Shown here: piece by piece, positions 1 through 64,000 of the stretch | How positions within the stretch are numbered: the first letter of the stretch is position 1 | How the letters are laid out: each line of letters opens with the position of its first letter | Source: Alphaproteobacteria bacterium | Lineage (GTDB): Bacteria > Pseudomonadota > Alphaproteobacteria > M2410 | Direction: 5' to 3' | NCBI GenBank assembly: GCA_030614785.1 | Contig: JAUWTJ010000001.1 | Coordinates: forward strand, 65,180-129,179 | Length of the DNA: 64,000 bases | Program-made: the position numbers and the translations under genes | The notes under the pieces: generated by a model | The model's input: only the letters and a program-made list of their open reading frames with translations | Databases searched by the model: none | What the model was told of the DNA's origin: nothing

Positions 1-21
1 GCAAAAGATTGATGAAGGCTT

Positions 22-586
22 CTACAGGCCCGGTTGCTGCCAGATCGTTCCGGGACTTTGGGAAGAACATCTCCAAAGCATTGTCTGAAATCGTGTAGGA
101 ATCTGTCTCAAAATTGATCGTCCACCCGCCAACCCTCGAAAGTTTCTGAGTGTGTTGAAGCTCAGCACTGCTACGTTCCAGATTGCCATGCAGAAGTTCA
201 AGCTGTCGTTTTTGTCGGAACATTCCGATAAATCTTTTGCCTTGGAGACGAGGATATCCGCTTCCACCGGTTTTTGGACAAAATCAACCGCGCCCGGCTC
301 ATATCTCTTCTTGCGATGATCTGGATCATGTACAGAGGCACTGACAAATACGATCAGGACATGACGGGTGTTATTTGTCGAGCGAACGATCTCTGCCAGT
401 TCGAAGCCATCCATTTCAGGCATGTTCACATCGAGCAAAATCATGCTGCAGCATAAGCCGCAATGCTTCAACGCCTGACCTTGCTTCAATGACTTCCACA
501 TCTAACTGAGGCAGAATCGATCTGATATTGGTTAAATTGGTGCCGAAATCATCAACAGCAAGTATTTTGGGTAACTCCAATTTCAC
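22..586 (-). CDS. CheY-like single-domain response regulator, apparently frameshifted. The N-terminal half (GTG at 586, VKLELPKILAVDDFGTNLTNIRSILPQLDVEVIEARSGVEALRLMLQHDF) reads to a stop at 416-418; the C-terminal half (LLDVNMPEMDGFELAEIV...VDFVQKP) is the +1-frame ORF 22..501.
   Basis: Minus-strand translation from GTG 586 (SD GGGGGTGA 4 nt upstream) gives the REC N-half with the DD acid pocket. That frame hits TGA at 416-418. The tracked ORF 22..501 begins inside the REC domain at the LLDVNMP phospho-acceptor strand and has an in-frame TAG immediately upstream (502-504). The two halves overlap over 416-501, so a single-nt indel near ~436-445 is implied. Confidence 0.55.
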
Positions 587-623
587 AACATCACCCCCGA
601 AAACACGTAAACACTTTAACTCT

Positions 624-3554
624 TCACTTCTCTACCAAAAATTTTTCAATCCATCGCTGCGCGCCAGTGAAGGCAATCTCCAACTCAGCAAGGCTTGCCT
701 CTTCAAGAGTCCCTTCCGATAGTTGAATTTCTTTGGCAATCTTCTGGACGCGCCTGGCTCCTGAATTCCCGGCAATACCATGAAGGCCATGCGCAATTTC
801 CCTTGCCTTGCCATAGTCGCTGTCCACGACAGCCTCCCGCAAAGCGGACAAAATCAGGGTTGCATCCTCCGAAAAGAGGCACAAAAGACTTGCAACATTT
901 TCCGTGCCAAGCTCTGCCGATATCTTCTCCACATATGCCTCATCAACAACAGGAACCAGGTCAACCCCATCAGTATTGAAGTCCTCCTCCATCCTGCACT
1001 GTAATTCCGCACTCACATCCGTGTGTTCGGGGAATTGCATCATCGCCTCTTTCCTTTTCAAATTTAGAACCCGCCGAACCGTGGCCATCATCTTCGGCAT
1101 TTCAACTGGTTTCGTCAGCACTTCATCCATGCCCTCGGCAAGGTAGAGTTCGACCTGTTCCGGCAGGGCATTCGCTGTCAGGGCTACAATGGGAATGTCC
1201 TTGTAGTGCGTTTCCGAGGATCGAATTTGCAGCGTTGCGCCAACGCCATCCAGCTCCGGCATCTGAATATCCATCAGGATGAGATCAAACCTCTCACGCT
1301 TCAGAGCTTCCAGAGCTTCCTTGCCATTGTTCGCAACTGTACAGGTATGCCCATATTTCTTTAGGCAAGCGATCATATACATTTGATTTATGCGATGATC
1401 CTCAGCGACCAATATGTGCAGGGACTCAGGTTCATCCTCACAGCCAATATCAATAGTTGTCATATCAGCGTTGTACTTGCCAATTCCGCACTCCACATAG
1501 AACCAGAATGTGCTTCCGGTTTCACCATCACTGATCAGGCCAATCTCCCCTTCCATCAGCTGCACCAGTCCTCGCGAAATCGCCAGACCAAGGCCGGATC
1601 CGCCGTACTTTCTCGTAGTCGAACTATCCGCCTGGACAAACCTTTCGAACAAATCCCCCTGCACTTCAGGTGAAATTCCAATCCCTGTGTCCCTGACCAT
1701 GACATTCAAGCGACATGTCCCCTTGTCAACAACGTGATCAACTGTAACCAGAACATCCACGCTCCCCTCAGCGGTGAATTTCAGCGCATTGCCAACCAAA
1801 TTCAACAACACCTGTTTGATGCGTCCGGAGTCCGACTTCAAAAACTCGGGAACGCTTTCGTCCACTGTTGCTCCCAAGCTTATGGCCCTGGTCTTTGCTT
1901 CGGCGCCAAACAAACCAATGACCTGTTCAACAAGATGACGAACATTGAAGTCAATATTCTCAATTTCGATCTGGCTTGAACCCAACCTGACAAAGTCGAT
2001 GATATCATTGAGCACGGTCAACAAAGAGTGAGATGATTCGCAAATCACATCGACGTGAAGTCTCTGCTGATCACTTAACTCTGTATCCTGAAGCAATCGA
2101 GCCATGCCAAGAACTCCGTTCATTGGCGTCCGAATTTCATGAGACATATTTGCAAGAAACTCCGACTTGGCTTGTGAGGCTGATCGCGCTTCATCCATTG
2201 CCTTCTCCAGATCAAGCGCCTGCCTCTTGTATTCATCCGACTGTTGCTGAATTCGTCCTCGAGCGATAGACAGCTCTTCAAATTGAGTGCGGAGCGATTT
2301 TTGATTTTCCTCAAGAATTTGAAATGTCATTTTGCGAACACTAATGTCTGTCCCGATAGAGACGTATTGAAATATTTTTCCATCCCGATCAACAAACGGC
2401 ACTATGGTCGCGTCGTTCCAGAAAGTTGTTCCATCCTTGCGGAAGTTTCTGGTCTCCCCATGCCATGTTTCTCCCCGCGCAGTCTTCTCAATCAATTCCT
2501 TGCGTTTGGCTTTATCCGGAACGGTCGCACTTGAAATTTCCGAACCCTGATTGGAACCAAGGATCTCCTCCGAGCTATAGCCTGCGGTTTCGCAATATTG
2601 TCGATTCACGTACACCAATCTTTGGTTTGCATCGTGAATCAGGATCATATTGTGCTCGTCCAGAGCGCGTCTTTGCTGCTCCAGTTCATGCAGAACCGCT
2701 TCTGTCTCTCTTTTGGCCTTTTGCTGCGCCTTGCCGGTCTCTTCAAGTGCCTCGTAGGTCGAATAGATATTGGCCCCGAGACCAAGGAGAACACAAAGAT
2801 AACTTCCGAGCTTCAGCATGTGAGCCAAATCGAATTCAAGGTCGAAGAGCACCAAAGATTGAGGCATAAACAAAACCTGACCCAAGAGACTCAGAATGAG
2901 GCAATAGATAAGCCAATGATGCAAGGGCTCTTCGCGCCAGGCACCACGAAACGTCAGCCCAATGAAGGCCACTGCAAACAACACCCCGGAAATCAGCTCC
3001 GCTGGCCGGTGAAGCCACAAATCTGGAAAGTAGGCAGCTGGCAACGGAACGAACGCGAAGAACACAAAGCTTACAATCATAAACAGAACGACGATGATGT
3101 AGACCGTGTTTTCGTACTTGCAGACCTGTGCTGAAGTCTTCTCATCAGACAATTCCGTCCACACCAGCATCACAAGGACCACCGACAGATATAGTCTCGA
3201 TGAGATCCAGCTCCATGGAATAAGTGAAGGCATGTCCGACGGCAGAAATGTCACAAAATAGGGTGTCGTTACAAGGGCATGATAACCGTCAAGGCAAGCC
3301 GCTCCAAGGAAACCCGTTCCAAGCAAGAGATAGGTGCTGCTCTTCCTGGAATAATACCGTACCAGAGCAAGAGCTCCGACAACCGCCGCCAATATTGTCG
3401 CCGCGACCTCTTGAATCGTATGGAATTGAGGGCCGCTCGTCCAGCCGGAATTCCTGAAATACCAGTAGAAGGCACACAGAGCCATTACCAAAAAAAGGTA
3501 GCTCCACGCCCGCGCCGGTGTCACTCGCACATCGAAATTCTCAATCACCACCAT
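624..3554 (-). CDS. Membrane-bound hybrid sensor histidine kinase: N-terminal multi-pass membrane sensor region (~300 aa), PAS, coiled coil, HisKA, HATPase_c, REC, C-terminal HPt.
   Basis: Hydrophobic N-terminus; PAS (NMILIHDANQRLVYVNRQYCETAGY); H-box SEFLANMSHEIRTPMNGVLGM; N/G boxes LLNLVGNALKFT, RDTGIGI, GGSGLGLAISRGL; receiver HILVAEDHRINQ...DLILMDIQMPELDG; C-terminal HPt-like helix bundle (REIAHGLHGIAGNSGARR). Confidence 0.85.
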   Translation of the reverse strand: MVVIENFDVRVTPARAWSYLFLVMALCAFYWYFRNSGWTSGPQFHTIQEVAATILAAVVGALALVRYYSRKSSTYLLLGTGFLGAACLDGYHALVTTPYFVTFLPSDMPSLIPWSWISSRLYLSVVLVMLVWTELSDEKTSAQVCKYENTVYIIVVLFMIVSFVFFAFVPLPAAYFPDLWLHRPAELISGVLFAVAFIGLTFRGAWREEPLHHWLIYCLILSLLGQVLFMPQSLVLFDLEFDLAHMLKLGSYLCVLLGLGANIYSTYEALEETGKAQQKAKRETEAVLHELEQQRRALDEHNMILIHDANQRLVYVNRQYCETAGYSSEEILGSNQGSEISSATVPDKAKRKELIEKTARGETWHGETRNFRKDGTTFWNDATIVPFVDRDGKIFQYVSIGTDISVRKMTFQILEENQKSLRTQFEELSIARGRIQQQSDEYKRQALDLEKAMDEARSASQAKSEFLANMSHEIRTPMNGVLGMARLLQDTELSDQQRLHVDVICESSHSLLTVLNDIIDFVRLGSSQIEIENIDFNVRHLVEQVIGLFGAEAKTRAISLGATVDESVPEFLKSDSGRIKQVLLNLVGNALKFTAEGSVDVLVTVDHVVDKGTCRLNVMVRDTGIGISPEVQGDLFERFVQADSSTTRKYGGSGLGLAISRGLVQLMEGEIGLISDGETGSTFWFYVECGIGKYNADMTTIDIGCEDEPESLHILVAEDHRINQMYMIACLKKYGHTCTVANNGKEALEALKRERFDLILMDIQMPELDGVGATLQIRSSETHYKDIPIVALTANALPEQVELYLAEGMDEVLTKPVEMPKMMATVRRVLNLKRKEAMMQFPEHTDVSAELQCRMEEDFNTDGVDLVPVVDEAYVEKISAELGTENVASLLCLFSEDATLILSALREAVVDSDYGKAREIAHGLHGIAGNSGARRVQKIAKEIQLSEGTLEEASLAELEIAFTGAQRWIEKFLVEK

Positions 3555-4491
3555 TCTGTTCTCCGCGAGGAATGGTAGTCAATATTTCATCCTTCGATGT
3601 ATTCATACGGACGCAGACTCTGTTTCCGCACCCTTGATACTCGACAGCATCAAACGCTATTTCACGAGCGAAGAATATACCGCGTCCATGGTAAGGCGAC
3701 TTCTTCCTGCTCGTTCCATCGAGAAATGGAGTAAAATCAAACCCGACACCACCATCTTCAATCGTAATCTCGATGTGACTATCGAGACGTTTGAAATCAA
3801 CATGAGCAACCCGATCACTAAAGGGTTTCCATTTAAGTCTATAGTCAATCTCCTCAGCCCACCGCCTTTCCGTAAGAAGTTTGGACTTCAGATCCCAACC
3901 AATTCCCAGGTTTCCATGTTCAACGGCATTGACCAACAATTCGAGCAAACCCACCGCCGCGACATCCGGTCTCGGGCACGCCAGCGCCAACATGGTTGAG
4001 AGATTTCGCGCCTCATCCAGCGTTCGAAACCCGAAAGATCCGGACACAATATTGCCGATTGCCGACGTTCTTTGTTTCACCTCTGCGGCCAGTTCATTGA
4101 CCCTCGCGTGATAATTCAACACCGCACGGGTAACGGCACCAACCGAGTCCGCTGCTTCCGATGAACTCAAAATGACATCGCTCATTGCAGCCAGATCAGA
4201 AGCTCCATCCTTCTCGTCATCGATCCCAATGATCGCAGTTTTTGCATGATATTGCGTCAGCCACTGATCTATAGAGTCGAAGTGCTCTGACAGCCAGGCG
4301 TTGGAGATCACAAGAACAGACATCTTTGATGAGCGATCAGGTCCCCCGTCGCGAGACTCCTGATCATCCAGAAAAAAACTGGGCTCATACCCGGAAGATT
4401 CAAATCGATTGATAATCGCATTCGTGCTTTCACAATCAGCCAGAGCCAACATAACATTAACTTCTTGCGTATCACCCAACAAATTGTTCAC
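3541..4491 (-). CDS. RsbW/SpoIIAB-like GHKL serine-protein kinase (HATPase_c_2) with an N-terminal ~170-aa extension; partner-switch kinase.
   Basis: C-terminal N-box LLELLVNAVEHGN, G1 EDGGVGFD, G2 YHGRGIFFAREIA typical of anti-sigma-factor kinases; the N-terminal domain has no clear match (possibly a degenerate receiver). Its start overlaps the stop of the upstream PP2C gene by 4 nt. Confidence 0.6.
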   Translation of the reverse strand: MNNLLGDTQEVNVMLALADCESTNAIINRFESSGYEPSFFLDDQESRDGGPDRSSKMSVLVISNAWLSEHFDSIDQWLTQYHAKTAIIGIDDEKDGASDLAAMSDVILSSSEAADSVGAVTRAVLNYHARVNELAAEVKQRTSAIGNIVSGSFGFRTLDEARNLSTMLALACPRPDVAAVGLLELLVNAVEHGNLGIGWDLKSKLLTERRWAEEIDYRLKWKPFSDRVAHVDFKRLDSHIEITIEDGGVGFDFTPFLDGTSRKKSPYHGRGIFFAREIAFDAVEYQGCGNRVCVRMNTSKDEILTTIPRGEQNGGD

Positions 4492-5738
4492 TCCCCTTCG
4501 AGCCAGTCGACGGCCAACATCGACACATCATCCGGGATCGGGTCATGATATCTCGCACTCAACTCTTCTGATATACACGCAATAATCTCCGAGGCATCTT
4601 TCAATGCCGGACTTGCAACCAACTCCGTGACTTGCTCTGTCGACAGAACAGGTTTGTCTGGTTGTGGACACTCAATCAGTCCATCGCTATACAAAAATAA
4701 TCTGTCACCAGCGTGAAAGGGAACACTCAAGCATTCATATGTGGCCTGGGCAGTGATTCCCAGCGGCAACCCTGCGGAGGCAAGTTCTTCCGTGGTTCCG
4801 TCGCTGCGCACCAGGATCGGAGGTGGGCTCCCGGCTGCGGCCCAGGTCAATCGACCAGCCGCTGTATCAATGACCCCATGAAGCATGGTCGCAAAAATCC
4901 CGGTTTTCAAAACGTCAGAGAGATATTCATTGGCCCTTTTTAGGGCCTCTGGCGGGTTGCTCCAATCGAAGGCTCCGCTGTCGATAAATGTTTGAAGTCG
5001 AAATGTATTCAAAGACGATGCGGCCCCGCGGCCAGAAAAGTCAGTCATATGGAGACCGAAACTATGATCATTTATCCGGTGGGCACCCCACAAATCCCCC
5101 CCGAGACGATCCGACGCCTCGTAGCAAGCATCAATCGTCAAGCCTCTAACATCCGTAAGATTTTTAAGGTTTTCAACGTCAGGGAGCAAACACCTCTGCA
5201 TCTCCTGCATTGCAGTGACTTCCTGCTCCATACGCAGGTAATAGCTGCGAAGTTTTTTGATGAGAAAGTGACGTTCCAGATGGGTGCGAACCCGAGACAG
5301 AAATTCGGCAATCTCAATTGGTTTCGAGACGACATCAGAGGCCCCGACCTCAAAGACCCGCCCCCTGGACTCTCCGCCATCAAGAGAGGATTGAACAAGA
5401 ATTGGCGTATCAACAAATTGCGGTATCTTGCGGATTGCCTCGCAAAACCTGAAGCCATCCATCCCGGGCATCACAAGGTCCAGTACGATGAGGTCAGGAG
5501 ACCTTTTGCCAACGCTGTCCAAAGCTTCCTGGCCGTCGGATGCATAGGAAAGGTTCCTGTATCCAGCCTGCTCCAGCGCCATGCGAATAAGATCACGCAT
5601 GAAAAGCTGGTCATCGACAATTAGAATACGGGCATCGAGGAGATTTCCCGCCAGTTTCCCGGACTTGACGTCAGTGTCAGGCGTAGGCCAGATGTCGTCG
5701 CGAGACGGGCGGTTCGCTCGATATTTGAGTTCTGACAT
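4488..5738 (-). CDS. Response regulator with C-terminal PP2C/SpoIIE-family serine phosphatase domain (RsbU/HsbR-like).
   Basis: REC ILIVDDQLFMRDL...DLIVLDLVMPGMDG; PP2C region with GGDLWG, LHMTDFSGRG, DRLFLYSDGLIE motifs. Confidence 0.85.
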   Translation of the reverse strand: MSELKYRANRPSRDDIWPTPDTDVKSGKLAGNLLDARILIVDDQLFMRDLIRMALEQAGYRNLSYASDGQEALDSVGKRSPDLIVLDLVMPGMDGFRFCEAIRKIPQFVDTPILVQSSLDGGESRGRVFEVGASDVVSKPIEIAEFLSRVRTHLERHFLIKKLRSYYLRMEQEVTAMQEMQRCLLPDVENLKNLTDVRGLTIDACYEASDRLGGDLWGAHRINDHSFGLHMTDFSGRGAASSLNTFRLQTFIDSGAFDWSNPPEALKRANEYLSDVLKTGIFATMLHGVIDTAAGRLTWAAAGSPPPILVRSDGTTEELASAGLPLGITAQATYECLSVPFHAGDRLFLYSDGLIECPQPDKPVLSTEQVTELVASPALKDASEIIACISEELSARYHDPIPDDVSMLAVDWLEGE

Positions 5739-5758
5739 GGGTTGCCTCTCACCTATAC

Positions 5759-6064
5759 TCAGCGGGTGATGTTAATTATTTTGTCAAGAGCCGCCAGATC
5801 GATAATCCTTTCGACCTGACCAGTCGGCTTGTTCACACTAAACGTTTGTTTACGGAAGCCCGCCTGTTCGGCTGCTATCAACAACATGCCGATGCCTGCA
5901 CTGTCGATTGAGGACACACGCTGAATGTCCAGGACAACCACATTTTTTTCGGACTTGTTGATTTCTTCCAATACTTCGCGAAAACGTCCGTGGTCTGCGA
6001 ACGATAGATCACCGCTGAGATCCGCCCTGAATCCCGCATCGGAAACTGTTACTGTATAATCCAC
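5759..6064 (-). CDS. STAS-domain anti-sigma-factor antagonist (SpoIIAA/RsbV/HsbA-like).
   Basis: 101 aa; VLDIQRVSSIDSAGIGMLL motif with the conserved phosphorylatable Ser context; lies immediately upstream of the PP2C and kinase genes. Confidence 0.8.
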   Translation of the reverse strand: MDYTVTVSDAGFRADLSGDLSFADHGRFREVLEEINKSEKNVVVLDIQRVSSIDSAGIGMLLIAAEQAGFRKQTFSVNKPTGQVERIIDLAALDKIINITR

Positions 6065-6075
6065 TTTGGTCTCTC

Positions 6076-7293
6076 CTAGAATAGTTCGATTGAGTTCTCT
6101 TCGCCTACATCTTTATCCGCGGCAACATACTCGGCCACCGCAAGGCCCGGGGTCAGGGCCTTTTGAATAAATCTCTTTTTGACATCACCAAGCGTGTACT
6201 GCCCGATAATGGCCGACAACATTTCCGAGACATCGCCCTCTTCGATATCAATCCCATCAACCGAGCAAGCTTCAGTGTGAAATTCCTGGAAGGCATCAGA
6301 CAGAATGTTCAGTGTGTCCGTTACACTCTCCAATTGCTGTTGCGCCCGGTCCTGGAACTGCATGTCAACAACAAGCGAACCAACATCCCTGGAAATTCGA
6401 TCACTCATTTCACCCGAGCTGGATAGCGCCTCGGAAAGATTATTACTTTGACTGATCATGGCTGTGAGAACTTTCTGCAGCCGCTCCTTGGCAATAAGAT
6501 GCCCTGACATGTCCAGCGAGGCCAGCTTCAACAATCTCTTGTGTCCCTCTGTCACGCCATCATGTGTACGCCGCATCTGGGTCCGAATTTCATCTGCCAT
6601 GTCATCAATCTTCTTGCTGAGCGCGCGAATTTCCTCGGCAACAACAGAAAACCCTCTGCCCGCCTCGCCCGCTCTAGCCGCCTCGATCCGGGCATTTAGA
6701 GCCAGTATCGCTGTTTGCCTGTTGATTGCCTCAATTCCAGTGATCGTTTTTTCAACACCGCTAACTTCCTTCACGACGTCATCAAGAGAATAGACGATTT
6801 GAAGACCCTGCTTCGACATCTGCAGGACCGTGCCAATGATATCCTCCAGGACGCCCTCCATGACCTCGGGCACCTCGACCAATTTGAGAAATTCGCCATC
6901 AATTTCGATCTCCGCTGACAGTGCAATGACTTCCTGGATCTGCTCGCCCTGCCGGCCGGCATTTGTCGCAAGGTTTTGGAAGCGAGCCGCAATTTCGGAG
7001 ATCTTTTCCTCAACAAGCTGGCCTGTTCCTTTGACTTCGTCGATAACGGCAGACAGGGCACCTTGTTGTGCAGCTGACAGACCGACACATTTGGTAATGA
7101 GATCTATCAGGACAGCGGGACTCTCCGCTGCGGGCGCGTCGAACAGTTCTTCCTCGCCTGTCGCTATGTCCTGCTCAATATCCGGATCGATAGTCGACCC
7201 AATCCGGTCGAGGCCGGACAGCTCTTCTACAAGCGCATCCTCTGCTACATCCAACTCAGACGGCGCGAAGTATGATTTTAGGCGTCTAAACAC
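6076..7293 (-). CDS. Soluble (no TM) methyl-accepting chemotaxis protein.
   Basis: MCP signalling tip [32 protein letters not shown]; no hydrophobic N-terminus. Confidence 0.85.
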
Positions 7294-7379
7294 AATGACC
7301 TCATCGTTCCCAATTTTCCGCCCTTGCTACGCTCTGCCGGCGCAGTGGGCCAATTTTCCTATGTGCAGTCTCTATGCTT

Positions 7380-8492
7380 TCACGCACCAACTGCTCGTTT
7401 CGCATCTTCCTGACAGGCTCTGGCAATCTCCTGTGCCATATGAGAGAGGCTGTGCTGCTTCATCACGGCCCCGGTTTCAAACGCGGCTTTCGGCATGCCA
7501 TAAACCACACTGGACTCTTCATCCTGACCAAGAGTTACCCCCCCGGCCTCGCGAATTTCCAGAAGTCCCCGGGCACCGTCACGCCCCATGCCTGTCAAAA
7601 TCGCCGCGACAACACTTTTGCCACCCAGCCTGGCCACCGATTCAAACAGGACATCAACAGAAGGCTTGTGACCGGAGACCTTGTCGCCGTCCGAGATTCT
7701 ACAAACAAAATGCGCACCGGATCGATCGAGCTGCAGATGCCTTCCGCCGGGCGCTATGTAAACCTGGCCAGGTAGAATTCTCTGACCATCCGTCGCTTCG
7801 AAAACTTTCAGCTCCATCTTCTTGTCAAGACGATCCGCAAAGGCCCCGGTGAAACTTTCCGGCATGTGCTGCGTGATGAGGATCGGCGGCATGGTTGCCG
7901 GCAGGGCCGTAAGCACCGCCTGAATAGCCTCAACACCGCCGGTCGATGCACCGATGGCAACAATTTTCCCGGAGGAAAAATAGCCACTACTTCCAAGCTG
8001 GACTTTCCTCGTCGGAATCTTGTCCAGCCTTTTGACATTTGCCCGCGCCGCATGCTTGACTTTCTCGACGATTTCGGCGGCCTTATCCAGCATACCGTCC
8101 CTTTGATCGCCGGATGGCTTTGGAATGAAATCAACCGCGCCAAGCTCGAGAGCCTGCAGCGTCAGAGATGCGCCCTTTTGCGTGAGCGTCGAAATCATCA
8201 CAACAGGCATAGGTCGCAAGGACATGATCTTCTCAAGAAAAGTGATCCCGTCCATTTTGGGCATTTCAACGTCCAGCGTTATAACGTCGGGATTGAGTTC
8301 TCTGATCTTTCGCCGCGCGACGATCGGGTCGGGCGCATAGCCCACAACCTCGACTTCCGGGTCTGCCGACAAAATCGAATTCAACATTTGGCGCATGAGC
8401 GCTGAGTCATCCACAATCAGAACTTTTGTCTTGCTCACTGTCTCAATCCTCATTCTCGTCAAACAGTTCAATTGAGTCTTTATCCGACTCAT
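7380..8492 (-). CDS. cheB: Chemotaxis response regulator protein-glutamate methylesterase CheB (alternative start at 8453, MRIETVSKTKVLIVDD).
   Basis: N-terminal REC (VLIVDDSALMRQML...VITLDVEMPKMDG) plus C-terminal methylesterase (VAIGASTGG, ILITQHMP). Confidence 0.9.
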   Translation of the reverse strand: MSRIKTQLNCLTRMRIETVSKTKVLIVDDSALMRQMLNSILSADPEVEVVGYAPDPIVARRKIRELNPDVITLDVEMPKMDGITFLEKIMSLRPMPVVMISTLTQKGASLTLQALELGAVDFIPKPSGDQRDGMLDKAAEIVEKVKHAARANVKRLDKIPTRKVQLGSSGYFSSGKIVAIGASTGGVEAIQAVLTALPATMPPILITQHMPESFTGAFADRLDKKMELKVFEATDGQRILPGQVYIAPGGRHLQLDRSGAHFVCRISDGDKVSGHKPSVDVLFESVARLGGKSVVAAILTGMGRDGARGLLEIREAGGVTLGQDEESSVVYGMPKAAFETGAVMKQHSLSHMAQEIARACQEDAKRAVGA

Positions 8493-9102
8493 TTCCGGTC
8501 AGCGAACTACGATATCGAGCCTCTGCTTTCGCCACTCTGTCCTGCCGCTCATCAGACCTCTCAACGAACTTTCGTTGGACTTTTCCGCTATCAGCATAAA
8601 AATGTATTCGCCGAGCATACCGGCCGCCAAGGTCATGCGATGCAACCTCAATGCCTTCCTTACTCATATAGTCCAGAGAAAATCGCGCATTGTTGTCCCC
8701 TATCATCTGGCTGGATTCTATAACGTTGCCGCCGCCGAAAAGTTTGACAATCAGATCCTCTTTTCTTGACCCTGTGGAAAAGAAAGCATTGAACAAGGAC
8801 TCCATGGCAAAATGGCCAAACCGCAGCGAAAACCCGGCCCCGCCCCAGTCGCAATCCTCATCACCAGGCAGCATAAAATGATTCATTCCGCAAAATCCTG
8901 TTCTTGCATCCCGCACACAGGTCGACACACAAGATCCAAGCGTCGTAGTCAGCATTTCATTACGCTCTCGAGTAATATACTGCGTACCAGGAAGAATCTT
9001 GATAACCCATCGGTCATACCTCTTGTCGAAGTATCGCGACAGCATCTCCGACGGCGTCTGACCGCTCTTCCTTTTTGATGAAGTAGACAGCACATTGCTC
9101 AC
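8443..9102 (-). CDS. cheD: Chemoreceptor glutamine deamidase CheD.
   Basis: LGSCVSTCVRD...GMNHFMLP motif characteristic of CheD; sits between cheR and cheB. Confidence 0.85.
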   Translation of the reverse strand: MSNVLSTSSKRKSGQTPSEMLSRYFDKRYDRWVIKILPGTQYITRERNEMLTTTLGSCVSTCVRDARTGFCGMNHFMLPGDEDCDWGGAGFSLRFGHFAMESLFNAFFSTGSRKEDLIVKLFGGGNVIESSQMIGDNNARFSLDYMSKEGIEVASHDLGGRYARRIHFYADSGKVQRKFVERSDERQDRVAKAEARYRSSLTGNESDKDSIELFDENED

Positions 9103-9105
9103 ACC

Positions 9106-9975
9106 TTACTCCATCTTTTCGTAAACTGTTCGACCGACCATCTTGTAATTATCCAGCACACCCAGGAGACTTTCAGCATGCCCGGTATAAAGGTACCCCC
9201 CGACTTTCAGCTGGCGGTCAAATCTCTTGACCAATTTTTCCTTGGTTTCATCGTCGAAATAGATCATCACATTTCGGCACATGATCGCATCGAAGATGCC
9301 ATCCATCGGCCAGGGGGACAGGAGGTTCAATTGCCTGAAGGTGACGAGGCGCCGCACATCATCACCCATTTTCATCTTATTACCGGAAACGGAAACAGCC
9401 TTGCCAGACAGACGGTTAAGCAATTTTGGTGGCAGATCAGAATATTGACTGTGTGAATACTCGGCATTGCGCGCCTTTGTCAGAATATTGCTGTCGAGGT
9501 CTGTTGCAAGAATTCGAACATCGCATTTTTCCAGAGCCGCCAAATAAGCCATCAGTGTCAGGGCTATAGAATAGGGTTCCTCACCTGATGAGCAGGCTGC
9601 CGACCAAATTCGAAACTTCGATCTACCGGCTCCTTTCGCCTCAGCATCCAACTGGGGAAGAAAGACATCCTTCATGTGAATAAAATGATGCGCCTCTCTG
9701 AAAAATTTGGTGTGGTTAGTCGTCAGGGCATTGATAAAATCTTGAAATTCCTCGCTGCTGTCATCTTCTAACAACGCACAATAGTCGCGAAAAGACTCCA
9801 GCTGCAAATGACGCAGACGTTTGGACAGACGTCCATAGACCAGGTTTCTTTTTTCGTCCGAGAGGGCAATCCCCGCCTTGTCATGAACAAGGTCGGCGAT
9901 AACGCGGAAGTCTCGATCTGTAAATCGATACTCCCGCGCTTCCTCGTTTTTGGCCTGTAAGGTCGATAGAACCAA
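9106..9975 (-). CDS. cheR: Chemotaxis protein methyltransferase CheR.
   Basis: CheR N-terminal helical domain (FRVIADLVHDKAGIAL), FFREAHHF, IWSAACSSGEEPYSIA SAM-binding motif. Confidence 0.9.
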   Translation of the reverse strand: MVLSTLQAKNEEAREYRFTDRDFRVIADLVHDKAGIALSDEKRNLVYGRLSKRLRHLQLESFRDYCALLEDDSSEEFQDFINALTTNHTKFFREAHHFIHMKDVFLPQLDAEAKGAGRSKFRIWSAACSSGEEPYSIALTLMAYLAALEKCDVRILATDLDSNILTKARNAEYSHSQYSDLPPKLLNRLSGKAVSVSGNKMKMGDDVRRLVTFRQLNLLSPWPMDGIFDAIMCRNVMIYFDDETKEKLVKRFDRQLKVGGYLYTGHAESLLGVLDNYKMVGRTVYEKME

Positions 9976-10019
9976 CTGACGATCTCCTGCTTTCAGTGTC
10001 TTCAGATCCGGGGCGAGTC

Positions 10020-12569
10020 CTAGAACTCACTCCAGTCTTCATCTTCCTTGATAGCGGTTGCCACGGCCGCCTGCATTTGACGGACCGGAACGGGCCCACG
10101 TACAGGTAATGGCACTTTGCGTACTGCGCTGGCATGAGCTGCGCTCTCGCCGCCGAGCTGGAAAAAGCCCATTCGCGAGTGCATCGCCTCGGACTGATCC
10201 CGCAGCGTCTTGGCAGCGGCGGCATTTTCTTCAACCAGAGCAGAGTTCTGCTGCGTGACTTCATCCATGCCGCTAACGGCCTTGTTGATTTCAGCAACAC
10301 CGGTGGCCTGTTCCTCACTGGCCGCCGCGATTTCAGACACAATGTCTGTCACCTTTCGGATCGAGTCGACGATTTCAGTCAGAGCACCGCCAGCCTCGCC
10401 CACCAGAGACACGCCCTTTGTGACCTGGCCGGAACTTTCATCGATAAGCTCCTTGATGTCCTTGGCAGCCTGTGTCGAGCGTTGTGCAAGCGTTCGAACT
10501 TCGGAAGCGACAACCGCAAATCCGCGCCCGGCATCCCCGGCCCTGGCCGCTTCAACTGAAGCATTAAGAGCAAGGAGATTTGTCTGGAATGCAATCTCGT
10601 CAATGACGCCGATGATGTCGGAAATCTTGCCGGACGACTCTTCTATGCTGGCCATGGCAGAAACAGCATTTTCCACAATGCCACCGCCCTTGGTGGCAAC
10701 GTCGCGAGCCGTGGTAGAAAGTTGGTTGGCTTGCTGCGCATTTTCGGCATTTTGTTTGACCGTTCCGGCCATTTGCTCCATGGAGGCTGCAGTTTCCTGC
10801 AAGGCCGAAGCCTGCTGTTCCGTCCGCGATGACAAATCAGTCGTTCCACTGGAGATTTCTTCAGACGCATTGGAAACTTCGTTTGCCGCAGATTGCAACT
10901 CACCGATGATCTCCGCCAGACGTTCCGACGTATTATTGGTGTTCTGCTTGATATCATCAAACAGACCCTGGTAGTCTTCATTGATTCTATCGGTCAGATC
11001 ACCTTTGGCCAGATTCTCCAGTACGTTTCCGAGGTTCTTCATGATGTCTTCAACATTGGCGGACTGAGTATTGAGACTTTCCGCGAGATTGCGCATAAAG
11101 CCTTCCTTGCCTTCAAGCGGAATACGGATCGATAGATCACCCGCAACGGCTTTTGTGACCAGATTTTCGATTTCACCTTCAACCAGTTTTTCCATCGTCT
11201 CGTTTTTCCACTCGACGACCGTACCGACTTTGACGCCGTCAGCACCAAGAACCGGATTGACGGTCAGGTGGAAATTCATCCCGCCGGCCAGAACATCGGC
11301 CTCGTAGGTTGACGTGAGACCTTCAAGCAAACCACGTTGGTGAGCCGGATTTTTGTGGAAGATATCGATACATGTACCGATCAGGTTATTGGCATCAAGA
11401 GCAGGAATATCCCTTCTCAAATCGGCTTCCGCACCACGCATCATGCTGGTCATTGTGTCATTCATGTAAACGATGTTGAGGTCGGGATCGGCCAGCATGA
11501 CATTGGTACTGCACTTGTCCAGCGCAGACCGAATTCTGGAATTCTCGTCGGCCTGGCTCTTGGCTTCACGTTGCCGTGCGTTTTCAGCCGTCACATCCGC
11601 CCACTCAACCACAGTACCTATGCGTTCACCGGCATCATCGTTAATCGGTGAGACAACAAGATCAAAATCAAGACCCCCGATTTCCAGAGAGGTTTCTGTA
11701 GTGCTGCTCAAAGCATCAAGAATGCGCCTTTGATGAGCCGGGTTCTTGTGGAAGATATCGATATTGCTACCTTCCAGCTTCCGCGCATCAAAGTTCGGCA
11801 GATCCTCTCGCAACGCCACCTCATTGCCGCGCATCATTTCGCTCATCGTGTCGTTGAGATAGACCAGATTGTAGTCGGCATCAGCCACCATGACATTGGT
11901 CCGACAGCTATCAAGGGCAGAGCGCAGTCGGGCATTCACCATCGACAATTGCCTGTCAGCCTCTTCAGCGCGCAATCTGTCGGTCATGTCATCCCATTCA
12001 ACGACCGTTCCGGTACGAACCTTTTTCTCATCGAAAATCGGATTGGCGATCAAGGAAAACGTGCGGCCACCGGCTGTTATTTGCGTTCTGTAGGTGCTGG
12101 TCAAACCGTGAACCATGCTCCGCTGGTGAGCGGGGTTCTTGTGAAAAGCATCAATATTAGTACCGATGAGCTGATCGGCGTTAAAGCCGGACAGCTCCGA
12201 TTTCAAATCCGCTTCTGCGTTCTTCATCATCGCCAGCATGGTCTGATTCATATAGATGATGTTGAAATCCGCATCCGCGATCATCACATTCTGATCACAG
12301 GTCTGCAGGGCAGTCGCAATGCGTGAATCGCTTTCCCCTGCCGTACTTTGTACAAACCGTGTATAGAAGATCAAAGCCAGTCCGGCGAGACCGACAATCC
12401 CTCCAGCGTAGGCCCACAGGGGCCCAAAGGCCTGATACAATCCAAATGAACCAAATTGCACCACTGCGATGGCTCCGACCATGACGGCCAGACGGATCCA
12501 CCGTTCGTTAAAATCAACATTAGACATCTTCTTCACCCTTTCTTCGCGCAACCGCGAAATATGAATCAA
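10020..12569 (-). CDS. Methyl-accepting chemotaxis protein with 2 N-terminal TM helices, three tandem PAS domains, HAMP and MCP signalling domain. TTG at 12569 overlaps the cheW stop; alternative ATG at 12527.
   Basis: Three ~132-aa PAS repeats (NVMIADADFNIIYMN.../NVMVADADYNLVYLN.../NVMLADPDLNIVYMN...); signalling tip [31 protein letters not shown]. Confidence 0.9.
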   Translation of the reverse strand: MIHISRLREERVKKMSNVDFNERWIRLAVMVGAIAVVQFGSFGLYQAFGPLWAYAGGIVGLAGLALIFYTRFVQSTAGESDSRIATALQTCDQNVMIADADFNIIYMNQTMLAMMKNAEADLKSELSGFNADQLIGTNIDAFHKNPAHQRSMVHGLTSTYRTQITAGGRTFSLIANPIFDEKKVRTGTVVEWDDMTDRLRAEEADRQLSMVNARLRSALDSCRTNVMVADADYNLVYLNDTMSEMMRGNEVALREDLPNFDARKLEGSNIDIFHKNPAHQRRILDALSSTTETSLEIGGLDFDLVVSPINDDAGERIGTVVEWADVTAENARQREAKSQADENSRIRSALDKCSTNVMLADPDLNIVYMNDTMTSMMRGAEADLRRDIPALDANNLIGTCIDIFHKNPAHQRGLLEGLTSTYEADVLAGGMNFHLTVNPVLGADGVKVGTVVEWKNETMEKLVEGEIENLVTKAVAGDLSIRIPLEGKEGFMRNLAESLNTQSANVEDIMKNLGNVLENLAKGDLTDRINEDYQGLFDDIKQNTNNTSERLAEIIGELQSAANEVSNASEEISSGTTDLSSRTEQQASALQETAASMEQMAGTVKQNAENAQQANQLSTTARDVATKGGGIVENAVSAMASIEESSGKISDIIGVIDEIAFQTNLLALNASVEAARAGDAGRGFAVVASEVRTLAQRSTQAAKDIKELIDESSGQVTKGVSLVGEAGGALTEIVDSIRKVTDIVSEIAAASEEQATGVAEINKAVSGMDEVTQQNSALVEENAAAAKTLRDQSEAMHSRMGFFQLGGESAAHASAVRKVPLPVRGPVPVRQMQAAVATAIKEDEDWSEF
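11196..12317 (-). repeat. Three tandem ~396-bp in-frame repeats encoding the three PAS domains of the MCP.
   Basis: Protein-level repeats of ~132 aa, 50-60% identical (…FHKNPAHQR…GTVVEW…). Confidence 0.7.
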
Positions 12570-13117
12570 CGGACTTGATCGTCCTGATTTTCGGCGATTG
12601 CACCGAACTCCTCACCTTGTAATAAACTTGATAACGAGAGGATGGCGACCATCTCCTCATCCAGGGCTATCAATCCCTTCAAATATCGCGCATCGGGCGA
12701 TTGCCCGGCCTCGGGAACATCCTTGACCTGGCTCCGCTCCGTACTAAGAATATCTGACACAGCATCGACCAGCAGACCTACGATCTGCTCACCTACATTG
12801 ACAATAATCACGACGTGCATCGGCGTCGCGTCTGTTTTCTCACCCCAAAATCTGTTTCTCAGATCAATAATCGGAACAACGATCCCGCGCAGGTTCAAGA
12901 CCCCGCGCACGTATTTCGGTTGATTGGGCAGTCCTGTAATTTCCGTCCAACCCTTGATTTCACGGCATCGCATAATATCCACGGCGTATTGACCATCGCC
13001 AACGCGAAAACTGATATACTGACTTTCGTCGACCGCAGATTGGAGATGGTTCATTGCCAGACCCGTGGGGGCCAGGCCCGTATCCCCTGATGTATCAATT
13101 GCCACTGCTTCCATCAC
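12566..13117 (-). CDS. cheW: Chemotaxis coupling protein CheW.
   Basis: CheW-like domain (YAVDIMRCREIKGWTEITGLPNQPKYVRGVLNLRGIVVPIIDLR). Confidence 0.9.
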   Translation of the reverse strand: MMEAVAIDTSGDTGLAPTGLAMNHLQSAVDESQYISFRVGDGQYAVDIMRCREIKGWTEITGLPNQPKYVRGVLNLRGIVVPIIDLRNRFWGEKTDATPMHVVIIVNVGEQIVGLLVDAVSDILSTERSQVKDVPEAGQSPDARYLKGLIALDEEMVAILSLSSLLQGEEFGAIAENQDDQVR

Positions 13118-13142
13118 ATGTTTCCTTCACTCAAACGGCAGA

Positions 13143-15305
13143 TCAAACTGCCTCTGCTTCAATTTTGACAACATCTGCTTTAGACGTATCTGTCTTCATG
13201 ATGTCTGCACCGGGATCCTTGCTGCCTCCGGAGCTGTGGAGAGTCACGCCTTCAAAACTGTCAACATCGACAATTAGCGCGACCATTCCGTCGCCCAGAA
13301 TCGTGGCGCCGGAAACCCCCGGGATGATCTTGTAGTTCTCTTCCATACTTTTGATGACGACCTGTTGCTGGCCGAGCAATTCATCGACGACAAGGCCGAT
13401 TTTCTTGCCTGACGCCAATTCCACAAGGACCACCAAAGCCTTGGCCGGATCGGTTTCCGCGCCCTTGACGTCAAACACCTGCGACAGGTGCACAAGCCGC
13501 AAGACCTCGCCACGGATATGCATAACTTCAAGGCCGTCCGTCAGCTTTCGAATTGAACCTGGTTCAGGACGCACCGTTTCGATAATCGTCGTCAGCGGCA
13601 GGATATATTTCTGGGTTCCAACTGAAATCAACATGCCGTCAAGAATGGCCAGTGTGAGGGGTAGCGTCAGAGTGAAGGTTGTCCCGACACCCATTTCCGA
13701 CTCGACCATTGTACGCCCGCCCAGAGCAAGTATGTTCCGGCGCACCACATCCATGCCGACGCCGCGCCCGGAGACCTCGCTGACCTCTTCGGCTGTTGAG
13801 AACCCCGGATGAAAAATAAGTTCATCAACTTCTTCAGGCGTCAGGTTCTGGTCTTTTGCAACAACACCGCGCTCTATTGCTTTTTCAAGGACCCTGTCGC
13901 GGTCAATGCCGCGTCCGTCGTCTGACACCTGAATCAGAATTCGTCCTGAGCGATGCTCTGCGGAGAGTTTGATCGTCCCTGTTTCCGGTTTTCCTGCGGC
14001 AAGGCGTTCTGCCGGAGGTTCAATCCCGTGATCCAGAGAGTTCCGGATCATGTGCGTTAACGGATCGCCCAGTTCTTCAATGACGGTTTTGTCAACTTCG
14101 GTCGTTTCACCGCAGGTTTCGAGGTCAATTTTCTTTCCGAGCTTGGCGGACAGATCTCTGACGACCCGAGGCATGCGCGAAAACACCGATTTAACCGGCT
14201 GCATCCGAATAGCCATAACGCCTTCCTGCAGGTGCCGCGTCCTGAGTGCCAGATCTTCAAGACCCTGCAGTTCAACAGCCGCGCGCGGACCAAGAGCCAG
14301 GGAAATATCCTGAACGACCATGGACTGAGCAATCACCATCTCGCTAACCTGGTTGACCAATCGGTCAACCCGGTCGAGATCAACTCGAATTGAGGTAATT
14401 TGAGAGCCGGCTTTCTGTTTGCCGGACTTTGAAGCAGAGGTGGTCTTCTGCGAGACCGCTTCGGTTTCCGCCACCGCAGATGGCATCAACAGCTCTGGCT
14501 CTTCCACACTGGCTGCGGTTTCCGCATCTGTCTCGCGGGCTACACCCGCTTCCTCAGTAATCTCAAGATCACAATCATCAATGACAAACTCGAAGACCTC
14601 GTCAACATCTGCTCGCGAGCACGAACTTTCAAGCGTCAACAGCCAGTGAAAATAGGCATCCTCAACTTCCATCGTTCTGAAATCGGGAAGCTTCGTGCTA
14701 TCAAGCACGATGTCCAGCTGCCCCAAAGATCGCAGCTCGCGAATAATCAGGAGGGGTTCATTGGCATGCCTGAATAATTCCGCCTTGGGACGGAAGGCGA
14801 TCGAGTAGATCGTATCGGCGGAAGCAGTATCGTCAGAATTTCCGTCAGTGTCATCGAGCAGGTCTTCAGTCGCCGCACCGCTTGAGCTTTCACCATCACC
14901 GGTTCCTGACAACAGGTCTTCGAGAAGCGCTCTGACGTCTTCGTCTGAACCACCTTCAAATTCAACATCCTCTTCTGCCGCAGCAACAAGATCTGCCAAC
15001 ACATCACCGCCACGGATCATGATGTCGATAACATTCTGATTAATGTCTAGTTTGTCCTGGCGCATTTGATCCAGCACCGATTCAAATATGTGCGTATAGG
15101 CGACAAGACGGTCAAACTTGAAGGCGCCCGCGCCGGCCTTCATAGAGTGGACCGCTCGAAAAATGGCGTTGAGGTCTTCAAAATCGATCGCATCGACAGT
15201 TAGTGTGGTGACCTTATCTTCCAACACCTCCAGGAGCTCGCGGCACTCCTCGAAATACGTCTTCTTGAATATCGCATAGGGATCTTCATCAGGAAGATTT
15301 GACAT
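13143..15305 (-). CDS. cheA: Chemotaxis histidine kinase CheA. The ORF track extends to GTG 15329, but ATG 15305 has a strong AGGAGGAG SD.
   Basis: P1/HPt (AIFRAVHSMKAGAGAF), dimerisation, HATPase_c (GRGVGMDVV, DDGRGID) and C-terminal CheW-like P5 domain. Confidence 0.9.
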   Translation of the reverse strand: MSNLPDEDPYAIFKKTYFEECRELLEVLEDKVTTLTVDAIDFEDLNAIFRAVHSMKAGAGAFKFDRLVAYTHIFESVLDQMRQDKLDINQNVIDIMIRGGDVLADLVAAAEEDVEFEGGSDEDVRALLEDLLSGTGDGESSSGAATEDLLDDTDGNSDDTASADTIYSIAFRPKAELFRHANEPLLIIRELRSLGQLDIVLDSTKLPDFRTMEVEDAYFHWLLTLESSCSRADVDEVFEFVIDDCDLEITEEAGVARETDAETAASVEEPELLMPSAVAETEAVSQKTTSASKSGKQKAGSQITSIRVDLDRVDRLVNQVSEMVIAQSMVVQDISLALGPRAAVELQGLEDLALRTRHLQEGVMAIRMQPVKSVFSRMPRVVRDLSAKLGKKIDLETCGETTEVDKTVIEELGDPLTHMIRNSLDHGIEPPAERLAAGKPETGTIKLSAEHRSGRILIQVSDDGRGIDRDRVLEKAIERGVVAKDQNLTPEEVDELIFHPGFSTAEEVSEVSGRGVGMDVVRRNILALGGRTMVESEMGVGTTFTLTLPLTLAILDGMLISVGTQKYILPLTTIIETVRPEPGSIRKLTDGLEVMHIRGEVLRLVHLSQVFDVKGAETDPAKALVVLVELASGKKIGLVVDELLGQQQVVIKSMEENYKIIPGVSGATILGDGMVALIVDVDSFEGVTLHSSGGSKDPGADIMKTDTSKADVVKIEAEAV

Positions 15306-15319
15306 TGTGGAAACTCCTC

Positions 15320-15685
15320 CTATGGACACACTTTGTTGACGACTTGCAGAAGTTTTTCCGGATCGAAGGGCTTCACTATCCAGCCTGTTGCACCGGCAGC
15401 TCTGCCTTGCTGGCGTTTCTCGTCATCCGTTTCCGTGGTAAGCATGAGGATTGGCGTCGCCTTGAAGTCCGCTTGCCCGCGCAGCTCCTTGACGAGAGTA
15501 ATGCCATCCATAATCGGCATATTGATATCTGTTATAACAACATCAATGCGCTTGCCGGAAACCTTGGACAGAGCATCCTGTCCGTCTACGGCCTCCAGGA
15601 CGTCAAATCCGGCGCCTTTTAGCGTAAAGGCAACCATGTCCCGCATGGTCTTGGAATCATCGACAGTAAGAATCAACTTGCTCAT
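15320..15685 (-). CDS. cheY: Chemotaxis response regulator CheY.
   Basis: 121-aa stand-alone REC (ILTVDDSKTMRDM...VVITDINMPIMDG...KPF). Confidence 0.9.
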   Translation of the reverse strand: MSKLILTVDDSKTMRDMVAFTLKGAGFDVLEAVDGQDALSKVSGKRIDVVITDINMPIMDGITLVKELRGQADFKATPILMLTTETDDEKRQQGRAAGATGWIVKPFDPEKLLQVVNKVCP

Positions 15686-16032
15686 TTATCAGCACTCCAC
15701 AAATCCAGTTCCGCAGCCAGGCCAAGATCAGAAAATGATCGGGCCATAACCTCTGACGGGTCTTTAAACACCACATCCACATTTTCCCCGGCGAAACTTT
15801 GGCGAGCCGCCACAAGTAGCTGGATGATCGAGGTATCCATCCGTTCCACCCCTGAGCCATCAACAGTGAGGCGATCCACATCACATGCAGCACGCAGAAT
15901 CTCTTCTTTGACCCGCGTTGCGCTCGAAAGATCACAGTATGAAGGCAACTCAAAAAACCCTTTGGGGTCAGTCGCCTTCGATGATGCGTTTACGACTTTT
16001 TCTGTCGCTTCATTCTTTGCAACTTTAGCCAC
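15682..16032 (-). CDS. STAS-domain protein, first gene of the che operon (like the small orf that precedes cheY-cheA in alphaproteobacterial che operons).
   Basis: 116 aa; STAS-like LTVDGSGVERMDTSIIQLLVAA; GTG start; 4-nt overlap with cheY. Confidence 0.6.
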   Translation of the reverse strand: MAKVAKNEATEKVVNASSKATDPKGFFELPSYCDLSSATRVKEEILRAACDVDRLTVDGSGVERMDTSIIQLLVAARQSFAGENVDVVFKDPSEVMARSFSDLGLAAELDLWSADK

Positions 16033-16418
16033 AACCTCTCCTGATCGTTATCAGCCGCTAAAAAGCCCCGTGAACTGGAAACCGGATATTTCAGACTCGG
16101 GGCGACTCCCTAATACCGTAGCTTAGAGACTAAACTACAATGCCCTTAAGATTGGGTTACGCACTGGCATTTCCATCGCAGATTATTCGTATGAAATTTT
16201 GTGGAATCAGTGTACTGATGCTAGTAGGAAGCCATCAAGTCTTTGCGCGAAAACGGCGGCGAGAGGTCGTTCTTCATTGCGTTTGACGATCAATCGCATT
16301 TACAAATCACTCTACACAATTCGCTCTGTAGCGCGCTCTGAGCCGCAGCAGGTGGGTGGTCAATGGAACTAAACCTGCAATCAAACAGGCTGGTCCTTGC
16401 CGCCGCAATCCCTGTGAG

Positions 16419-16934
16419 CTACCCCCTGGCCTGAAATTCATCCAGTCGCGCAAAGCCCTGAAACAGGAGCCCCTTGAAGGCTTCGTCCATTTCTGTTTGC
16501 CCGGCAGCTTCAATCATGACGCCTGCAAGGATCATATAGGTGGCCGTCCACGCTTCTTTAACGGCTGGAGTAAAGGCGGCACCAAGCCCCTGCTCCAATG
16601 TCCACAAAAGCGCAGTAGCGACGGTTTGATAGTGAGACTCCTTAACCCCGAATTTCGCATGGCTGGCCCCAAGAGCCTGTACCGTCGGTATAATCTTGTC
16701 CAGATTTCTCAGGCTGGACACCGAAACGCCCAATGTGGCCATTAACTTGCGACCCTGCTCAACCATATCGCCCTTAAAGAGGGGGCGCAGGGAGGGATCA
16801 AGCTCGAACAATCGACTGTAGAACAGGTCAGCGGCCTGCTCCTTGATTTTTGCCACCGCCTGAAACGAGGTTTCCACAAGATCGATTTGTTTCGGAGTCA
16901 AACTCATTTTATTGATCTTCCATAAACGGGACAC
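16419..16934 (-). CDS. Single-domain sensor-type globin (protoglobin/GCS-globin-like), probable start MSLTPKQ at 16907.
   Basis: Globin-sensor signature ([42 protein letters not shown]); ~45% identity to the two globins at 37.9-39.3 kb. Confidence 0.75.
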   Translation of the reverse strand: MSRLWKINKMSLTPKQIDLVETSFQAVAKIKEQAADLFYSRLFELDPSLRPLFKGDMVEQGRKLMATLGVSVSSLRNLDKIIPTVQALGASHAKFGVKESHYQTVATALLWTLEQGLGAAFTPAVKEAWTATYMILAGVMIEAAGQTEMDEAFKGLLFQGFARLDEFQARG

Positions 16935-17491
16935 AAACAGGTTTTGGGTCGAAAAATTGCCCTTCTCTACAGGTGGGCAGCTAATTCATTCTCGCTTTTT
17001 ATATTAGATACTTAACAACATAATCGTGAAAAATCCGTTACGATCGGTTGTTGCGAATGCTTTGCAACCAGGACCGATCAGTAGCCTTTCTCGACTGCAT
17101 TGTCAGCAGGGCCCGTGTTGCGGAAAAAGAGCCCTGCGTTGGATGCCATATACAAGGCTCCTGCGCGCGCGACATTGATATAGTTTTGGTGTGTAGCGTG
17201 AACTGGATCGAAGAGGCTACTACGGGATTTTACTGCCTTCTCAATCAACTCCACTCGGACGGCTCCAACCTCGCCCTAAATCAACAAGGGACGAAATGAG
17301 ATCGACGGATACGACATTAACACAGCCTCCTCAGGCACGAAACAGAGGAGACTAATCACCTCCCGGCACATCGATGAATCGCAAAAGTACCAAAAAGTAG
17401 ACATTTCAGATTCCGCTGCCTGACACGAAAACTCCTGCGCTCGATTGGAACGCCTAACCCTTTGATCTAATACATCTATCTGGAAAGAAAA

Positions 17492-17568
17492 TGGTACCGC
17501 CTCCCTGACTTGAACAGGGTACCTCTAGATCCACAATCTAGCGCTCTAACCGGGTGAGCTAAGGCGGC
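17492..17568 (-). tRNA. tRNA-His: tRNA-His (anticodon GTG), 77 nt including encoded CCA; no G-1 and A73 discriminator.
   Basis: Hand-folded cloverleaf: acceptor GCCGCCT/AGGCGGT, D-arm GCTC/GAGC, anticodon stem CTAGA/TCTAG with loop TTGTGGA, T-arm CCCTG-TTCAAGT-CAGGG, then ACCA. Confidence 0.8.
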
Positions 17569-17719
17569 ACATCGTCAAAGATCCGGGGTCCGGACCACAA
17601 GGGGCAGCAAAGCCCCTGAACGGAACGGGACATTATCTCTTTGAAAACTGGAATTCAAGCGCCGTTTTCAAGAAAGAGATGGGCAATGGCAAAGCAGCGG
17701 ATCAGCCAGTCTGATCGGA

Positions 17720-18235
17720 CTAACCGAGCCGCCCTGCGACGGCTTCCTGAAGCTCCTTCAACAGGATCTTGCAATGGTCTTCCGAGCCGTCCGGCCTGGA
17801 GAACTCCGCAGCCGCGAAGGCAATGGCGCTCAGGTGGGGCTTGATCAAAGCCAGATCTCCGTCGTCCATCAGTCCTTCTTTCATTGCCAGACGATCCAGC
17901 GATTTTGCGATGTTTCCGACGATATCCAGACCGCAGGTGCCGCAGAAGGCATAGACCTGTGCTGCGAGCCTCGATAGCTCGCTGCGCAGCACTTTGTGAT
18001 CGCCTGAGCGCTCCCTTTCCACGACGTCCTCAATCTGCGAAAGATGGTGTATCACCTCTTCCAAACAGTCACCCTTCATTGCAAGTGCCGCCTGTTGCGC
18101 CCTTTCCATGGCACGAGGTGGCAAGCCTTTGTCGCCGGCTTTGGACTTAAGCAGGTTAGGACGCTCAATGACTTTGAACGAAGCCCCGCCCTCCCGGCCG
18201 GCTTGTGGTTTTCGCTTCACCTGTGTGGTCATCAT
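17720..18235 (-). CDS. Hypothetical protein, helical, downstream of a receiver gene; an HPt-like role is possible but unsupported.
   Basis: 171-aa ORF with coding-like composition; no convincing HxxKG HPt motif. Confidence 0.4.
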   Translation of the reverse strand: MMTTQVKRKPQAGREGGASFKVIERPNLLKSKAGDKGLPPRAMERAQQAALAMKGDCLEEVIHHLSQIEDVVERERSGDHKVLRSELSRLAAQVYAFCGTCGLDIVGNIAKSLDRLAMKEGLMDDGDLALIKPHLSAIAFAAAEFSRPDGSEDHCKILLKELQEAVAGRLG

Positions 18236-18345
18236 CTTCCCTCAAGTTAATAGTGGTCTTCGCGGTAGTATCAAAACCTGGCTTCCAGCTGCTCTTTCAG
18301 TTTATTGCATATCGGCTCATGCCCGCTCATCCGCCAGCGCTGGCA

Positions 18346-18873
18346 TCAGTCAATAAAAGACACGTCGCGGCGTTCATCTTTAGCCCAGTCCGCAAGACTG
18401 GAACGCCGACGGTCTGGCCCAAAAAAACTCTTTGTCTCGACAAAATCCCGCGGCCGCTCGATCACCATCTCAATGCGTTTATAGAGCGCCTGGGGAGACA
18501 CCGGTTTGGCCAGAAACTCTGTCGCCCCTGCCTGGCGAGCCGCCAGGATGTTGGTCATTTCTGTATGGCCTGTCAGCATGATAATCGGCACAAAACGGTT
18601 GGGGCTCTGATCATCGCTACGCAGCGTCTTGATGAATTCAACGCCATCCATAGGTGCCATATTATAATCGCATATGATGAAGTCCGGTTTGAGACTGGTG
18701 AGTACCTTTAGTGCAGACTCGCCACATTTGGCCGTGTGAACATCGGCAAATCCAAACGCCAGCAAGAGCGCGCGCAGGAGCTGCTGCATGTTGGTACAAT
18801 CGTCAACGATCAAAACCGTCAATCGTTCAAAGTTATATGACATCTCAGCCCCTTCCGAATTTCGTGGTATCAC
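18346..18873 (-). CDS. Single-domain response regulator (REC) with a short C-terminal extension.
   Basis: LTVLIVDDCTNMQQL...DFIICDYNMAPMDG...LAKP. Confidence 0.8.
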   Translation of the reverse strand: MIPRNSEGAEMSYNFERLTVLIVDDCTNMQQLLRALLLAFGFADVHTAKCGESALKVLTSLKPDFIICDYNMAPMDGVEFIKTLRSDDQSPNRFVPIIMLTGHTEMTNILAARQAGATEFLAKPVSPQALYKRIEMVIERPRDFVETKSFFGPDRRRSSLADWAKDERRDVSFID

Positions 18874-19181
18874 CTGATACTTCGATCTTTAATCGATCTT
18901 TATTCGACTTTGATATCGTCCGGCACCTTCCAGAAAACTAATTCCGAAAATCCGTTTCGATTGAAATCGGTAATCTTTTGTTAAGGTAGTTTAGAAATAC
19001 ACCTACCCTCGCAAAAAAAACATATAATTATCAAACACTTACACCATTGCAAACAAAGTCAGATCCACTGACACATATTCTCTGATCCGGTTCACTTTTT
19101 GTAAATAAAGTCCATTTGATGCCTTGATCTGAACCGGAACATTGTTAACCCCAGGCCAGCGCTCCACCCGACTGTGCTACA

Positions 19182-20147
19182 ATGGACCGCTGGCAAAGGG
19201 AGAGGAAAATGTCCGACCGCGATATCGTCGCTGAGACGAACACGAAAATCCGTACCGAATTCGTCCACGCTGGCGACCTGACCTTCGAGGTCGATATGTG
19301 TGGACCAATCGGCAATGGGGGCGACAGGCTCGCCATTTGCCTGCATGGCTTTCCAGAGCATTCCTTTTCCTGGCGTTATCAACTGCCGCTGCTTGCAAGG
19401 CTTGGCTACCGTGTCTGGGCGCCAAACCAGCGCGGCTATGGCGCCTCGTCCCGTCCAGAGGGCGTCGCCAACTATCATGTCGACAAGCTGGTGGAAGATG
19501 TCGGGCTGCTCTATGACGCCTCGGGAGCCAAAGAACTTACAATCCTGGCGCATGACTGGGGCGCCGTCATCGCCTGGGTCTTTGCCATCAAACAAACTCG
19601 GCCCCTTGCCAGGCTCATCATCATGAATGTGCCGCATCCGGCCGCAGCCGCCGCGCAGGGACGCAGCCTCGCCCAGCTGAAGAAATCCTGGTACATGTTC
19701 TTTTTCCAGATCCCGTGGCTGCCCGAAAAAATGCTCGGGCACCTTGCCGCCAGAGGCGTTGGCGATGCCATCGTCAACAGCTCCTGTGATCCCGATATGT
19801 TCCCGGATGATGTGCTTGACGTCTATCGCAACAATGCCGCCCGGCCCGGCGCGCTGACAGCGATGCTGAACTATTACCGCGCGCTCTTTCGTTTCAAGAG
19901 CCTGAAGGAATATGGCCACCCCGAAATCGCCAAAATCGAAACACCCACCCTGATGATCTGGGGTGAGGAAGATGTGGCGCTCGGCAAGGAATTAACCTTC
20001 AATACCGACAAATTTGTCAATGACCTCACACTGCGCTATCTACCGGGCGTGTCACACTGGGTGCAGCAGGAAGCACCGGACACAGTCAATGCCATGGTCG
20101 CAGCCTTCCTCACCGGCGAGGAAGTGCCTGAAGCCGGAAACCCATAA
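19182..20147 (+). CDS. Alpha/beta-fold hydrolase, epoxide-hydrolase-like (probable start at 19209, MSDRD).
   Basis: HGFPEHSFSWRYQ oxyanion/EH motif, nucleophile elbow AHDWGAVIAW, C-terminal LPGVSHWVQQEAP. Confidence 0.8.
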   Translation: MDRWQRERKMSDRDIVAETNTKIRTEFVHAGDLTFEVDMCGPIGNGGDRLAICLHGFPEHSFSWRYQLPLLARLGYRVWAPNQRGYGASSRPEGVANYHVDKLVEDVGLLYDASGAKELTILAHDWGAVIAWVFAIKQTRPLARLIIMNVPHPAAAAAQGRSLAQLKKSWYMFFFQIPWLPEKMLGHLAARGVGDAIVNSSCDPDMFPDDVLDVYRNNAARPGALTAMLNYYRALFRFKSLKEYGHPEIAKIETPTLMIWGEEDVALGKELTFNTDKFVNDLTLRYLPGVSHWVQQEAPDTVNAMVAAFLTGEEVPEAGNP

Positions 20148-20183
20148 AACGCCAGGACCCACGAATTACCGGGAGAAGTCACT

Positions 20184-20366
20184 ATGAGCGGGATTAATCG
20201 CCAAAGCGATGAAGGTGCATCGCTGCAGATCGGCCCCACAGATGAGGGCATGGTTCGCCTCTATATCGCATCCGACAAGATCGACCTGCCCATGGACTTT
20301 ACCCCTGACGAGGCGCGTGAGATCGCCGAGGAACTCATGGCGGCTGCGAATATTGCTGCCAAATAG
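20184..20366 (+). CDS. Small acidic hypothetical protein (60 aa).
   Basis: Good RBS (GGGAGAAG) 6 nt upstream of ATG; intergenic position between two + strand genes. Confidence 0.4.
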   Translation: MSGINRQSDEGASLQIGPTDEGMVRLYIASDKIDLPMDFTPDEAREIAEELMAAANIAAK

Positions 20367-20459
20367 CCAAATTTGACGAAATCTTTCAGGGCCTCCCCTT
20401 GTGAGCGCTGGATTCATTAGCTTTGGCACCAACCGGATTCTCTGCTAGTTTTAGCATGG

Positions 20460-22925
20460 ATGCCGCGCCCTGATGGTGCGAGCGGAGCCACGTGCCTGTT
20501 GAGGTGTGGGATAGTAAAAAGAGTGACAATTGAAGGCTCGGTAATAGATCGAGCGTGGCCCGCCTGGGTGTGGAGCCCGCAGGATCGCTCAATCGTCGCG
20601 GCCAATGCGAAGGCGCGCGCATTGTGGAATCTTGCGCCCACGACCTCCATCACCGGCTTCCTCTTCCCCGCAAAAGCAAAGGTCACACGCAAGCTTCACG
20701 GCGCCGCCGTTGCTCTGCTGGCTGGCGCCGACCAGGTTCAGGTCGATATCAAGCTGCCTTTCGCTCGCGAAGAAACCTGGCAATGCAGGCGGCTACGATC
20801 ACAGGACTTCACAGATGGCACACTCCTGCTGGAAGCTCCGCAATATGCCAGTACCGACAAATCGCACGTTGTCGACAAGCCGGCTGACGAGGACGCGGAC
20901 AGTCACTCAGTCTGGTCTGAAGAAGCCTTCAATGCCCTTGGTCTTCCCGTCATTATGATCGCCGCCGATGGCAAGATTATGCATCTCAATCACGAGGCCG
21001 ACAGGCTTGCCCCTTCGGATATACTGACAGATGAGACAGGTGAGTTGTGGTCGCGTCCATGGCACTTCCGGGATTTCTTTTCCTCCCACGATGACGTGGA
21101 TCACGCCCTGTCCGCCATGGCAGAAACCCACAGAACCGGCAGCGCTTCCTTTATCGCCTCGCTCATGGGTGTCCCCGGCTTTCCCGGCGGAAGGGTACAA
21201 ATCATATTGCAGCGGGTGGGTGCAGGACTGGGCCAGGCACCGCTCATGGTCACCTTTCACAAACTCGCAGAAAGTCAGCCGGACGTCGCACTACAAAAAC
21301 ACGAGAGTGTTGCCCTTGATCAAGTGCATAAGGAAATATCAAGTCTTGGTGCAATGGCCTTTGAGCTCAATGAAAAAAACCAGATCATTTTCTTTACGCC
21401 GGAATTCGCCACATGGATCGGCAAAGACCCGCAGGACATCGGCGGCAAAAAGATCGCTGATCTGAGTCTGACACCGGCAAGCGGTGCCGCCATTTTGCAA
21501 ATGGCCGGCGGCGACTGGGAAGATGGTCGTTATATGATCCGCCGATCGGACGGGACAATCAGTTCTGTAAAAGTTACATCCTTTGTCTTGCCTGCCGCAC
21601 CATCGAACAAGATCAATCGCCTGTGCATTGCAAAAATCCTTGACGGCAACGAGGCACCGGGCCAGATCGCGTCGGTCGGCGATCTCACCCGCGAACCGGA
21701 TGATATTGTTTCTCTTTTCCTTGAGGGCACTACGCCGCAGACCACCGCCGACGACAGGAACAATCTCGTGCGCCTCGATGACTGGCGTGAAGGCGAGGAA
21801 ATCGTCCTGACCGGGGGCAGCTTTCGTGCGCTCATTGAAAGTCTCGATGCAGCCCTCATTGGTCTTGATGAAGATGGCAATATCAAATTCATCAACAAGG
21901 CGGTTGAGACCCTTCTGAATCAACCGGCCTCAAAACTGGAAGGCATGCCCTTTGCATCTGCCTTCCGGGCTGCATCAGCCGCCAAACTATCCCGCTTCTT
22001 TAATAACCCGCAAGGAGCGGAACAATCGACCTTTTCAAGGAGTGTGATCCTTGAGCCGGTGAACACGGCCAGCAAGAAAGATCATCTTGTCTTGCGACTT
22101 CACACCCTCAGGGAAAAATCTCCAGTCCGATATTGCGCCTTTCTCAAGCCCCGGCATCAAAAATCCGATACTCCGATTTCAGGCGTGCCCGGCGCCGCGC
22201 CTTCAACCAAACGCCGAGCCGATTTCGTCGCGCAGATCAGTCATGAGATCCGCACGCCCCTCAACGCTATTCTCGGGTTCTCAGATCTCATGCTCTCTGA
22301 AGGAATGGGTCCCATAGGCAATGAGAAATACAAGGAGTATATGCAAGATATCCACGACAGTGGGGAATTGATCTTGAATCTCATCAACGACATCCTTGAC
22401 CTTGCCAAGGTTGATGCGGGTGGGATTTCAGTTGAGATGAAGGGCTGCAATCTTGAAACCCGCATCCGTCAAGCGGTTTCCATGACTTCAGCCCAGGCAC
22501 AAGCCAAAGCCGTTACAGTGTCCGTTCAGGTTGCCGATCCCTTACCCATTATTTTTGCCGACGAGCGATCAGTCATGCAAATTCTGCTCAACCTCCTGGG
22601 CAATGCCATCAAATTCACCGGCAAAGGTGGCGAGGTGCGGGTCACAGCACAGCCAGGCGGTAAGGATCACGTCAGTCTCGTTGTCGAAGACTCCGGCGTC
22701 GGCATGACAAAGGAAGACCTGAAACGTGCCCTCAAGCCCTTCCAGCAGGTTGATACCGCCGCGATGATTGAGACCAGTCGCGGTGACAAGGGTACCGGAC
22801 TGGGTTTGCCCATTACCAAGTCGCTTGCGGAAGCAAACAATGCCGTGTTCCACATTGAAAGTGAGCGCAACAAGGGCACGCGCATCGAGGTCCTGTTCAA
22901 TCGGGCCCGCGCGGCCGCAGAATAG
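20460..22925 (+). CDS. Soluble multi-PAS sensor histidine kinase.
   Basis: H-box FVAQISHEIRTPLNAILGFSDLM; N/G boxes LLNLLGNAIKFT, EDSGVGM, GTGLGLPITKSLAE; no TM segments, no receiver. Confidence 0.85.
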   Translation: MPRPDGASGATCLLRCGIVKRVTIEGSVIDRAWPAWVWSPQDRSIVAANAKARALWNLAPTTSITGFLFPAKAKVTRKLHGAAVALLAGADQVQVDIKLPFAREETWQCRRLRSQDFTDGTLLLEAPQYASTDKSHVVDKPADEDADSHSVWSEEAFNALGLPVIMIAADGKIMHLNHEADRLAPSDILTDETGELWSRPWHFRDFFSSHDDVDHALSAMAETHRTGSASFIASLMGVPGFPGGRVQIILQRVGAGLGQAPLMVTFHKLAESQPDVALQKHESVALDQVHKEISSLGAMAFELNEKNQIIFFTPEFATWIGKDPQDIGGKKIADLSLTPASGAAILQMAGGDWEDGRYMIRRSDGTISSVKVTSFVLPAAPSNKINRLCIAKILDGNEAPGQIASVGDLTREPDDIVSLFLEGTTPQTTADDRNNLVRLDDWREGEEIVLTGGSFRALIESLDAALIGLDEDGNIKFINKAVETLLNQPASKLEGMPFASAFRAASAAKLSRFFNNPQGAEQSTFSRSVILEPVNTASKKDHLVLRLHTLREKSPVRYCAFLKPRHQKSDTPISGVPGAAPSTKRRADFVAQISHEIRTPLNAILGFSDLMLSEGMGPIGNEKYKEYMQDIHDSGELILNLINDILDLAKVDAGGISVEMKGCNLETRIRQAVSMTSAQAQAKAVTVSVQVADPLPIIFADERSVMQILLNLLGNAIKFTGKGGEVRVTAQPGGKDHVSLVVEDSGVGMTKEDLKRALKPFQQVDTAAMIETSRGDKGTGLGLPITKSLAEANNAVFHIESERNKGTRIEVLFNRARAAAE

Positions 22926-23049
22926 CCGATCGCATTTCCCCTCGGTAATTGCCTCAAATACGCCCGTATTTGCAGGTAGTCGGGTATTGAATTTGTTGTA
23001 GAATCAAGCTTCGAACGACTCGCTTCCAACGCTTTCAGGAGGAAATGTC

Positions 23050-25035
23050 ATGGCCAAAGCCCTGAAATATTTCATTGACGCCCTTGTACTCCTTGTAGTG
23101 CTGGCACTCGCGATGCCACTGTTCATTCCCGCAGACGCCTACAAGGATCAGATCGTCGCCGCTGTCGAGCGTTCAACAGGACGCACATTGACCATCAATG
23201 GTGATCTGGATTTGCGGTTCAGGCCCGGGCTCGAATTTTCGATCCAGGACGCTACCCTTTCGAATGCCCCGGGGGCAACCGCCCCCCTTATGGCGCAAAT
23301 GGATAGCATGACGATCGGCGTCGACTGGCGCGCACTCTTTTCACGTAAGATCACCATCACCAAATTCATCCTCGAAGATCCGGTCATCTCTCTGGAGATC
23401 ATGAAAAACGGTAAAGCCAACTGGGAGTTTATGCCGGATGCTCAACCTGCCGCACAAGAGGATGGCGAGGCAAATGACACCGGCAGCGATACAGTAACCG
23501 GAAGCCTTGATGCCCTTTCATTTGGAGATCTGCAAATTGTCAACGGACAGCTTACCTGGCGCAATCATCTGGCCGGGCAAACCTATGAAATATCAAACGT
23601 CAATCTGAAAATCGAACTTCCCGATCTGAAAGGCCCTGTGAAAATAGCGGGCGACCTCATTTACAATAGCGAGAATTTTGACTTTGATCTGGCTCTCGGA
23701 TCTCTCGAAGCCATTACATCCGGTGCACAGACCACCTTTGGGCTCGATCTGAAGTCGCAGCTGATAAAGGCCAAACTTGATGGCACCCTGACCGGTGGTC
23801 AGGACACTACAATCAAATCACATGCGCGAGTTGATGTGCCTTCAGTGCGCAAACTCGCAGCCTGGACCGGCACGCCCATAGCCTCGGAAAAGGGCTTTGG
23901 CCCCTTCACTGTAGAGGGGGACCTGAATGCGGCAGGACCGATCTACTCTTTTACCGAGGCAAAAGTGACGTTCGACGACATGAAGGCCGACGGGACCCTC
24001 AAATTCAACACGGCCAACACAAAACCTGTCGTATCCGGCACATTGACCGTCGACAAGATCGACCTGCGCCCCTACATGACAGAGACCGAAGCGACGGATG
24101 AAGACAGCGGTGATAAGGAAGAGCTGAAGTGGGATGACACCCCGATTGATGCTTCAGGCCTCAGGGCCCTGGACGTTGACTTTACCCTCAAGGCGAACGC
24201 TTTTTACTTTCAGGGTTATGAAATCGGCAATACTGAACTGTCAATCCGTGTACACAACAATATGCTGACGGCAACGCTGGATAAAATGGACCTCTACAAG
24301 GGAACAGGGAAGGGCACCGTTACATTTAATGTGAACGAGCCAGCCGCCAGAGTCGACGCCAATTTCACGTTTGTCGGTATTCAAGCGGGGTCCCTTGTGC
24401 AAGCTGCCGCCGACCGCGACGTTGTCGAGGGCATCGGGGACTTCAAATTCGCTATCAAAACAGGCGGAAAATCACAGAACGAAATGATGCACGGGCTTTC
24501 CGGCAACGGCGCTCTTACTCTGCGAGATGGCAAACTCAAAGGGGTCAACCTGAACCGTATGCTCCAGGTCATCAGTGCCTTCACGCCTGACCAGGCGGCC
24601 GACGCGACGGCCACTCAGGAAGGTGAAACACAAACTGCCGCCCAAATCGGTTCTGGCAAGTCCACTGATTTTGTCGAAATGGGTGGAACCTTTATCATCA
24701 CAGGCGGCGTCCTCCGCACAAAGGATTTCGCCTTGATCAATGATGCGCTTTCCCTCAGCGGCCAGGGACAGGTCGGCATCGGCAAGCAGACCATCAATAT
24801 GAAGCTCGCGCCCGGCCGCCGCGCCGATGACGGCGGCACGCGCTTGAAAATGAAGGTTCACGGCCCGTGGAACGACATCCACTACGGGCCTGATTTTGAA
24901 GACGTCATCAAGGGCGGCCTGCGCGACATTCTATCGGGCGACCGCAAGAAAGAAGATGGCCAGGCAGACAAGGATATAGGCGGCGAGATCGTCGACCAGC
25001 TGCTGGATTCCATTTTTGGTCCCAAAGGCAATTAG
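23050..25035 (+). CDS. AsmA-family outer-membrane assembly protein.
   Basis: N-terminal signal-anchor followed by an AsmA-like N-terminus (DAYKDQIVAAVERSTGRTLTINGDLDLRF...) and a long beta-rich repeat body. Confidence 0.75.
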   Translation: MAKALKYFIDALVLLVVLALAMPLFIPADAYKDQIVAAVERSTGRTLTINGDLDLRFRPGLEFSIQDATLSNAPGATAPLMAQMDSMTIGVDWRALFSRKITITKFILEDPVISLEIMKNGKANWEFMPDAQPAAQEDGEANDTGSDTVTGSLDALSFGDLQIVNGQLTWRNHLAGQTYEISNVNLKIELPDLKGPVKIAGDLIYNSENFDFDLALGSLEAITSGAQTTFGLDLKSQLIKAKLDGTLTGGQDTTIKSHARVDVPSVRKLAAWTGTPIASEKGFGPFTVEGDLNAAGPIYSFTEAKVTFDDMKADGTLKFNTANTKPVVSGTLTVDKIDLRPYMTETEATDEDSGDKEELKWDDTPIDASGLRALDVDFTLKANAFYFQGYEIGNTELSIRVHNNMLTATLDKMDLYKGTGKGTVTFNVNEPAARVDANFTFVGIQAGSLVQAAADRDVVEGIGDFKFAIKTGGKSQNEMMHGLSGNGALTLRDGKLKGVNLNRMLQVISAFTPDQAADATATQEGETQTAAQIGSGKSTDFVEMGGTFIITGGVLRTKDFALINDALSLSGQGQVGIGKQTINMKLAPGRRADDGGTRLKMKVHGPWNDIHYGPDFEDVIKGGLRDILSGDRKKEDGQADKDIGGEIVDQLLDSIFGPKGN

Positions 25036-25147
25036 TCAAACGACACAACTTATTGATATTAAAAAGTAAATCACACCACTTTGCACATTAACCCTAACTC
25101 GGCGACAATGGGAACGGGTAAGGAGAGTTTCATCTGGAACTCTGAAA

Positions 25148-27016
25148 GTGGCGAGATCAATGAAAAACCCCGGAGGACAGCGAAGCTGTCTTAAATGGAC
25201 TGTCGAGAGTTGCGTGGCAGGCGTGGTGATGGCCACGTTGCTGTCGCCAGTGCCGTCACGGGCGAATATCTCCATTGTTTCCGAAATCGAGACGCTTGCC
25301 AGTAATCGATCCAGTAATCAGGCCAGTGATCAAATCGACAATTTGCGATTTATTGACAGAACGCTCCTGACTGAAAAAATTCCGGCTATTGAAACTGCAC
25401 CCTCGACGCGCCTTTCCCTTGAACGTGCCGACCTGGAGGCCTGGGCAAGAGACACCATTGGCGTGGCAGAGGCCCGAGGGCGGCTTACAGGTGCGGGCGT
25501 AGCAGTCTTTCGGCCCGAAGGTTCTGTCATTGTAAAAGGTTTTGGTTACGGCGATTTCGAAAAACGCGACCCGGTTCATCCGAGTGTCACTTATCTGCCT
25601 GCTGCACAGCTAGGAGACCTTCTCGTCGCCGAGTTACTTGTCGAACTCGAAGCGACAGGACGTCTGAATCTGGGTGACAGAGCCAGCAACTACCTGACAC
25701 GGATCGCTCTTCCGCCAGCATACCGCCATCTCACTATCCGCGATCTCTTTGGCTCAGAAACCGGCCTCACAACTTCCATACGCGGCACACACCTGGCGCC
25801 AGGCCAAACCGAACCAGAGGCGCTCGGCCACATCAAATCAATGTTGAATGAAAGTGCGCCTGAACGACAGAACGGCGCCCCGTCCTCGCCTCTGGCTTCC
25901 GCTCTCGCTTCGCTCATAGTAGAAGACGTAAGCGGTCAGAAGATCGAAAAAACTCTGAGCCAGCGGCTCGCCGACAAATGGGGTGCGACGGCCTGGTTCA
26001 ACACCGCCGGATCGCGGCAACCAGGGTACACATCACAGCATCACCGGATTTCACGATTTGGCGAGACAGAGCGCATGGAACTTTATGCGACATCGCCCGG
26101 ATTTGTGGCCTCTCAGGGAATTTATCTGACCCTGAACGACATAACGCGAATTTTAGCGAGTCAACTCAAAGGTCTCGAAGAAAAATCCCCTTTGACCGAA
26201 CGGGTCGTTGCTCTCACCTTTGCGCAGAAGACGGTTGACGGCACCGCAGAAGGCGAACTCGATAACATCGAAATACTGCAACTGCAGGGGAGTGTGAACG
26301 CCAGCTCAGTTCACATTGTACTTGTTCCGGACCTTGAGATTGGCCTCGTCGCCGTGGTCAACTCTGCACCGCGAACAGTCGATCTTGCACCAGGCAGAGG
26401 CAAGGAAAAAATTCTCCCGCCTTTGAGTGCAAGCGATATCGTCGAAAATTTTCTTCAGACCTTTATCCCATCACACAAAACGACTTTGGCTCTACCTTCA
26501 GAGATGGACCGCCCCTTCGAGGATGTCTATACGCAGACCTCGCGCGCGCTCATTGGCTCTGACACAGTGTTGAAAATTTTCTCCCCGCTGAGCAAGAAGT
26601 CCTCTGTCAACGGATTGATGGTACTATTTCTGTTATCTTCTGTCCTGCAGTTCGCCCTGCTGGCATCGGCGCGCTGGCCGACCGTGACGGGCGGGCAAAG
26701 AGCGGCCAAGTGGCTCGGCATGGCATCAGTCGTCACCATGACCGCCGCCCTGACCTTACCGGTTGTGCTTCTCGTCATAGGGCACAGCAGAACGCTGATT
26801 GATCCCCTTTATCTGATTTCAAGGTGGGCCTTTCCGATTGCCGGCCTGATGGCCACCGTGACCCTGATGACCTGCCTCATCGGCTGGAAACAGAGCTTCT
26901 GGGGCGATGAAGGTGACGGATTCAAGAGACGCTTGTGCTTCACGGCTGGTTCCCTGGGTGTTTTCGGCCTCGCTGTTGTCTCCTGGCAACTTGACCTGAT
27001 CGCTCCGGTTTTCTAA
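25148..27016 (+). CDS. Serine-hydrolase/beta-lactamase-like domain protein with a C-terminal multi-TM region.
   Basis: Signal peptide; beta-lactamase-fold-like N-domain; hydrophobic C-terminal 150 aa (4 predicted TM). Confidence 0.5.
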   Translation: MARSMKNPGGQRSCLKWTVESCVAGVVMATLLSPVPSRANISIVSEIETLASNRSSNQASDQIDNLRFIDRTLLTEKIPAIETAPSTRLSLERADLEAWARDTIGVAEARGRLTGAGVAVFRPEGSVIVKGFGYGDFEKRDPVHPSVTYLPAAQLGDLLVAELLVELEATGRLNLGDRASNYLTRIALPPAYRHLTIRDLFGSETGLTTSIRGTHLAPGQTEPEALGHIKSMLNESAPERQNGAPSSPLASALASLIVEDVSGQKIEKTLSQRLADKWGATAWFNTAGSRQPGYTSQHHRISRFGETERMELYATSPGFVASQGIYLTLNDITRILASQLKGLEEKSPLTERVVALTFAQKTVDGTAEGELDNIEILQLQGSVNASSVHIVLVPDLEIGLVAVVNSAPRTVDLAPGRGKEKILPPLSASDIVENFLQTFIPSHKTTLALPSEMDRPFEDVYTQTSRALIGSDTVLKIFSPLSKKSSVNGLMVLFLLSSVLQFALLASARWPTVTGGQRAAKWLGMASVVTMTAALTLPVVLLVIGHSRTLIDPLYLISRWAFPIAGLMATVTLMTCLIGWKQSFWGDEGDGFKRRLCFTAGSLGVFGLAVVSWQLDLIAPVF

Positions 27017-27085
27017 ACCATACAGCTATCCCGCCCAAAGTCCTGGCCACTGCATAGCCTCGGGAGCGCCCTGAAAAGGAAAATC

Positions 27086-28876
27086 ATGAGACACTTTCTT
27101 ACCCTACTGATTGGAACACTCTTCATGTCTGCACTATCACCGGCGTCGCCACCGGCAAATGCCGATGACACCTCTCCCCGACAAGGCGGCGACCGCGACG
27201 GCGCGTTCTTTTCGTCTCGCTCCCCCGTCCTCGCCATGAACGGGGCCGCAGCAACCAGGCACCCACTTGCCTCCCAGGTTGCTATAGACATTCTCAAACA
27301 AGGTGGCAGCGCCATCGATGCTGCTATTGCGGCAAATTCGACGCTCGGCCTCATGACACCGGTGGTCAACGGTATCGGCGGCGACATCTTCGTCATCGTA
27401 TGGGACCCGAAAACCGAAAAGCTCTATGGCTACAACGGCTCGGGCCGCGCGCCGATGGGCCGCAGCATGGCGCAGATGCAGGAAAAGGTCGGCGACCATA
27501 CCGAGGACGGCTTTCGCACTGTCCCCGCCTACGGCTCTCTGCCTGTCACTGTGCCAGGTGCCGTTGACGGCTGGTTTGCCCTCCACGAGCGATTTGGCAA
27601 ACTGAAGATGAAAAAGGTTCTCGCACCGGCGATCCGTTACGCCGAAGAAGGATTTCCGGTGACGCAGGGTATTGCGCCAGGCTGGGGCCGCTCGATGGCC
27701 AACTTCACCTCCGGTGAAGCCCCATTCCTCGAGGAATACGAAAATGCCCGGGCAACCTATATGCCAGGCGGCAAGGCCCCCGGCATTGGTGATGTGTTTA
27801 AAAATCCGGACCTTGCCAACACCTATCGCATCCTCGCAAAAAAGGGCCGCAAAGCCTATTATGAAGGCGAGATCGCCAGAACCATCGATACCTATATGAA
27901 GCGTATCGGCGGTGATCTGCGCTATGAAGATCTTGCTGCCCACAAGGGCGAATGGGTCGAACCGGTCAGCGTCAACTATCGCGGCTATGACGTCTACGAA
28001 TTGCCGCCTAACACGCAAGGTATTGCCGCCCTTCAAATGCTGAACACTCTCGAGGCCTACGACCTGGCATCTATGGGTCACAACAGCGCCGAGGCGCTCC
28101 ATTTAATGGTCGAGGCCAAGCGCCTCGCCTTTGAAGACCGGGCAAAGTTCTACTCCGACCAGGCGTTCGCAGATGTTCCTGTAAAAAGTCTGATTTCAAA
28201 ACCCTATGCCGATACACGGCGCGCGCTTATCGACCCGAAGAAGGCCATGACGGAAGTAACGGCCGGGGATCCGCAAGCCATCGAAAACGGCGACACGATC
28301 TACCTCACCGTTGCGGACAAGGATGGCATGATGGTCTCACTCATTCAGTCGAACTATCGCGGCATGGGCTCGGGTCTTGTTGCCGACGGTCTCGGCTTCA
28401 TGTTCCAGGACAGGGGGCAACTCTTTTCGCTGGATGAAGATCACGCCAATGCCTACGCGCCGGGCAAACGCCCCTTCCACACCATTATCCCAGCCTTCGT
28501 GATGAAAGACGGCAAACCTCTCATGAGTTTCGGTGTTATGGGCGGGGCCATGCAGCCGCAGGGGCACATCCAGGTTCTCGTCAATCTGCTCGACTTTGGC
28601 ATGAACGTGCAGGAGGCTGGCGATGCCGCCCGCTTCCGCCATTCCGGATCAACCCAGCCTACCGGCGAGCAGCGCAAGGGAGTCGGCACGGTGAGCGTTG
28701 AAGCCGGTGTTCCCAAAGCGGTTCGTGAGGCGCTCATTGCTATGGGCCACAACGTTGAGGTCGATACGCGCGCTTCGGGCTATGGGGCCTACCATGCCAT
28801 TTTCAGGGACCCCGTAACCGGCGTTTACCATGCCGCATCAGAAATGCGTGCGGACGGCCAGGCAATCGGCTATTAG
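27086..28876 (+). CDS. ggt: Gamma-glutamyltransferase family protein.
   Basis: Signal peptide; LKQGGSAIDAAIAANSTLGLMTPVVNGIGGD; autoprocessing-site region GDTIYLTVADKDGMMVSLIQS...GSG; C-terminal GGAMQPQG. Confidence 0.85.
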   Translation: MRHFLTLLIGTLFMSALSPASPPANADDTSPRQGGDRDGAFFSSRSPVLAMNGAAATRHPLASQVAIDILKQGGSAIDAAIAANSTLGLMTPVVNGIGGDIFVIVWDPKTEKLYGYNGSGRAPMGRSMAQMQEKVGDHTEDGFRTVPAYGSLPVTVPGAVDGWFALHERFGKLKMKKVLAPAIRYAEEGFPVTQGIAPGWGRSMANFTSGEAPFLEEYENARATYMPGGKAPGIGDVFKNPDLANTYRILAKKGRKAYYEGEIARTIDTYMKRIGGDLRYEDLAAHKGEWVEPVSVNYRGYDVYELPPNTQGIAALQMLNTLEAYDLASMGHNSAEALHLMVEAKRLAFEDRAKFYSDQAFADVPVKSLISKPYADTRRALIDPKKAMTEVTAGDPQAIENGDTIYLTVADKDGMMVSLIQSNYRGMGSGLVADGLGFMFQDRGQLFSLDEDHANAYAPGKRPFHTIIPAFVMKDGKPLMSFGVMGGAMQPQGHIQVLVNLLDFGMNVQEAGDAARFRHSGSTQPTGEQRKGVGTVSVEAGVPKAVREALIAMGHNVEVDTRASGYGAYHAIFRDPVTGVYHAASEMRADGQAIGY

Positions 28877-28947
28877 AAGGCCCGGAAATCGCTCCACCAG
28901 CGGACAGGGCCTTTCGGCACCATCCTTGCTGATTGGAACATCAACCA

Positions 28948-28990
28948 GGGCCGCTGATCGGATCAGCGGCCCAACAATGACCCTTTTTGT
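28948..28990 (+). terminator. GC-rich perfect hairpin (12-bp arms GGGCCGCTGATC/GATCAGCGGCCC) followed by a T-rich tract downstream of ggt.
   Basis: Seen directly; the T run (CCCTTTTTGTTTC) lies ~8 nt after the stem. Confidence 0.4.
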
Positions 28991-29006
28991 TTCATAGAGG
29001 CACAGA

Positions 29007-30668
29007 ATGAATAGAGCTGACCGGCGCAAGACCGCAAAAACCAGTAAAGAACGAATAGACGAGTATAACGAGGCCGGACGTCAAATGATGATGCCGGGCG
29101 GCGATGCCCGTCAGGCCCAAAGCCTTTTTCGTCAGGTTCTTTCTGTGGATCCAGGCGATGCCCATGCAAACCATTATCTGGGCGTGATGGAGATGTGGAC
29201 CCGTAACTACAAGAAGGCTGAAGAACTCTTTACCCGCTCTCATAATAGAGACCCGCACAATTCAATGGTAGCCAACAATCTTGGCCTCGCATTGCACGAA
29301 CAAGGGCGACTCGCCGAGGCTATGGCTGCGTATGAAATAGCTCTCAAGTCTGATTCGAACAACGTGGAGGCCCGGGTCAATTTAGCCAGAGGTCTGCTGC
29401 AAACCAACCAGCGGGATCGCGCACTGGCAGAAGCACAAAAAGCGGTGACCATGAAGCCTGAATTCGGAACAGCGCAATTTATGCTGGGTACCATTGCACA
29501 GGAAATGGACGAGATCGAACTCGCCAGAAATGCACTTCAAAAAGCCGTAAGTCTCATCCCGGGACACAGGGAAGCCAACTTTCGTCTCTGTCGTTTGGAA
29601 TTTGATCCTGCAGATCCGGAAGGCTACCTCAAACCTTCAGCAACAGCTCTTGAAGCCAATGCAGACAATGCCAGCGCCGCCCTGACCTGGTCAGAACTCC
29701 TCATGGGCGCGGGCAAGTTTACCGAAGCAAAAGAGGTTCTCGAAAAACATGTTGGAACAGATGCACTGGCCGTCAAATCAGGTATTCTGACCAACCTGGC
29801 CAATGCCTATGCCAATCTCGGTGACTATGACACTGCAATCACATGGCACAAGAAGGCGATAGCCACCGACATAAATGACCCGGGGAACCGCTTGTTTTAC
29901 GGCCGCACCTTGCTGCAATCAGGTGACTACAAGGCGGCAGGTGAGCAACTGTGGAAGGCAAGGCAGGGATCACCCTTTTCCCAGGACCTCATTGCCATGT
30001 TGATGCTTGCGCAAAAGCTTGCTGGTCAAACCGATGCCAGTGTTTCAGATCCTGACGATCTCATTAGCGTTTCCGCTCTTGAGCCCAAAGAAGCCTGGTC
30101 TTCCGTTGAAGACCTGAACAAATCTCTTTTGAAAGATCTGGCCAGCATTGAGAAACATAGCGTTCATCCCTTTGACAAAAACCGCCGCCATGCGGACAGT
30201 ATCTGGGAAACAGTCCTCGGAATGCAAGACGTTGAGTCGATTGCTTGTCTCAGAGATTTGATTCAGGAGAAAATTATCAGCTACGTTACTGATATGCCGG
30301 ATGATATGGACAATCACCCACTGTATGGCGGCAAGAAATTCGGGCCCGGCCCCTCAGGATCCTTCGTTGAGACAGTTAATAATTTCGAGGATTTTTCCTA
30401 TGCGATTGACCAGCAGGGATGGTTCCGGATGATTTATTTCATTGATGTCCCGAAGGCCTGCGACGATGGCGACAAAAGAGCCGGTTGGCTGCGGTTTGGC
30501 GTTCCACATTTTGATACTGTGAACACCGGTAAACCCGACCACGAAGTCAAGCCCGTCGCCGGTCAAATAGTCATTTTCCCGGCTTTCTATTGGCACGGGT
30601 TCAACGCAATGATCGCCGATGAAGAATTGACCTTCCTGTCCGTTCAGGTCAGAAACGCAGTCACATAG
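29007..30668 (+). CDS. TPR-repeat protein with C-terminal putative 2OG-Fe(II)-oxygenase-like domain.
   Basis: N-terminal TPR repeats (YLGVMEMWTRNYKKAEELF, ALHEQGRLAEAMAAYEIALK); C-terminal region with HxD...H-like spacing (PHFDTV...FYWHGF). Confidence 0.55.
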   Translation: MNRADRRKTAKTSKERIDEYNEAGRQMMMPGGDARQAQSLFRQVLSVDPGDAHANHYLGVMEMWTRNYKKAEELFTRSHNRDPHNSMVANNLGLALHEQGRLAEAMAAYEIALKSDSNNVEARVNLARGLLQTNQRDRALAEAQKAVTMKPEFGTAQFMLGTIAQEMDEIELARNALQKAVSLIPGHREANFRLCRLEFDPADPEGYLKPSATALEANADNASAALTWSELLMGAGKFTEAKEVLEKHVGTDALAVKSGILTNLANAYANLGDYDTAITWHKKAIATDINDPGNRLFYGRTLLQSGDYKAAGEQLWKARQGSPFSQDLIAMLMLAQKLAGQTDASVSDPDDLISVSALEPKEAWSSVEDLNKSLLKDLASIEKHSVHPFDKNRRHADSIWETVLGMQDVESIACLRDLIQEKIISYVTDMPDDMDNHPLYGGKKFGPGPSGSFVETVNNFEDFSYAIDQQGWFRMIYFIDVPKACDDGDKRAGWLRFGVPHFDTVNTGKPDHEVKPVAGQIVIFPAFYWHGFNAMIADEELTFLSVQVRNAVT

Positions 30669-30818
30669 AATGGGTGCATTCGGTGTTTGTGATGCAGAAC
30701 CGATGAACCAAGGTTAAGCCTGGCATTTGCTGGTAGAACCTCGGGATCACCGAAGAAAAGATAAACGAGGCACTGGTTGAAGCCCGACTCAAGTTCGGTC
30801 CGAACAACTGAATATGAA

Positions 30819-30843
30819 AGGGCCGCCGTTTTCCGGCGGCCCC
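30819..30843. terminator. Bidirectional rho-independent-terminator-like hairpin between convergent genes.
   Basis: GGGCCGCCG-TTTT-CCGGCGGCCC stem-loop, A/T-rich flanks on both strands. Confidence 0.45.
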
Positions 30844-30874
30844 ATTAGTCAAAACGACTTGAAGAAGCCCAAAA

Positions 30875-31411
30875 TCACTTTTCTACTTTTGCGTCTTCGT
30901 CTCCTTCATCCAACTCAAAATCAAATTCCAGTTCAATTCCATGTTCCTTGAGCTGTTTGCGCACGTCTTCTTCATTGTTACCTTTGATGACAATAACCTT
31001 CTTGTGTGCACCCTCATGCTTCACAGGTTTATCGCCTTTCACGATGAAGACGTACTCTCCATTGGATTCAACGGTCTCGCCGTGATCATCGTCGTATTTC
31101 ACGACCCATTTATGCTTTTTGCGGTCAGAGCCAGCATGACCAAAAAAGTCATGGTCGCCCATTCCAGGAATACCATCGGCCTTCAACAATGCCAGTTGCT
31201 CCTGCACCTCCGGCGATGCCGCATCTCCTTCTATATGGATGGGCTCTTCGCCATCCCGTTTGACAACAATACTGACTTTCCTTTCCGCATCACCATGATC
31301 ACCATCGACCGTGACAAAGATTTCATGATCAGTTTCGGATGCCATTTGTGTTGTTTTACATCCGGAAACAAAAATTGCCCCGGCTGCCATTAGCGCTATT
31401 GCAATACGCAT
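30875..31411 (-). CDS. Acidic lipoprotein of unknown function.
   Basis: Signal peptide with lipobox (AIFVSGC); His/Asp/Glu/Lys-rich mature region. Confidence 0.55.
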   Translation of the reverse strand: MRIAIALMAAGAIFVSGCKTTQMASETDHEIFVTVDGDHGDAERKVSIVVKRDGEEPIHIEGDAASPEVQEQLALLKADGIPGMGDHDFFGHAGSDRKKHKWVVKYDDDHGETVESNGEYVFIVKGDKPVKHEGAHKKVIVIKGNNEEDVRKQLKEHGIELEFDFELDEGDEDAKVEK

Positions 31412-31526
31412 AGTGAACTCCTTTGTTGCCCCATACCGGTGTGGATAGTGTCCTCTGGCATCTTACGAGATCCATTCCGGAGTATTAACACGTGGCAATC
31501 TGATCCGCGCTTTTCCTATCTCGATT

Positions 31527-33314
31527 TTGCGCCAATCTCTTTCAAGTGTTAGCTTTACCATTGAGCCAGTTGATTCGACGGCCAAAGACCGAGGCAAAAT
31601 GAAAAAAAACAGGTGTGCGGCTTGCACAGGCACGCGTGACAATCCCCGAACGGTCACCTCTCTGTCGATAAGTGGATTGGCGCTTTTTTTCATCGTGTGC
31701 CTTGCCCCCTTGCCGGCCTTCGCCGACGACGCCGCTGTTCTTACCATCACACCCGGCATCCTCAGCCTGCTTCCCGCTATCATCGCGATATCCTTTGCCT
31801 TTCTCTTGCGTCAGGTCATCCCTGCAATATTCGCCGGGCTGTGGGCCGGGGCTATCCTGACACACGGCATAAGCATCAAGGGCCTGTGGCAAGGCCTTTT
31901 GGACAGCGTTGGCGTCTACATTCTGAATGCCCTGGCCGACAAGGATCACATGTCAATTATCATCTTTAGCCTGATGATAGGCGGTATGGTCGGTATCATC
32001 AGTCGCAATGGCGGCATGGCCGGTATCGTTCGCAGCCTGTCCGCCATCGCATCGACACGCGAACGTGGACAGATTGCGACAAGCCTCCTCGGGACGGCGA
32101 TATTCTTTGATGACTACGCCAACACAATGGTCGTTGGCAATACCATGCGCCCCATCACAGATCGCCTCAAAATCTCCAGAGAAAAACTGGCTTATCTGGT
32201 TGATTCCACCGCCGCGCCGGTCGCGTCCATTGCCCTGGTTACAACCTGGATCGGATTTCAGGTCGGTCTGATTGATGATGCCACAAGGGACCTTGACGGC
32301 ATTACGCAGAGCGGTTACGCAATCTTCCTGAGCGCCCTTCCCTACGGGTTCTATTCAATCCTCGCCATTGTCTTTGTCTATCTCATAGCTGCCAGCGGTC
32401 GTGACTTTGGTCCCATGCTTGAGGCAGAACAAAATGCAGCCACGTCTGTTCCTGGATATGAAGGCCCCACTTTTGAAACGCCCGAAGCCCCTGCCAGAGC
32501 AATCAACGCTCTTCTGCCACTAGGTGTTCTGATCCTGGGAACTCTCGCCGGGATCTATTGGACCGGAAAGGCCGGACTGCCAGAAACAGCGTCCTTGCTG
32601 GACATTATCGGTAACGGCAACTCTTATCAGGCGATGCTTTGGTCTTCCACTCTTGCAGTGATAACCGCCATTGCCATGTCGCTCGTCACGCGGAGCCTCG
32701 CTCTTGAGGAGGCCCTCAATGCCTGGATGGAAGGCCTCAAGGTCCTTGTTCCGGCCATCATAATCCTGACCCTCGCGTGGTCTCTTGCCGGGGTCAATGA
32801 AGCGCTTCATACCGCCGAATTTCTCTCGACAACCTTGTCAGGCCAGATCGCGCCAGCTTTCTTGCCAACCTTGATTTTTGTTCTCGCCGCAGCGATGGCC
32901 TTTGCGACAGGGTCCAGTTGGGGCGTTATGGGTATTCTCATACCCCTTGCTGTTCCTCTCACATGGGCGGTTCTCGCGCCGACCGGCGTCGATGTCGCCA
33001 GCAGCCCGATTTTCCTTGCAAGCACTGCAGCACTACTTTCCGGCGCAGTATGGGGAGATCATTGTTCGCCGATTTCCGACACGACCATTCTGTCATCAAT
33101 GGCGTCAGGCTGCGACCACATCGCTCACATCAAGACACAGATCCCCTATGCGCTCACAGTTGGTATTGTCGCAATCCTCGCAGGCTCATTGCCGACCGGA
33201 TTCGGTGTGCCGGTCTGGCTCTGCCTCGCGGCAGGTGTTTCAGTGCTTGTCGGTATTATCACAGTCTTTGGCAAACCGGCGAGTATCCGCGAAGCAGATC
33301 AACCGAATAATTGA
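31527..33314 (+). CDS. Na+/H+ antiporter NhaC-family transporter (likely start at 31599, MKKNRC...).
   Basis: ~11-12 TM segments; NhaC-family-like loops (MVVGNTMRPITDRLKISREKLAYLVDSTAAPVASIALV). Confidence 0.6.
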   Translation: MRQSLSSVSFTIEPVDSTAKDRGKMKKNRCAACTGTRDNPRTVTSLSISGLALFFIVCLAPLPAFADDAAVLTITPGILSLLPAIIAISFAFLLRQVIPAIFAGLWAGAILTHGISIKGLWQGLLDSVGVYILNALADKDHMSIIIFSLMIGGMVGIISRNGGMAGIVRSLSAIASTRERGQIATSLLGTAIFFDDYANTMVVGNTMRPITDRLKISREKLAYLVDSTAAPVASIALVTTWIGFQVGLIDDATRDLDGITQSGYAIFLSALPYGFYSILAIVFVYLIAASGRDFGPMLEAEQNAATSVPGYEGPTFETPEAPARAINALLPLGVLILGTLAGIYWTGKAGLPETASLLDIIGNGNSYQAMLWSSTLAVITAIAMSLVTRSLALEEALNAWMEGLKVLVPAIIILTLAWSLAGVNEALHTAEFLSTTLSGQIAPAFLPTLIFVLAAAMAFATGSSWGVMGILIPLAVPLTWAVLAPTGVDVASSPIFLASTAALLSGAVWGDHCSPISDTTILSSMASGCDHIAHIKTQIPYALTVGIVAILAGSLPTGFGVPVWLCLAAGVSVLVGIITVFGKPASIREADQPNN

Positions 33315-33910
33315 TCAATTTCATCCTGAGACTGAGCATCTGAAGAGCCGTCACCGCTTTCTTCTCGATTGGACATCTCGGAAGAGCCGCCGGGTTTCAA
33401 TCTGGCATCCTCGGAACCGCTGTGAATGATCGCATTGAGCTCAGACAGATGGTCCTGCATTTCGGCTTGCGCACTATTTACAATAGTGCGGGTTTGATTA
33501 TCGAAGGTGCCGTCGGCGGCGCCTGCGTTCATCAACACATCCAGGACTGAAAGAATAAGACTATCCAGTTGTGAAACCGCACTTTCAAATCGTGTGCGAA
33601 CTTCTGGCGACGCCATGCCCCAGGCCTTGATAACAAGATCACGCGCGACAAATCCGCTATCCTGAAAATGCTCCACATAGGTCGCCGGGCGCCATCCTGC
33701 AGCCTCTTCCATGAGGTCGGGCATATCCAATGCCATTTCCAGCAACATCACGATTTCATTAAAGTGATTGAGATAATCGGTCGCAAGGAAGCTGTCCGGA
33801 TTGATATTGGCTGCAGCCAATTCAGATCGGAATACCTCTTCCTCGGATGTAAGCCTGTCTTCCACTGCAATCCACCCCTGGCCTTCCGGCGCACTTCTAG
33901 CTGTTCTCAA
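33299..33910 (-). CDS. Hypothetical acidic protein.
   Basis: 203-aa ORF convergent with nhaC (16-nt tail overlap); no recognisable motifs. Confidence 0.4.
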   Translation of the reverse strand: MRTARSAPEGQGWIAVEDRLTSEEEVFRSELAAANINPDSFLATDYLNHFNEIVMLLEMALDMPDLMEEAAGWRPATYVEHFQDSGFVARDLVIKAWGMASPEVRTRFESAVSQLDSLILSVLDVLMNAGAADGTFDNQTRTIVNSAQAEMQDHLSELNAIIHSGSEDARLKPGGSSEMSNREESGDGSSDAQSQDEIDQLFG

Positions 33911-33979
33911 TCTAGATCAAGAATGATGACTTTCAGTTAACAGGTGGCAGAAGGACACCAATTGTGAGGTTTTATGATC

Positions 33980-35704
33980 TCAAAAACAACTCTGAAGGAC
34001 CGAGCAGGCACTCGATAGAACCTCGGGTGGCAGGCCGTTGGCATCAATTCTGTTCCATGTGACTTCGCCGGCTCCTCTGGCGAGTTGATCGCAAATGACC
34101 TGTCTGTCCGCGTCTGAAACATCTGATGTTCGTGCTGAGACCCGCTCCATAACCAGGTCCCTGTCGGCCTCCAGCCACAGGCCGCAAAAAGGAATCCGTC
34201 TTTTTGCGGCAATATCTTCGAGCTGGGCGCGGCGTTCATCATCCAGAAATGTTGCATCGACAATCACACTAAACCCGCTTGTCAAGGCACGATGAGCATC
34301 GCGGCAGAGCGCTCGAAAGACCCGCTTGTTAACCCTGAAGGCGTAGGCCCCTTTCGGCAAGGGTACGAGAGCGGACTGATGGAAAAGATGCTTTCTCACG
34401 GCATCACTTCTGAGGACAATTGCCCCTGCATGTGAAAAATTCGACGTTGCCACTCGGCGCGCCAGCGTCGACTTGCCAGTTCCGGAAACACCGCCGATCG
34501 CAACAAGCACCGGAGCGGAGCGTTCAAGAAAGGCTCCCGCAAGATCGAAGTAAGTCTGGGCCGCAATCTTGTCGGCAGTATCTGCGTGCGAGGACTGAAA
34601 TTCCAGAGCATGAACCATAGCGCGCACACCCGCGCGCAGCGACATGAAAAGAGGAAGAACGTGCAGCCCCGAATAATCCCCGGTCATTTCCAGATAGCGA
34701 TTGAGAAGCAGGTTGCCAAGACCAAAGGCACGAGCGCAAATCAGATCCATGACCGGAAAGGCCAGATCATACATCACATCAATTGAGGAGTACTCATCCC
34801 CAAACTCAATAGCATCAAAGGGTGTCGGACGTCCGTTTATAAGGCAGATATTACTGAGATGAAGGTCCCCGTGGCACTGCCGAACAAACCCTGCTCGCCG
34901 CCTTAAATCGAGACGCCGAGAATGGCGCTCAAGCTCCACCTCCATTGCTTGCGCCCAATTTGCGACGGACCCTGTCGAAAACAAATCCCCGTCAAACCTC
35001 GACAATGTTTTAACGAGACCTTGAAGCGTATGTCTTACCGATTCTCCTCCACCAAACTCCGGCCGCCATTCAGAACTCAGATGCAATTTCGCAATTTGCT
35101 CGGCTAGATCTGAGATCAAGGTCTCCTTGAGGTCGTTTCTGGCATAAAGACGATTGAACAATGTTTGGTCGTCGAAGCGATTCATCCTGACGATATATTC
35201 GACGACCTTGCCATCGCCGTCGAACTCAAACCCGGTGTCGCAAGCCGTAATGGCTGAAACACCGAGATATATTTCAGGGGCTGTCCGCCGGTTAATCTCT
35301 ACCTCGCGCTCACAGGCCACCCGCCGATCTTCCAGTGTGGTGAAATCAAGAAACTCCAGCTTGACAGCTCTTTTCAGTTTCCAGGCAAAAGCACCAACAA
35401 GAAAGACGTGGGATATATGGGTGACAATGTGTTCATCGGGTGCCTGGCCAAAAGCGCCGCCCCCGGAGAGGAATCGGATCACATCACCCTGGCGAACAGG
35501 AGCCTCAACACCTGATGCTTCGTCGGGACGATATTCCGCGCTCTTCAATTTTCGGTGACCCTGTCCCAACGCAACTCTCCGATCCAATATCCAGGACCAA
35601 CTGCCGAAAACCTTTTCGCGGCCTGCAGATCCTGCGTCATATCCCCGGGGCAAGATCTGAATTAGAGTACCAAATGGCGAAAAATAAAAGTCCAAAGCGT
35701 TCAA
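33980..35704 (-). CDS. Bifunctional aminoglycoside-phosphotransferase-like (kinase fold) / P-loop ATP-binding protein.
   Basis: APH/Ser-Thr-kinase-like catalytic motif HGDLHLSNICL plus C-terminal Walker A GVSGTGKSTLA and ...VIVDATF Walker B. Confidence 0.7.
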   Translation of the reverse strand: MNALDFYFSPFGTLIQILPRGYDAGSAGREKVFGSWSWILDRRVALGQGHRKLKSAEYRPDEASGVEAPVRQGDVIRFLSGGGAFGQAPDEHIVTHISHVFLVGAFAWKLKRAVKLEFLDFTTLEDRRVACEREVEINRRTAPEIYLGVSAITACDTGFEFDGDGKVVEYIVRMNRFDDQTLFNRLYARNDLKETLISDLAEQIAKLHLSSEWRPEFGGGESVRHTLQGLVKTLSRFDGDLFSTGSVANWAQAMEVELERHSRRLDLRRRAGFVRQCHGDLHLSNICLINGRPTPFDAIEFGDEYSSIDVMYDLAFPVMDLICARAFGLGNLLLNRYLEMTGDYSGLHVLPLFMSLRAGVRAMVHALEFQSSHADTADKIAAQTYFDLAGAFLERSAPVLVAIGGVSGTGKSTLARRVATSNFSHAGAIVLRSDAVRKHLFHQSALVPLPKGAYAFRVNKRVFRALCRDAHRALTSGFSVIVDATFLDDERRAQLEDIAAKRRIPFCGLWLEADRDLVMERVSARTSDVSDADRQVICDQLARGAGEVTWNRIDANGLPPEVLSSACSVLQSCF

Positions 35705-35820
35705 AGATCTATGGCATATTGCCGCGGAGCAACCTCCGGCATACTCGGTTTTCGCTAAAGACTGCGCCCTTGCAGAGATTGAGTTTCATTCTGATTTCCA
35801 CCGTCACAAGGATTAACCCT

Positions 35821-36918
35821 ATGACCAAAACTATCGATTTCCAGGTCAGGCGTGACAATATCGCCGTCACCCGCACAGTTTCCTTAACAGGCCAGTCAGA
35901 AGCCGATCTGACCGATGGTGAAGTTCTCCTCCACCTCGACCGCTTCGCTTTTACCGCCAACAACATCACCTATGCGGTGGCGGGCGACATGATGTCTTAT
36001 TGGAATTTCTTTCCGGCCGCGGACGGGTGGGGCCGCATTCCGGTCTGGGGTTTTGGAGATGTCATCGCATCAAGACACGGGAGTATTGAGGTCGGCGCGC
36101 GCTACTACGGATATTTTCCTATGTCGACACACCTGACCATCAAGCCGGACCGTGTCACCGATCAGGGCTTTTCCGATGGCTGCGATCACCGCAAGGATCT
36201 CCATGCCGTTTACAACCAGTACACAGCAACAACAAACGATCCGATATACACCTCCGCAAGCGAGGACCTGCAGTTGCTCTTTCGACCACTCTTCACAACT
36301 GCTTTTCTGATCGATGATTTCCTTGATGACAATGCATATTTCGGCGCTGATCAGGTTATCGTTTCAAGCGCATCAGCCAAGACAGCCTTTGGCACCGCCC
36401 GCCTTCTGTCCGCCCGCAAGTCCTGCCAGGTCATCGGCCTGACGTCGCAAGCCAACAAGGACTTTGTGACCGGCCTTGGCTGCTACGATAAAGTCGGAAC
36501 CTACGAAGATGTTGAAACTCTTGATACTGGTGCAGCGGCCGCTTTCGTCGATATTGCAGGTAATGGGTCGGTTCGCGCCCGGCTCCATCATCACTTCAAG
36601 GGCAACCTCAAATATTCATGTACCGTCGGCGCCTCGCACTGGAACCAGGGCGCGGACACCGGCGATCTGCCCGGCGCAAAACCGATGCTCTTTTTTGCTC
36701 CCGCGCAGGGACAAAAACGCAATCAGGATTGGGGCCCCGCCGTCTTTCAGGAACGGTTCATGGCCGCATGGATCGATTTCACCGGGTTCATCGCAGACCA
36801 GATCTCCATTGACCACGATATCGGTACCGCGGCGATCGAGACCCTCTACCAGGCCATGCTGGCAGGCAATGTTGCGCCCGATCACGCGCACATCGCCGGC
36901 TTTGATATTGAGAGCTAG
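35821..36918 (+). CDS. DUF2855-like hypothetical protein (track ORF starts at 35440, but the likely start is ATG 35821 with AAGGA SD).
   Basis: Coding-like region begins at MTKTIDFQVRRDNIAV...; the upstream 127 codons overlap the convergent kinase gene. Confidence 0.5.
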   Translation: MTKTIDFQVRRDNIAVTRTVSLTGQSEADLTDGEVLLHLDRFAFTANNITYAVAGDMMSYWNFFPAADGWGRIPVWGFGDVIASRHGSIEVGARYYGYFPMSTHLTIKPDRVTDQGFSDGCDHRKDLHAVYNQYTATTNDPIYTSASEDLQLLFRPLFTTAFLIDDFLDDNAYFGADQVIVSSASAKTAFGTARLLSARKSCQVIGLTSQANKDFVTGLGCYDKVGTYEDVETLDTGAAAAFVDIAGNGSVRARLHHHFKGNLKYSCTVGASHWNQGADTGDLPGAKPMLFFAPAQGQKRNQDWGPAVFQERFMAAWIDFTGFIADQISIDHDIGTAAIETLYQAMLAGNVAPDHAHIAGFDIES

Positions 36919-37772
36919 TCCCGCCCTGGGTAGCTCGCACCCATGCCGGCGCGAACATCGTTTTGCAGACCATAGGCCGGGATTGGATAGCGCAGACCGT
37001 TGCGCGCCAAATGCTCAAGACCGTCGATAACCTTGGGCAAAAAGTGCGGCGGCAACGCCATAAGAAGCTCATCCTCCATCACGCCGCCATAGCGCCGCTC
37101 CGCAAAGCAAGGGATCGAAAGGCTCGGCTCACCCGTCGCCCGCGCTCGGCCCCAGGAATCGGCACAGGCACTTTCACCGACACAGCCCCATTCCAGTTTC
37201 TTGTATCCCGTCCACTGCAATCCGTTGATAAAGAGGATCATCTGCGCCGGGGTTGCGTAGATGAGACAAATGTCCGGTTGGCCAAGGCGGCCAGCCGCGA
37301 GCGGCGAGACCGCCATCGCTTCAAATTGCCCGTAGGGCATCACATCCATCGCCGCCTGATGGGCTGCGGCGTCTTCCGGGCTGTCATACCAGACCCCGGC
37401 ATAGTTGGCGCCCGCCTGCCACTCCTCATCCTGCGCTCCAAGACCCAGCACAGCGGCGCACTGCGACCCGACAAGATCCTTCGCTGTCACACCGACCGTC
37501 CAGTTGAGCCTTGCTGCCTGGCCGACGATCTGATCCGCTGCGAGGATATGATCGGGCCGTCTTAATTTCGGGACAGTGGCCAGATCACTTTCCTTCTCGA
37601 ACCACTTCATGCCGATCGGCGTGGTTCGCAATCGGAGCAATCGGTTGAGATCATCGACCAGAGCAGGCCATTCATAGGCATCCGGATTTAATTCAGTATC
37701 GGCGGTCACAGGCTTTCTCCCTTGCATCATTCTTGATGAAGGCATTAAAGGCTGCATACTCCAATCAAGCAA
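36915..37772 (-). CDS. DUF169-like hypothetical protein.
   Basis: 285-aa ORF, 4-nt overlap with the DUF2855 stop; family assignment is from memory only. Confidence 0.4.
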   Translation of the reverse strand: MLDWSMQPLMPSSRMMQGRKPVTADTELNPDAYEWPALVDDLNRLLRLRTTPIGMKWFEKESDLATVPKLRRPDHILAADQIVGQAARLNWTVGVTAKDLVGSQCAAVLGLGAQDEEWQAGANYAGVWYDSPEDAAAHQAAMDVMPYGQFEAMAVSPLAAGRLGQPDICLIYATPAQMILFINGLQWTGYKKLEWGCVGESACADSWGRARATGEPSLSIPCFAERRYGGVMEDELLMALPPHFLPKVIDGLEHLARNGLRYPIPAYGLQNDVRAGMGASYPGRD

Positions 37773-37856
37773 CAGGAAACGCTATCAACTTCCCGCACAA
37801 GAAAGCCGCCAGCGCGTGGGCGTCCGGCGGCTCTTGTACAAAACTTGGAGTATTGC

Positions 37857-38621
37857 CTATCCGACCAGGCGAACGATCTCTGCAATATTTGAGTGCAGAT
37901 TGGTAACGACCTGTCTGATTTCATTTGTTGCATCGGTTGTCTGACCTGACAGCGCCTTGACTTCATGGGCAACCACAGCAAAGCCGCGCCCCGCATCACC
38001 GGCCCGCGCGGCCTCAATCGTCGCGTTGAGAGCAAGAAGTTTAGTCTGGCTTGCGACCAGGTCAATCTTCTCGGCGACACTCCCGACCCGCTTAATCTCA
38101 GCCTGCAGCTGTTCGATTTGGCGGCGAATAATCTCAAAATCCTGAGTAGATTCTTCTACATTCTTACTCGTACTCAACTCCATTACAGCCAGCTCCTCTT
38201 GTTGTTCATTTCTATATTCGTTTGCAGCTTCAATCATTACCGTGGCCAACAAGGTATAGGCCGCAAGCCACGCATCTTTGACCTCATCCGTAAAGGCATC
38301 CCCCAGCCCCTGTTCCAGGGTCCAGATCAGCGCCTGGCCAACAACATCATAGTGCCAGTCCTCGACGCCGTACCCGACATGGGAAGCCCCAAGCTGTTGA
38401 ACAGTCGGCACGATTGTCTCAAGGTCAGTAAGGCCCGAAACTACAGTTGCCAATGCCGCCATCAGCTTTTTGCCCTGCTCTGTCACATCTTCAGGAAACA
38501 TCGCGCGGGTCGAGGGTTCGATCTCAAACAGCCGACCATAAAACAGATCTGCTGCTGCTTCCTTGATTGGTACGACAAGCTTGAACGTATCCTGAACAAG
38601 AGCAATTTGATCGGCTTCCAT
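37857..38621 (-). CDS. Mini globin-coupled sensor: N-terminal sensor globin fused to only the hairpin-tip segment (~110 aa) of an MCP signalling domain.
   Basis: Globin ([17 protein letters not shown]...[14 protein letters not shown]) followed by [33 protein letters not shown] and no HAMP or methylation helices. Confidence 0.8.
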
Positions 38622-38770
38622 AATTATCCCCTTCTCTATCGATCCTCAGAAAACCTCCATTTGACTGGACATCTCCTTCATCGGATCAAATATCCCACAG
38701 AGAAATTAAAGCCCAATTAACCACGCCTGCAAACTTGAAAGTTGCTGTCAAAAAATACCTCACCGGAGCG

Positions 38771-38802
38771 AAAAAAGCCGTCGGCACCATGGCACCGACG
38801 GC
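38771..38802 (-). terminator. Rho-independent terminator for the downstream globin gene (minus strand).
   Basis: Hairpin GCCGTCGG-loop-CCGACGGC followed on the minus strand by a TTTTTT run. Confidence 0.5.
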
Positions 38803-38841
38803 TGATATCTCGGGAAAAACCCGGGATCATCAGGATAACGT

Positions 38842-39279
38842 TTATGATGCTTGCGCTTCTTGTTGGCTGCGGTGCTCGTTTGCAGCATCAGTCATAACAT
38901 TGGCAAGCAACGTATAGGCCGCAAGCCAGGCGTCCCTGACCTCAACAGTAAAGGCATCGCCCAGACCCTGTTCCAGGGTCCAGATCAAAGCCTCACCGAC
39001 CACACCGTAGTGCTCATCCTTGACCCCGTACCCGACATGGGAAACGCCAAGTTTTTGTACCGTCGGCACGATTGTCTCAAGGGCGGTAAGGCCCGATACC
39101 ACAGTCCCCAGCGCCGCCATCAGCTTCTTGCCCTGCTCCGTCACATCTTCAGGAAACATTGGCCTCACTGAAGGTTCAAGTTCAAACAAACGATTGTAGA
39201 AAAGCTCTGCAGCAGTTTCCTTGATTGGCACGACCAGTTTGAATGTGTCCTGCACAAGGGCTATTTGGTTGGCTTCCAT
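38842..39279 (-). CDS. Single-domain sensor-type globin, tandem paralog (~85% identical to the globin domain of 37857..38621).
   Basis: [42 protein letters not shown]... Confidence 0.8.
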   Translation of the reverse strand: MEANQIALVQDTFKLVVPIKETAAELFYNRLFELEPSVRPMFPEDVTEQGKKLMAALGTVVSGLTALETIVPTVQKLGVSHVGYGVKDEHYGVVGEALIWTLEQGLGDAFTVEVRDAWLAAYTLLANVMTDAANEHRSQQEAQAS

Positions 39280-39459
39280 GAATTTTCCTTCCGGTTTTGC
39301 AAGGCATCACTCCGCACGGATGCCTCATCTTCAACCTTCAGGAGATCACAAAAAAATTAAATACAAATTAAGTGTCCAAACTTTTTCCCGCCCAATGCCC
39401 AAAGCAGGCAGCCCCGAGGCCGCCAATCTCGTTCTTCCTGGAAGTTAAATAAGTCTTTA

Positions 39460-39885
39460 CTATTGCTGCGGCATCGCAGGGATGCCTTCGGCGAGCTCGA
39501 CCCAGTTCTGTTTACTGTCACACCAGACATGAAACTGCGGTGCAAAGTCGCTCGTGTCGTCAAGAGTTCCCGTTTTTAGAAAGGCCATTCCAGGCTGGCC
39601 CGGTGTTTCCGAATAAAGCGGCGACCCGCAGGTCCCGCAGAAATAGCGTTTTACCGTTCCGCCGCTCGTCGTCGCGCTGTCCTCATAGAGCTTCGGTTCT
39701 CCACTGGTAAACTTGAGATCGGACCCTGGCACCGCTGACAGGGTCGAAAAGGCCGATCCGGCCTGTCTTTGACAATTCTTGCAATGGCAGATCCCCGACA
39801 TTACCGGGTCGCTTGCCAGTTCATATTTCACCGCACCGCAAAGGCATTGTCCTGTTTTCCCCGTCATCGTCATCTCCCTGATCAA
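39460..39885 (-). CDS. GFA-family (CENP-V/glutathione-dependent formaldehyde-activating-like) zinc-binding protein.
   Basis: Cys ligand pattern CLCGAV...CHCKNC...CGTCGSPL. Confidence 0.75.
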   Translation of the reverse strand: MIREMTMTGKTGQCLCGAVKYELASDPVMSGICHCKNCQRQAGSAFSTLSAVPGSDLKFTSGEPKLYEDSATTSGGTVKRYFCGTCGSPLYSETPGQPGMAFLKTGTLDDTSDFAPQFHVWCDSKQNWVELAEGIPAMPQQ

Positions 39886-40077
39886 AATGTATGAAAGTTT
39901 CTGTGGTCGCTATCCCGAACGTCCTCGCGCGGCCTCAGCAATCATCAGCCAGAACCGGGACAGTGTAAAGCCGTCACATCGCGAGGGTTTCCAGCCCCTG
40001 GCGCCTTGTGAAGCCCCTCATATGGTTCTACACTCAAACGAAACGCATGAAATACAAAGACCACGGGAGACATTACC

Positions 40078-41343
40078 ATGAGTGACGTGACAACACGGGA
40101 CGAAGCCGCGCGGGAAAAAGCCTTTTCCATGCCGCTTGAAGAGATTGACGTCGCACAGCCACAATTGTTCAAGGACAATGTCATGTGGCCCTACTTTGAA
40201 CGCCTGCGCCGCGATGCCCCGGTCCACTACTGCAAGGATAGCCAGTTCGGTGCCTATTGGTCGGTGACCAAATACAAGGACATCATGGCGGTCGATACCA
40301 ATCACGCCGTCTTTTCGTCTGAATCCGGTCTCGGCGGGATCACCGTTATGAACGACCCGGACCCCGAAGATGATTTTAAACTGCCCATGTTCATTGCCAT
40401 GGACCCTCCCAAACACGACGCCCAGCGCAAGGTCGTCAGTCCGATTGTCTCGCCGGAAAATCTGGCCTCAATGGAAGACTTGATCCGTGGCCGCGTTGGA
40501 GAGATTTTCGACAATCTGCCGGAGAATGAACCCTTCGACTGGGTTGATCGGGTGTCGATTGAACTCACCACACAAATGCTTGCGACCCTTTTTGATTTTC
40601 CGTGGGAAGAGCGCCGCAAGCTGACCTACTGGTCCGACATTGCAACAGCGGACGAAAATTCCGGTCTTATCGACTCAGAAGATCACCGCCGTGAAATCCT
40701 TATCGAATGCCTCACCTATTTCACCGAATTGTGGAACCAGCGGATCAATGCCGAGCCGGCCGGTGACCTTATCTCCATGTTGTGTCACGGCGAGTCGACC
40801 AAAAACATGGAACCCTTTGAGTATCTCGGCAATGTCGTCCTGCTCATCGTTGGCGGTAATGACACGACCCGCAACTCGATTACCGGCGGCTTGCTGGCGC
40901 TCAACCAAAATCCGGACCAGTTTAAAAAGCTGCGCGAAAACCCTGATCTTGTGTCCAGTCTTGTGCCCGAAATCATTCGCTGGCAAACCCCTTTGGCGCA
41001 TATGCGCCGCACCGCCCTTGAGGACGTTGAACTGGGTGGCAAAACCATCAAAAAAGGTGACAAGGTAGTCATGTGGTATGTCTCGGGAAACCGCGATGAA
41101 GAAGCGATTGAAGATGCTGACAAGTTCATCATCGATCGCAAACGACCCAGACAGCACCTGTCATTTGGCTACGGCATCCATCGCTGCGTCGGCAATCGCC
41201 TGGCTGAAATGCAGCTGCGGATCGTCTGGGAAGAAATTCTCAAACGCTTCGAAACCGTCGAGGTTCTGGAAGAACCAACCCGTGTCCTGTCATCCTTCGT
41301 AAAAGGCTATGAGCGAATGATGGTGAAAGTGACGCGCAAATAG
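40078..41343 (+). CDS. Cytochrome P450, CYP153-like.
   Basis: Heme-binding loop FGYGIHRCVGNRLA, EIIRW (ExxR), CYP153-like LPMFIAMDPPKHDAQRK. Confidence 0.85.
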   Translation: MSDVTTRDEAAREKAFSMPLEEIDVAQPQLFKDNVMWPYFERLRRDAPVHYCKDSQFGAYWSVTKYKDIMAVDTNHAVFSSESGLGGITVMNDPDPEDDFKLPMFIAMDPPKHDAQRKVVSPIVSPENLASMEDLIRGRVGEIFDNLPENEPFDWVDRVSIELTTQMLATLFDFPWEERRKLTYWSDIATADENSGLIDSEDHRREILIECLTYFTELWNQRINAEPAGDLISMLCHGESTKNMEPFEYLGNVVLLIVGGNDTTRNSITGGLLALNQNPDQFKKLRENPDLVSSLVPEIIRWQTPLAHMRRTALEDVELGGKTIKKGDKVVMWYVSGNRDEEAIEDADKFIIDRKRPRQHLSFGYGIHRCVGNRLAEMQLRIVWEEILKRFETVEVLEEPTRVLSSFVKGYERMMVKVTRK

Positions 41344-41367
41344 GTCGATCATCTGGAGCCGAACCTT

Positions 41368-43308
41368 ATGACAACACGGCAAATTGCACCCTTTGGCTCG
41401 TGGGCGTCGCCCATTGACGCCGAAAAGGTCTCCGCTGCGGGAACCAGCATCAGCACGTTAACCGCTGACGGCGAATGTCTCTACTGGCTCGAGGCGCGAC
41501 CTCTGGAAGGTGGCCGCAGTGTGATTGTCGAGCGCTCACCGGGCGGCGAGACCCGGGATGTCACTCCCGAAGGCTTCAATGCGCGAACCCGTGTTCATGA
41601 ATATGGCGGCGGGTCTTATCTGGTCAGCGGCGGAACTGCATATTTCTCCAACTTTTCGGACCAGTGCCTCTACGCCCACAAGATCGGCTCAGCACCCCGG
41701 CCCTTGACCCCGAACAACGTCGACTTGCGGTTCGCAGATCCGGTCATCGACAAAAGCAGAAACCGGATCATCTGTGTCCGCGAAGATCATCGCGGATCCG
41801 GCGAGCCGGTCAACACGCTGGTGGCGATTGATCTGGCGACAGGCGGCGAAGGCAGCATCCTCTTTGAGGGAACCGATTTTATTTCCTCGCCGCGCCTCAG
41901 CCCGGACGGCAACAGCCTCGCCTTTGTGACCTGGGATCACCCCAACATGCCCTGGGACGTAACCAGCCTTCACGTTGCGGCATTGACGCAGGTCGGCGGC
42001 ATTGCCGACATCACCGAGCTTTCCCAACCTGTCCCCGGCGCCGTCAGCCAGCCTAAATGGGCACCTGACGGAAAGCTTTATTTCGTTGCCGACTGGTCAA
42101 ACTGGTGGAACCTTTACCGGTATGAAGAAGGTCAAGGCATCCAGGTTCACACCCATGCAGCAGAGTTTGCCGCGCCAGCCTGGGTCTTTGGTCTTTCAAA
42201 CTACACCTTCAGATCGCCTGATGAAGCCATCGTAAGCTATGCAAAAAATGGCCTGTGGCACCTTGGGGCGCTTGTCCTGGCCTCCGGTGAACTGACTGAA
42301 ATCGGCGCACCCCACGCCACCCTTGGCAGCTTCGTGCACGCAAGCGACAGGGTCTGCTTTCTCGCCGACGAGGTCGACACCTCCACCCGCATCCTCGGCC
42401 TCCGCGAAGACAATTCCATCGACACAATCCGGGAGCCCGCATCCACCGGCCTGGTAACGGGGACAATTTCCCGCCCCGAACCGGTCTCCTTTCCCACCGC
42501 TGATGATGAAACCGCCTACGGCTTTTTCTACCCGCCTGCAAATGAAGCCTTTCAAGGGCCGGACGGTGCCCTGCCGCCGCTCCTCGTCAAGGTCCACGGT
42601 GGGCCAACATCGGCAACCTCATCGGCCTTTGGTTTCAAGACCCAGTACTGGACCTCGCGCGGCTTTGCCATTCTTGATCTCAATTACCGCGGCTCCACTG
42701 GTTTCGGTCGCGCCTTCCGGCAAAAGCTTTACAGATCCTGGGGCATAGTCGATGTCGAAGACGCCAATGCAGGCGCGGCATATCTTGCAAGCAGGGCCCG
42801 TGTCGACGGATCCAAACTGGCAATCAGCGGCGGCAGCGCCGGCGGGCTGACAGTGCTTAACAGCCTCGCCCATCACGACACGTTTTCTGCCGCTGGCAGC
42901 TTCTTTGGCGTCGCCGATCTGGCTGCCCTCGCGCAGGACACCCATAAATTCGAATCTCGCTATTGCGATCTTCTCATTGGTCGCTATCCCGAAGACATCG
43001 AAATCTACCGAGAGCGCTCTCCAATCAATTCCATCGACAAGATCAAGAAGCCGCTTCTCATCCTGCAAGGCCTTGAAGACCGGGTCGTTCCACCGAGCCA
43101 GTCAGAGGCCGTATTCGAAGCTCTCAAGAAAAACGGTATTCCCGTCACCTATATCCCCTTTGAAGGGGAGCAGCACGGGTTCAGGCGCGCCGACACAATT
43201 GAACGCGCTTTGTCCGCCGAGCTTGCCTTTTATGGCCGCGTCTTCGGTTATGAACCAGCCGACCGGATTGAAGCGATTGAGATCATCAATGCGGACCAGC
43301 TGGATTGA
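41368..43308 (+). CDS. S9-family serine peptidase (prolyl oligopeptidase / dipeptidyl aminopeptidase-like).
   Basis: N-terminal beta-propeller-like region; catalytic GGSAGG nucleophile elbow, C-terminal D and H (QHGF). Confidence 0.85.
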   Translation: MTTRQIAPFGSWASPIDAEKVSAAGTSISTLTADGECLYWLEARPLEGGRSVIVERSPGGETRDVTPEGFNARTRVHEYGGGSYLVSGGTAYFSNFSDQCLYAHKIGSAPRPLTPNNVDLRFADPVIDKSRNRIICVREDHRGSGEPVNTLVAIDLATGGEGSILFEGTDFISSPRLSPDGNSLAFVTWDHPNMPWDVTSLHVAALTQVGGIADITELSQPVPGAVSQPKWAPDGKLYFVADWSNWWNLYRYEEGQGIQVHTHAAEFAAPAWVFGLSNYTFRSPDEAIVSYAKNGLWHLGALVLASGELTEIGAPHATLGSFVHASDRVCFLADEVDTSTRILGLREDNSIDTIREPASTGLVTGTISRPEPVSFPTADDETAYGFFYPPANEAFQGPDGALPPLLVKVHGGPTSATSSAFGFKTQYWTSRGFAILDLNYRGSTGFGRAFRQKLYRSWGIVDVEDANAGAAYLASRARVDGSKLAISGGSAGGLTVLNSLAHHDTFSAAGSFFGVADLAALAQDTHKFESRYCDLLIGRYPEDIEIYRERSPINSIDKIKKPLLILQGLEDRVVPPSQSEAVFEALKKNGIPVTYIPFEGEQHGFRRADTIERALSAELAFYGRVFGYEPADRIEAIEIINADQLD

Positions 43309-43518
43309 ACGACCGGCATCCTCCTGACACCGCACAATCCCGCGGCCTGACAAGAGGCGCAATAGTTACCCTCCTGCACACGCAATCTAGAATTATTCTG
43401 GTCTGGATAGAGCGCGCTGACCCTTCATGCTGCGACGCTTGCAAATTCTCTGTGAGTCAGACTTAATTGACGATCACGTGAGCTTTGGTCAGAAGACGGA
43501 CAATGGGGAGAATATATC

Positions 43519-45024
43519 ATGGATCGCAGAGACTTTTTGATGGGCACCGCCGCAGTCGCCGCACTGAGCGGGTTGACCGCCTGCGGACCGGCGCCGCAGG
43601 GCACAGTCAAATCATCAAGCATCGCCGGACTGGACGGTCTGGGTGTTGCCGAGAAGATCAGGCTTGGTGACATCAGTGCGAGGGAGGCGGCCGAAGCCTC
43701 GATTGCAACCATTGAAAAACTGAACGGCAGCATCAATGCGGTTGTCACACCGATATTCGAGCAGGCCATTGCAAAGGCCGATGCCGGGCTTGGTGAGGGT
43801 CCTTTTGCCGGGGTTCCCATCCTCCTGAAAGACCTTCTCGACTACAAGGGCGTGCGCATGACGCAGGGCTCCAGGCTGATGATGCAGAACGTATCCGACT
43901 GGACACCGCCATTTGTCGAAGCGCTCGAGGCGGCCGGGGTCAATATTCTTGGCAAGGCCAACACACCGGAGTTCGGCCTGCTTGCAACAACAGAATCCCT
44001 CGCCCTGGGCGCCTGCCACAACCCCTGGAATCTTGAACACTCGACAGGCGGCTCGAGCGGCGGTTCCGCTGCAGCCGTTGCGTCAGGCATGGTTCCCTTT
44101 GCCCAGGCGAGCGATGGCGGCGGCTCGATCCGCATTCCCGCATCGTGTTGCGGCCTCTTCGGCTTAAAACCAAGCCGGGGAAAAATGAAACAAACCTCCC
44201 TGGAGCCGATGCCCGGCGATATCGGCGTGCGAAATGTCGTCAGCCGGTCCGTTCGCGACAGCGCCATGTCCCTTTCCATTACCGAGGAAAACGAACCGGG
44301 CGCCCTGCTCGCGCCAACCGGACTTGTTGCAGGACCGTCGTCGAAGCGCCTCAAGATCGCCTTCAACACAAAGAACTACTTCGGTGATGAGCCTGACGCA
44401 GACGTCAAGGCCGCAATCGAGGAAACAGCAATACTCTGTGCCCACATGGGCCATGAAATTATCGACGTAACAACGCCTGTCAGCGGAGAAGAGTTCATTG
44501 ATCGGTTTTTGACAATCTGGGCTTCAGGCCCGGCCCAGCTAAAGGCCATGGTCGAGCAGCAAACCGGAAAATCCGGGGAAGAAGCAGGACTTCTCGAACC
44601 GTGGACCCTGGGACTTGCTGATTTCTTTAACGCCAAACCAGCCGATGCCCTTGCCACAGCAGTCGCCTATTTCGGTGAAGTCACAAATCAAATGACAGCC
44701 TGGTTCGCAGATTACGACGTCTGGCTATCGCCTGTTCTGAACAGCGCACCGCCGAAACTGGGAGAACAGAGTCCCGAGGTCCCGTTTGAGACACTTTACG
44801 AGCGCACCATCCAGTATGTCTCCTACACGCCGCTTCACAACGTGACCGGAATGCCCGCGATGTCGGTGCCCTTGAACCGGAATGCCGCCGGTCTTCCCAT
44901 CGGCAGTCAATTCGCCGCGCCGCTCAATGGTGAAGGCACATTGCTCGCCCTGGCCTTTGAGCTGGAGGCAGCCAAACCATGGGCTGACAAATGGGCCCCT
45001 CATTCGATCATGGCCAGCGCGTAA
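43519..45024 (+). CDS. Amidase-signature family enzyme with Tat signal/lipobox.
   Basis: MDRRDFLMGTAAVAALSGLTAC; AS motif GGSSGGSAAAVASGMVPFAQASDGGGSIRIPAS. Confidence 0.85.
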   Translation: MDRRDFLMGTAAVAALSGLTACGPAPQGTVKSSSIAGLDGLGVAEKIRLGDISAREAAEASIATIEKLNGSINAVVTPIFEQAIAKADAGLGEGPFAGVPILLKDLLDYKGVRMTQGSRLMMQNVSDWTPPFVEALEAAGVNILGKANTPEFGLLATTESLALGACHNPWNLEHSTGGSSGGSAAAVASGMVPFAQASDGGGSIRIPASCCGLFGLKPSRGKMKQTSLEPMPGDIGVRNVVSRSVRDSAMSLSITEENEPGALLAPTGLVAGPSSKRLKIAFNTKNYFGDEPDADVKAAIEETAILCAHMGHEIIDVTTPVSGEEFIDRFLTIWASGPAQLKAMVEQQTGKSGEEAGLLEPWTLGLADFFNAKPADALATAVAYFGEVTNQMTAWFADYDVWLSPVLNSAPPKLGEQSPEVPFETLYERTIQYVSYTPLHNVTGMPAMSVPLNRNAAGLPIGSQFAAPLNGEGTLLALAFELEAAKPWADKWAPHSIMASA

Positions 45025-45120
45025 AATACAAAGTAAGGAAACCGGGGCGGCAAAAGCCAAGCTTCGCCACCTCGGTTCCCTTAAGTTACTTATACTCTCA
45101 ACGAACGGCTATTCTTTGCC

Positions 45121-45756
45121 CTAGACAATAGACTTGTAGGCCGCAGAACGCAGCACGGTACAAGCCTGATCGGCAGAAATCTTCGCCATCAGATCCTGAT
45201 AAGGCATATTGCGTTCCAGCTTGTCGGCAAACTTGCCAAGTTCAATCACATTGTCAAATTCGCAGGCATAACTGATCTTGCCATTCAGCTCACCAGTCGT
45301 CTGACGCCTGACATGAATCCGTGCACCTTCCTTTTCCTGTAGCTCCCTGATGTCATGAAGCTGAGAAATCAAGGTTGGTAGTTTCACCGGAATTGGGTCC
45401 AGTGTTGTCACGTGGATGGCCCCGGATTTCAACGTCTCGGAATTTTCAAGTCCGGCAACCTCCACAGCATCAAAGGATGCCACTTGCCGAGCGGCGGCAG
45501 TTGCCGTCGCCAGACGTGTAAATTCCTGCCATTCGCGGTCTTCCTCTCGCGTTGTGGTATATTCAGCAAGGGCTGTATAGTTATCAAATTCAAGCACAGC
45601 AGAAAGAAGCGTTGGCGGCGCACCAATATACCCCTGCAAGCGATGAACCTTGGTGCCGAGGCGCTCGGCAATGCCCGTCCCCTTGATAAACAATTCAGTA
45701 AAGGCGGCGGCATGGCCGGGAAGTGCTTCAAATGCGGTACCAAGAATAACTGTCAT
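45121..45756 (-). CDS. Hypothetical protein.
   Basis: 211-aa ORF with coding-like composition; no motif recognised. Confidence 0.45.
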   Translation of the reverse strand: MTVILGTAFEALPGHAAAFTELFIKGTGIAERLGTKVHRLQGYIGAPPTLLSAVLEFDNYTALAEYTTTREEDREWQEFTRLATATAAARQVASFDAVEVAGLENSETLKSGAIHVTTLDPIPVKLPTLISQLHDIRELQEKEGARIHVRRQTTGELNGKISYACEFDNVIELGKFADKLERNMPYQDLMAKISADQACTVLRSAAYKSIV

Positions 45757-46112
45757 GATAGTGACCTCCGATTATGTTCGGATGATCCAATCGATCCGAA
45801 CGATTGAAAACACAGGGTGACCCGGGCTCAAAAAGACCGGTTCTCCTCAATATACTGATGCATCAGAAGGTCGGGACTGTATCAGCCCCTCTGGAATGAG
45901 TCTCGAAAATTCAAACTCTTTTCCGACCAAATTCACATTTTACACATTGTACGGACAATATATTCCACCGCAATGAAGCAGCGTGTTGACCAAGCGCTCG
46001 GGATGATTGAGAATCAAATACGAGGCATCTCTATGACGATGGAAAAAATCAACCGGACGACCACAGTCACTCGGCTCTAATCCACTGCGTTATCAAATTC
46101 TGACAGTTTCGG

Positions 46113-46940
46113 CTATTTGTGCCCAGTCACAAAAAACGCACTGAGCGGCATTTCTGCCGGGTCTTTGCCGAACTCCGCTTCCATGGCATCCCTGACTTTT
46201 TCAACCATTGCATCCGGATCTCCCCCGCGCATCCTGATTTCCTCGCCGATCGGATTGCCGTATATAAACCCCTTTGCAAAGGACTCTTGCGAGGGAATTT
46301 TCTTTTTGATCTGCTTGCGCTCGACCTCCACGGAGGAAAATCCGGCATCGTTCATATCCCGCTTCATCTCTTCGGCGTCGTGATAGTGAAACGGCACCTT
46401 GTAGAACCCGGGCGAATCATCCGGAAATGCCTCCTCCACCACCCTCTGCCCCACTGCAGCAAAGGGATTGAAGGCATGCGAGTCCCAGGCATTGAAGAAA
46501 TAATGCCCGCCCGGCCTCAATATCCGCAGTACCTCGCGGTAGGACTTTACCTTGTCCGGGAAGAACATCACCCCGAACTGACACACCATCACATCCACCG
46601 AATGATCTTCAAACGGGATCTCCATGGCATCAATCGTCTGAAAGGAAACCGCTTCATCTGCTTTGAACTTCTGCCGTGCAACTTCGAGCATTGGCTCGTT
46701 CAGGTCACTGGCGAAAATTTCGCATTCTTGCGACACGCCGTCCCTGAGAAGGCGTGTCACCACTCCGGTGCCAGTCGCAAGCTCAAGCACACTCTTTGGC
46801 TCTCGCTCAATGACCAGCTTCGCCAGATCCTGTGCATAATCGATGAATATCACCGGGACGAGGGCGCTGTCATAGTATTTCGGTACAGAACCTACAAAAT
46901 TGGAATTCACATCACTCATCGCAAAGACCTCCCCTACCAT
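46113..46940 (-). CDS. Class I SAM-dependent methyltransferase.
   Basis: Motif I VLELATGTGVV, post-I DL, motif II VDVMVCQFGVMFF, LRPGGHYFF. Confidence 0.8.
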   Translation of the reverse strand: MVGEVFAMSDVNSNFVGSVPKYYDSALVPVIFIDYAQDLAKLVIEREPKSVLELATGTGVVTRLLRDGVSQECEIFASDLNEPMLEVARQKFKADEAVSFQTIDAMEIPFEDHSVDVMVCQFGVMFFPDKVKSYREVLRILRPGGHYFFNAWDSHAFNPFAAVGQRVVEEAFPDDSPGFYKVPFHYHDAEEMKRDMNDAGFSSVEVERKQIKKKIPSQESFAKGFIYGNPIGEEIRMRGGDPDAMVEKVRDAMEAEFGKDPAEMPLSAFFVTGHK

Positions 46941-47668
46941 TTCTCTTTGAACGGACGCACATCAACCTCAAATGTCCAGACACTTCTGGGCTGTACGTGC
47001 ATGTTCCAGTAAACTTCGGAAATAGCATCAGGGTCAAGCGACCCATCCTCACCCAGATGATCAAGATAGGAAGCAAAGCGTTCGCGAATGCGCGCGCCGT
47101 CGATTGCGCCGTCAACTACAACATGGCCGACATGAACCCCTTTGGGTCCATAGTCCTTGGCCAGAGCCTGCGCCATGTTGCGCAGCGCCGCCTTGGCAGA
47201 GCCGAAATGAGCAAAATTGGGCCGCCTGCGCATCGACGCCGAGGCGCCGGTGAAGAACAGCGATCCACCGTTCTTCTCAAGCTGAGGCAAGGCCGCTTTG
47301 GCCGTCAGAAACCCGGCCAGAACACAGACCCGCCAGAAGTCCTCAAACGTCGCCGCATCGAGTTCCTCAAAGGGGATCGGCATGTTGTTGCCGACATTAA
47401 AGATGGTCGCCTTCAACGTGCCTTCGGACGACGCATGGGAAAAAAGGCTCTGAACGTCAGCCTCCACTGTCGCATCGCACACATAAGAGGATGCCGAACC
47501 ACCCACAGCTTCAATTTCACTGACAATGGTCTGCAGTCGCTCTTCAGTGCGCCCTGAAACAAGGACATGAAGCCCGCCCCCGGATCCTCCTTTGGCGAAC
47601 CGGCGAGCGATAGCTGCACCGAGCCCATTCGATGCGCTCACTCCCACAACAACGGCAATTTCTTTCAC
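46934..47668 (-). CDS. SDR-family short-chain dehydrogenase/reductase (start GTG 47668 with GGGAGG SD; track ORF extends to 47818).
   Basis: Rossmann VVGVSASNGLGAAIARRF, catalytic region SASMRRRPNFAHFGSAKAAL. Confidence 0.7.
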   Translation of the reverse strand: MKEIAVVVGVSASNGLGAAIARRFAKGGSGGGLHVLVSGRTEERLQTIVSEIEAVGGSASSYVCDATVEADVQSLFSHASSEGTLKATIFNVGNNMPIPFEELDAATFEDFWRVCVLAGFLTAKAALPQLEKNGGSLFFTGASASMRRRPNFAHFGSAKAALRNMAQALAKDYGPKGVHVGHVVVDGAIDGARIRERFASYLDHLGEDGSLDPDAISEVYWNMHVQPRSVWTFEVDVRPFKEKW

Positions 47669-47766
47669 AATCAGCCTCCCTCTCCATGAGTTCACTCCAG
47701 TATTGAGGACAGGCCCCCTGAAAACAAGGGCAAGCAAGAAGACTTGCGGGCGCGGTCCAAAACTGA

Positions 47767-48435
47767 TTGTGTCCAGCAAGGATAAACGCCGCAGAGACCA
47801 CCAGGAAACTCTACACATTCCCGATCGCGCCCAACCCGACCAAAGTCCGGCTTTACCTTGCCGAAAAGCAGGCCGCAGGCTGTGCCATCCCGGTGGAGAT
47901 GATCGAAGTGCACCTGGGCAAGGGCGCGCATAAGTCCGAGGCGCATCTTGCCCGCAACCCGTTCGGAACTCTGCCGGTCCTTGAACTGGACGATGGCCGC
48001 TTTATCACTGAGTCGCTGGCGATCATCGAATATCTCGAAGAGCTCAACCCGGAGCCATCCATGATCGGCGGAACGCCGGATGACAAGGCCCTCGTCCGCA
48101 GCCTTGAGCGCACCCTTGATCTGGGGGTCCTCATCTCCCTTGGCCGCGCTGTCCACGCAACAAAGTCCCCCATCGGCCATCCCCCTAATCCGCCTGTTGC
48201 CGAGGCCGAACTGGGCAGAGCCAGAGAGGTACTCACCTGGATCGATGGTCTGCTGGCAGATGGCCGGCCCTTTGTAGCCGGGGACCACCCGACCATCGCC
48301 GACTTTACCCTTGCCGCAGGTTTGCAGTTTGCCCGTTTTGGCGGGCTGGCTCTGCCTGGCACCTTTCCCAATGTTGAACGATGGGACACGGCATACCGCG
48401 CCCGTGACGTCGTTCAAACAATTTTGATCGGTTAA
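47767..48435 (+). CDS. Glutathione S-transferase.
   Basis: Thioredoxin-like N-domain (KLYTFPIAPNPTKVRLYLAEK...FGTLPVLELDDGRFITESLAIIEYL) plus helical C-domain. Confidence 0.8.
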   Translation: MCPARINAAETTRKLYTFPIAPNPTKVRLYLAEKQAAGCAIPVEMIEVHLGKGAHKSEAHLARNPFGTLPVLELDDGRFITESLAIIEYLEELNPEPSMIGGTPDDKALVRSLERTLDLGVLISLGRAVHATKSPIGHPPNPPVAEAELGRAREVLTWIDGLLADGRPFVAGDHPTIADFTLAAGLQFARFGGLALPGTFPNVERWDTAYRARDVVQTILIG

Positions 48436-48447
48436 TCAGGAAACACC

Positions 48448-48666
48448 ATGTCAGACACATCCGCACTTCAGGCCCGCATCGCCGAACTTGAAATAGAGCT
48501 CGCCCATCAGCACGAAACCATTGAGAGTTTGAACCAGACGGTGACAGAACACTGGACCAAAATCGATCATCTGTCGAAAATGCTGGATCAAATCGTCAGT
48601 CACTTGCGCATCCAAAAACCGGGCGCCGACACCGAAGGCGGCGAACCACCGCCGCCGCACTATTGA
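48448..48666 (+). CDS. slyX: SlyX-family protein.
   Basis: 72 aa, RIAELEIELAHQHETIESLNQTV coiled coil typical of SlyX. Confidence 0.75.
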   Translation: MSDTSALQARIAELEIELAHQHETIESLNQTVTEHWTKIDHLSKMLDQIVSHLRIQKPGADTEGGEPPPPHY

Positions 48667-48675
48667 TCCACAATT

Positions 48676-49702
48676 TTATGTGAATTCTTCCAGCGGCTCG
48701 AGCCCGAGCGCCTCGCGGTACGTATTGTGATAGTGATGCAGCGCCGGCTCGTTACGCCCGAAGATCACATAGTCCTGCAGGCCTGCCTGAAGCGCGCGCT
48801 GGGTGGTTTCGCACACTGCATAGTCTTCCGCTTCGATAATGTCGCCAAATCCCTGAGCGCGACCTTCCAGCGTGACATCACCGGATGCCATGGCTTCTGG
48901 CGTAAAATAGAAAGTGACGCGCGATATGGATCGATTGGGGTTTTCCGGATCGGGGTAAACCCGCACCAGGGTGACGCCTTCTTTTCCGACGTTCACCTGA
49001 ATATTCGGAAACAGATAGTAAACCGGAAAAGCTCCATCAGAAATGTGCCAGTCTTCCTCCGGTCTGTCCCGCAATTCATCGATAGTCTTGACGCAAAGGA
49101 TCATCCGATGATTGCGATCAAACCGGTCATAACATTGAACATCGCCATGATGCAAACTCCGGCGCAAGACCACCGAGCAGGGCATCTGCATCAATAACGC
49201 CGCCCGGCTTTGGATGAACAAAGAGGAAACCGTATTTCTCGACCGCTGGCAGTTCGATAAGACCGTGACAGCTTTTGTCGATCTCACCGAAGTGCTCCGG
49301 TTCAGGGATCGCAACAAGATCGCCGGACGTCGAATAGGTCCAGGCATGAAACGGACATGAAAATATCTTCTTCCTGCCCTTGCGCGCAGGTTCCACCATA
49401 GCACCGCGATGGCGGCAGGAATTGAGAAAGGCTTTGAAATTACCCTCCTCATCACGCGTCGCCACAACGGAAACGCCAAAGTCATCGACGGTAACGAAAC
49501 TGTTGGGCTCCGGCAGATCACCGGACAGGCCAATCACTTGCGGATAATCGCGGAAGAAGGTTTCCCACTCCTTCGACGCCATATCAGGGCAGGTGTAGGT
49601 GCTCGCCGGGTTCTTCAGCATGATCCCGGCATCTACATTGACACCGTCATCGAGCTTCTGCCTCAACTCCTTGAGCAACCTGACCTGTTCGCCATGTTCC
49701 AT
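48676..49702 (-). pseudogene. Rieske non-heme iron oxygenase alpha subunit, split by an apparent frameshift near 49130-49160 (track ORFs 49127..49702 Rieske domain and 48676..49533 catalytic domain).
   Basis: Rieske motif CRHRG...x17...CPFHAW in the upstream ORF; catalytic-domain-like sequence continues in another frame right after its stop. Confidence 0.6.
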
Positions 49703-49800
49703 GCAGAGCCTCCCTGATTTTCCTTGTTTCGAAGCATTCTAGCCATCATCATCCTCAAAGAACAAGGCCGCCGCGAAGCAAAAAGAGGAAAGAACAGCCC

Positions 49801-50556
49801 ATGCATGAGTTTGAAGCCAAAATTGAGACGCCAGACGGGGTGCTCGACACCTTCATATGTCATCCCGAAGAAGGCGGCCCCCATCCGGCGGTCATTATCT
49901 ATATGGATGCCCCGGCGATCCGCGAGGAACTCAGGGACATGGCCCGCCGCATCGCCACCGTCGGCTATTATGTGGCGCTGCCCAATCTCTACTACCGGCA
50001 CGGCACCGAGCACACTTACGGATTTGAGTTTTCTAAAATGCGCGAGCCCGGCGGCGAAAAGCACGGCGCGCGTATGTTCGAGCTCATGGGGTCACTGTCC
50101 AATGCCAAAATCGTCTCCGATACGCGGCCGCTGCTGGACGTCATCCGAGCTGACAAAAACACCAAAGACGGTCCCATGGGCTGTGTCGGTTATTGCATGA
50201 GCGGTCAGTTCATCGTCGCCGTGGCGGCAGCCTACCCTGATGACTTTGCCGCAGCGGCGAGTTATTACGGCGTTAGTATTTTGACCGACAAGGATGATTC
50301 CCCCCATCTCGCCGCTGACAAAATCAAGGGCGAGCTCTATCTCGCCTTTGCAGCAGACGACCCTTATGTGCCACAGGAGGTACTCGACAAATTACCCGGG
50401 ATCCTTGAAGAAGCCGGCACCAACCACCGTATCGAGATCTATCCCGATACAGAACATGGCTTCGCCTTCCCCCAAAGGCCAGCCTACAACAAGGCGGCAG
50501 GAGAGCGCCACTGGGAGCGCATGTTTGCACTTTTTGACCGAAACCTGAGATCATAG
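49801..50556 (+). CDS. Dienelactone hydrolase family protein.
   Basis: GCVGYCMSGQ nucleophile elbow, DLH-like fold order. Confidence 0.8.
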   Translation: MHEFEAKIETPDGVLDTFICHPEEGGPHPAVIIYMDAPAIREELRDMARRIATVGYYVALPNLYYRHGTEHTYGFEFSKMREPGGEKHGARMFELMGSLSNAKIVSDTRPLLDVIRADKNTKDGPMGCVGYCMSGQFIVAVAAAYPDDFAAAASYYGVSILTDKDDSPHLAADKIKGELYLAFAADDPYVPQEVLDKLPGILEEAGTNHRIEIYPDTEHGFAFPQRPAYNKAAGERHWERMFALFDRNLRS

Positions 50557-50610
50557 GGAACTAAATTCCCGCAGGTAACAGGATCAAGCGAAAAGGTGAA
50601 TTGTCGGAAC

Positions 50611-51756
50611 TTACTTCGCCAGCACATGCGCCAGAGAGACCGCGCCGATGCCGAGCATATGGGCGAGGCCAAGCTTCGCGTCAGGCTGCTGCCGCGCGCC
50701 CGCTTCGCCGCGAAGCTGGCGTGTGATCTCGGCGACCTGGCCGACGCCGGTCGGACCAATGGGATGCCCCATGGAGAGAAGCCCCCCTGACGCCGAAACC
50801 GCGCAGGACCCGCCAATATCAAATTCTCCCGCCGCCACCGCCGCCGCGCCCTGGCCCGGTTTGGCCAGTCCCATAGCTTCAATGTAAAGCAGCTCCTCGA
50901 CCGTGAAAGCATCATGCAGCTCCAGCACATCAAGATCATGGATCGAGATTTTGGCATCATCGAGACACGCCGCCATGGTCTCGCGGGTCAGCTCCGCATC
51001 ATAATCACCGGGGGTATCGTAGAGCCGCTCCGACTTTTGCACCGAGGCCGCGATGCGCACCGCGCGGCTGGCATCAAGCCCCATATCCTTGATCGCGGCT
51101 TCGGAGGCGATAATCACCGCCGCCGCACCTTCTCCGATAGGACAACATTGCAGCCGCGTCAGGGATCCGGAAATCGCCGGGCCCTCCATCACCTCTTCAA
51201 GGGTGCGCTCCTTCTGCCGATGGGCATAGGGATTTTTCGCACCATTGCGTGCGTTCTTGACGGCGACGGCCGCAATCTCCTCAGGACTCGCACCGGACCT
51301 TTGCATATAGGCATCCGCCAGAAGCGCAAAATGCGTGAACGGAACAATGCGGCCCGCATCAAGGGATTTTATACCGGTCTTTGACGATGCAACGTTAAAC
51401 GCCGCAGGCTTGTCCACACCAAGCGCCAGCGAAACCTCCGAGAATCCGGCGGCCACATCCATCGCGGCCTGACGCACGGCGCTTGAGCCCGTCGCCGAGG
51501 CATTCTCGACCTGAGTCATGGGAATACCTGTCCCACCAAGGTGGCGCAGCATGATGCGCGTTGGCGCCATGCCGAGAAAAGCATTGCCATGATAGACCGA
51601 GCCAACCCCCGCCCAGGGCATGCCGGCATCGTCCAGCGCGGCGCGCACCGCCGTCAGTCCCAGATCAACGAACGTAGTCTCGCTCATTTTCTGGTAGCGA
51701 TGCAAGCCAATGCCAACGACATAGACGGGACGGAAATCCTTCAGTGTATTGACCAT
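50611..51756 (-). CDS. Thiolase-family acyltransferase (SCP-x/lipid-transfer-protein type).
   Basis: VYVVGIGLHRYQK...; thiolase-fold; paired with the DUF35 OB-fold gene. Confidence 0.8.
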   Translation of the reverse strand: MVNTLKDFRPVYVVGIGLHRYQKMSETTFVDLGLTAVRAALDDAGMPWAGVGSVYHGNAFLGMAPTRIMLRHLGGTGIPMTQVENASATGSSAVRQAAMDVAAGFSEVSLALGVDKPAAFNVASSKTGIKSLDAGRIVPFTHFALLADAYMQRSGASPEEIAAVAVKNARNGAKNPYAHRQKERTLEEVMEGPAISGSLTRLQCCPIGEGAAAVIIASEAAIKDMGLDASRAVRIAASVQKSERLYDTPGDYDAELTRETMAACLDDAKISIHDLDVLELHDAFTVEELLYIEAMGLAKPGQGAAAVAAGEFDIGGSCAVSASGGLLSMGHPIGPTGVGQVAEITRQLRGEAGARQQPDAKLGLAHMLGIGAVSLAHVLAK

Positions 51757-51759
51757 GTA

Positions 51760-52221
51760 TCAGCCCTCCCGCCCAAATCTAAGCTCGGCGCGTGGATTGT
51801 CCGGATCAAGCTTCGCGTTCATCACGATCATGCCGGCGACCCGGCCGCCGTGGACAAGCTCACTCTCGTTCCGCTCAACCAGCGTACAACGCACCGTCGG
51901 CCCATCATCAAGCTTGATCGAGCCAACCACAAATGGCGCGTCGATATCCTTGCCCCGATGGAGATTGACCGTGGCGAAGGCAAGCAAGGTTCCCTTTGCG
52001 GCGAGGGGCCGGGCGACCAGATCATCCCCCGTGGCGCCGCATTTCTCGCAGCCATAATGCTGTTCCGGAAACGCCAGATGGCCGCATTTCTCGCACGCCA
52101 CGCCCTGAAGTGTGACCCTGCCATCAGCACTCTCGCTGAAAAGCGCGGAGCCTTTCGATCCATTTCCCGTCATGGGACCTCCTGTAACCGGCTGTTCTTT
52201 CTTGCCGACAAGTATCGCCAT
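51760..52221 (-). CDS. Zn-ribbon OB-fold protein (DUF35), thiolase partner.
   Basis: CEKCGHLAFPEQHYGCEKCG zinc ribbon plus OB-fold region; 4-nt gap to the thiolase gene. Confidence 0.75.
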   Translation of the reverse strand: MAILVGKKEQPVTGGPMTGNGSKGSALFSESADGRVTLQGVACEKCGHLAFPEQHYGCEKCGATGDDLVARPLAAKGTLLAFATVNLHRGKDIDAPFVVGSIKLDDGPTVRCTLVERNESELVHGGRVAGMIVMNAKLDPDNPRAELRFGREG

Positions 52222-52266
52222 TCACCGGCAAAATGCAATGCGCAGGGATCCAGCCCTGATGCACCC

Positions 52267-52851
52267 TCAGCCATCTTCCCACGCCAGGTTGGCCACAACA
52301 ATCTTTTCGCAGACCCGGCGCCGCGCCGCGCTGTCCAGCGGCACAGACCAGTCCGGACCGATGGCGGCAAGGTCCGGATCTGCCGGATCGAGACCCAGCT
52401 CCCCCATATAGGCGGGACTAGCGATCAGGAACTGATGCATGTAAGGCAGAATGATCCCGCCGTATTGCGCCTGCGCCTCAAGCGCCTCGTCATGGGACCG
52501 GCACCACACGTTAGTCAGGATTTCGCACCGTTCCGGACACAAGAGCTTGCCGAACCCTGCCGGCTCGTCTTTCGTCAGCACCTCGACCGCATGGCTCCAG
52601 CCGTTAAAGCCGTGGCCCCGGGCGATCACCTTCAGACAATAGCGCCGCTGCACGGCCAGGACAAGCGCCTCGCCGTCAAGCTTGCGCAAATCGGGCAAGC
52701 GCCTGAGCCGCGCCTGCGCCTCGGGATCCTGTTCTTTCAAATCTCGGTGTAAAATTCGTGCGCGCGCTTTGAGCGTGCTGACGATGTTCCCACTAGGGTC
52801 AACATCAACCATCTGACTTCTCCTTACGGAGGATCTTCTTCCCGCTCCCAT
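52267..52851 (-). CDS. Hypothetical protein.
   Basis: 194-aa ORF upstream of the DUF35/thiolase pair; no motif recognised. Confidence 0.4.
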   Translation of the reverse strand: MGAGRRSSVRRSQMVDVDPSGNIVSTLKARARILHRDLKEQDPEAQARLRRLPDLRKLDGEALVLAVQRRYCLKVIARGHGFNGWSHAVEVLTKDEPAGFGKLLCPERCEILTNVWCRSHDEALEAQAQYGGIILPYMHQFLIASPAYMGELGLDPADPDLAAIGPDWSVPLDSAARRRVCEKIVVANLAWEDG

Positions 52852-53018
52852 CGATCCCGGCGTAATAAGAGTTCAAGTCCGGATGATATCGAATGTATCG
52901 TTCAGGGTGATGAGACTTTCGGCGGGCGCGGCGCCCCTGAGCACCTGATGCAGCGCTCTATAGGGGACCGGAGGCCTCGCCGTCAAGCCTTTAACTGACT
53001 ACCCCGACTGGCAAGGGC

Positions 53019-53468
53019 TCAGTCCCGCGCCGCATCCATATGCTCACGGAGCTTTGCCAGAAACGGGATTGCCGCCCTGAAGTCCTTTTCAGGAAAGGCT
53101 TTGAGCAGGTCTTGAAGCAGGGGTGACAGAACCTCCAGCGCCTCGCTCCTTGCTTTGGCTCCGGTTTTCATCAGAAAAACCTGCTTGCCGCGCCCGTCGC
53201 TCTCGTCGGGCCGCACGGCGACAAAGCCGCTCGCCTCCAGCTTCGCCAGCGTATTGGTCATCGCCCCCCGGGTGACCTGAAAGGCGGTGGCCAGGTGCGA
53301 CGGGCTCTTGCCATCGCCGAGCCGCGCCAGATGGTTCAGCACCGAGAATTGCGACACTGTCAGACCATGCGGCATCACCCGCTCAAAGGCGTTCGACGAA
53401 AGCTGCGAGAGGATCCCGATCTCGTTGAAGAAGGTGAAGAGAGCCGGATCTTGTGGAGGTTTGGTCAT
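53019..53468 (-). CDS. MarR-family transcriptional regulator.
   Basis: Winged helix: LTVSQFSVLNHLARLGDGKSPSHLATAFQVTRGAMTNTLAKLEASGFV. Confidence 0.85.
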   Translation of the reverse strand: MTKPPQDPALFTFFNEIGILSQLSSNAFERVMPHGLTVSQFSVLNHLARLGDGKSPSHLATAFQVTRGAMTNTLAKLEASGFVAVRPDESDGRGKQVFLMKTGAKARSEALEVLSPLLQDLLKAFPEKDFRAAIPFLAKLREHMDAARD

Positions 53469-53483
53469 GGTTTTTTCCTTTCT

Positions 53484-53592
53484 CTAACTATTGTCATCCT
53501 CGGGCCGGACATAGTCCGGAGCCGGGGATCTTCTAACAATAGAATTCGCTGTGAGAAGATCCCCGGCCGCGCTCCGCGCGCCGAGGATGACA
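53484..53592. repeat. ~110-bp nested-palindrome (REP/RIME-like) structured intergenic element.
   Basis: Outer 12-bp IR TGTCATCCTCGG (53484-53495) / CCGAGGATGACA (53573-53584); inner 12-bp IR CCGGGGATCTTC (53514-53525) / GAAGATCCCCGG (53547-53558); plus small palindromes CCGGACATAGTCCGG and GCGCTCCGCGCGC. Confidence 0.6.
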
Positions 53593-53601
53593 GGCATTTG
53601 A

Positions 53602-54774
53602 CTAACGCACTCTTGTCTCAATTCTCCACCTTGGCGTGCCCGCAATCTCCGGGCCATAGCCGAGCCGTCCGAACATCTGCACCCGCGCGCCGCTTGCCGC
53701 CTTGTCGGTGACCCCGAGTTCGCCATGCAGCTCGGCAAAGAGCGCCGCCATTTCCGGATATTCCTGCAGCGCCTGACTGAGCGGATGGATGCCAAGCCCG
53801 AGGCTCGTCGCCTTCAGGTTCAGGCGCAGCCAGTTCGCCCCGGCCCGCAGCTGGTCGAGCCGCGTATTAGCCCCGGTCTCCAGCCAGACATAGCCCATGG
53901 CGCTCGCCATAATGGCTTTGAACATATCAAGGCCTTGTTTGAACGCCGCCGAGTTCGGGTCGGCCATTTGTTCGCGGGTCAGCTGACCGAGCAGCGCCAG
54001 CCCCTCAAGGAAAAACCCGCCAAGCGCGATGCCATCGGGATTGGCGTTGATCTCCGCCTTGCCGATACGCATCAGGTCGATGCTTTCCTGCATCGTGCGC
54101 GGCGTGATCGATTCCATATGATGACCGCGCCATGTCAGATCGCGCAACCTCTCGACCCGCACCGGATCGTTGGTGCTCCCGACACGAACAGTATCATCCG
54201 TCACGGTAACAAGGTCCGCAAGCACCGCATTGCTCACCGAACGGGCCGTGTCATAGGGCACCTTGAGCGAGCGGCGTGCCAGCACATGTTTGAAAAGCAG
54301 GTCAGGCGCCGCCTCCCCTGCGACGAACCGAATATGCGCCACCGGCCGCGCGTCGAGATTTCCGCCGTCAAACGCTTCTGGCATGCCTTCGGGGAACGGC
54401 GTTATGTCTGCAAAGAAACCCTCTTCCGCCGCCGCCATGCGCAGCAGTTCGAGGAAACAGCCCAGCCCGATGGTGATCTGCCGGTTCGGCGGATCGGTCT
54501 CAGGCAAAAGACGTTCAAGATCGCAGTAAAGCGTCGCCTCGCCAGGGGTATCAAGATCCACCATCCACGGCTGCCGGTTATGAGGATTGGGCGCCAGAAT
54601 AGCATAGCTAAGCGCCCGCATGCGCGGATCGGAATAACCCACCCCGCCTGCCAGCTTCCACGGCGCCAGCGCCTCGGTCGGCGTCCGCGTCGCCGCAAAT
54701 CCGTACCCGGAAGCCCCGACAACAACCGCCGAACCCCCGACAATCCTTATAAATCCGCGTCTTGTAGTGGACAT
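53602..54774 (-). CDS. Tat-secreted nitroreductase-fold (Acg-family-like) protein.
   Basis: Twin-arginine signal MSTTRRGFIRIVGGSAVVVGASGYGFA; the family call rests on recalled motifs (PNPHNRQPW) and is tentative. Confidence 0.5.
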   Translation of the reverse strand: MSTTRRGFIRIVGGSAVVVGASGYGFAATRTPTEALAPWKLAGGVGYSDPRMRALSYAILAPNPHNRQPWMVDLDTPGEATLYCDLERLLPETDPPNRQITIGLGCFLELLRMAAAEEGFFADITPFPEGMPEAFDGGNLDARPVAHIRFVAGEAAPDLLFKHVLARRSLKVPYDTARSVSNAVLADLVTVTDDTVRVGSTNDPVRVERLRDLTWRGHHMESITPRTMQESIDLMRIGKAEINANPDGIALGGFFLEGLALLGQLTREQMADPNSAAFKQGLDMFKAIMASAMGYVWLETGANTRLDQLRAGANWLRLNLKATSLGLGIHPLSQALQEYPEMAALFAELHGELGVTDKAASGARVQMFGRLGYGPEIAGTPRWRIETRVR

Positions 54775-54788
54775 GTCCCTCGCTCCAT

Positions 54789-54829
54789 ATAGTTCAATAT
54801 TAAACCACTATAGTTTAATATTGAACTAT
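54789..54829. promoter_or_regulatory. Perfect 17-bp inverted repeat (ATAGTTCAATATTAAAC-N7-GTTTAATATTGAACTAT) in the divergent promoter region between the Tat-nitroreductase-like gene and the large nucleosidase-fusion gene; operator-like.
   Basis: Seen directly in the sequence; AT-rich, 17/17 matching arms. Confidence 0.5.
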
Positions 54830-54941
54830 TGGCAAGTTAAACCAATAATTGCCTTCTTGACTCTAAATTCCAATACAGCTTCTATTTGCTCCTACCCACA
54901 AGAACCCTTTTACATACACATCTCTCACCCAGGAATCCTAT

Positions 54942-57900
54942 ATGAACGCCAAACCTTACTTCGACCTTCTTCTCATTGTTCCATTGGAGGAAGAGCTCGA
55001 GGAAATTCTGAAGGTATTTCCACACCTAAGTGATTTGTCGACAACAGAGCGATTGGTGGTGACCGTAGACTCCGGTGACCCGAAGCTTTCGATCTTATTG
55101 ACTCAACTTCCCGCGATGGGGAGGAGCGAAGCTGGCGACGCCACTCGTGCAATTGTCGGACAATATAATATAGGCATCATAGTCTGCATCGGAATCGCGG
55201 GAGGGTTGTCAAAGGATCTAAGGCTCGGTGACGTATGCTACAGTGAAAATATTCTGGATGTTTACGAACAAAGTTCCGTGACCGACGCCGAGGATGGTGA
55301 CGGGATTACAGTTCATCTCAGCCCGAACCAATTTCGGACACCGCGACAAATCACCATCGCGCTAAATTTCCTCAGATCCAATCCGGAAATTAACTCGAAG
55401 TATAAGGAATGGCAACAAACCAGTGAAAATCAAGCAAAGGCGTTGCTAGGCGACTTGTCCGCGGAAACAACTGGAACCCACACTCCGAAGAGCAAAAATG
55501 GAAACCTTGTATGTGGTGCTGTTAGCAAGAGTTCAGCATACAATGCCAAGCTGAAAGCAATGGACCGGAATGTCTTAGCAATTGAAACAGAGTCTGGTGG
55601 TGTCTTCGAGCAAGCTGAAAAACACAATATAGCAGCACTGACCATCAGAGGCATATCTGACTTAGCGGACTCAAACAAATGCTCATTAGAAACATCCACA
55701 AAGGGAGTCTATCGAAAGATCGCCGCCGCAAATGCGGCATCGTTCCTTCGGTCTCAGCTTGCAAACCATTATTTTACAGACCTTTTACAAGACTTCCGAA
55801 ACAAGAAAGATGGTGAAGAAGCTCCTGAACTCTTCACAAAAGATGTCTCTCCGAAGAACACCATACTTGAATCACTTAAGCAATCTGAGCAAGAGATTCA
55901 AATTGCACTTGGCGAGCTATCGCCGGAATACAAGCTCTTGGACAAAGGCTACAGGCTTCCCACACCAAGAATTAGATCCAGTGTCTTCGAGAACCTATTC
56001 GGCGAAACCGACGACCGCACAATCGAAGTCAGAGAAGCACTTGAGCGACACAAAGTGGTGTTGGTTGATATTCCGCGAACATATCCAGATGAAAGCTTAC
56101 CATGGGTAATAGCGGAAAACCTGCTGACTTTCGAGCTAAATGGAAAACAATCTATACCCATTGTTCTTGATGGAAATATTTTGCGCCCGCCCAAGCTTGG
56201 CATAAAGTCACTTGCGGGCGAGTACGATCTTGAAGCACTTCGCAACAATGCAGGGGCACAATTAGTCTTCATTGTGTCAAGTGTCCAGCTGACTTCGTCA
56301 ACAAAGCGCAACTTCCTTATAAGCCAGATGGAAGAATTTGAGGAAGCGCAGTTTGTTTTAATTGCCAGAGGACAAGAACAGACTCTTTCTGACCAAGACC
56401 TAGTCAGGTCCGTAGGCGCGGAAATTCACGAGCTTTGTGAGGTCTCTTTCTTGTCCATATCACAATTTCTGGAGTTCAATTTTGACCTCGAATCCAGTGA
56501 AGCGCAAGTGATTGCTCTTCGTCTATTCAACACTTTCGAGCAGTTTGATTTGGTTGCTCACCCTACGTACTTTGCCGGAATTCCTCGAGAAACCCTTTAT
56601 GCACTTTTGCAAGCAAATCGAAGAGCGGAGCTGATTCAGTTGGCAGTAGATGGATTCCTGTCATTCGTTGTGGCGGAGGACACATCGGATATCACGTTAA
56701 GTCGAACAACCAGATCTAGATTCTTAAGCAACCTAGCGATTGAGATGGATGTTGAGAAGCGTTCCTTTTCTCAAGCAACACTCATTAAATTCACAAAAGA
56801 CTTTGCTACAAAATTCGATTTTGAGATTGAGCCACTAAAGTTCGTTCAAAATTTCGTGGAAAAGGGGATTCTCAGGTTTGACGACAACAACGTTTCGTTT
56901 ACTCTACCCTTTATTAGGTCATATCTACTCGCATCCGCTTTGAATAAAGACCCTAGTTTGGCTGCGAAATACTTTGCACCATCAATTGACGATTTTGATT
57001 TCGCCGCCTTCGACTTGTATGCAGAGCTGGGAGCATCCGATGCGGTAGTAGGTTCCATCGTTGAGAAACTAAAATCTCACGCGACCAGTCTTGGAGAGAA
57101 ATCCGCAGCCATTCTTTCAAATGACCTTCGACCAAATCTCGTGAATGTCTACGAGAAAACAAAGACAATTCAAGATGGAATACAACGAAAAATTGAAGAA
57201 CTAAAGAAGAATGAAGATGATCATGAGACAAAACAGAAGTTCCTCGACCTCGCCAATCGAGCCGGGAAAAAGCTGAGCAGTGAACGAAATGAAAATCAGA
57301 AGAAAGCTACCCCCAAGAAATCTAAAGATGACAAAGAGTTCAATGAACTCGTGTCCGATTGGCTCATTGGAACAGTTCTTATCGGAGGGGCAGCAGAAAA
57401 TCTCACTGGAAGTATCAAACAAGATCTGGCGGGAAGTTTGATAGTTATTGCAAACGAGATTATAGATCATATGACTGATAGTTCAGCAAGAATTGACTTT
57501 GTGAAATCAAAGAGCGAACTACTTGCCTCGCCGGAAGTACTGGATTTGGTAAAAAATGCTCCGAGCGATGCGGAAAAAGAAGATATCCTTGTCCATTTTT
57601 CCAATTTGATTGACATCGTTGAGTTCAGCTTTCTTGCGCATCCGTTTCGAAGGGTGATGCAACATCTGTGTGAACAATCACGCAATAGAGTGTTATCAAG
57701 AAGCATAGAAAAGGCAACCTTCGAAGATGGTGGTATTCGTGAAATCATCCGCTGGACTTGGTTGATTGATCTAGACAGCAAGAAGGGCAAGGTGGGCATT
57801 TTGGAACATATCAAGAAGCTGCCCATTGCTCCGTTCTTTAGGTTTGTGTTAGCAACTCATTTCCTCAACAGAGTTTACTGGAGCCATGGGGACACTCAGA

Positions 57901-58007
57901 GTCGGGGCGACCTTCTCACTGCGGCAAACGAAACCATTCATCTACTAGGTAAAGGTATTGATAAGAAAGAGCTCTTGGCAATAGTTTCGAAGGTAAAGAA
58001 TTCATAG
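54942..58007 (+). CDS. Large (1021 aa) protein: N-terminal MTA/SAH-nucleosidase (Pfs/PNP_UDP_1) fold domain (~240 aa) fused to ~780 aa of unknown, largely alpha-helical sequence; lower-GC gene.
   Basis: N-domain aligns by eye to E. coli Pfs: LLIVPLEEELEEI (IGIIGAMEEEV), IIVCIGIAGGLSKDLRLGDV (VIINTGSAGGLAPTLKVGDI), LAIETESGGVFEQAEKHNIAALTIRGISDLAD ([32 protein letters not shown]). No Walker A anywhere in the rest. Gene GC ~48% versus ~59% in the flanks. Confidence 0.75.
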   Translation: MNAKPYFDLLLIVPLEEELEEILKVFPHLSDLSTTERLVVTVDSGDPKLSILLTQLPAMGRSEAGDATRAIVGQYNIGIIVCIGIAGGLSKDLRLGDVCYSENILDVYEQSSVTDAEDGDGITVHLSPNQFRTPRQITIALNFLRSNPEINSKYKEWQQTSENQAKALLGDLSAETTGTHTPKSKNGNLVCGAVSKSSAYNAKLKAMDRNVLAIETESGGVFEQAEKHNIAALTIRGISDLADSNKCSLETSTKGVYRKIAAANAASFLRSQLANHYFTDLLQDFRNKKDGEEAPELFTKDVSPKNTILESLKQSEQEIQIALGELSPEYKLLDKGYRLPTPRIRSSVFENLFGETDDRTIEVREALERHKVVLVDIPRTYPDESLPWVIAENLLTFELNGKQSIPIVLDGNILRPPKLGIKSLAGEYDLEALRNNAGAQLVFIVSSVQLTSSTKRNFLISQMEEFEEAQFVLIARGQEQTLSDQDLVRSVGAEIHELCEVSFLSISQFLEFNFDLESSEAQVIALRLFNTFEQFDLVAHPTYFAGIPRETLYALLQANRRAELIQLAVDGFLSFVVAEDTSDITLSRTTRSRFLSNLAIEMDVEKRSFSQATLIKFTKDFATKFDFEIEPLKFVQNFVEKGILRFDDNNVSFTLPFIRSYLLASALNKDPSLAAKYFAPSIDDFDFAAFDLYAELGASDAVVGSIVEKLKSHATSLGEKSAAILSNDLRPNLVNVYEKTKTIQDGIQRKIEELKKNEDDHETKQKFLDLANRAGKKLSSERNENQKKATPKKSKDDKEFNELVSDWLIGTVLIGGAAENLTGSIKQDLAGSLIVIANEIIDHMTDSSARIDFVKSKSELLASPEVLDLVKNAPSDAEKEDILVHFSNLIDIVEFSFLAHPFRRVMQHLCEQSRNRVLSRSIEKATFEDGGIREIIRWTWLIDLDSKKGKVGILEHIKKLPIAPFFRFVLATHFLNRVYWSHGDTQSRGDLLTAANETIHLLGKGIDKKELLAIVSKVKNS

Positions 58008-58258
58008 GAGCGAAGGCATGCAAAATGGAATAATGCAACCTGAGAAATTCACCCCATCCCCGGTCGCTTCCGACAGATCAATGTTCCTGCCCCTGCCGCC
58101 AGCAGCCTTTTATCCTCCGACCACACGCGATTGCTGACGCCTCCGCGCCAGTATGCCGCCCAGGGGCAACTTCCTTCTCTTGCAAAATTCCCCTATACTC
58201 ACCCCAAAGTGATTTGCCCCCTCCGCCCCGCGACACCCGCCAAACTGAAAGTCCATGA

Positions 58259-58978
58259 ATGAACGTTTTTGCACGCCAGCTGATGGGTGCTTTCAAGGAT
58301 CTGACGCCCATACTGGTCGTCGTTGCGTTTTTCCAGTTCGTGGTCTTGCGCCAGCCGGTCGAGGAGCCGCTCTCCATCCTGGCCGGGCTCGTCGCAGTGG
58401 TTGTGGGCCTCGCGCTGTTCATTCAGGGGCTTGAAACATCGCTCTTCCCGCTTGGCGAGACAATGGCCGTGGAATTTGCTCGCAAGGGTGTCATTGCGTG
58501 GCTGCTGCTCTTTGCTTTCGCCCTCGGTTTCGGGACCACCGTCGCGGAGCCTGCCCTGATTGCCGTGTCGCAAGAGGCCGCCCGGGTCCGCGCCGAGGAG
58601 GGACATCTGATTGGCCAGGCCGCCATCGACAGCTATGCGCGGGGCCTGCGCTACACCATCGCAATCTCCGTCGGCCTGGCGCTGGTCGTCGGCGTCATGC
58701 GCATCCTCGGCGGCTGGCCGATCCACTATTTCATCATATCGGGCTATCTCATCATCGTCACGATCACGCAATTCGCGCCCGACGACATTATCGGCATCGC
58801 CTATGATTCCGGCGGGGTCACGACCTCGACCATCACTGTGCCGCTGGTGACCGCGCTCGGTATCGGTCTCTCCACGGTCATCCGCGGGCGCAACCCGATG
58901 ATCGACGGCTTCGGGCTGATCGCCTTTGCCAGCCTGTTCCCCATCGCCTTCGTTCTCGTCTACGGCATGGTGGTCTGA
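58259..58978 (+). CDS. DUF1538-family membrane protein (copy 1).
   Basis: 6 TM; conserved [24 protein letters not shown] motif shared with the next gene. Confidence 0.7.
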
Positions 58979-58981
58979 CCC

Positions 58982-59947
58982 ATGCTCCATGCCCTGTCTC
59001 TCATCCTTGCCTCTTTCCTTGCGACCATTCGGGACATCCTGCCGATCATCCTGATCCTGGGATTCTTCCAGGTCTTTGTGTTGCGCCAGACAATCCCGAA
59101 CCTGAAAGGTGTCCTGACAGGTTTTCTGATGGTCATCGCAGGCCTGTCACTTTTCCTTGTCGGTCTTGAACACGCACTCTTTCCCCTTGGCGAGATGATG
59201 GCGACGCAGCTGACTGATCCCGCCTTTATTGCGCCGGAGGGAACAGGGGCAGAAGGGCTCAATTGGACTGACTACGGCTGGGTCTATATTTTTGCCGCCG
59301 CCATCGGGTTTTCAACCACCCTGGCCGAGCCCGCCCTCATCGCCGTTTCGATCAAGGCGCGTGATGTCTCCGGCGGCGCGCTTGATCCCATGGGCCTGCG
59401 CCTTGCAGTTGCCCTGGGCGTCTCTTTCAGCGTCGCTCTCGGCGCTTTCCGCATTATCACCGGCACGCCGCTAGCCCTTTATATGGTCTTCGGCTATCTG
59501 ATCGTCATCATCCAGACTGTCTTTGCCTCAAAGACCATTGTCCCGCTGGCCTATGATTCAGGCGGCGTGACCACCTCCACTGTAACCGTACCGCTGGTAA
59601 CCGCGCTCGGCCTCGGGCTCGCAACCACCGTACCGGGGCGCAGCCCGCTGCTTGACGGCTTCGGGCTCATAGCCCTCGCCAGCCTGTTCCCAATGATCAC
59701 CGTAATGGGCTATGCTAAACTGGCAGAAAAAAAGACCCTCGAAAGAATGAGCGGCTTTGTTTCTGCCCTTCTCAACAAGGACCAAGACAATGAAGTTCAA
59801 ACTGATCATGGCGCTGATCTCGGACGAGAAGACGAACGAGGTTTGCAAAGCCGCGAGGACCCTGGGCGCGACGGGGAGCACAGTCATAAACTCGGCGCGC
59901 GGCGAGGGACTGAACCCGGCGAAGACCTGTCTGGGCCTGACGCTTGA
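58982..59947 (+). CDS. DUF1538-family membrane protein (copy 2) with a ~70-aa hydrophilic tail that overlaps the PII-like gene in another frame.
   Basis: Paralog of the previous gene ([24 protein letters not shown]); the ORF continues to 59947. Confidence 0.65.
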   Translation: MLHALSLILASFLATIRDILPIILILGFFQVFVLRQTIPNLKGVLTGFLMVIAGLSLFLVGLEHALFPLGEMMATQLTDPAFIAPEGTGAEGLNWTDYGWVYIFAAAIGFSTTLAEPALIAVSIKARDVSGGALDPMGLRLAVALGVSFSVALGAFRIITGTPLALYMVFGYLIVIIQTVFASKTIVPLAYDSGGVTTSTVTVPLVTALGLGLATTVPGRSPLLDGFGLIALASLFPMITVMGYAKLAEKKTLERMSGFVSALLNKDQDNEVQTDHGADLGREDERGLQSREDPGRDGEHSHKLGARRGTEPGEDLSGPDA

Positions 59948-60140
59948 GGGGCAGGTTGACGTGGCGATCTTTCTCGTCGAGGAGCATCTGGCGCGCACCA
60001 TTCTTGAAGGCATCAGTGAGGCCGGCGGATTTGACAAAAAGCCGGGCAGCGGCATCGCCTTTCAAATGGATATTGAGGACGCCATGGGTTTGACGTCACA
60101 AATTGGAGCCATCAAGGAAGAAATTGAGGATCAGCTATAA
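59790..60140 (+). CDS. P-II-family (GlnB-like) signal-transduction protein (track ORF from 59757; ATG 59790 with AAGGA SD).
   Basis: MKFKLIMALISDEKTNEVCKAARTLGATGSTVINSARGEG matches the PII fold N-terminus. Confidence 0.7.
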   Translation: MKFKLIMALISDEKTNEVCKAARTLGATGSTVINSARGEGLNPAKTCLGLTLEGQVDVAIFLVEEHLARTILEGISEAGGFDKKPGSGIAFQMDIEDAMGLTSQIGAIKEEIEDQL

Positions 60141-60544
60141 TGGAACGCATATACATACCCGTCCGCGACGTCATGACCCCGCAAACCGAACTCGTCAACG
60201 GCCTTGCCACCATGCGCGAGGCTGTGGCCTTGATGAAAAGCAAGGGCATTCATGCTCTCATCGTCGACAAGCGCGACGACACCGATGACTTTGGCCTCAT
60301 TACCGTCAATGAAATCGCAACCGAAGTTATCGAACCGAACCGATCATTGGATCGCACTTCTGTCTATGAATTCATGGTTAAACCAGCACTCTCGGTCCAT
60401 GTAGACAAGAACATTCGCTATGCAATCCGGATTTTATCCCGCTACGGAGAAACCCGCGCGATTGTAACCGAAAACGGTGTGGCCGTGGGATTCGTTACTC
60501 TGGCGGACATGGTGTTTCATTATCTTGATGCGCAGGGCGCATAA
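60140..60544 (+). CDS. CBS-domain pair protein.
   Basis: Two CBS motifs (VRDVMTPQTELVNGLATMREAVALMKSKGIHALIV; VYEFMVKPALSVHVDKNIRYAIRILSRYGETRAIV). Confidence 0.75.
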   Translation: MERIYIPVRDVMTPQTELVNGLATMREAVALMKSKGIHALIVDKRDDTDDFGLITVNEIATEVIEPNRSLDRTSVYEFMVKPALSVHVDKNIRYAIRILSRYGETRAIVTENGVAVGFVTLADMVFHYLDAQGA

Positions 60545-60547
60545 ACC

Positions 60548-61855
60548 GTGACCGGAACTGAGGCAGGTGCCTTCGACGCGATCATTATCGGCGCCGGGGT
60601 GATAGGCTCATCGATTGCGTTCAGTCTTGCCAGAAGCGGCCTCAAAACCCTGAATGTAGACGCCCTGCCTGCGGCGGGCTATGGCTCCACGTCCCACTCC
60701 TCCGCCATTATTCGCCCGTTCTATTCTCATGTCGAAGCCGCGAGTCTCGCCCATGAAGCGCGCCATCGCTGGCTCGGCTGGTCCGCCTTTCTCGGCGCGC
60801 CATCTGACGAGCCGCTCGCCACCTATACCGAGTGCGGCCTGCTCTCTCTCCTCACCGAAGAGGGCGACGACGCGGCGGCGGCCTGCGCAGCCATGACCAA
60901 AGCCGGTGTGCCATGGACGCGCCTTTCACCGCACGATCTTGAAACCCGTTTCCCCGGCATGTCGCTCAAGTCCTTCGCGCCGGTGAAACAACGAGACGAT
61001 GAGAGTTTTGGCATCGACAATGGCGGACGGGTCATTGGCGCGGTCCATGTGCCCGATGCCGGCTTCGTCAACGACCCTGCGCTGGCGGCACAAAATCTCA
61101 AGGCGGCGGCGGAGCGAGGCGGTGCCACATTCCGTTTCAATGCCAAAGTCGTCGGTATCCGCCAGGACAAAAATCGCGTCCTCGGCATCACGCTCGCCGA
61201 TGGCACAAAGATCAACGCGCCCGTCCTCATCAATGCAGCGGGCCCCCACTCCTCGGTCATCAACCAGCTTGCAGGTCAAACGGGTCTCCTGCCCATCGCC
61301 ACCAAAGCCATGCGTCACGAGGTCGTCTATCTGCCCTGGCCGCGCGCACTTGAGAGCACCAGCGCACGCACCATCATCACCGATCTCGATACCGGTGTCT
61401 ACACGAGGCCTGACGGCGCGGACATGCTTGTCGGCACCCTCGACCCGCCGTGCGATACGCCCGATGTTGTCGATCCTGATGATTATAACAACGGATTTAC
61501 CGATCACTGGACGACGCAGGCCTGGCGCGCCGGGCAGCGCTTCCCGGAGCTTGAAATTCCCGAACAGGCGCGCGGCACCATTGGTCTCTATGACGTGTCA
61601 GACGACTGGATCCCGATCTACGACAGATCGGAACTCGGCGGTTACTATCTTGCCATCGGGACAAGCGGCAACCAGTTCAAGAATGCGCCCATGGTCGGCG
61701 ATCTCATGACCCGGATCATTCTTGAATGTGAGGAAGGCCACGATCACGACACGGATCCCTTGACCCTCACCCTGCCGAAACTGCAACGCACGATCAGCCT
61801 CGCACACTATTCAAGGCTGCGCGACGTGCAAAAAACTGCAAATGTCCTTGCTTGA
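60548..61855 (+). CDS. FAD-dependent oxidoreductase (DAO family; sarcosine-oxidase-beta/D-amino-acid-dehydrogenase-like).
   Basis: N-terminal dinucleotide-binding DAIIIGAGVIGSSIAFSLA; GTG start. Confidence 0.75.
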   Translation: MTGTEAGAFDAIIIGAGVIGSSIAFSLARSGLKTLNVDALPAAGYGSTSHSSAIIRPFYSHVEAASLAHEARHRWLGWSAFLGAPSDEPLATYTECGLLSLLTEEGDDAAAACAAMTKAGVPWTRLSPHDLETRFPGMSLKSFAPVKQRDDESFGIDNGGRVIGAVHVPDAGFVNDPALAAQNLKAAAERGGATFRFNAKVVGIRQDKNRVLGITLADGTKINAPVLINAAGPHSSVINQLAGQTGLLPIATKAMRHEVVYLPWPRALESTSARTIITDLDTGVYTRPDGADMLVGTLDPPCDTPDVVDPDDYNNGFTDHWTTQAWRAGQRFPELEIPEQARGTIGLYDVSDDWIPIYDRSELGGYYLAIGTSGNQFKNAPMVGDLMTRIILECEEGHDHDTDPLTLTLPKLQRTISLAHYSRLRDVQKTANVLA

Positions 61856-61865
61856 ATGGTCAGGC

Positions 61866-62144
61866 CTAGGCGCGGCCAAAGGCCATGCCGAGCAGGCTCA
61901 TCAGCATCCGGGCGACAATCACAAAGGTCAGAAAGACCATCTGGGGACCGTTGATCAGGAACCGCACCACATTCATGATCTGGGCATCAATATCGAAGTG
62001 ATAGATCCAGTCCGCAACCTTGTCCCCCCAATCAAACGCGATAAAGAGCCAATCAGGGAAATAGACCCCGAGCACCGCCAGTGCCATGGCCCCCAGGACT
62101 ACTGACAGGAACATGCTGGTTGAAACCCAAAGCAGATTGAGCAT
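61866..62144 (-). CDS. Small hydrophobic hypothetical protein (92 aa, ~3 TM).
   Basis: ORF only; hydrophobic segments. Confidence 0.35.
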   Translation of the reverse strand: MLNLLWVSTSMFLSVVLGAMALAVLGVYFPDWLFIAFDWGDKVADWIYHFDIDAQIMNVVRFLINGPQMVFLTFVIVARMLMSLLGMAFGRA

Positions 62145-62400
62145 GATAAAATCCCCCGATTGAAATGCCGTTGCTGTTTACACACCTGCAGTCTAGCAGA
62201 TATTTTGCCTCTCGTCCAAAGTGCCGACCGGTCGATCAACACCCTGAAATGTCACGCTATTTGGCGACTGCGGCGAAACGAGGGCATGAACCCGTGATTT
62301 CCCTCACACAGTATCATGCGTCAATTGACAGTTCAGGCGCAGCCCGGTCTAATCCTGAAAAAACGATGCACCGCATCGCAGACTATCAGGGGAGAAAAAA

Positions 62401-62853
62401 ATGATCACATTGACTGTCAACGACGAGGAGCACAGCTATGACGGCGATCCTGCAATGCCGCTTCTGTGGTATCTGCGCGACACCCTGGAGCTGACAGGCT
62501 CCAAATATGGTTGCGGAACCGGCCTGTGCGGCGCTTGCACCGTGCATCTGGAGGGCGAGGCCGTGCGCTCGTGCATAACAACCGTCCAGGAAGCCGCAGG
62601 CAAGAGTGTGACCACCATCGAAGGGCTCAGCGAGGCGGGTGATCATCCGCTGCAGGAAGCCTGGTCAGAAGCCAATGTCCCCCAGTGCGGCTATTGTCAG
62701 GCGGGCCAGATCATGCAAGCCGCCTCGCTGCTCAAGACAACCCCTCGCCCCTCCGACGACGAGATCGATGAAGCCATGGAAGGCAACATCTGTCGCTGCG
62801 GCACCTACCAGCGGATCCGCAAGGCGATCCACATCGCCGCGGGAGACAAGTGA
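62401..62853 (+). CDS. (2Fe-2S)-binding small subunit of an aldehyde-oxidoreductase/isoquinoline-1-oxidoreductase-type molybdoenzyme (IorA/CoxS-like).
   Basis: Both cluster motifs: [11 protein letters not shown] (plant-type) and [10 protein letters not shown]...CRCGTYQRI. Confidence 0.85.
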
Positions 62854-62854
62854 T

Positions 62855-64000
62855 ATGACGAATATTCAAAATTTCAGCCACACTGTAAGTCGGCGCAATT
62901 TGCTCAGGGGCATGGCCGGGTCAGGCGCTTTCGTTCTCGGCGTGAACGTCTCGGGCGGCCTCTCTCTCCCCAAAGCTCTGGGTGCCATTGATGCCAGCAA
63001 AAACCTTGAGCCCAACGTCTGGCTGTCAATCGCCACGTCGGGCGACGTGACCATTGTCGCCAGCCGCTCCGAAATGGGTCAGGGCGTGCGCACCTCCCTG
63101 CCAACGGTTCTGGCAGACGAGCTGGAAGCCGACTGGTCCCGCGTGAAAATCGAGCAGGCTCTCGGCGACGCAAAATATGGCGATCAGGACACGGATGGAT
63201 CCAGAAGTATTCGGCAATTCTATCAAAAGATGCGAGAGGCAGGCGCAACCGCCCGCACCATGCTGGAACAGGCCGCCGCCGAGGTGTGGCACGTTGATGT
63301 CTCAAAAGTCTACGCAAGAAACCATCAGGTCCGGCAGAAAGGTTCTGGAAGACGCCTCTCCTTTGGCGAACTGGCCTCGATTGCCGCAAAACAGGACGTT
63401 CCGGCACTCGAAACACTGAGGCTGAAAGACGCCAAAGACTTCCGCTATATCGGCAAGGATCAAAAGATCGTCGATATGGGCGACATCACCAGCGGCAAGG
63501 CAACTTATGGCGCCGATGTCCGTCTGCCCGGCATGAAATTCGCCGTCATCGCACGCTCACCTGTCTATGGCGGCAAGGTCAAAAGCTACGATGCTTCGGC
63601 AGCCCTCGCCGTCGCCGGTGTTGAAAAAGTGGTCGAGCTTCCCGCTGCCAGTGTCCCGGCCGCGTTCAATCCACTTGGCGGCATCGCAATTGTTGCCTCC
63701 AACACCTGGGCCGCCATTGAGGGGCGCAGCAAGCTTTCCATCGAGTGGGAAGACGGCGCCAATAAGTCGTACAATTCAGACACCTATAAAGCCGCGCTTG
63801 TAGAAGGCACCAAATCGAAAGCCCGTCAGGTCCGCCGCGAAGGTGATTTCAACACCGCCATAGCGGAGGCGGCAACAAGGATCAGCGCAGATTATTATTC
63901 GCCGCACCTGATCCACGCGCCCATGGAGCCACCCTGCGCAATTGCTGATGTGAAGGCTGACAGTTGCGAGATTTGGGCCGCAACCCAGAACCCGCAGCTG
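62855..64000 (+). CDS. Molybdopterin-binding large subunit (IorB-like), Tat signal; 5' partial, runs off the window end.
   Basis: ATG 2 nt after the iorA-like stop; RRNLLRGMAGSGAFVLG twin-arginine signal; open frame to the end of the window (not in the track because it has no stop). Confidence 0.75.
   Translation, partial: MTNIQNFSHTVSRRNLLRGMAGSGAFVLGVNVSGGLSLPKALGAIDASKNLEPNVWLSIATSGDVTIVASRSEMGQGVRTSLPTVLADELEADWSRVKIEQALGDAKYGDQDTDGSRSIRQFYQKMREAGATARTMLEQAAAEVWHVDVSKVYARNHQVRQKGSGRRLSFGELASIAAKQDVPALETLRLKDAKDFRYIGKDQKIVDMGDITSGKATYGADVRLPGMKFAVIARSPVYGGKVKSYDASAALAVAGVEKVVELPAASVPAAFNPLGGIAIVASNTWAAIEGRSKLSIEWEDGANKSYNSDTYKAALVEGTKSKARQVRREGDFNTAIAEAATRISADYYSPHLIHAPMEPPCAIADVKADSCEIWAATQNPQL

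Follow-up and report, generated by a model that had tools for sequence, protein, structure and literature searches.

Organization of the cluster

The window, i.e. the whole 64-kb stretch of DNA that was analysed, contains at positions 1–16032 a cluster of signalling genes, all of which, as judged by open reading frames and Pfam matches, lie on the minus strand. From STAS1 (15682..16032) to the interrupted gene at the other end (1..586), the cluster forms a genuine signalling operon with closely spaced genes. With maximal open reading frames, the successive spacings from STAS1 to the last gene are −4, −10, 25, −4, 44, 3, −50, 86, 11, 20, −4, −14 and 36 nt. Since no gap exceeds 86 nt (the widest lies just 5′ of mcpA–STAS2) and no terminator-like site was found within any gap of the operon, a single transcript is plausible. 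The first-pass annotation, according to which most junctions overlap by 4–14 nt, overstated this compactness, as clear overlaps are confined to three junctions (STAS1/CheY, PP2C/kinase and kinase/hybrid kinase) in the gene annotation of the near-identical contig L001. Thirteen of its 14 domain calls stand, the terminal ‘CheY-like’ regulator being a fragment of a REC-GGDEF-EAL gene. Its statement that sigma factor and flagellar genes are absent holds for the scanned ORFs, which are part of those in the window: among these, no sigma or anti-sigma gene was found in the 64 kb, and neither they nor the cluster include cheZ, cheV, fli, flg or mot genes.

Chemosensory core and receptors

The first gene encodes a small STAS-only protein that is CheS-like by position, matching Pfam STAS_2 with 45.8 bits and TIGR00377 with only 19.6 bits. 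STAS1 has MDTSIIQ where the DSxG phospho-serine motif is expected, and an alignment places it together with Sinorhizobium meliloti CheS and the STAS protein encoded at the 5′ end of the Vibrio F7 locus, although its pairwise BLAST comparison with CheS is not significant (29 % identity in the alignment). CheS is a STAS protein that binds CheA and is encoded upstream of cheY1-cheA (PMC12654446). STAS1 lacks the phospho-serine motif and occupies the rhizobial cheS position; it probably serves CheA as an accessory protein and is not a switch substrate. The two STAS proteins of the operon are thus not equivalent, the motif being present in STAS2 only.

The next genes encode CheY (15320..15685; Response_reg, 100.8 bits), a single-domain response regulator of the F7/CheY1 type that is 58 % identical to the Vibrio F7 CheY, 50 % to S. 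meliloti CheY1 and 32 % to CheY2, and the histidine kinase CheA (13143..15329, with a likely ATG start at codon 9, position 15305). CheA comprises the P1 Hpt, H-kinase_dim, HATPase_c and CheW-like P5 domains found by Pfam (NCBIfam CheA, 570 bits), and its closest solved relative is E. coli CheA (467 bits, versus 302 bits for the Thermotoga protein). A single CheW coupling protein (12566..13117; Pfam CheW, 123.5 bits) has its best PDB match in E. coli CheW. The adaptation enzymes are the methyltransferase CheR (9106..9975; CheR, 190 bits, and CheR_N), the deamidase CheD (8443..9102; 81.6 bits) and the methylesterase CheB with its receiver (7380..8492; CheB_methylest, 218 bits, and Response_reg), whose likely start, that of the L001 gene call, gives 352 aa (7380–8438).

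Between cheW and cheR lies the gene for an Aer2-like receptor (10020..12569; likely ATG start at codon 15, position 12527), identified by Pfam and PDB matches as containing three PAS domains, HAMP and MCPsignal. The PDB matches include Pseudomonas aeruginosa Aer2 (3vol, E 3.6e-54; 4hi4) and 6ceq, labelled ‘methyl-accepting chemotaxis protein’. An N-terminal hydrophobic hairpin (segments 24–45 and 50–69) precedes the sensory part, in which FHKNPAHQR and GTVVEW motifs occur in three copies, marking three haem-type PAS domains; they are the counterparts of the haem-His and O2-Trp motifs reported for Aer2. The kinase-control module belongs to the 36-heptad class and can be aligned gap-free with residues 222–534 of E. 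coli Tsr, itself a 36-heptad receptor; the protein ends in the pentapeptide DWSEF. The second receptor (6076..7293; MCPsignal, 79 bits) is an McpA-like soluble protein with no recognizable sensor domain and no hydrophobic segments, and it takes the position of the 398-aa MCP in the Vibrio locus.

Partner-switch module

STAS2 (5759..6064) is of the anti-sigma-antagonist type (STAS_2, 48.6 bits; TIGR00377, 45.9 bits), and its conserved serine motif, IDS55AGIG, aligns to TM1442 across MDSAGLG; it is the presumed switch substrate. It is followed by a REC-PP2C phosphatase response regulator (4488..5738; SpoIIE, 140 bits; Response_reg, 90.9 bits) and by a 316-aa protein (3541..4491) composed of a pseudo-receiver and a Bergerat-fold (GHKL; RsbW/SpoIIAB/LvrC-like) kinase or anti-sigma domain. 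The latter matches HATPase_c_2 weakly (28.6 bits, cut-off 27.4), yet its ATP-binding boxes are conserved and its predicted fold matches LvrC, SpoIIAB and RsbW. The previous designation of this protein as an RsbW-like GHKL kinase is thus right for the GHKL part, but it missed the degenerate receiver.

Fused three-domain REC-PP2C-kinase proteins adjoin the F7 clusters of Hirschia and Vibrio, and the C-terminal domain is homologous to the window kinase in both the 692-aa Hirschia protein (45 % identity, E 2e-50) and the 564-aa Vibrio protein (28 %, E 2e-9). The initial idea of a ‘split HsbR’, with phosphatase and kinase on separate polypeptides, is borne out by this homology to the third domain of the fused proteins. 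HsbR/HsbA and CrsR/CrsA regulate RpoS, FlgM and HsbD (PMC6482189; PMC9855816). None of these known targets was found near the window operon. RpoS would not be expected if the host is an alphaproteobacterium.

Hybrid kinase and the interrupted c-di-GMP gene

As the first-pass annotation proposed, a hybrid kinase with its own HPt comes next (624..3554). Pfam resolves it into MASE3, PAS_9, HisKA, HATPase_c, Response_reg and Hpt, and several hydrophobic segments within residues 46–237 identify it as a membrane protein. Three-frame translation and alignment revealed that the last gene, of which the window holds the 5′ part (1..586, with a GTG start at 586), encodes REC-GGDEF-EAL; in contig L001 it extends approximately 1553 nt past window position 1. 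The 159-aa ‘CheY-like’ frame (22–501) was rejected as a gene, as it matches REC profile positions 43–109 only and represents the middle piece of this larger one. Two lesions lie within the REC region, an out-of-frame deletion at approximately 430–442 and a 1-nt deletion at approximately 233–234, and a premature TGA occurs at 416–418. In tblastn, the intact orthologue of a relative (L085) aligns to the window gene in three pieces in frames +1/+2/+1. The frame-corrected protein matches the full REC profile, GGDEF and EAL, and is 63 % identical to the 723-aa L085 protein over 99 % of its length. A diguanylate cyclase/phosphodiesterase gene therefore belongs to the operon, contrary to the earlier statement that there was none, and a c-di-GMP output had been overlooked.

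The frameshifts might be assembly or sequencing errors, in which case an intact REC-GGDEF-EAL regulator would be the real terminal output. The combined length of the two deletions is divisible by three, so that the reading frame returns after them; all REC signature residues are still encoded, the GGDEF-EAL part is an uninterrupted 1.8-kb ORF with intact GGDEF, RxxD and EAL-site motifs, and the orthologue at the same position in L085 is intact. We nevertheless consider such errors unlikely, as one lesion is a multi-base deletion and not a homopolymer slip, and the clean absence of the gene from a 93 %-identical strain and two further relatives suggests its loss in the lineage. A second assembly record, which may derive from the same reads, also has the same sequence, differing at three positions over 13.5 kb, all of them away from the lesions.

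Conservation and linkage of the modules

The F7 cluster is linked to STAS and REC-PP2C genes in L002, L004, L008, L017, L019, L034 and L085–L088, and the kinase gene or domain is present in each of these loci except L085, which has no kinase gene. In Terasakiella (L013 and L014), REC-PP2C and kinase genes adjoin che genes, with neither STAS2 nor McpA matched at the thresholds applied. L086 has neither the hybrid kinase nor the c-di-GMP gene, and the latter is also missing from L002, L087 and L088. As these parts are absent in varying sets, the kinase gene, the hybrid kinase and the c-di-GMP gene are dispensable, and the tail of the operon, comprising the genes for the MASE3 hybrid kinase-HPt and the c-di-GMP enzyme, is optional.

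Such turnover among close relatives would also fit a set of independent neighbours, in which the che array does not signal into the switch, an HptB/HsbR/HsbA-like relay is fed by the MASE3 kinase alone and the c-di-GMP gene is decaying beside them. HPt-STAS-REC-PP2C-kinase cassettes indeed occur without che genes (L003, L009 and L020), the widest gap of the operon directly precedes mcpA–STAS2, and a bacterial two-hybrid assay in Vibrio vulnificus detected no CheA2–RsbU interaction (PMC10107281), which argues against direct signalling from CheA to the phosphatase in that species. However, the che/mcpA/STAS/PP2C order is kept in Vibrio (Gammaproteobacteria), in Hirschia and Kiloniella (Alphaproteobacteria) and in the window's own clade, the Terasakiella genes adjoin che genes despite the undetected STAS2 and McpA, and RT-PCR is reported to show co-transcription of the Shewanella che1 locus, crsR and crsA included. 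Together with the lack of terminator-like sites, these observations make functional independence improbable. The physical linkage of a chemosensory system to a STAS/PP2C/GHKL-kinase partner switch, as originally claimed, is supported.

Class of the system and proposed signalling

The operon is, in our judgement, probably a ‘stage 1’-type F7 chemosensory system with an O2 receptor, a split partner switch and an added hybrid-kinase/c-di-GMP tail. The order from STAS1 to REC-PP2C is the published order of stage 1 F7 (Aer2-type) clusters, whose members include Vibrio cholerae cluster III, V. vulnificus che2 and Methylomicrobium alcaliphilum (Ortega et al. 2020, PMC7184735), and the window operon is colinear with a chromosome-II locus of Vibrio sp. 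THAF191d (L091; STAS-CheY-CheA-CheW-CheW-Aer2-CheR-CheD-CheB-MCP-STAS-[REC-PP2C-GHKL]). A link of F7 clusters to a partner switch has been published for Shewanella (PMC9855816). The F7 label is one of gene order and synteny, not of class-specific MiST models, and the system is of a kind already described, with unusual add-ons, so that the novelty formerly attached to it as an ‘alternative cellular function’ pathway falls away. Counting against F7 placement, the CheA P5 motif, LTTIIET, matches neither LVNVNEI of Pseudomonas F7 nor LNAVMES of E. coli and looks nearer to LTYIVES, the motif of F6. The single cheW also counts against it, stage 1 being defined by two.

Alternatively, the genes might form an ordinary operon for flagellar aerotaxis, with Aer2 sensing O2, CheA acting through CheY~P on the motor and the switch and hybrid kinase as passengers. 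This would suit the O2 responses that Aer2 receptors drive in E. coli (PMC10107281), the C-terminal pentapeptide for adaptation enzymes and the identities of the Che proteins, which resemble the products of S. meliloti che1, an operon that controls motility (CheA 52 %, CheB 51 %, CheR 45 %, CheY 50 %), as much as those of Vibrio F7 (40, 48, 42 and 58 %, respectively). It is quite unlikely given a sole CheY of the CheY1/F7 type that is 32 % identical to the motor-binding CheY2, the lack of motility genes in the cluster and the scanned ORFs of the window, a gene order following that of a Vibrio cluster described as not controlling motility (PMC7184735) and a STAS/PP2C module conserved beside the cluster across distant lineages.

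To the observed domain content, gene order, synteny, motifs, predicted kinase fold and frameshifts, a scheme for the stage 1 F7-type system may be added, in which we infer the phosphotransfer steps, the kinase substrate and the output. The membrane-tethered Aer2-type receptor, with its three haem-PAS domains, would sense O2, as its motifs suggest, and act on CheA via CheW, while CheR, CheD and CheB would adapt it by docking at DWSEF. STAS1 and CheY, like rhizobial CheS/CheY1, are most likely an accessory protein and a phosphate-sink regulator of CheA, and presumably do not form a motor switch. By homology, REC-PP2C would remove phosphate from Ser55 of STAS2, and the pseudo-receiver-GHKL protein would phosphorylate STAS2 and probably sequester a sigma factor or other partner, as proposed for LvrC (PMC13269768) and shown for CrsR and HsbR. 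The MASE3-PAS hybrid kinase may provide a second, membrane-derived input, its HPt feeding the REC domain of the phosphatase, in parallel with HptB–HsbR and the stand-alone HPt-STAS-REC-PP2C-kinase cassettes carried by Maricaulis. In the ancestral arrangement, this HPt would also have fed the REC domain of the GGDEF-EAL enzyme. Because two frameshifts destroy that domain, the c-di-GMP branch in this genome appears to be either dead or uncoupled from phosphorylation, with a REC-less GGDEF-EAL ORF of 591 aa left.

Comparison with known systems

With stage 1 F7 clusters, the operon shares the order STAS, cheY, cheA, cheW, aer2, cheR, cheD, cheB, mcpA-like, STAS and Ser phosphatase, as well as a PAS-haem 36-heptad receptor and a soluble second MCP. 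By definition, stage 1 F7 has two cheW genes, whereas the window has one, and the window Aer2 is set apart by a membrane hairpin at its N terminus and by its three PAS domains. The window kinase domain, with a pseudo-receiver, has its own gene, whereas in Vibrio it is fused to the phosphatase as third domain; genes for a MASE3 hybrid kinase-HPt and for REC-GGDEF-EAL are additional, the next Vibrio gene being fapA, and the host is probably an alphaproteobacterium, a marine member of the Rhodospirillales.

The S. meliloti che1 operon likewise has a small STAS-only gene directly upstream of cheY-cheA, and the DSxG serine is absent from both CheS and STAS1. Nevertheless, che1 governs the flagellar motor, STAS1 resembles CheS only weakly in sequence, and the window has neither a second CheY (CheY2) nor CheT.

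Like the window, Shewanella CrsR/CrsA and Pseudomonas HsbR/HsbA combine a receiver-controlled PP2C with a STAS antagonist and a kinase/anti-sigma domain of the RsbW type. In Shewanella oneidensis, the CrsR/CrsA switch is genetically linked to the Aer2/F7 cluster Che1, and in P. aeruginosa HptB-HsbR-HsbA, an HPt protein is the phosphodonor. However, CrsR and HsbR each unite three domains in a single protein, whereas the window has two genes and its HPt forms part of a dedicated hybrid kinase encoded within the operon. Leptospira LvrC (PDB 9QIH; PMC13269768) has a canonical receiver in which D53 is phosphorylated by LvrB, whereas the window kinase has Ser at this position and is devoid of the conserved Thr and Lys; moreover, no adjacent STAS or PP2C gene is described for LvrC.

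Gene organization of the operon

Pfam scans of the minus-strand operon confirmed the domain calls of the first-pass annotation for 13 of the 14 genes, all of which are co-directional. From the 5′ end these encode a STAS protein (STAS1, 15682-16032), CheY (15320-15685), CheA (13143-15329), CheW (12566-13117), a PAS-PAS-PAS-HAMP-MCP receptor (10020-12569), CheR (9106-9975), CheD (8443-9102), CheB (7380-8492), a second MCP in which a hydrophobicity check found no hydrophobic segment (6076-7293), another STAS protein (STAS2, 5759-6064), a REC-PP2C phosphatase (4488-5738), a 316-aa protein with a marginal HATPase_c_2 match (3541-4491) and a MASE3-PAS-HisKA-HATPase-REC-HPt hybrid kinase (624-3554). 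Judged by gene order, the core of the operon appears to be of a known kind, the Aer2-type ancestral chemosensory cluster termed stage 1 F7, with formal F-class assignment belonging to the MiST models. The domain content, gene order, synteny, motifs and frameshifts described here are established, and the fold of the 316-aa kinase is a prediction.

The distances between maximal ORFs are, from 5′ to 3′, -4, -10, 25, -4, 44, 3, -50, 86, 11, 20, -4, -14 and 36 nt, the widest gap separating cheB from mcpA and the last one separating the hybrid kinase from the terminal gene. The proposal that most junctions overlap was overstated, with clear overlap at just three junctions in the gene calls of a near-identical public contig. 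A single transcript for the whole operon is nevertheless plausible from this layout, and no terminator-like site was detected by a terminator scan inside any of its intergenic gaps. Scans for sigma-70 promoters and terminators performed no better than on shuffled sequence and placed no promoter in the 386-nt leader, while the sole match of the Rfam scan was a tRNA. Co-transcription of the related Shewanella che1 locus has been reported by RT-PCR (PMC9855816).

The frameshifted c-di-GMP gene and the modular tail

The fourteenth gene had been described as a 159-aa CheY-like response regulator (22-501), and the operon as lacking a diguanylate cyclase. Both statements have to be revised. The 159-aa ORF matches only the second half of the Pfam receiver profile and, by exact look-up, no called gene. 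In a three-frame translation the receiver starts at a GTG at 586, leaves its frame near 430-442, returns to it near 233-234 and runs off the window, so that only the 5′ part of the gene lies in the window, at 1-586 of the minus strand. The missing part is supplied by the near-identical contig (GCA_048633335.1; three differences from the window in 13,554 bases), which encodes a GGDEF-EAL protein ending 1553 nt past window position 1. The frameshift-corrected protein (715 aa) matches the full Response_reg profile together with GGDEF and EAL, and the residues of the GGDEF motif, the RxxD site and the EAL site are all readable; a PAS domain between REC and GGDEF was unconfirmed by a Pfam scan of the linker. 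The operon therefore does include a gene for a c-di-GMP enzyme, which is, or used to be, wired to it.

The intact orthologue of a metagenomic relative (L085; 723 aa) lies directly after the hybrid kinase and is 63 % identical over 99 % of its length; both lesions are located by its tblastn match, which breaks up into three segments in frames +1/+2/+1. A gapped DNA pattern spanning the first frameshift was unmatched in JGI metagenomes. The receiver of the last gene is most readily understood as broken in the present genome, mis-assembly being a less likely alternative, and the REC-GGDEF-EAL gene appears, from these comparisons, to be undergoing loss in this lineage.

The three tail genes vary among relatives. 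The window and its near-identical contig carry the kinase, the MASE3 hybrid kinase-HPt and the frameshifted REC-GGDEF-EAL gene. Three further relatives (L002, L087 and L088, the last a strain at 93 % nucleotide identity and the other two more distant) have both kinases, and the REC-GGDEF-EAL gene is cleanly missing from them, without a remnant. L086 retains the kinase, with neither of the other two genes, and L085 lacks the kinase and keeps the hybrid kinase and the intact REC-GGDEF-EAL gene. In L085 the operon is further extended (16621-19843) by a PAS-HATPase protein and a REC-HD-GYP phosphodiesterase. Relatives missing one or another tail gene constitute a ready-made comparative series.

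The presence of a hybrid kinase-HPt in the operon suggests a phosphodonor for the phosphatase. Cassettes of HPt, STAS, REC-PP2C and kinase without che genes, found in Maricaulis and one other genome, mirror the hptB-hsbR-hsbA logic of Pseudomonas (PMC6482189), and this is the main reason to propose that the HPt of the hybrid kinase phosphorylates the receiver of the phosphatase. The MASE3-PAS hybrid kinase would accordingly feed REC-PP2C and, ancestrally, REC-GGDEF-EAL. As for a possible additional input from CheA, a two-hybrid test of the CheA-phosphatase interaction in V. vulnificus was reported as negative (PMC10107281). Only generic hybrid kinases came up when metagenomes were scanned with the hybrid kinase; identity in the kinase core reached 42 % at most, bar one short fragment at 50 %, and none had che or partner-switch neighbours. 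In the library searched, no paper linked MASE3 to Aer2 or to chemosensory clusters, which constitutes weak negative evidence.

The Aer2-like receptor

The kinase-control module of the tri-PAS receptor aligns without gaps to residues 222-534 of E. coli Tsr, a 36-heptad receptor, and its PAS and HAMP parts match the P. aeruginosa Aer2 structures 3vol and 4hi4, with a further PAS-domain entry (6ceq) also matched. The motifs FHKNPAHQR and GTVVEW are found in each of the three PAS domains. Aer2 PAS domains are defined by a haem-ligand His (E-eta) and an O2-stabilizing Trp (I-beta) (PMC10107281), to which the two motifs correspond, and the domains are predicted to bind haem. An Aer2 with three PAS domains has already been described in V. 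vulnificus (PMC10107281), and the C-terminal DWSEF of the window receptor is a pentapeptide like the EWEEF of VvAer2. Aer2 has been described as a soluble protein, whereas the window receptor opens with hydrophobic stretches at residues 24-45 and 50-69, which are kept in L002, L086 and L088 and replaced by another PAS domain in L085. Binding of O2 to the PAS-haem domains would modulate CheA, and the receptor would be adapted by CheR, CheD and CheB.

The probable split partner switch

Homologues of the 316-aa protein are mostly of about 300 aa and consist of a true receiver and HATPase_c_2; species-representative genomes contain at least 588 stretches that encode its relatives. In the alignment with these homologues, the ATP-binding Asn and the DxGxG and GxG boxes do not vary, and no NCBIfam model matches the protein. 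In its receiver, alignments place a Ser at the phospho-acceptor Asp site, and the conserved Thr and Lys are also missing; this predicted dead receiver is a finding beyond the first-pass annotation. The same domain forms the C-terminus of a 692-aa REC-PP2C-spacer-GHKL protein of Hirschia maritima (45 % identity, E 2e-50) and of a 564-aa Vibrio protein (28 % identity, E 2e-9), both encoded after an F7 cluster. The idea of a split HsbR is therefore right, the 316-aa domain being homologous to the third domain of these fused proteins. Identification of REC-PP2C as Pseudomonas RssB was rejected, the match reaching 112 bits against an NCBIfam cut-off of 700.

The two STAS proteins differ at the serine motif. 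STAS2 reads IDS55AGIG, aligned to MDSAGLG of TM1442, scores 45.9 bits on the anti-sigma-antagonist model and groups in the alignment with the 3′ STAS of the Vibrio locus and the Maricaulis STAS. STAS1 has MDTSIIQ at this site, scores 19.6 bits on the same model and falls into one group with S. meliloti CheS and the Vibrio 5′ STAS. The REC-PP2C phosphatase and the pseudo-receiver kinase would set the phosphorylation state of Ser55 of STAS2, and the kinase and/or STAS2 would sequester a partner, whether a sigma factor, an anti-sigma factor or a cyclase. Precedents for such partners are RpoS for CrsR and FlgM or HsbD for HsbA (PMC6482189). As a free-standing LvrC-like protein with a dead receiver, the kinase/anti-sigma domain may lend itself to purification and pull-down alone.

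STAS1, CheY and the output of the system

The window CheY is 58 % identical to the F7 CheY of Vibrio and 50 % to CheY1 of the S. meliloti che1 operon, the phosphate-sink CheY of that species, but only 32 % identical to the motor-binding CheY2. CheS, a STAS-only protein encoded just upstream of cheY1-cheA, binds CheA and promotes the turnover and dephosphorylation of CheY1 (PMC12654446). STAS1 is 29 % identical to CheS in the alignment, with a non-significant pairwise BLAST match (E 4.4), and because this sequence link is weak, the suggestion that STAS1 is CheS-like draws on its position and the shared loss of the serine motif. STAS1 and CheY might then act on CheA as a CheS/CheY1-like pair.

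The earlier view that the operon contains no sigma factor or flagellar gene was borne out: the window ORFs that were scanned include no gene of either kind and none for an anti-sigma factor. The taxonomy was inferred solely from the closest relatives that carry a name, which are Kiloniella, Terasakiella, Aestuariispira, Paremcibacter, Hirschia and Maricaulis (Rhodospirillales and other alphaproteobacteria). Such relatives are not known to have RpoS, and the target of the switch is therefore probably something other than RpoS. A broader scheme, which we consider rather unlikely as a whole, holds that the F7 array is silent through CheY, with CheY and the CheS-like STAS1 forming a phosphate sink. 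The real output would then be the split switch of REC-PP2C, pseudo-receiver kinase/anti-sigma and STAS2, which would integrate O2 sensed by the Aer2 array with the membrane signal of the MASE3 kinase, controlling a non-RpoS sigma factor and, via the shared HPt, c-di-GMP turnover. If the switch rather than CheY is indeed the output, the window and its relatives would represent natural 'deletion variants' (with or without the kinase, the hybrid kinase and the c-di-GMP enzyme) from which the role of stage 1/2 F7 systems could be worked out.

Genomic neighbourhood

A gene for a single-domain globin (PF00042, 162 aa; 16419-16907) lies upstream of STAS1 in the same orientation, across a gap of 386 nt. 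This adjacency is kept on the contig of L088 and in L089 (globin 82 % identical), not in L090 (64 %). Membership of the operon was rejected on the grounds that the adjacency occurs in close relatives only and the gap is 386 nt; the position of a globin beside a haem-PAS O2-sensing operon is suggestive, although the linkage is shallow. In L089 a MASE3-PAS histidine kinase, a receiver and a REC-GGDEF protein (263-3638) lie divergently, upstream of the globin and the che operon, so that the theme of a MASE3 kinase and c-di-GMP recurs at the opposite end of the cluster.

A tRNA-His (GTG) gene (17492-17568, minus) lies between the globin and the upstream genes and bounds the region on its 5′ side. 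Beyond it, on the operon strand, are genes for a 171-aa protein without a Pfam or NCBIfam match (17720-18235) and, just upstream, a single-domain response regulator (18346-18873). The opposite strand encodes, 4.4 kb upstream of the operon, a PAS-HisKA-HATPase sensor kinase (20460-22925, plus; 800 aa by gene call). Past the left window edge, downstream of GGDEF-EAL, the near-identical contig (L001, 15312-19251) carries genes for a MarR regulator, a pair of single-domain receivers and a histidine kinase of the dCache-PAS type. L002, L087 and L088 all retain the MarR gene with its adjacent receiver, and a dCache-PAS kinase is also next in L002 and L087, where it is receiver-fused, but not in L088.

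Elsewhere in the window, a 254-aa protein (37857-38621, minus) joins a globin domain to an incomplete MCP signalling domain, of which just the first arm is present (profile positions 6-107 of 172). Both domains recur in homologues of comparable length (P0307 and P0335), and the protein resembles a short globin-coupled receptor. A 1021-aa protein (54942-58007, plus) with PNP_UDP_1 phosphorylase-superfamily and 'novel STAND NTPase 4' domains is encoded at a low GC content (43.5 % vs about 55 %) and looks like an acquired STAND-type gene, possibly with an anti-phage role.

Comparison with known systems

The stage 1 F7 order comprises an anti-sigma antagonist, cheY, cheA, two cheW, an aer2-like receptor, cheR, cheD, cheB, a receptor resembling McpA, another antagonist and a serine phosphatase (Ortega et al., PMC7184735). 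Genes 1-11 of the window match this order with one exception, a single CheW ORF between cheA and aer2 in place of two. The STAS gene directly upstream of cheY-cheA is present and overlaps cheY by 4 nt, the 36-heptad aer2-like receptor is followed by cheR, cheD and cheB, and the mcpA-like receptor, second STAS and serine phosphatase lie downstream of cheB, as they also do in Vibrio sp. THAF191d. The second-chromosome locus of this Vibrio, found by tblastn of the window CheA against a plasmid/chromid collection, has two cheW genes and reads STAS-CheY-CheA-CheW-CheW-Aer2-CheR-CheD-CheB-MCP-STAS, followed by the 564-aa REC-PP2C-HATPase_c_2 protein and FapA. The best solved relatives of the window CheA and CheW are E. 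coli (F7) CheA and CheW, and the CheA P5 motif (LTTIIET) is ambiguous against published F-class P5 motifs. The stage 1 type is also expected to have a separate F6 system elsewhere in the genome; no second che cluster was found within the 64-kb window and about 7.6 kb of flank.

An F7 cluster with STAS, REC-PP2C and kinase is also found in Kiloniella and in an unnamed alphaproteobacterial MAG, and REC-PP2C and the kinase alone were detected beside che genes in the Terasakiella loci. In Terasakiella sp. A23 (L013, 8101-8841) an ODP-family di-iron protein (PF19583) and a single-domain receiver adjoin the kinase, REC-PP2C and F7 cluster; the di-iron protein would add another type of candidate O2/iron sensor to such a system, in a different genus.

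The E. coli chemotaxis machine evolved from Aer2-type (stage 1/2) F7 systems, whose function 'remains unclear' (PMC7184735). The tie between F7 clusters and a partner switch is already published, and no new principle emerges from the present locus, which extends the architecture beyond the gammaproteobacteria, where it was defined. We found no description of the pseudo-receiver kinase as a free-standing protein, of a MASE3 hybrid kinase-HPt encoded in the operon, of the REC-GGDEF-EAL tail or of the membrane-tethered tri-PAS Aer2.

Systems of the HsbR/CrsR type have an identified sigma, anti-sigma or cyclase partner, whereas the only cyclase gene of the window is the frameshifted REC-GGDEF-EAL. 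They include a STAS antagonist with a phosphorylatable serine, for which STAS2 has a predicted site. Their REC, PP2C and kinase/anti-sigma domains form one polypeptide, whereas in the window these are divided between two genes that overlap by 4 nt. The LvrC-like Rec-Bergerat regulators possess a Bergerat-fold domain with N, G1 and G2 boxes, as does the window protein; their receiver, however, is canonical and retains the phospho-acceptor Asp that the window protein lacks.

Follow-up and report, generated by a model that had tools for sequence, protein, structure and literature searches.

A flavohaemoglobin-lineage globin fused to a minimal chemoreceptor hairpin: a candidate soluble haem-based input to CheA in an alphaproteobacterial genome

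The window, a stretch of 64,000 nucleotides of alphaproteobacterial DNA, contains the complete gene of a globin-coupled chemoreceptor that is built on another globin lineage than the HemAT-type sensors, and whose receptor part is cut down to the protein-interaction hairpin. The protein is called Gb-tip here, after its two modules, a globin and the hairpin tip of the signalling domain of methyl-accepting chemotaxis proteins (MCP). The most likely reading, at somewhat better than even confidence, is that the protein docks on CheA and CheW as a soluble, haem-based input for O2/NO. As judged from sequence searches, tip-only receptors of this kind form a widespread family. In the literature, coupling of globins to MCP domains is assigned to the S family only, with flavohaemoglobin as the sole chimeric form of the F family (PMC7475203, PMC1457004), and a July 2026 review of aerotaxis presents HemAT-type receptors only (PMC13401364). 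No description of an M/F-family globin fused to an MCP, or of a tip-only receptor, was found in the literature that can be searched as full text (subscription journals lie outside this search). Proteins of this kind are annotated automatically as 'methyl-accepting chemotaxis protein' or as 'hemoglobin-like flavoprotein'. [quoted passage not shown] Location of Gb-tip, its parts and related features in the window
Feature	Coordinates	Strand	Evidence
F7/Che1-like chemosensory cluster	624..16032	-	Pfam scans; sequences; layout compared with PMC9855816, PMC7184735
Third paralogous globin, 162 aa	16419..16907	-	Pfam; BLASTP E 7e-55; 58% identical to Gb-tip globin; start codon from sequence
Complete Gb-tip gene (globin, flexible linker, minimal MCP hairpin)	37857..38621	-	ORF list; Pfam Globin + MCPsignal
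C-arm helix (predicted), residues 214-254 = Tsr 396-436	37860..37982	-	Family C-arm length; hinge coordinates PMC6606802
Protein-interaction region (by homology), residues 192-227 (36 residues) = Tsr 374-409	37941..38048	-	Tsr contacts; 4jpb_B, 3ur1_C matches
Hairpin U-turn GDAGRG, residues 208-213; D209 = Tsr E391	37983..38000	-	Tsr alignment offset
N-arm helix (predicted), residues 161-207 = Tsr 343-389	38001..38141	-	Gap-free Tsr alignment; AF2 helix
Acidic low-complexity linker, residues 136-160, predicted partly disordered	38142..38216	-	pLDDT; variability among relatives
Globin domain, residues 1-135, assigned to M/F family, 3-on-3	38217..38621	-	Pfam PF00042; Hmp match; PDB sequence matches; AF2; Foldseek
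Intrinsic terminator-like hairpin	38776..38803	-	Promoter/terminator scan; 12-bp stem, 8 G-C pairs, T-run
Free-standing 145-aa globin, tandem paralog	38842..39279	-	ORF list; Pfam; 85% identical to Gb-tip globin

The Gb-tip gene encodes 254 aa between an ATG start and a clean stop in the ORF list. Pfam places Globin (PF00042) on residues 27-129 (E 1.7e-16, 61 bits, cutoff 22) and MCPsignal (PF00015) on residues 150-251 (E 1.1e-25, 90.8 bits, cutoff 34.6). With a score above the gathering threshold and a conserved hairpin tip, the protein belongs to PF00015, and the match covers profile positions 6-107 of 172 (102/172). The 254-aa globin with a short MCP tip fragment that had been described in the initial annotation is therefore real, as seen from the ORF and both Pfam domains, and the 27-residue tip sequence quoted there is found at residues 195-221. 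The absence of HAMP and of methylation helices, also claimed there, was confirmed: the Pfam scan detected no HAMP in the protein, and no methylation consensus is present in it, with four sites found in the window's own full-length MCP as positive control. A DUF169 gene is next after the stop, with its start 84 bp downstream. The strong terminator-like hairpin listed in Table 1 stands between the upstream globin gene and the Gb-tip gene.

Two grounds for doubt had been named at the outset, an unnoticed frameshift beyond which the MCP domain continues, and homologs that all carry full-length MCP domains. Neither was borne out. No MCP-like coding sequence was found beyond the stop in three frames, and a tblastn search with the full-length C-arms of the window's two other MCPs gave a best E of 0.7. 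A full-length MCP domain was present in none of the best 120 homologs obtained from a search of 5.8 billion proteins. In 69 of the 74 relatives that end with the tip, the C-arm beyond the RAG motif is 45-46 residues long. The gene was compared with the 97%-identical locus L001, from an uncultured alphaproteobacterial MAG. It differs from this locus at 60 codons synonymously and at 7 nonsynonymously, with zero nonsynonymous changes within residues 178-254, and is under purifying selection. In L001 the genes follow in identical order (P450, GFA, globin, Gb-tip, DUF169, DUF2855), and in a 62%-identical relative (L068) the order GFA, Gb-tip, DUF169, DUF2855 is kept.

By sequence and by model, the globin is a member of the M/F (flavohaemoglobin-like) family and is closest to Hell's Gate globin I (HGbI). 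Its PDB sequence matches are 3wfw, 3s1i and 3ubc; the best is the HGbRL globin (E 2e-27), followed by HGbI (E 2e-26), and further solved relatives by sequence are Vitreoscilla Hb and Hmp. The AF2 model of the domain has a pLDDT of about 90. Foldseek superimposes it on HGbI (3S1I) with a TM of 0.95 and an rmsd of 1.1 A, and neuroglobins, Vitreoscilla Hb and flavohaemoglobins rank thereafter. The haem-pocket residues are TyrB10 (Y28), PheCD1 (F42), GlnE7 (Q49) and the proximal HisF8 (H81). Among 50 relatives F42, Q49 and H81 are invariant and Y28 is at least 90% conserved, and in the PDB sequence alignment Y28, Q49 and H81 align with the equivalent residues of HGbI. Binding of haem is thus very likely, as far as the conserved pocket can tell. 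The domain fits positions 3-147 of the 399 positions of the NCBIfam Hmp model and scores 83.5 bits against a cutoff of 432 bits, which is far too low for Hmp because the reductase domain is missing. No FAD/NAD(P)H reductase domain was detected in Gb-tip by Pfam, and the protein does not qualify as a flavohaemoglobin. The flavohaemoglobin-lineage 3-on-3 fold and the TyrB10/GlnE7/HisF8 set are those of M/F-family single-domain globins. The domain had earlier been called a sensor globin, which does not hold in the HemAT/protoglobin sense. The Protoglobin family gave no Pfam match in Gb-tip at E <= 0.01, and HemAT is absent from the listed PDB sequence matches and from the top 50 Foldseek PDB matches. 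A HemAT-type globin of the S family is excluded by the Pfam match to PF00042 only, by the relatives found (HGbI, HGbRL, Vitreoscilla Hb, Hmp) and by the Foldseek ranking.

The linker is the least confident part of the AF2 model, with pLDDT below 50 at residues 153-156 and of 51-70 around them. Among the 50 relatives the segment from globin to hairpin has a length of 31 to 65 residues, with a high content of A, E and P. Beyond it, AF2 predicts helix over residues 161-253, to which DSSP assigns one continuous helix. Residues 136-240 align gap-free to residues 318-422 of E. coli Tsr (full-length chain 6s1k_E) at an offset of +182, and the alignment of the tip to the tips of Tsr, Tm1143 and Tm14 has no gaps. 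From the predicted helix and this offset, the MCP module therefore corresponds to Tsr 343-436. The glycine hinge of Tsr is formed by G340/G341/G439, and its methylation sites are at 297, 304, 311, 493 and 502 (PMC6606802). According to alignment and model, the module of ~95 residues is exactly all Tsr sequence distal to the glycine hinge, and its C-terminus falls just before hinge position G439. Both this extent and the partial profile match are short of a full MCP cytoplasmic domain with adaptation helices. The arms, ~47 + 41 residues in length, make about 6-7 paired heptads, with hydrophobic residues at 92% of the a/d positions in the N-arm and at 83% in the C-arm. The described heptad classes of MCPs have 12-32 paired heptads (PMC6628036), and the module fits none of them.

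The protein-interaction region bears the equivalents of the residues that contact CheA P5, CheW and the neighbours in the trimer. The contact set used here, from Table 1 of PMC13098124, consists of the 12 Tsr residues that approach CheA P5 or CheW to <=4 A in two models of arrays. Seven of the 12 are identical in Gb-tip (Q374, L378, L380, N381, E385, A387, R388; Tsr numbering), three are conservatively replaced (I377L, V384I, R404K) and two differ (F373S, A383T). In the 50 relatives these positions are invariant or nearly so, except for the equivalent of F373. It had been proposed in the initial annotation that the fragment engages CheW/CheA or receptor arrays, possibly in a non-canonical geometry. 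Docking by the tip fits the conservation of the contact residues; the non-canonical geometry is not needed.

Tip-only hairpins of similar size have been made in the laboratory. Fragments of the Tm14 tip (85-90 residues) that were crystallised with CheA P4P5 and CheW (PDB 3UR1, 4JPB) match residues 168-238 of Gb-tip. With CheA and CheW, fused dyads of 71-residue Tar or Tm14 tip fragments assemble into stable ternary complexes; these dyads activate E. coli CheA or inhibit the Thermotoga kinase (bioRxiv 10.1101/2020.03.27.011866). These engineered fragments of 71-90 residues contradict the earlier view that such a piece cannot form a four-helix-bundle hairpin alone. Like Gb-tip, the engineered tips are hairpins with a protein-interaction region of ~36 residues; they bind CheA P5 and CheW and switch the kinase. 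They are constructs joined through a trimerisation motif of phage origin, whereas the module of Gb-tip is natural, selected, longer than either type of engineered fragment, and attached to a putative haem domain. The engineered fused dyad has its counterpart in the natural tip-tip-Gb and tip-tip proteins described below.

The same truncated architecture was sought elsewhere, as had been suggested, and about 110 related protein clusters were found to carry a tip-only module with near-fixed boundaries. Counting of motifs in the best 120 matches gave 61 proteins of the type Gb-tip, 20 of tip-Gb, 14 of Gb-Gb-tip, 4 each of tip-Gb-Gb and tip-tip-Gb and 1 of tip-tip-Gb-Gb, together with 6 each of Gb-Gb proteins and single globins. 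When the tip was the sole query, a search of 1.84 billion cluster representatives added Gb-tip-tip (P0126, P0129), stand-alone tip-tip proteins of ~200 aa with the tips exactly 100 residues apart (P0122, P0128, P0145), and possible stand-alone single tips of ~100 aa. Across the family tandem tips are spaced by 100-102 residues, and the ratio of globins to tips ranges from 0.5 to 2. The model of P0056, a tandem-tip form, consists of four helices of ~48 residues with pLDDT of 75-88. A TM-HAMP protein, P0224, ends with the same short C-arm as the tip module. Two groups of matches were set aside: the apparently stand-alone tips P0121, P0123 and P0149 are gene calls of Gb-tip proteins that lack their N-terminal part, and matches of ~870 aa with several tip motifs carry two full signalling domains ~440 residues apart and represent another architecture. 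P0176, P0178 and P0182 are candidate short stand-alone tips of putative completeness. The tip module is thus seen in several positions, before or after globins, in tandem as putative single-chain four-helix bundles, and alone. Nearly all members of the family come from MAGs or metagenomes.

Gb-tip shares with the HemAT-type sensors (HemAT of B. subtilis and H. salinarum, Atu1027 of A. tumefaciens) an N-terminal haem globin and a C-terminal MCP hairpin; as in HemAT, the protein is soluble and its presumed function is gas input to CheA. The HemAT-type combination of a globin with proximal His and a transmitter domain is present in one ORF, and haem ligation is predicted from the invariant H81. 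HemAT proteins combine a protoglobin-like globin of the S family with a full-length MCP cytoplasmic domain including adaptation helices. In contrast, Gb-tip combines a globin of the M/F family with a hairpin that stops at the glycine hinge, lacks methylation sites and follows a disordered linker. HGbI of Methylacidiphilum infernorum (3S1I/3UBC), 37% identical to the Gb-tip globin and with the same TyrB10/GlnE7/HisF8 pocket, is free-standing and has no signalling module such as the MCP tip. In HGbRL (3WFW/3WFX) a globin of the same subfamily is likewise joined to a regulatory module and not to a reductase; its partner is a Roadblock/LC7 domain instead of an MCP tip. Hmp aligns through its globin part (3-147), but Gb-tip has no FAD/NAD reductase domain. 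A homologous hairpin tip of the same Pfam family is found in the MCPs of classes 24H-64H, which have 12-32 paired heptads against about 6-7 in Gb-tip, and in McpA and other uncategorised receptors.

The window also contains a complete chemosensory cluster ~22 kb from the Gb-tip gene. It encodes STAS, CheY, CheA, CheW, an Aer2-like PAS-HAMP MCP ending in DWSEF, CheR, CheD and CheB, and further an McpA-like unclassifiable MCP, an RR-PP2C protein, an RsbW-like kinase and a hybrid HK-Hpt. In ancestral F7 systems and in the Che1 system of Shewanella, the haem-PAS O2 sensor Aer2 and a CrsR/CrsA partner switch form the core (PMC9855816, PMC7184735), and the layout of the cluster in the window matches theirs. 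A function of Gb-tip in this F7/Che1-like pathway is plausible and circumstantial, because the link is drawn from their presence in the same genome, 22 kb apart. [quoted passage not shown] Against it, the surroundings of the Gb-tip gene to a distance of 10 kb contain no che genes, either here or in seven related loci, and a conserved che-gene neighbourhood was accordingly rejected across these loci. Orphan MCP genes are common. RR-PP2C, STAS and hybrid HK genes adjoin the Gb-tip gene in one locus only (L065).

As a docking sensor, Gb-tip would be a soluble haem protein with two independent modules on a flexible tether. The globin would bind O2, NO or CO in its TyrB10/GlnE7/HisF8 pocket, and the hairpin would be the smallest self-sufficient piece of a chemoreceptor. 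By homology, two hairpins are expected to pair into a short four-helix bundle, which would dock on CheW and CheA P5 via the canonical tip surface. Gb-tip may form small, soluble signalling particles, or it may join full-length receptors in their arrays; in either case one or several haem domains would be brought to the kinase. The obvious target in this genome would be the F7/Che1-like, Aer2-containing O2/stress pathway. Ligand-dependent association or crowding of globins, altering the stability of the bundle or of the trimer, is the favoured form of coupling, because the linker is disordered, the domain order permuted and the globin-to-tip ratio variable. A rigid helical relay is less likely and the input would be unable to adapt by methylation, because the linker is disordered and variable and the methylation helices are absent.

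The same features can be read in another way. The tip may merely dock and concentrate globins at CheA/CheW complexes or arrays, as an address tag, with no signal passing through the hairpin; the globins would then act locally by scavenging NO, by buffering O2 near haem-PAS receptors (Aer2) or in trans on an array component. This account is possible but unlikely. The disordered linker, with its biased composition and length of 31-65 residues, the freely permuted order of domains and the ratio of 0.5 to 2 argue against tight allostery, and a pure tether fits them equally well. In the M/F family, a globin with a TyrB10/GlnE7 pocket is usually an enzyme or a binder of O2 and not a sensor, which counts against the sensor role; such pockets are typical of high-affinity globins and of those of the NO-dioxygenase type, and free-standing globin paralogs occur in the same neighbourhood. 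However, NO dioxygenase turnover requires a reductase partner, and none is fused or adjacent. To our knowledge, the targeting of enzymes to arrays by a receptor tip is without precedent, and the existence of cargo-free tip-tip proteins (P0122) suggests that the tip module is active by itself.

It is more doubtful that Gb-tip serves as a decoy or competitive modulator, its mini-hairpin competing with full-length receptors for CheW and CheA or capping trimers. Arrays would then be down-tuned or uncoupled upon expression, and the globin would govern the stability or availability of the protein, not its conformation. Retention of the contact residues and absence of the adaptation region are compatible with such a function. 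Engineered tip foldons are able to hold CheA in the kinase-off state, and expressed heterologous cytoplasmic receptors inhibit chemotaxis of E. coli (PMC9855816). But the same foldons activate E. coli CheA, so that tip fragments are not inherently inhibitory, and a decoy has no need of a conserved haem pocket, of tandem globins or of arms of strict length. Quite improbable is a generic coiled coil, in which the hairpin has been co-opted as an oligomerisation domain of the globin and is unrelated to chemosensory proteins. It would agree with the lack of a conserved che neighbourhood, but a generic coiled coil would not keep ~30 residues invariant at the contact surface for CheA, CheW and the trimer in a family whose globins are down to ~50% identity. 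An artefact by truncation, misassembly or decay of a full-length globin-MCP gene, a notion in line with the partial MCPsignal match (102/172), is already refuted by the family-wide conservation of the stop, the absence of continuation in any frame, the 60 to 7 excess of synonymous differences, the matching synteny of the independent assemblies L001 and L068 and the equally short hairpins of the permuted tip-Gb proteins.

If docking on CheA/CheW is true, these proteins would be the smallest natural chemoreceptors, about half as long as the shortest class recognised so far. They would correspond in nature to the engineered tip fragments with which CheA switching is studied, and could supply soluble, homogeneous, ligand-controllable core signalling particles for structural studies of kinase control, a question of long standing. 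The architecture breaks with the textbook view by which coupling to chemotaxis output is reserved for the sensor globins of the S family, since a globin of the flavohaemoglobin lineage appears to have been recruited to signalling. The permuted, flexibly tethered architectures raise a mechanistic question, namely how the kinase can receive a signal when a rigid helical relay and adaptation are both lacking, the alternative being a tip that is purely an address tag. A more general proposition is put forward tentatively and with less than even confidence: the ~95-residue hairpin may fold by itself and serve as a transferable module for docking on CheA/CheW, in effect a minimal chemoreceptor of natural origin that evolution shuffles like a tag. 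Receptors of the class so defined would be soluble and smaller than the accepted 24H limit. They would populate kinase complexes or regulate them with no transmembrane signalling, HAMP relay or methylation, and the association of tethered domains, not helix mechanics, would couple input to output.

Two further globin genes in the window are paralogs of the Gb-tip globin. The third globin, of 162 aa, stands immediately upstream of the che cluster. This adjacency is not conserved in three orthologs, and a globin-headed che operon was therefore rejected as a conserved arrangement. The 145-aa globin just upstream of Gb-tip is present in L001. The tandem duplication is lineage-specific, because this paralog is absent from the syntenic L068. 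The two globins of one lineage are 68-93% identical to each other and 57-72% identical to their positional counterparts elsewhere. The pair of free globin and Gb-tip was rejected as an orthologous fission of Gb-Gb-tip, since the likeness of globins within a lineage exceeds that by position. The sequence identities point to recurrent duplication or gene conversion of globins and not to one ancient fission.

The only conserved neighbours seen for the Gb-tip gene, which encodes an M/F-family globin joined to the distal hairpin of an MCP signalling domain, are the DUF169 and DUF2855 genes that flank it (see table). Both also adjoin the gene in L001, a locus 97% identical to this one, and in the syntenic locus L068, where the Gb-tip relative is 62% identical. 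A hybrid histidine kinase with CHASE and Hpt domains was observed at two other loci (L065, 7110-10768; L071, 6396-10474). The gene immediately downstream of it encodes a Gb-tip protein in L065 and a plain globin ortholog in L071. These arrangements may represent a conserved globin/hybrid-kinase pairing, with the tip gained in one lineage.

Features of the window discussed in the text
Feature	Position	Strand	Remarks
F7/Che1-like chemosensory cluster	624-16032	-	complete; output by partner-switching
Third M/F-family globin	16419-16907	-	162 aa; 58% identity to the globin of the Gb-tip protein
AAA_33/Zeta-toxin-like kinase domain protein	33980-35704	-	574 aa; kinase domain at the C-terminal end
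DUF2855 gene	35440-36918	+	convergent; flanks the Gb-tip gene
DUF169 gene	36915-37772	-	flanks the Gb-tip gene
PNP_UDP_1 nucleoside phosphorylase-like domain and STAND NTPase domain (nSTAND_NTPase4) protein	54942-58007	+	1021 aa

The chemosensory cluster, the candidate partner pathway, encodes STAS, CheY, CheA, CheW, MCP, CheR, CheD, CheB, a further MCP, RR-PP2C, an RsbW-like HATPase_c_2 protein and a MASE3-PAS hybrid HK-Hpt. The first MCP is Aer2-like, with a triple PAS, a HAMP domain and a C-terminal DWSEF; the second is McpA-like and 405 aa long. The third globin carries a C-terminal extension of about 25 residues. Its gene shares the strand of the cluster and is located upstream of it, at a distance of about 390 bp; in none of the three orthologs looked at, among them that of Aestuariispira insulae, was the position next to the cluster kept.

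The tip-only search of cluster representatives also returned proteins without a sensor domain. P0122, P0128 and P0145 (about 200 aa) consist only of two tandem mini-hairpins spaced by exactly 100 residues, while P0176, P0178 and P0182 (about 100 aa) apparently consist of a single one and are candidate stand-alone ORFs. P0224 (353 aa) is a membrane protein with a HAMP domain and an asymmetric hairpin, in which a long N-arm of about 150 residues faces a C-arm of 45 residues. This C-arm length and the C-terminus '...IARMVG' are as in the Gb-tip family, and P0224 looks like a recombinant of an ordinary MCP and the mini-module. A large group of proteins of about 870 aa (P0134, P0150-P0155 and others) contains two full MCP signalling tips at a spacing of about 440 residues. 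These are double-signalling-domain receptors, and they rank high in the tip search only because the scores of the two tips sum.

Of the remaining genes in the window, the one for the AAA_33/Zeta-toxin-like protein, in which about 390 residues precede the kinase domain, has a homolog in L068 as well. The domain layout of the 1021-aa protein recalls anti-phage defence NTPases.

Follow-up and report, generated by a model that had tools for sequence, protein, structure and literature searches.

Two recent discoveries, the NLR-like (Avs) receptors of bacteria and the ATP-nucleosidase effectors, tie prokaryotic to eukaryotic innate immunity. Cleavage of ATP has been described for PNP domains that form the N-terminal part of Avs/NLR-like proteins (Rousset et al. 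2023, bioRxiv 10.1101/2023.01.24.525353). Among STAND proteins, KpAvs8 carries degenerate Walker A and B motifs, which its authors read as no ATPase activity, and the Avs8 family responds to a phage protein (Nature 2026, PMC13581612). Inactive STAND modules (iSTAND and iSTAND2) occur in conflict systems (Kaur, Burroughs, Iyer and Aravind 2020, 2021; PMC7159879, PMC8195603). Here we describe a gene for a 1021-aa protein found in a window of 64,000 nucleotides, the whole stretch of DNA analysed (Table 1). The class to which its predicted architecture points, PNP-tipped NLR-like STAND proteins, is known; judging from the homologues, the unusual feature is the loss of the P-loop throughout the family. 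We consider it probable that the protein is a horizontally acquired, single-protein NLR-like (Avs-type) conflict or anti-phage receptor with a pseudo-NTPase NOD and a PNP effector.

Table 1. Coordinates of the features discussed (positions refer to the window; aa, residues of the 1021-aa protein).
Feature	Position	Strand	Basis or remark
17-nt perfect inverted repeat, 7-nt spacer	54789-54805 / 54813-54829	no strand	Repeat coordinates; operator-like dyad of the divergent orf390-marR operon
Low-GC (41-48%) foreign tract, gene plus short flanks	54830..58050	no strand	Composition profile, GC3, orf390-marR loci without the gene, L002 homology
Gene encoding the 1021-aa protein	54942..58007	+	ORF list and translation; complete; predicted PNP nucleosidase, pseudo-NTPase STAND NOD, all-alpha C-terminal domain
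PNP_UDP_1 (MTAN-like) nucleosidase domain, aa 10-268, predicted effector	54969..55745	+	Pfam, PDB MTAN matches, PADLOC
PLEEELEE, N-terminal catalytic Glu strand, aa 14-21	54981..55004	+	Aligns with MTAN GAMEEE (phmmer, 3bl6_A)
ETESGG, ribose-binding Glu motif, aa 215-220	55584..55601	+	Aligned to MTAN 'EMEATA'; E217 = MTAN Glu174
RGISDLAD, catalytic Asp motif (IRGISDLAD, aa 235-243)	55647..55670	+	Aligned to MTAN 'RAVSDLA'; D240 = MTAN Asp197
NOD alpha/beta nucleotide-binding-like domain, P-loop-NTPase topology, aa 341-500	55962..56441	+	
Pseudo-P-loop P-R-T-Y-P-D-E-S-L-P-W, aa 378-388	56073..56105	+	Loop linking strand aa 372-377 to helix aa 386-395
Walker-B-position strand QLVFIVSS, aa 440-447	56259..56282	+	Ser446 in this protein; acidic in most homologues
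Sensor-1-like strand FVLIAR, aa 471-476	56352..56369	+	R476 in 28/30 sequences, K in 2/30
Most conserved block of the family, aa 540-580, HPTYFAGIPRETL..LLQANRRAELIQLAVDGFL	56559..56681	+	Helical domain; holds GxP-like 'AGIP'
NOD winged-helix domain, aa 608-669	56763..56948	+	Pfam nSTAND_NTPase4, weak DS8_antiphage match, AF2
All-alpha C-terminal domain, aa 680-1021, presumed sensor	56979..58004	+	Charged low-confidence stretch ~aa 745-800
Remnant (32 codons) of the gene that follows the orthologue in L002	58052..58147	-	tblastn, 78% identity over 32 aa; DNA alignment

The open reading frame starts with ATG behind an AGGA-type ribosome-binding site, and an identical protein (P0001) is carried by NCBI assembly GCA_048633335.1. 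Its GC content is 44.6% and its GC3 0.448, against 57-62% GC and a GC3 of 0.65-0.81 in the flanking genes, a drop even larger than that on which the initial annotation had based its proposal of a foreign insertion (about 48%, about 10 points below the flanks). On its left, the foreign tract begins only beyond the native inverted repeat, and on its right it stops short of the remnant of an old neighbour. DNA homology with L002, a locus bearing an orthologue, picks up again at ~58049, and the remnant is, judging from the alignments, the mark of a rearranged right-hand junction. The orf390-marR operon is present without the PNP gene in ~45 metagenomic loci; the closest orf390 homologues outside the lineage are at most 61% identical, and the comparison thus speaks to the absence of the gene beside the operon rather than to the exact base of the junction. 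A search around the insertion for flanking direct repeats or an attachment site gave only short matches no better than chance. No mtn or salvage genes were found nearby, in agreement with the earlier claim of a single gene with no metabolic partners. The low GC, the orf390-marR loci without the gene, the plasmid-borne copy and the mobile or defence neighbours reported below together indicate that this is a horizontally acquired single gene.

Two structures near the gene had also been highlighted by the initial annotation, a 17-bp inverted repeat in its promoter and a nested palindrome of ~110 bp one gene upstream, and both exist. The inverted repeat is indeed perfect, but it is not specific to the gene: because closely similar dyads precede orf390 homologues in loci free of the PNP gene (for example, L110 and L069), we rejected it as the gene's own operator and regard it as a conserved dyad of the divergent orf390-marR operon, not as part of the PNP system. 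A promoter-like site on the minus strand overlaps it. The palindrome (~100 bp, 53492-53592) sits between orf390 and marR, with no visible link to the gene for the 1021-aa protein.

The N-terminal PNP part spans aa 1-285. Pfam PF01048 (PNP_UDP_1) matches aa 10-268 with an E value of 1.1e-15 (58.1 bits versus a cut-off of 25.1) and recovers 30/30 homologues tested, while PADLOC recognizes the domain through its models for PDC-M60C (E 4.5e-14) and for the CBASS PN-superfamily effector (E 7.9e-13). Across 30 homologues, P14, L15, E16 and E18 reach at least 90% conservation, T216, E217 and G219 as well as R236, G237 and D240 are invariant, and S239, which aligns with the MTAN motif, is likewise invariant or conserved in at least 90%. 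All the predicted nucleosidase catalytic residues (Glu strand, ExE Glu and Arg..Ser-Asp) are intact, bearing out the nucleosidase-fold N-terminus with catalytic motifs originally proposed. The scores of profile models do not discriminate between immune and housekeeping enzymes (45.7-50.1 bits for immune-PNP models versus 48.6 bits for housekeeping MTAN).

As modelled by AF2 (pLDDT 85.8, pTM 0.85), the remainder of the protein is a STAND/NACHT-type NOD comprising all three parts (NBD, HD and WHD), followed by an all-alpha domain. The assignment draws on the fold and on the Pfam match in the WHD, because a NOD-only profile searched against all PDB sequences gave no match at E up to 10 and hence no solved STAND relative; the full-length profile retrieved only MTAN and PNP enzymes from the PDB. 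The Pfam family nSTAND_NTPase4 covers aa 608-663 at 35.8 bits, above its gathering cut-off of 27, and also matches 25/30 homologues; in the model, this region consists of helices and a beta-hairpin (aa 644-653). The initial view of the ~780-aa body as a non-NTPase fold of no described family does not stand, whereas its observation that canonical NTPase motifs are missing holds for the entire family. The 1021-aa protein is devoid of a Walker A motif, and none of the 308 family proteins fetched has one at the NBD loop position, where P-R-T-Y-P-D-x-S is found instead. The loop has the length of GxxxxGK[ST] with both glycines and the lysine gone; in the homologue alignment, Y381, P382 and W388 are invariant and the loop Asp is nearly so. 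Its correspondence to a P-loop is suggested by predicted topology and fold matches rather than by a residue-level structural alignment. The family NOD looks like a pseudo-NTPase. The FVLIAR strand may be likened to the 'hhhTSR' motif of NACHT domains, and the invariant columns of the most conserved block, patterns from which served to find family loci, run from H540 to G571.

The C-terminal domain has no structural neighbour, is unlike any solved Avs sensor and is not TPR-, LRR- or WD40-like; a sensing role is presumed. An N-terminal effector and a C-terminal sensor-like domain are combined in one polypeptide, the defence-like effector-sensor architecture envisaged from the outset, and the class, PNP at the N-terminus of NLR-like STAND proteins, had been listed by the initial annotation itself. 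The family is small (317 clusters at 50% identity), almost entirely alphaproteobacterial, and represented by 37 loci in 185,579 species genomes; a search of phage genomes gave no match. Among the best 150 of the 50%-identity clusters, the body is always fused to PNP. Neither effector swapping nor PNP-less bodies were seen in these clusters or in a second sub-clade reached via the plasmid copy; all shorter proteins in both sets are truncated fragments still bearing part of the PNP domain.

Members of the family mostly form single-gene islets of low GC, which in some cases adjoin restriction-modification, recombinase or IS genes, and the GC of the gene is 10-30 points under that of its flanks in ~26/38 loci. 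No conserved partner gene was found across the 38 loci, with no gene cluster common to more than 5/38, and MoxR and vWA are absent from the top neighbour families. A mobilisable plasmid of Acetobacter bears a copy amid IS elements, MazEF and BrnT, type I RM genes lie directly upstream in three loci, and other neighbours include resolvases, integrases, DUF4062 proteins and a GT4-conflict/PNP protein. In the neighbourhoods of the homologues, whose comparison had been recommended as a check, salvage operons are lacking and RM, IS or TA genes are sometimes close by; many loci are flanked by core genes (such as purL, rpoD, nrdJ and lepA) and not by defence islands. The PADLOC Avs and bNACHT models do not match the 1021-aa protein, and PADLOC finds the family only via the PNP domain.

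For the receptor that we regard as probable, we infer both an anti-phage activity and a nucleosidase substrate. The C-terminal domain would recognize a cue derived from an invader; by analogy with characterised Avs families, a phage protein is the likeliest candidate. Recognition would release autoinhibition, allowing the NOD to oligomerise. Oligomerisation would bring the PNP domains together and thereby turn the enzyme on, as PNP-fold enzymes build their active sites across subunit interfaces. The PNP domain would cleave the bond between adenine and ribose in an abundant nucleotide, most likely ATP or dATP as with Cap17 and DtcC, and nucleotide depletion would abort infection. With the lysine and both glycines of the P-loop lost, canonical ADP-to-ATP exchange or hydrolysis is probably not what drives assembly; the WHD histidine also seems to be lost, which points in the same direction, towards nucleotide-independent assembly. 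The NOD would act as a nucleotide-independent scaffold or bind some other ligand; it may still bind one, given that the sensor-1 Arg, the GxP-like motif and, mostly, the Walker-B acidic residue are kept. A more specific version, in which the receptor is naturally nucleotide-independent, with the Tyr/Pro/Asp loop plugging or re-purposing the pocket and a previously unseen all-alpha sensor, is offered only tentatively and seems somewhat doubtful; a plausible reason for such a family-wide conversion would be that an effector that destroys ATP shuts down any switch that depends on it.

Alternatively, the protein could be an Avs/NLR-like protein of the canonical, ATP-dependent kind, with a functional nucleotide site that is too divergent to recognize and a NOD that is in no way unusual. 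The fold is clearly STAND, Arg476 is present in 28/30 sequences, column 446 is acidic in 25/30 (D 14, E 11, N 3 and S 2) and the GxP-like motif is invariant, yet the P-loop position has neither glycine nor lysine in 308 sequences and displays invariant Tyr and Pro instead. Moreover, the 1021-aa protein and its 87%-identical relative both have Ser446, and hence no Walker-B acidic residue, and the position of the WHD 'FxH' histidine reads 'TLP' or 'SLP' in what we infer to be the alignment to the NACHT motif; we regard a canonical ATP-dependent NOD as unlikely. A different reading would have the inactive STAND itself serve as a nucleic-acid sensor, with PNP killing the cell or releasing a base as signal and the C-terminal domain used for assembly only. 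Inactive STANDs have been proposed to keep nucleic-acid binding (Kaur et al., PMC8195603), the most conserved block is Arg-rich (ANRRAEL and SRTTRxRF) and belongs to the HD/WHD, not to the C-terminal domain, and the latter is unlike known Avs sensors. This role is nevertheless decidedly unlikely: no downstream effector gene is there to read a signal, Pfam detects no nucleic-acid-binding domain in the protein or its homologues, and characterised Avs proteins use their C-terminal domains to sense proteins.

Finally, the protein might have no conflict role at all and be a housekeeping or regulatory adenine-nucleoside enzyme, acting on MTA/SAH or on a salvage or quorum substrate, with a regulatory tail. 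NCBIfam gives as its top match, along the entire domain, the MTA/SAH nucleosidase equivalog NF004079, homologues are annotated in source records as 'nucleoside phosphorylase' or 'MTA/SAH nucleosidase family', and core genes figure among many neighbours. However, the match reaches 48.6 bits against an equivalog cut-off of 169, the neighbourhoods contain no salvage genes and no conserved gene of any kind, and the architecture is NLR-like. The strongly foreign GC in most loci, the rarity of the family (just 37 loci) and the copies on a plasmid or beside IS, TA or RM genes likewise render a housekeeping function highly improbable.

On the basis of its sequences, the PNP-NOD family is an uncharacterised defence candidate, and one that censuses of defence systems in Alphaproteobacteria probably overlook, as PADLOC sees only the PNP domain and annotations are generic. 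A family with an NLR fold, an intact predicted effector and no P-loop would amount to a natural experiment, one that asks if sensing and oligomerisation depend on the nucleotide switch; it also offers a test of whether selection acts against a switch that needs ATP when the effector destroys ATP. Should the nucleotide-independent reading be true, the ADP/ATP switch, deemed to be the defining mechanism of STAND receptors, would not be indispensable to their signalling.

Compared with known systems, the protein has the same fold as housekeeping MtnN and the same set of catalytic residues (Glu strand, ExE and R..SD), but MtnN is a stand-alone salvage enzyme of ~230 aa with native composition, and the PNP domain here scores far under the equivalog cut-off. 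With Detocs DtcC and CBASS Cap17 it shares the PNP fold and a catalytic Asp in an [S]D motif, and the layout of PDC-M60C (PNP at 148-405 of 407) appears to resemble that of DtcC. These effectors are switched on by phosphotransfer or a cyclic oligonucleotide in multi-gene systems, Detocs consisting of the three genes DtcA/B/C with a receiver on the PNP protein, whereas the 1021-aa protein has neither partners nor a receiver domain and would be activated by its fused NOD. The validated DefensePredictor system DS-8, a metallophosphatase-NACHT protein, has a similar single-protein layout of effector and NACHT-type module; it differs in its effector and in needing its NACHT ATPase residue, and its model NF053861 (DS8_antiphage) matches aa 593-669 only, at 27.3 bits versus a cut-off of 790. 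The iSTAND proteins likewise join an inactive STAND module to an N-terminal nucleotide-processing or effector-type domain in a predicted conflict system, but as the third component of MoxR-vWA ternary operons, whereas the PNP family is accompanied by no MoxR, vWA or any conserved neighbour. Like KpAvs8, the protein is a STAND protein with degenerate ATPase motifs; in Avs8, however, EcAvs8 keeps the motifs and only particular homologues are degenerate, whereas Walker A is missing from 308/308 members of the PNP family, which has a different effector and sensor and no sequence relationship to Avs8. The PNP-tipped Avs/NLR-like proteins (Rousset et al. 2023) differ in that P-R-T-Y-P-D-x-S replaces Walker A throughout the family described here, its C-terminal domain matches no solved Avs sensor and the effector swapping typical of Avs families is not seen; with these proteins the 1021-aa protein shares the arrangement of PNP, STAND NOD and sensor-like domain in a single chain and a mobile, stand-alone existence.

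The PNP-NOD gene encodes an N-terminal PNP_UDP_1 nucleosidase domain followed by a body of ~780 residues, comprising a STAND-like NOD (NBD, helical domain and winged helix) and an all-alpha C-terminal domain that we presume to be the sensor. It is a real, horizontally acquired and uncharacterised defence candidate. The initial annotation had proposed an undescribed single-gene system; the candidate is indeed uncharacterised and organised as a single gene, but its product belongs to the known PNP-NLR-like class, within which the unclassified sensor, and a NOD of pseudo-NTPase type throughout the family, are new. The loss of the NTPase motifs is the most interesting feature of the protein.

Coordinates of the PNP-NOD gene, its surroundings and its protein, with two comparison loci (nt, window nucleotides unless a locus is named; aa, residues of the protein).
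Feature	Position	Strand	Details
PNP-NOD ORF	nt 54942..58007	+	1021 aa (ORF listing and translation)
Low-GC islet	nt ~54775 to ~58050		GC from 0.62 to 0.41-0.48, then back to ~0.60
17-nt perfect inverted repeat	nt 54789-54805 / 54813-54829
Nested palindrome	nt 53492-53592		perfect 12-nt outer arms; 18-nt inner arms (94%)
Downstream gene remnant	nt 58052-58147	-	32 codons
Tandem DUF1538 paralogues after the islet	nt 58259-59947		~45% identical to each other
Other low-GC stretches	nt 1-4000, 8250-9250, 15250-18750, 30000-31000		48-50% GC; window mean 53.8%
Pfam PNP_UDP_1	aa 10-268		E 1.1e-15
Six-stranded alpha/beta domain	aa 343-499		AF2 model
P-loop-position strand	aa 372-377		AF2 model
P-loop-position loop	aa 378-385		P-R-T-Y-P-D-E-S
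P-loop-position helix	aa 386-395		AF2 model
Helical domain	after alpha/beta domain		AF2 model
Pfam nSTAND_NTPase4	aa 608-663		35.8; gathering score 27
Winged helix	hairpin aa 644-653		AF2 model
Long all-alpha region	C-terminal		AF2 model
Divergent neighbour, Devosia MAG	L017:6798-9632	-	945 aa
Distant copy, Acetobacter plasmid	L040:7165-10220		frameshifted near 8000-8019

The gene lies in an islet of foreign origin, and an AGGA-type ribosome-binding site precedes its ATG by 8 nt. At 44.6% GC and a GC3 of 0.448, against a GC3 of 0.65-0.81 in the eight adjoining genes, the compositional drop is genuine and exceeds the first estimate of ~48%, some 10 points under the flanks. GC also dips below the window mean in other stretches, and patchiness in the composition of the replicon thus extends beyond this islet. 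A related metagenomic genome (L002) carries an orthologue in the corresponding position, and protein identity between the two genomes is 87% for PNP-NOD, 73% for orf390, 76% for MarR and 89% for the thiolase; the closer likeness of PNP-NOD relative to orf390 and MarR could reflect stronger constraint or a later exchange of the islet. At the right edge, a remnant has 78% identity to the C-terminus of the gene downstream of the L002 orthologue, which argues that this junction has been rearranged; the rest of that gene is lost, and two DUF1538 genes occupy its place.

Both sequence symmetries described in the initial annotation are real, but the inverted repeat is no feature of the inserted gene. 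The islet adjoins orf390-marR, a native two-gene operon divergent from the PNP-NOD gene and a widespread pair, present at ~45 other metagenomic loci, none of which carries PNP-NOD. Closely similar AT-rich dyads lie 30-55 nt upstream of orf390 in other orf390-marR loci lacking the gene (in L110, ATAGTTCGATATCAAAT...GTTTGATATCGAAC), and the dyad core GTTCGATATC.. recurs upstream of orf390 homologues in L110, L069, L093, L073 and L087. The inverted repeat therefore belongs to orf390-marR, probably as its native operator, putatively bound by MarR. In the window, a promoter-like minus-strand site overlaps the dyad, which differs from that of L002 at one position, on both arms (C/G to T/A). The nested palindrome, ~100 bp rather than ~110 bp long, fills the orf390-marR spacer, which measures only ~8-40 bp in most other loci; it is single-copy in the window and may represent a terminator or an insertion of REP/MITE type.

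The nucleosidase fold proposed for the N-terminus is supported by the Pfam match and by the conservation of the catalytic motifs in 30 homologues. In alignments with solved MTA/SAH nucleosidases, PLEEE pairs with GAMEEE, ETESGG with EMEATA and IRGISDLAD with VRAVSDLAN, and residues E16/E18, E217, R236 and D240 are each either invariant or conserved to 90% or more among these homologues (39-87% identity). The catalytic residues are intact and, from this pairing and conservation, the domain appears to be an active N-ribosyl hydrolase with adenine specificity. Identity as a housekeeping MtnN was rejected, since the equivalog model, which has a cut-off of 169, gives 48.6 bits. The PADLOC models for the CBASS "PN-superfamily" effector (45.7 bits) and PDC-M60C (50.1 bits) score about equally with MtnN, and such comparable values do not discriminate membership of the Cap17/DtcC immune clade of PNP-fold nucleosidases (Rousset et al. 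2023).

The body had been regarded as lacking any recognisable NTPase motif and as belonging to no described family. The latter view fails, given the match to nSTAND_NTPase4, present in 25 of 30 homologues. The NCBIfam model for DS-8, a validated metallophosphatase-NACHT defence protein, weakly matches the same stretch, and a profile of the NOD region retrieved no match among PDB sequences. An AF2 model of residues 300-1021, built from an 82-sequence alignment, is confident (pLDDT 85.8, pTM 0.85), and its comparison with NOD proteins scored 12.3 for the NLRP3 NACHT, 11.5 for NOD2, 10.8 for NLRC4 (416 residues aligned), 10.6 for NAIP, 10.2 for Avs4 and 8.9 for Avs5.

The absence of an NTPase motif, by contrast, holds across the family: none of the 308 retrieved proteins, including a second sub-clade at ~27-30% identity, has a Walker A motif in the NBD. 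The P-loop is degenerate, its loop equal in length to GxxxxGK[ST] with both glycines and the lysine replaced; Y381, P382 and W388 are invariant, and D383 and S385 nearly so. At the Walker-B position, 25 of 30 homologues have D or E, but the window protein and its closest relative have Ser. A sensor-1-like arginine (FxFITR, R476) and a GxP-like AGIP motif are kept, and the winged-helix position of the ADP-contacting His of NACHT/NB-ARC proteins seems, from motif patterns, to read [ST]-L-P, with all these correspondences resting on predicted topology rather than residue-level structural alignment.

The body is rare (317 clusters at 50% identity among 1.84 billion representatives) and starts near residue 300 in nearly all full-length members, shorter matches being fragments that still bear part of the PNP domain. 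A survey of 185,579 species genomes yielded 37 loci, nearly all in Alphaproteobacteria (Sphingomonadales, Hyphomicrobiales, Rhodospirillales and Rhodobacterales), and phage genomes gave no match. The family gene lies 10-30 GC points under its flanks in ~26 of 38 loci (0.42 versus 0.72 in Inquilinus), and all-against-all comparison of neighbours at the 38 loci found no partner gene. The neighbourhoods are of mixed character. Type I restriction-modification genes (hsdS-hsdR) lie directly upstream on the same strand, 65-131 bp away, in three Erythrobacteraceae (L011, L012 and L013; Qipengyuania, Tsuneonella), and resolvases or recombinases (four loci), integrases (two), DUF4062 (two) and a CBASS-type phospholipase (one) are further neighbours. 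At many other loci, core genes (nrdJ, purL, rpoD, lepA) adjoin the family gene. The upstream neighbour in several unrelated genomes (L008, L014, L021 and L025) encodes a class II (B12-dependent) ribonucleotide reductase; this neighbourhood could be an insertion hotspot, and a ribonucleotide reductase beside a nucleotide-destroying enzyme is a curious pairing. The Devosia neighbour has a GT4-conflict glycosyltransferase at its N-terminus and a PNP_UDP_1 domain at its C-terminus; two PNP-bearing proteins of conflict type thus stand side by side at that locus. A distant copy (27% identity) on the mobilisable Acetobacter oryzifermentans plasmid NZ_CP011122, with IS5 and IS66 elements, MazEF and BrnT on its flanks, is split into a 284-aa PNP ORF and a 676-aa body ORF; the split may mark a pseudogene, stem from a sequencing error or represent a true two-gene form.

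We infer a defence function in which the PNP-NOD protein would act as a suicide receptor of sensor-NOD-effector type: binding of a cue to the C-terminal domain would let the NOD oligomerise, bringing the PNP domains together. Enzymes of the PNP fold build active sites across subunit interfaces, a property established for the dimers of MTAN and the hexamers of DeoD. Once assembled, the enzyme would deplete an adenine nucleotide, the substrate probably being ATP/dATP as with Cap17 and DtcC. Canonical ADP/ATP exchange is an unlikely route of activation, since the P-loop lysine is missing, and the family makes it testable whether an NLR-like receptor can work without a nucleotide switch. Inactive STAND modules are known as iSTAND, iSTAND2 and a GT4/HEPN-linked form, all in multi-gene systems (PMC8195603); these are a precedent for the inactive module of PNP-NOD, but the MoxR-vWA partners of such systems are absent among the neighbours of the family loci. 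A further precedent is KpAvs8, which shares with PNP-NOD degenerate NTPase motifs that its authors read as a loss of ATPase activity (PMC13581612).
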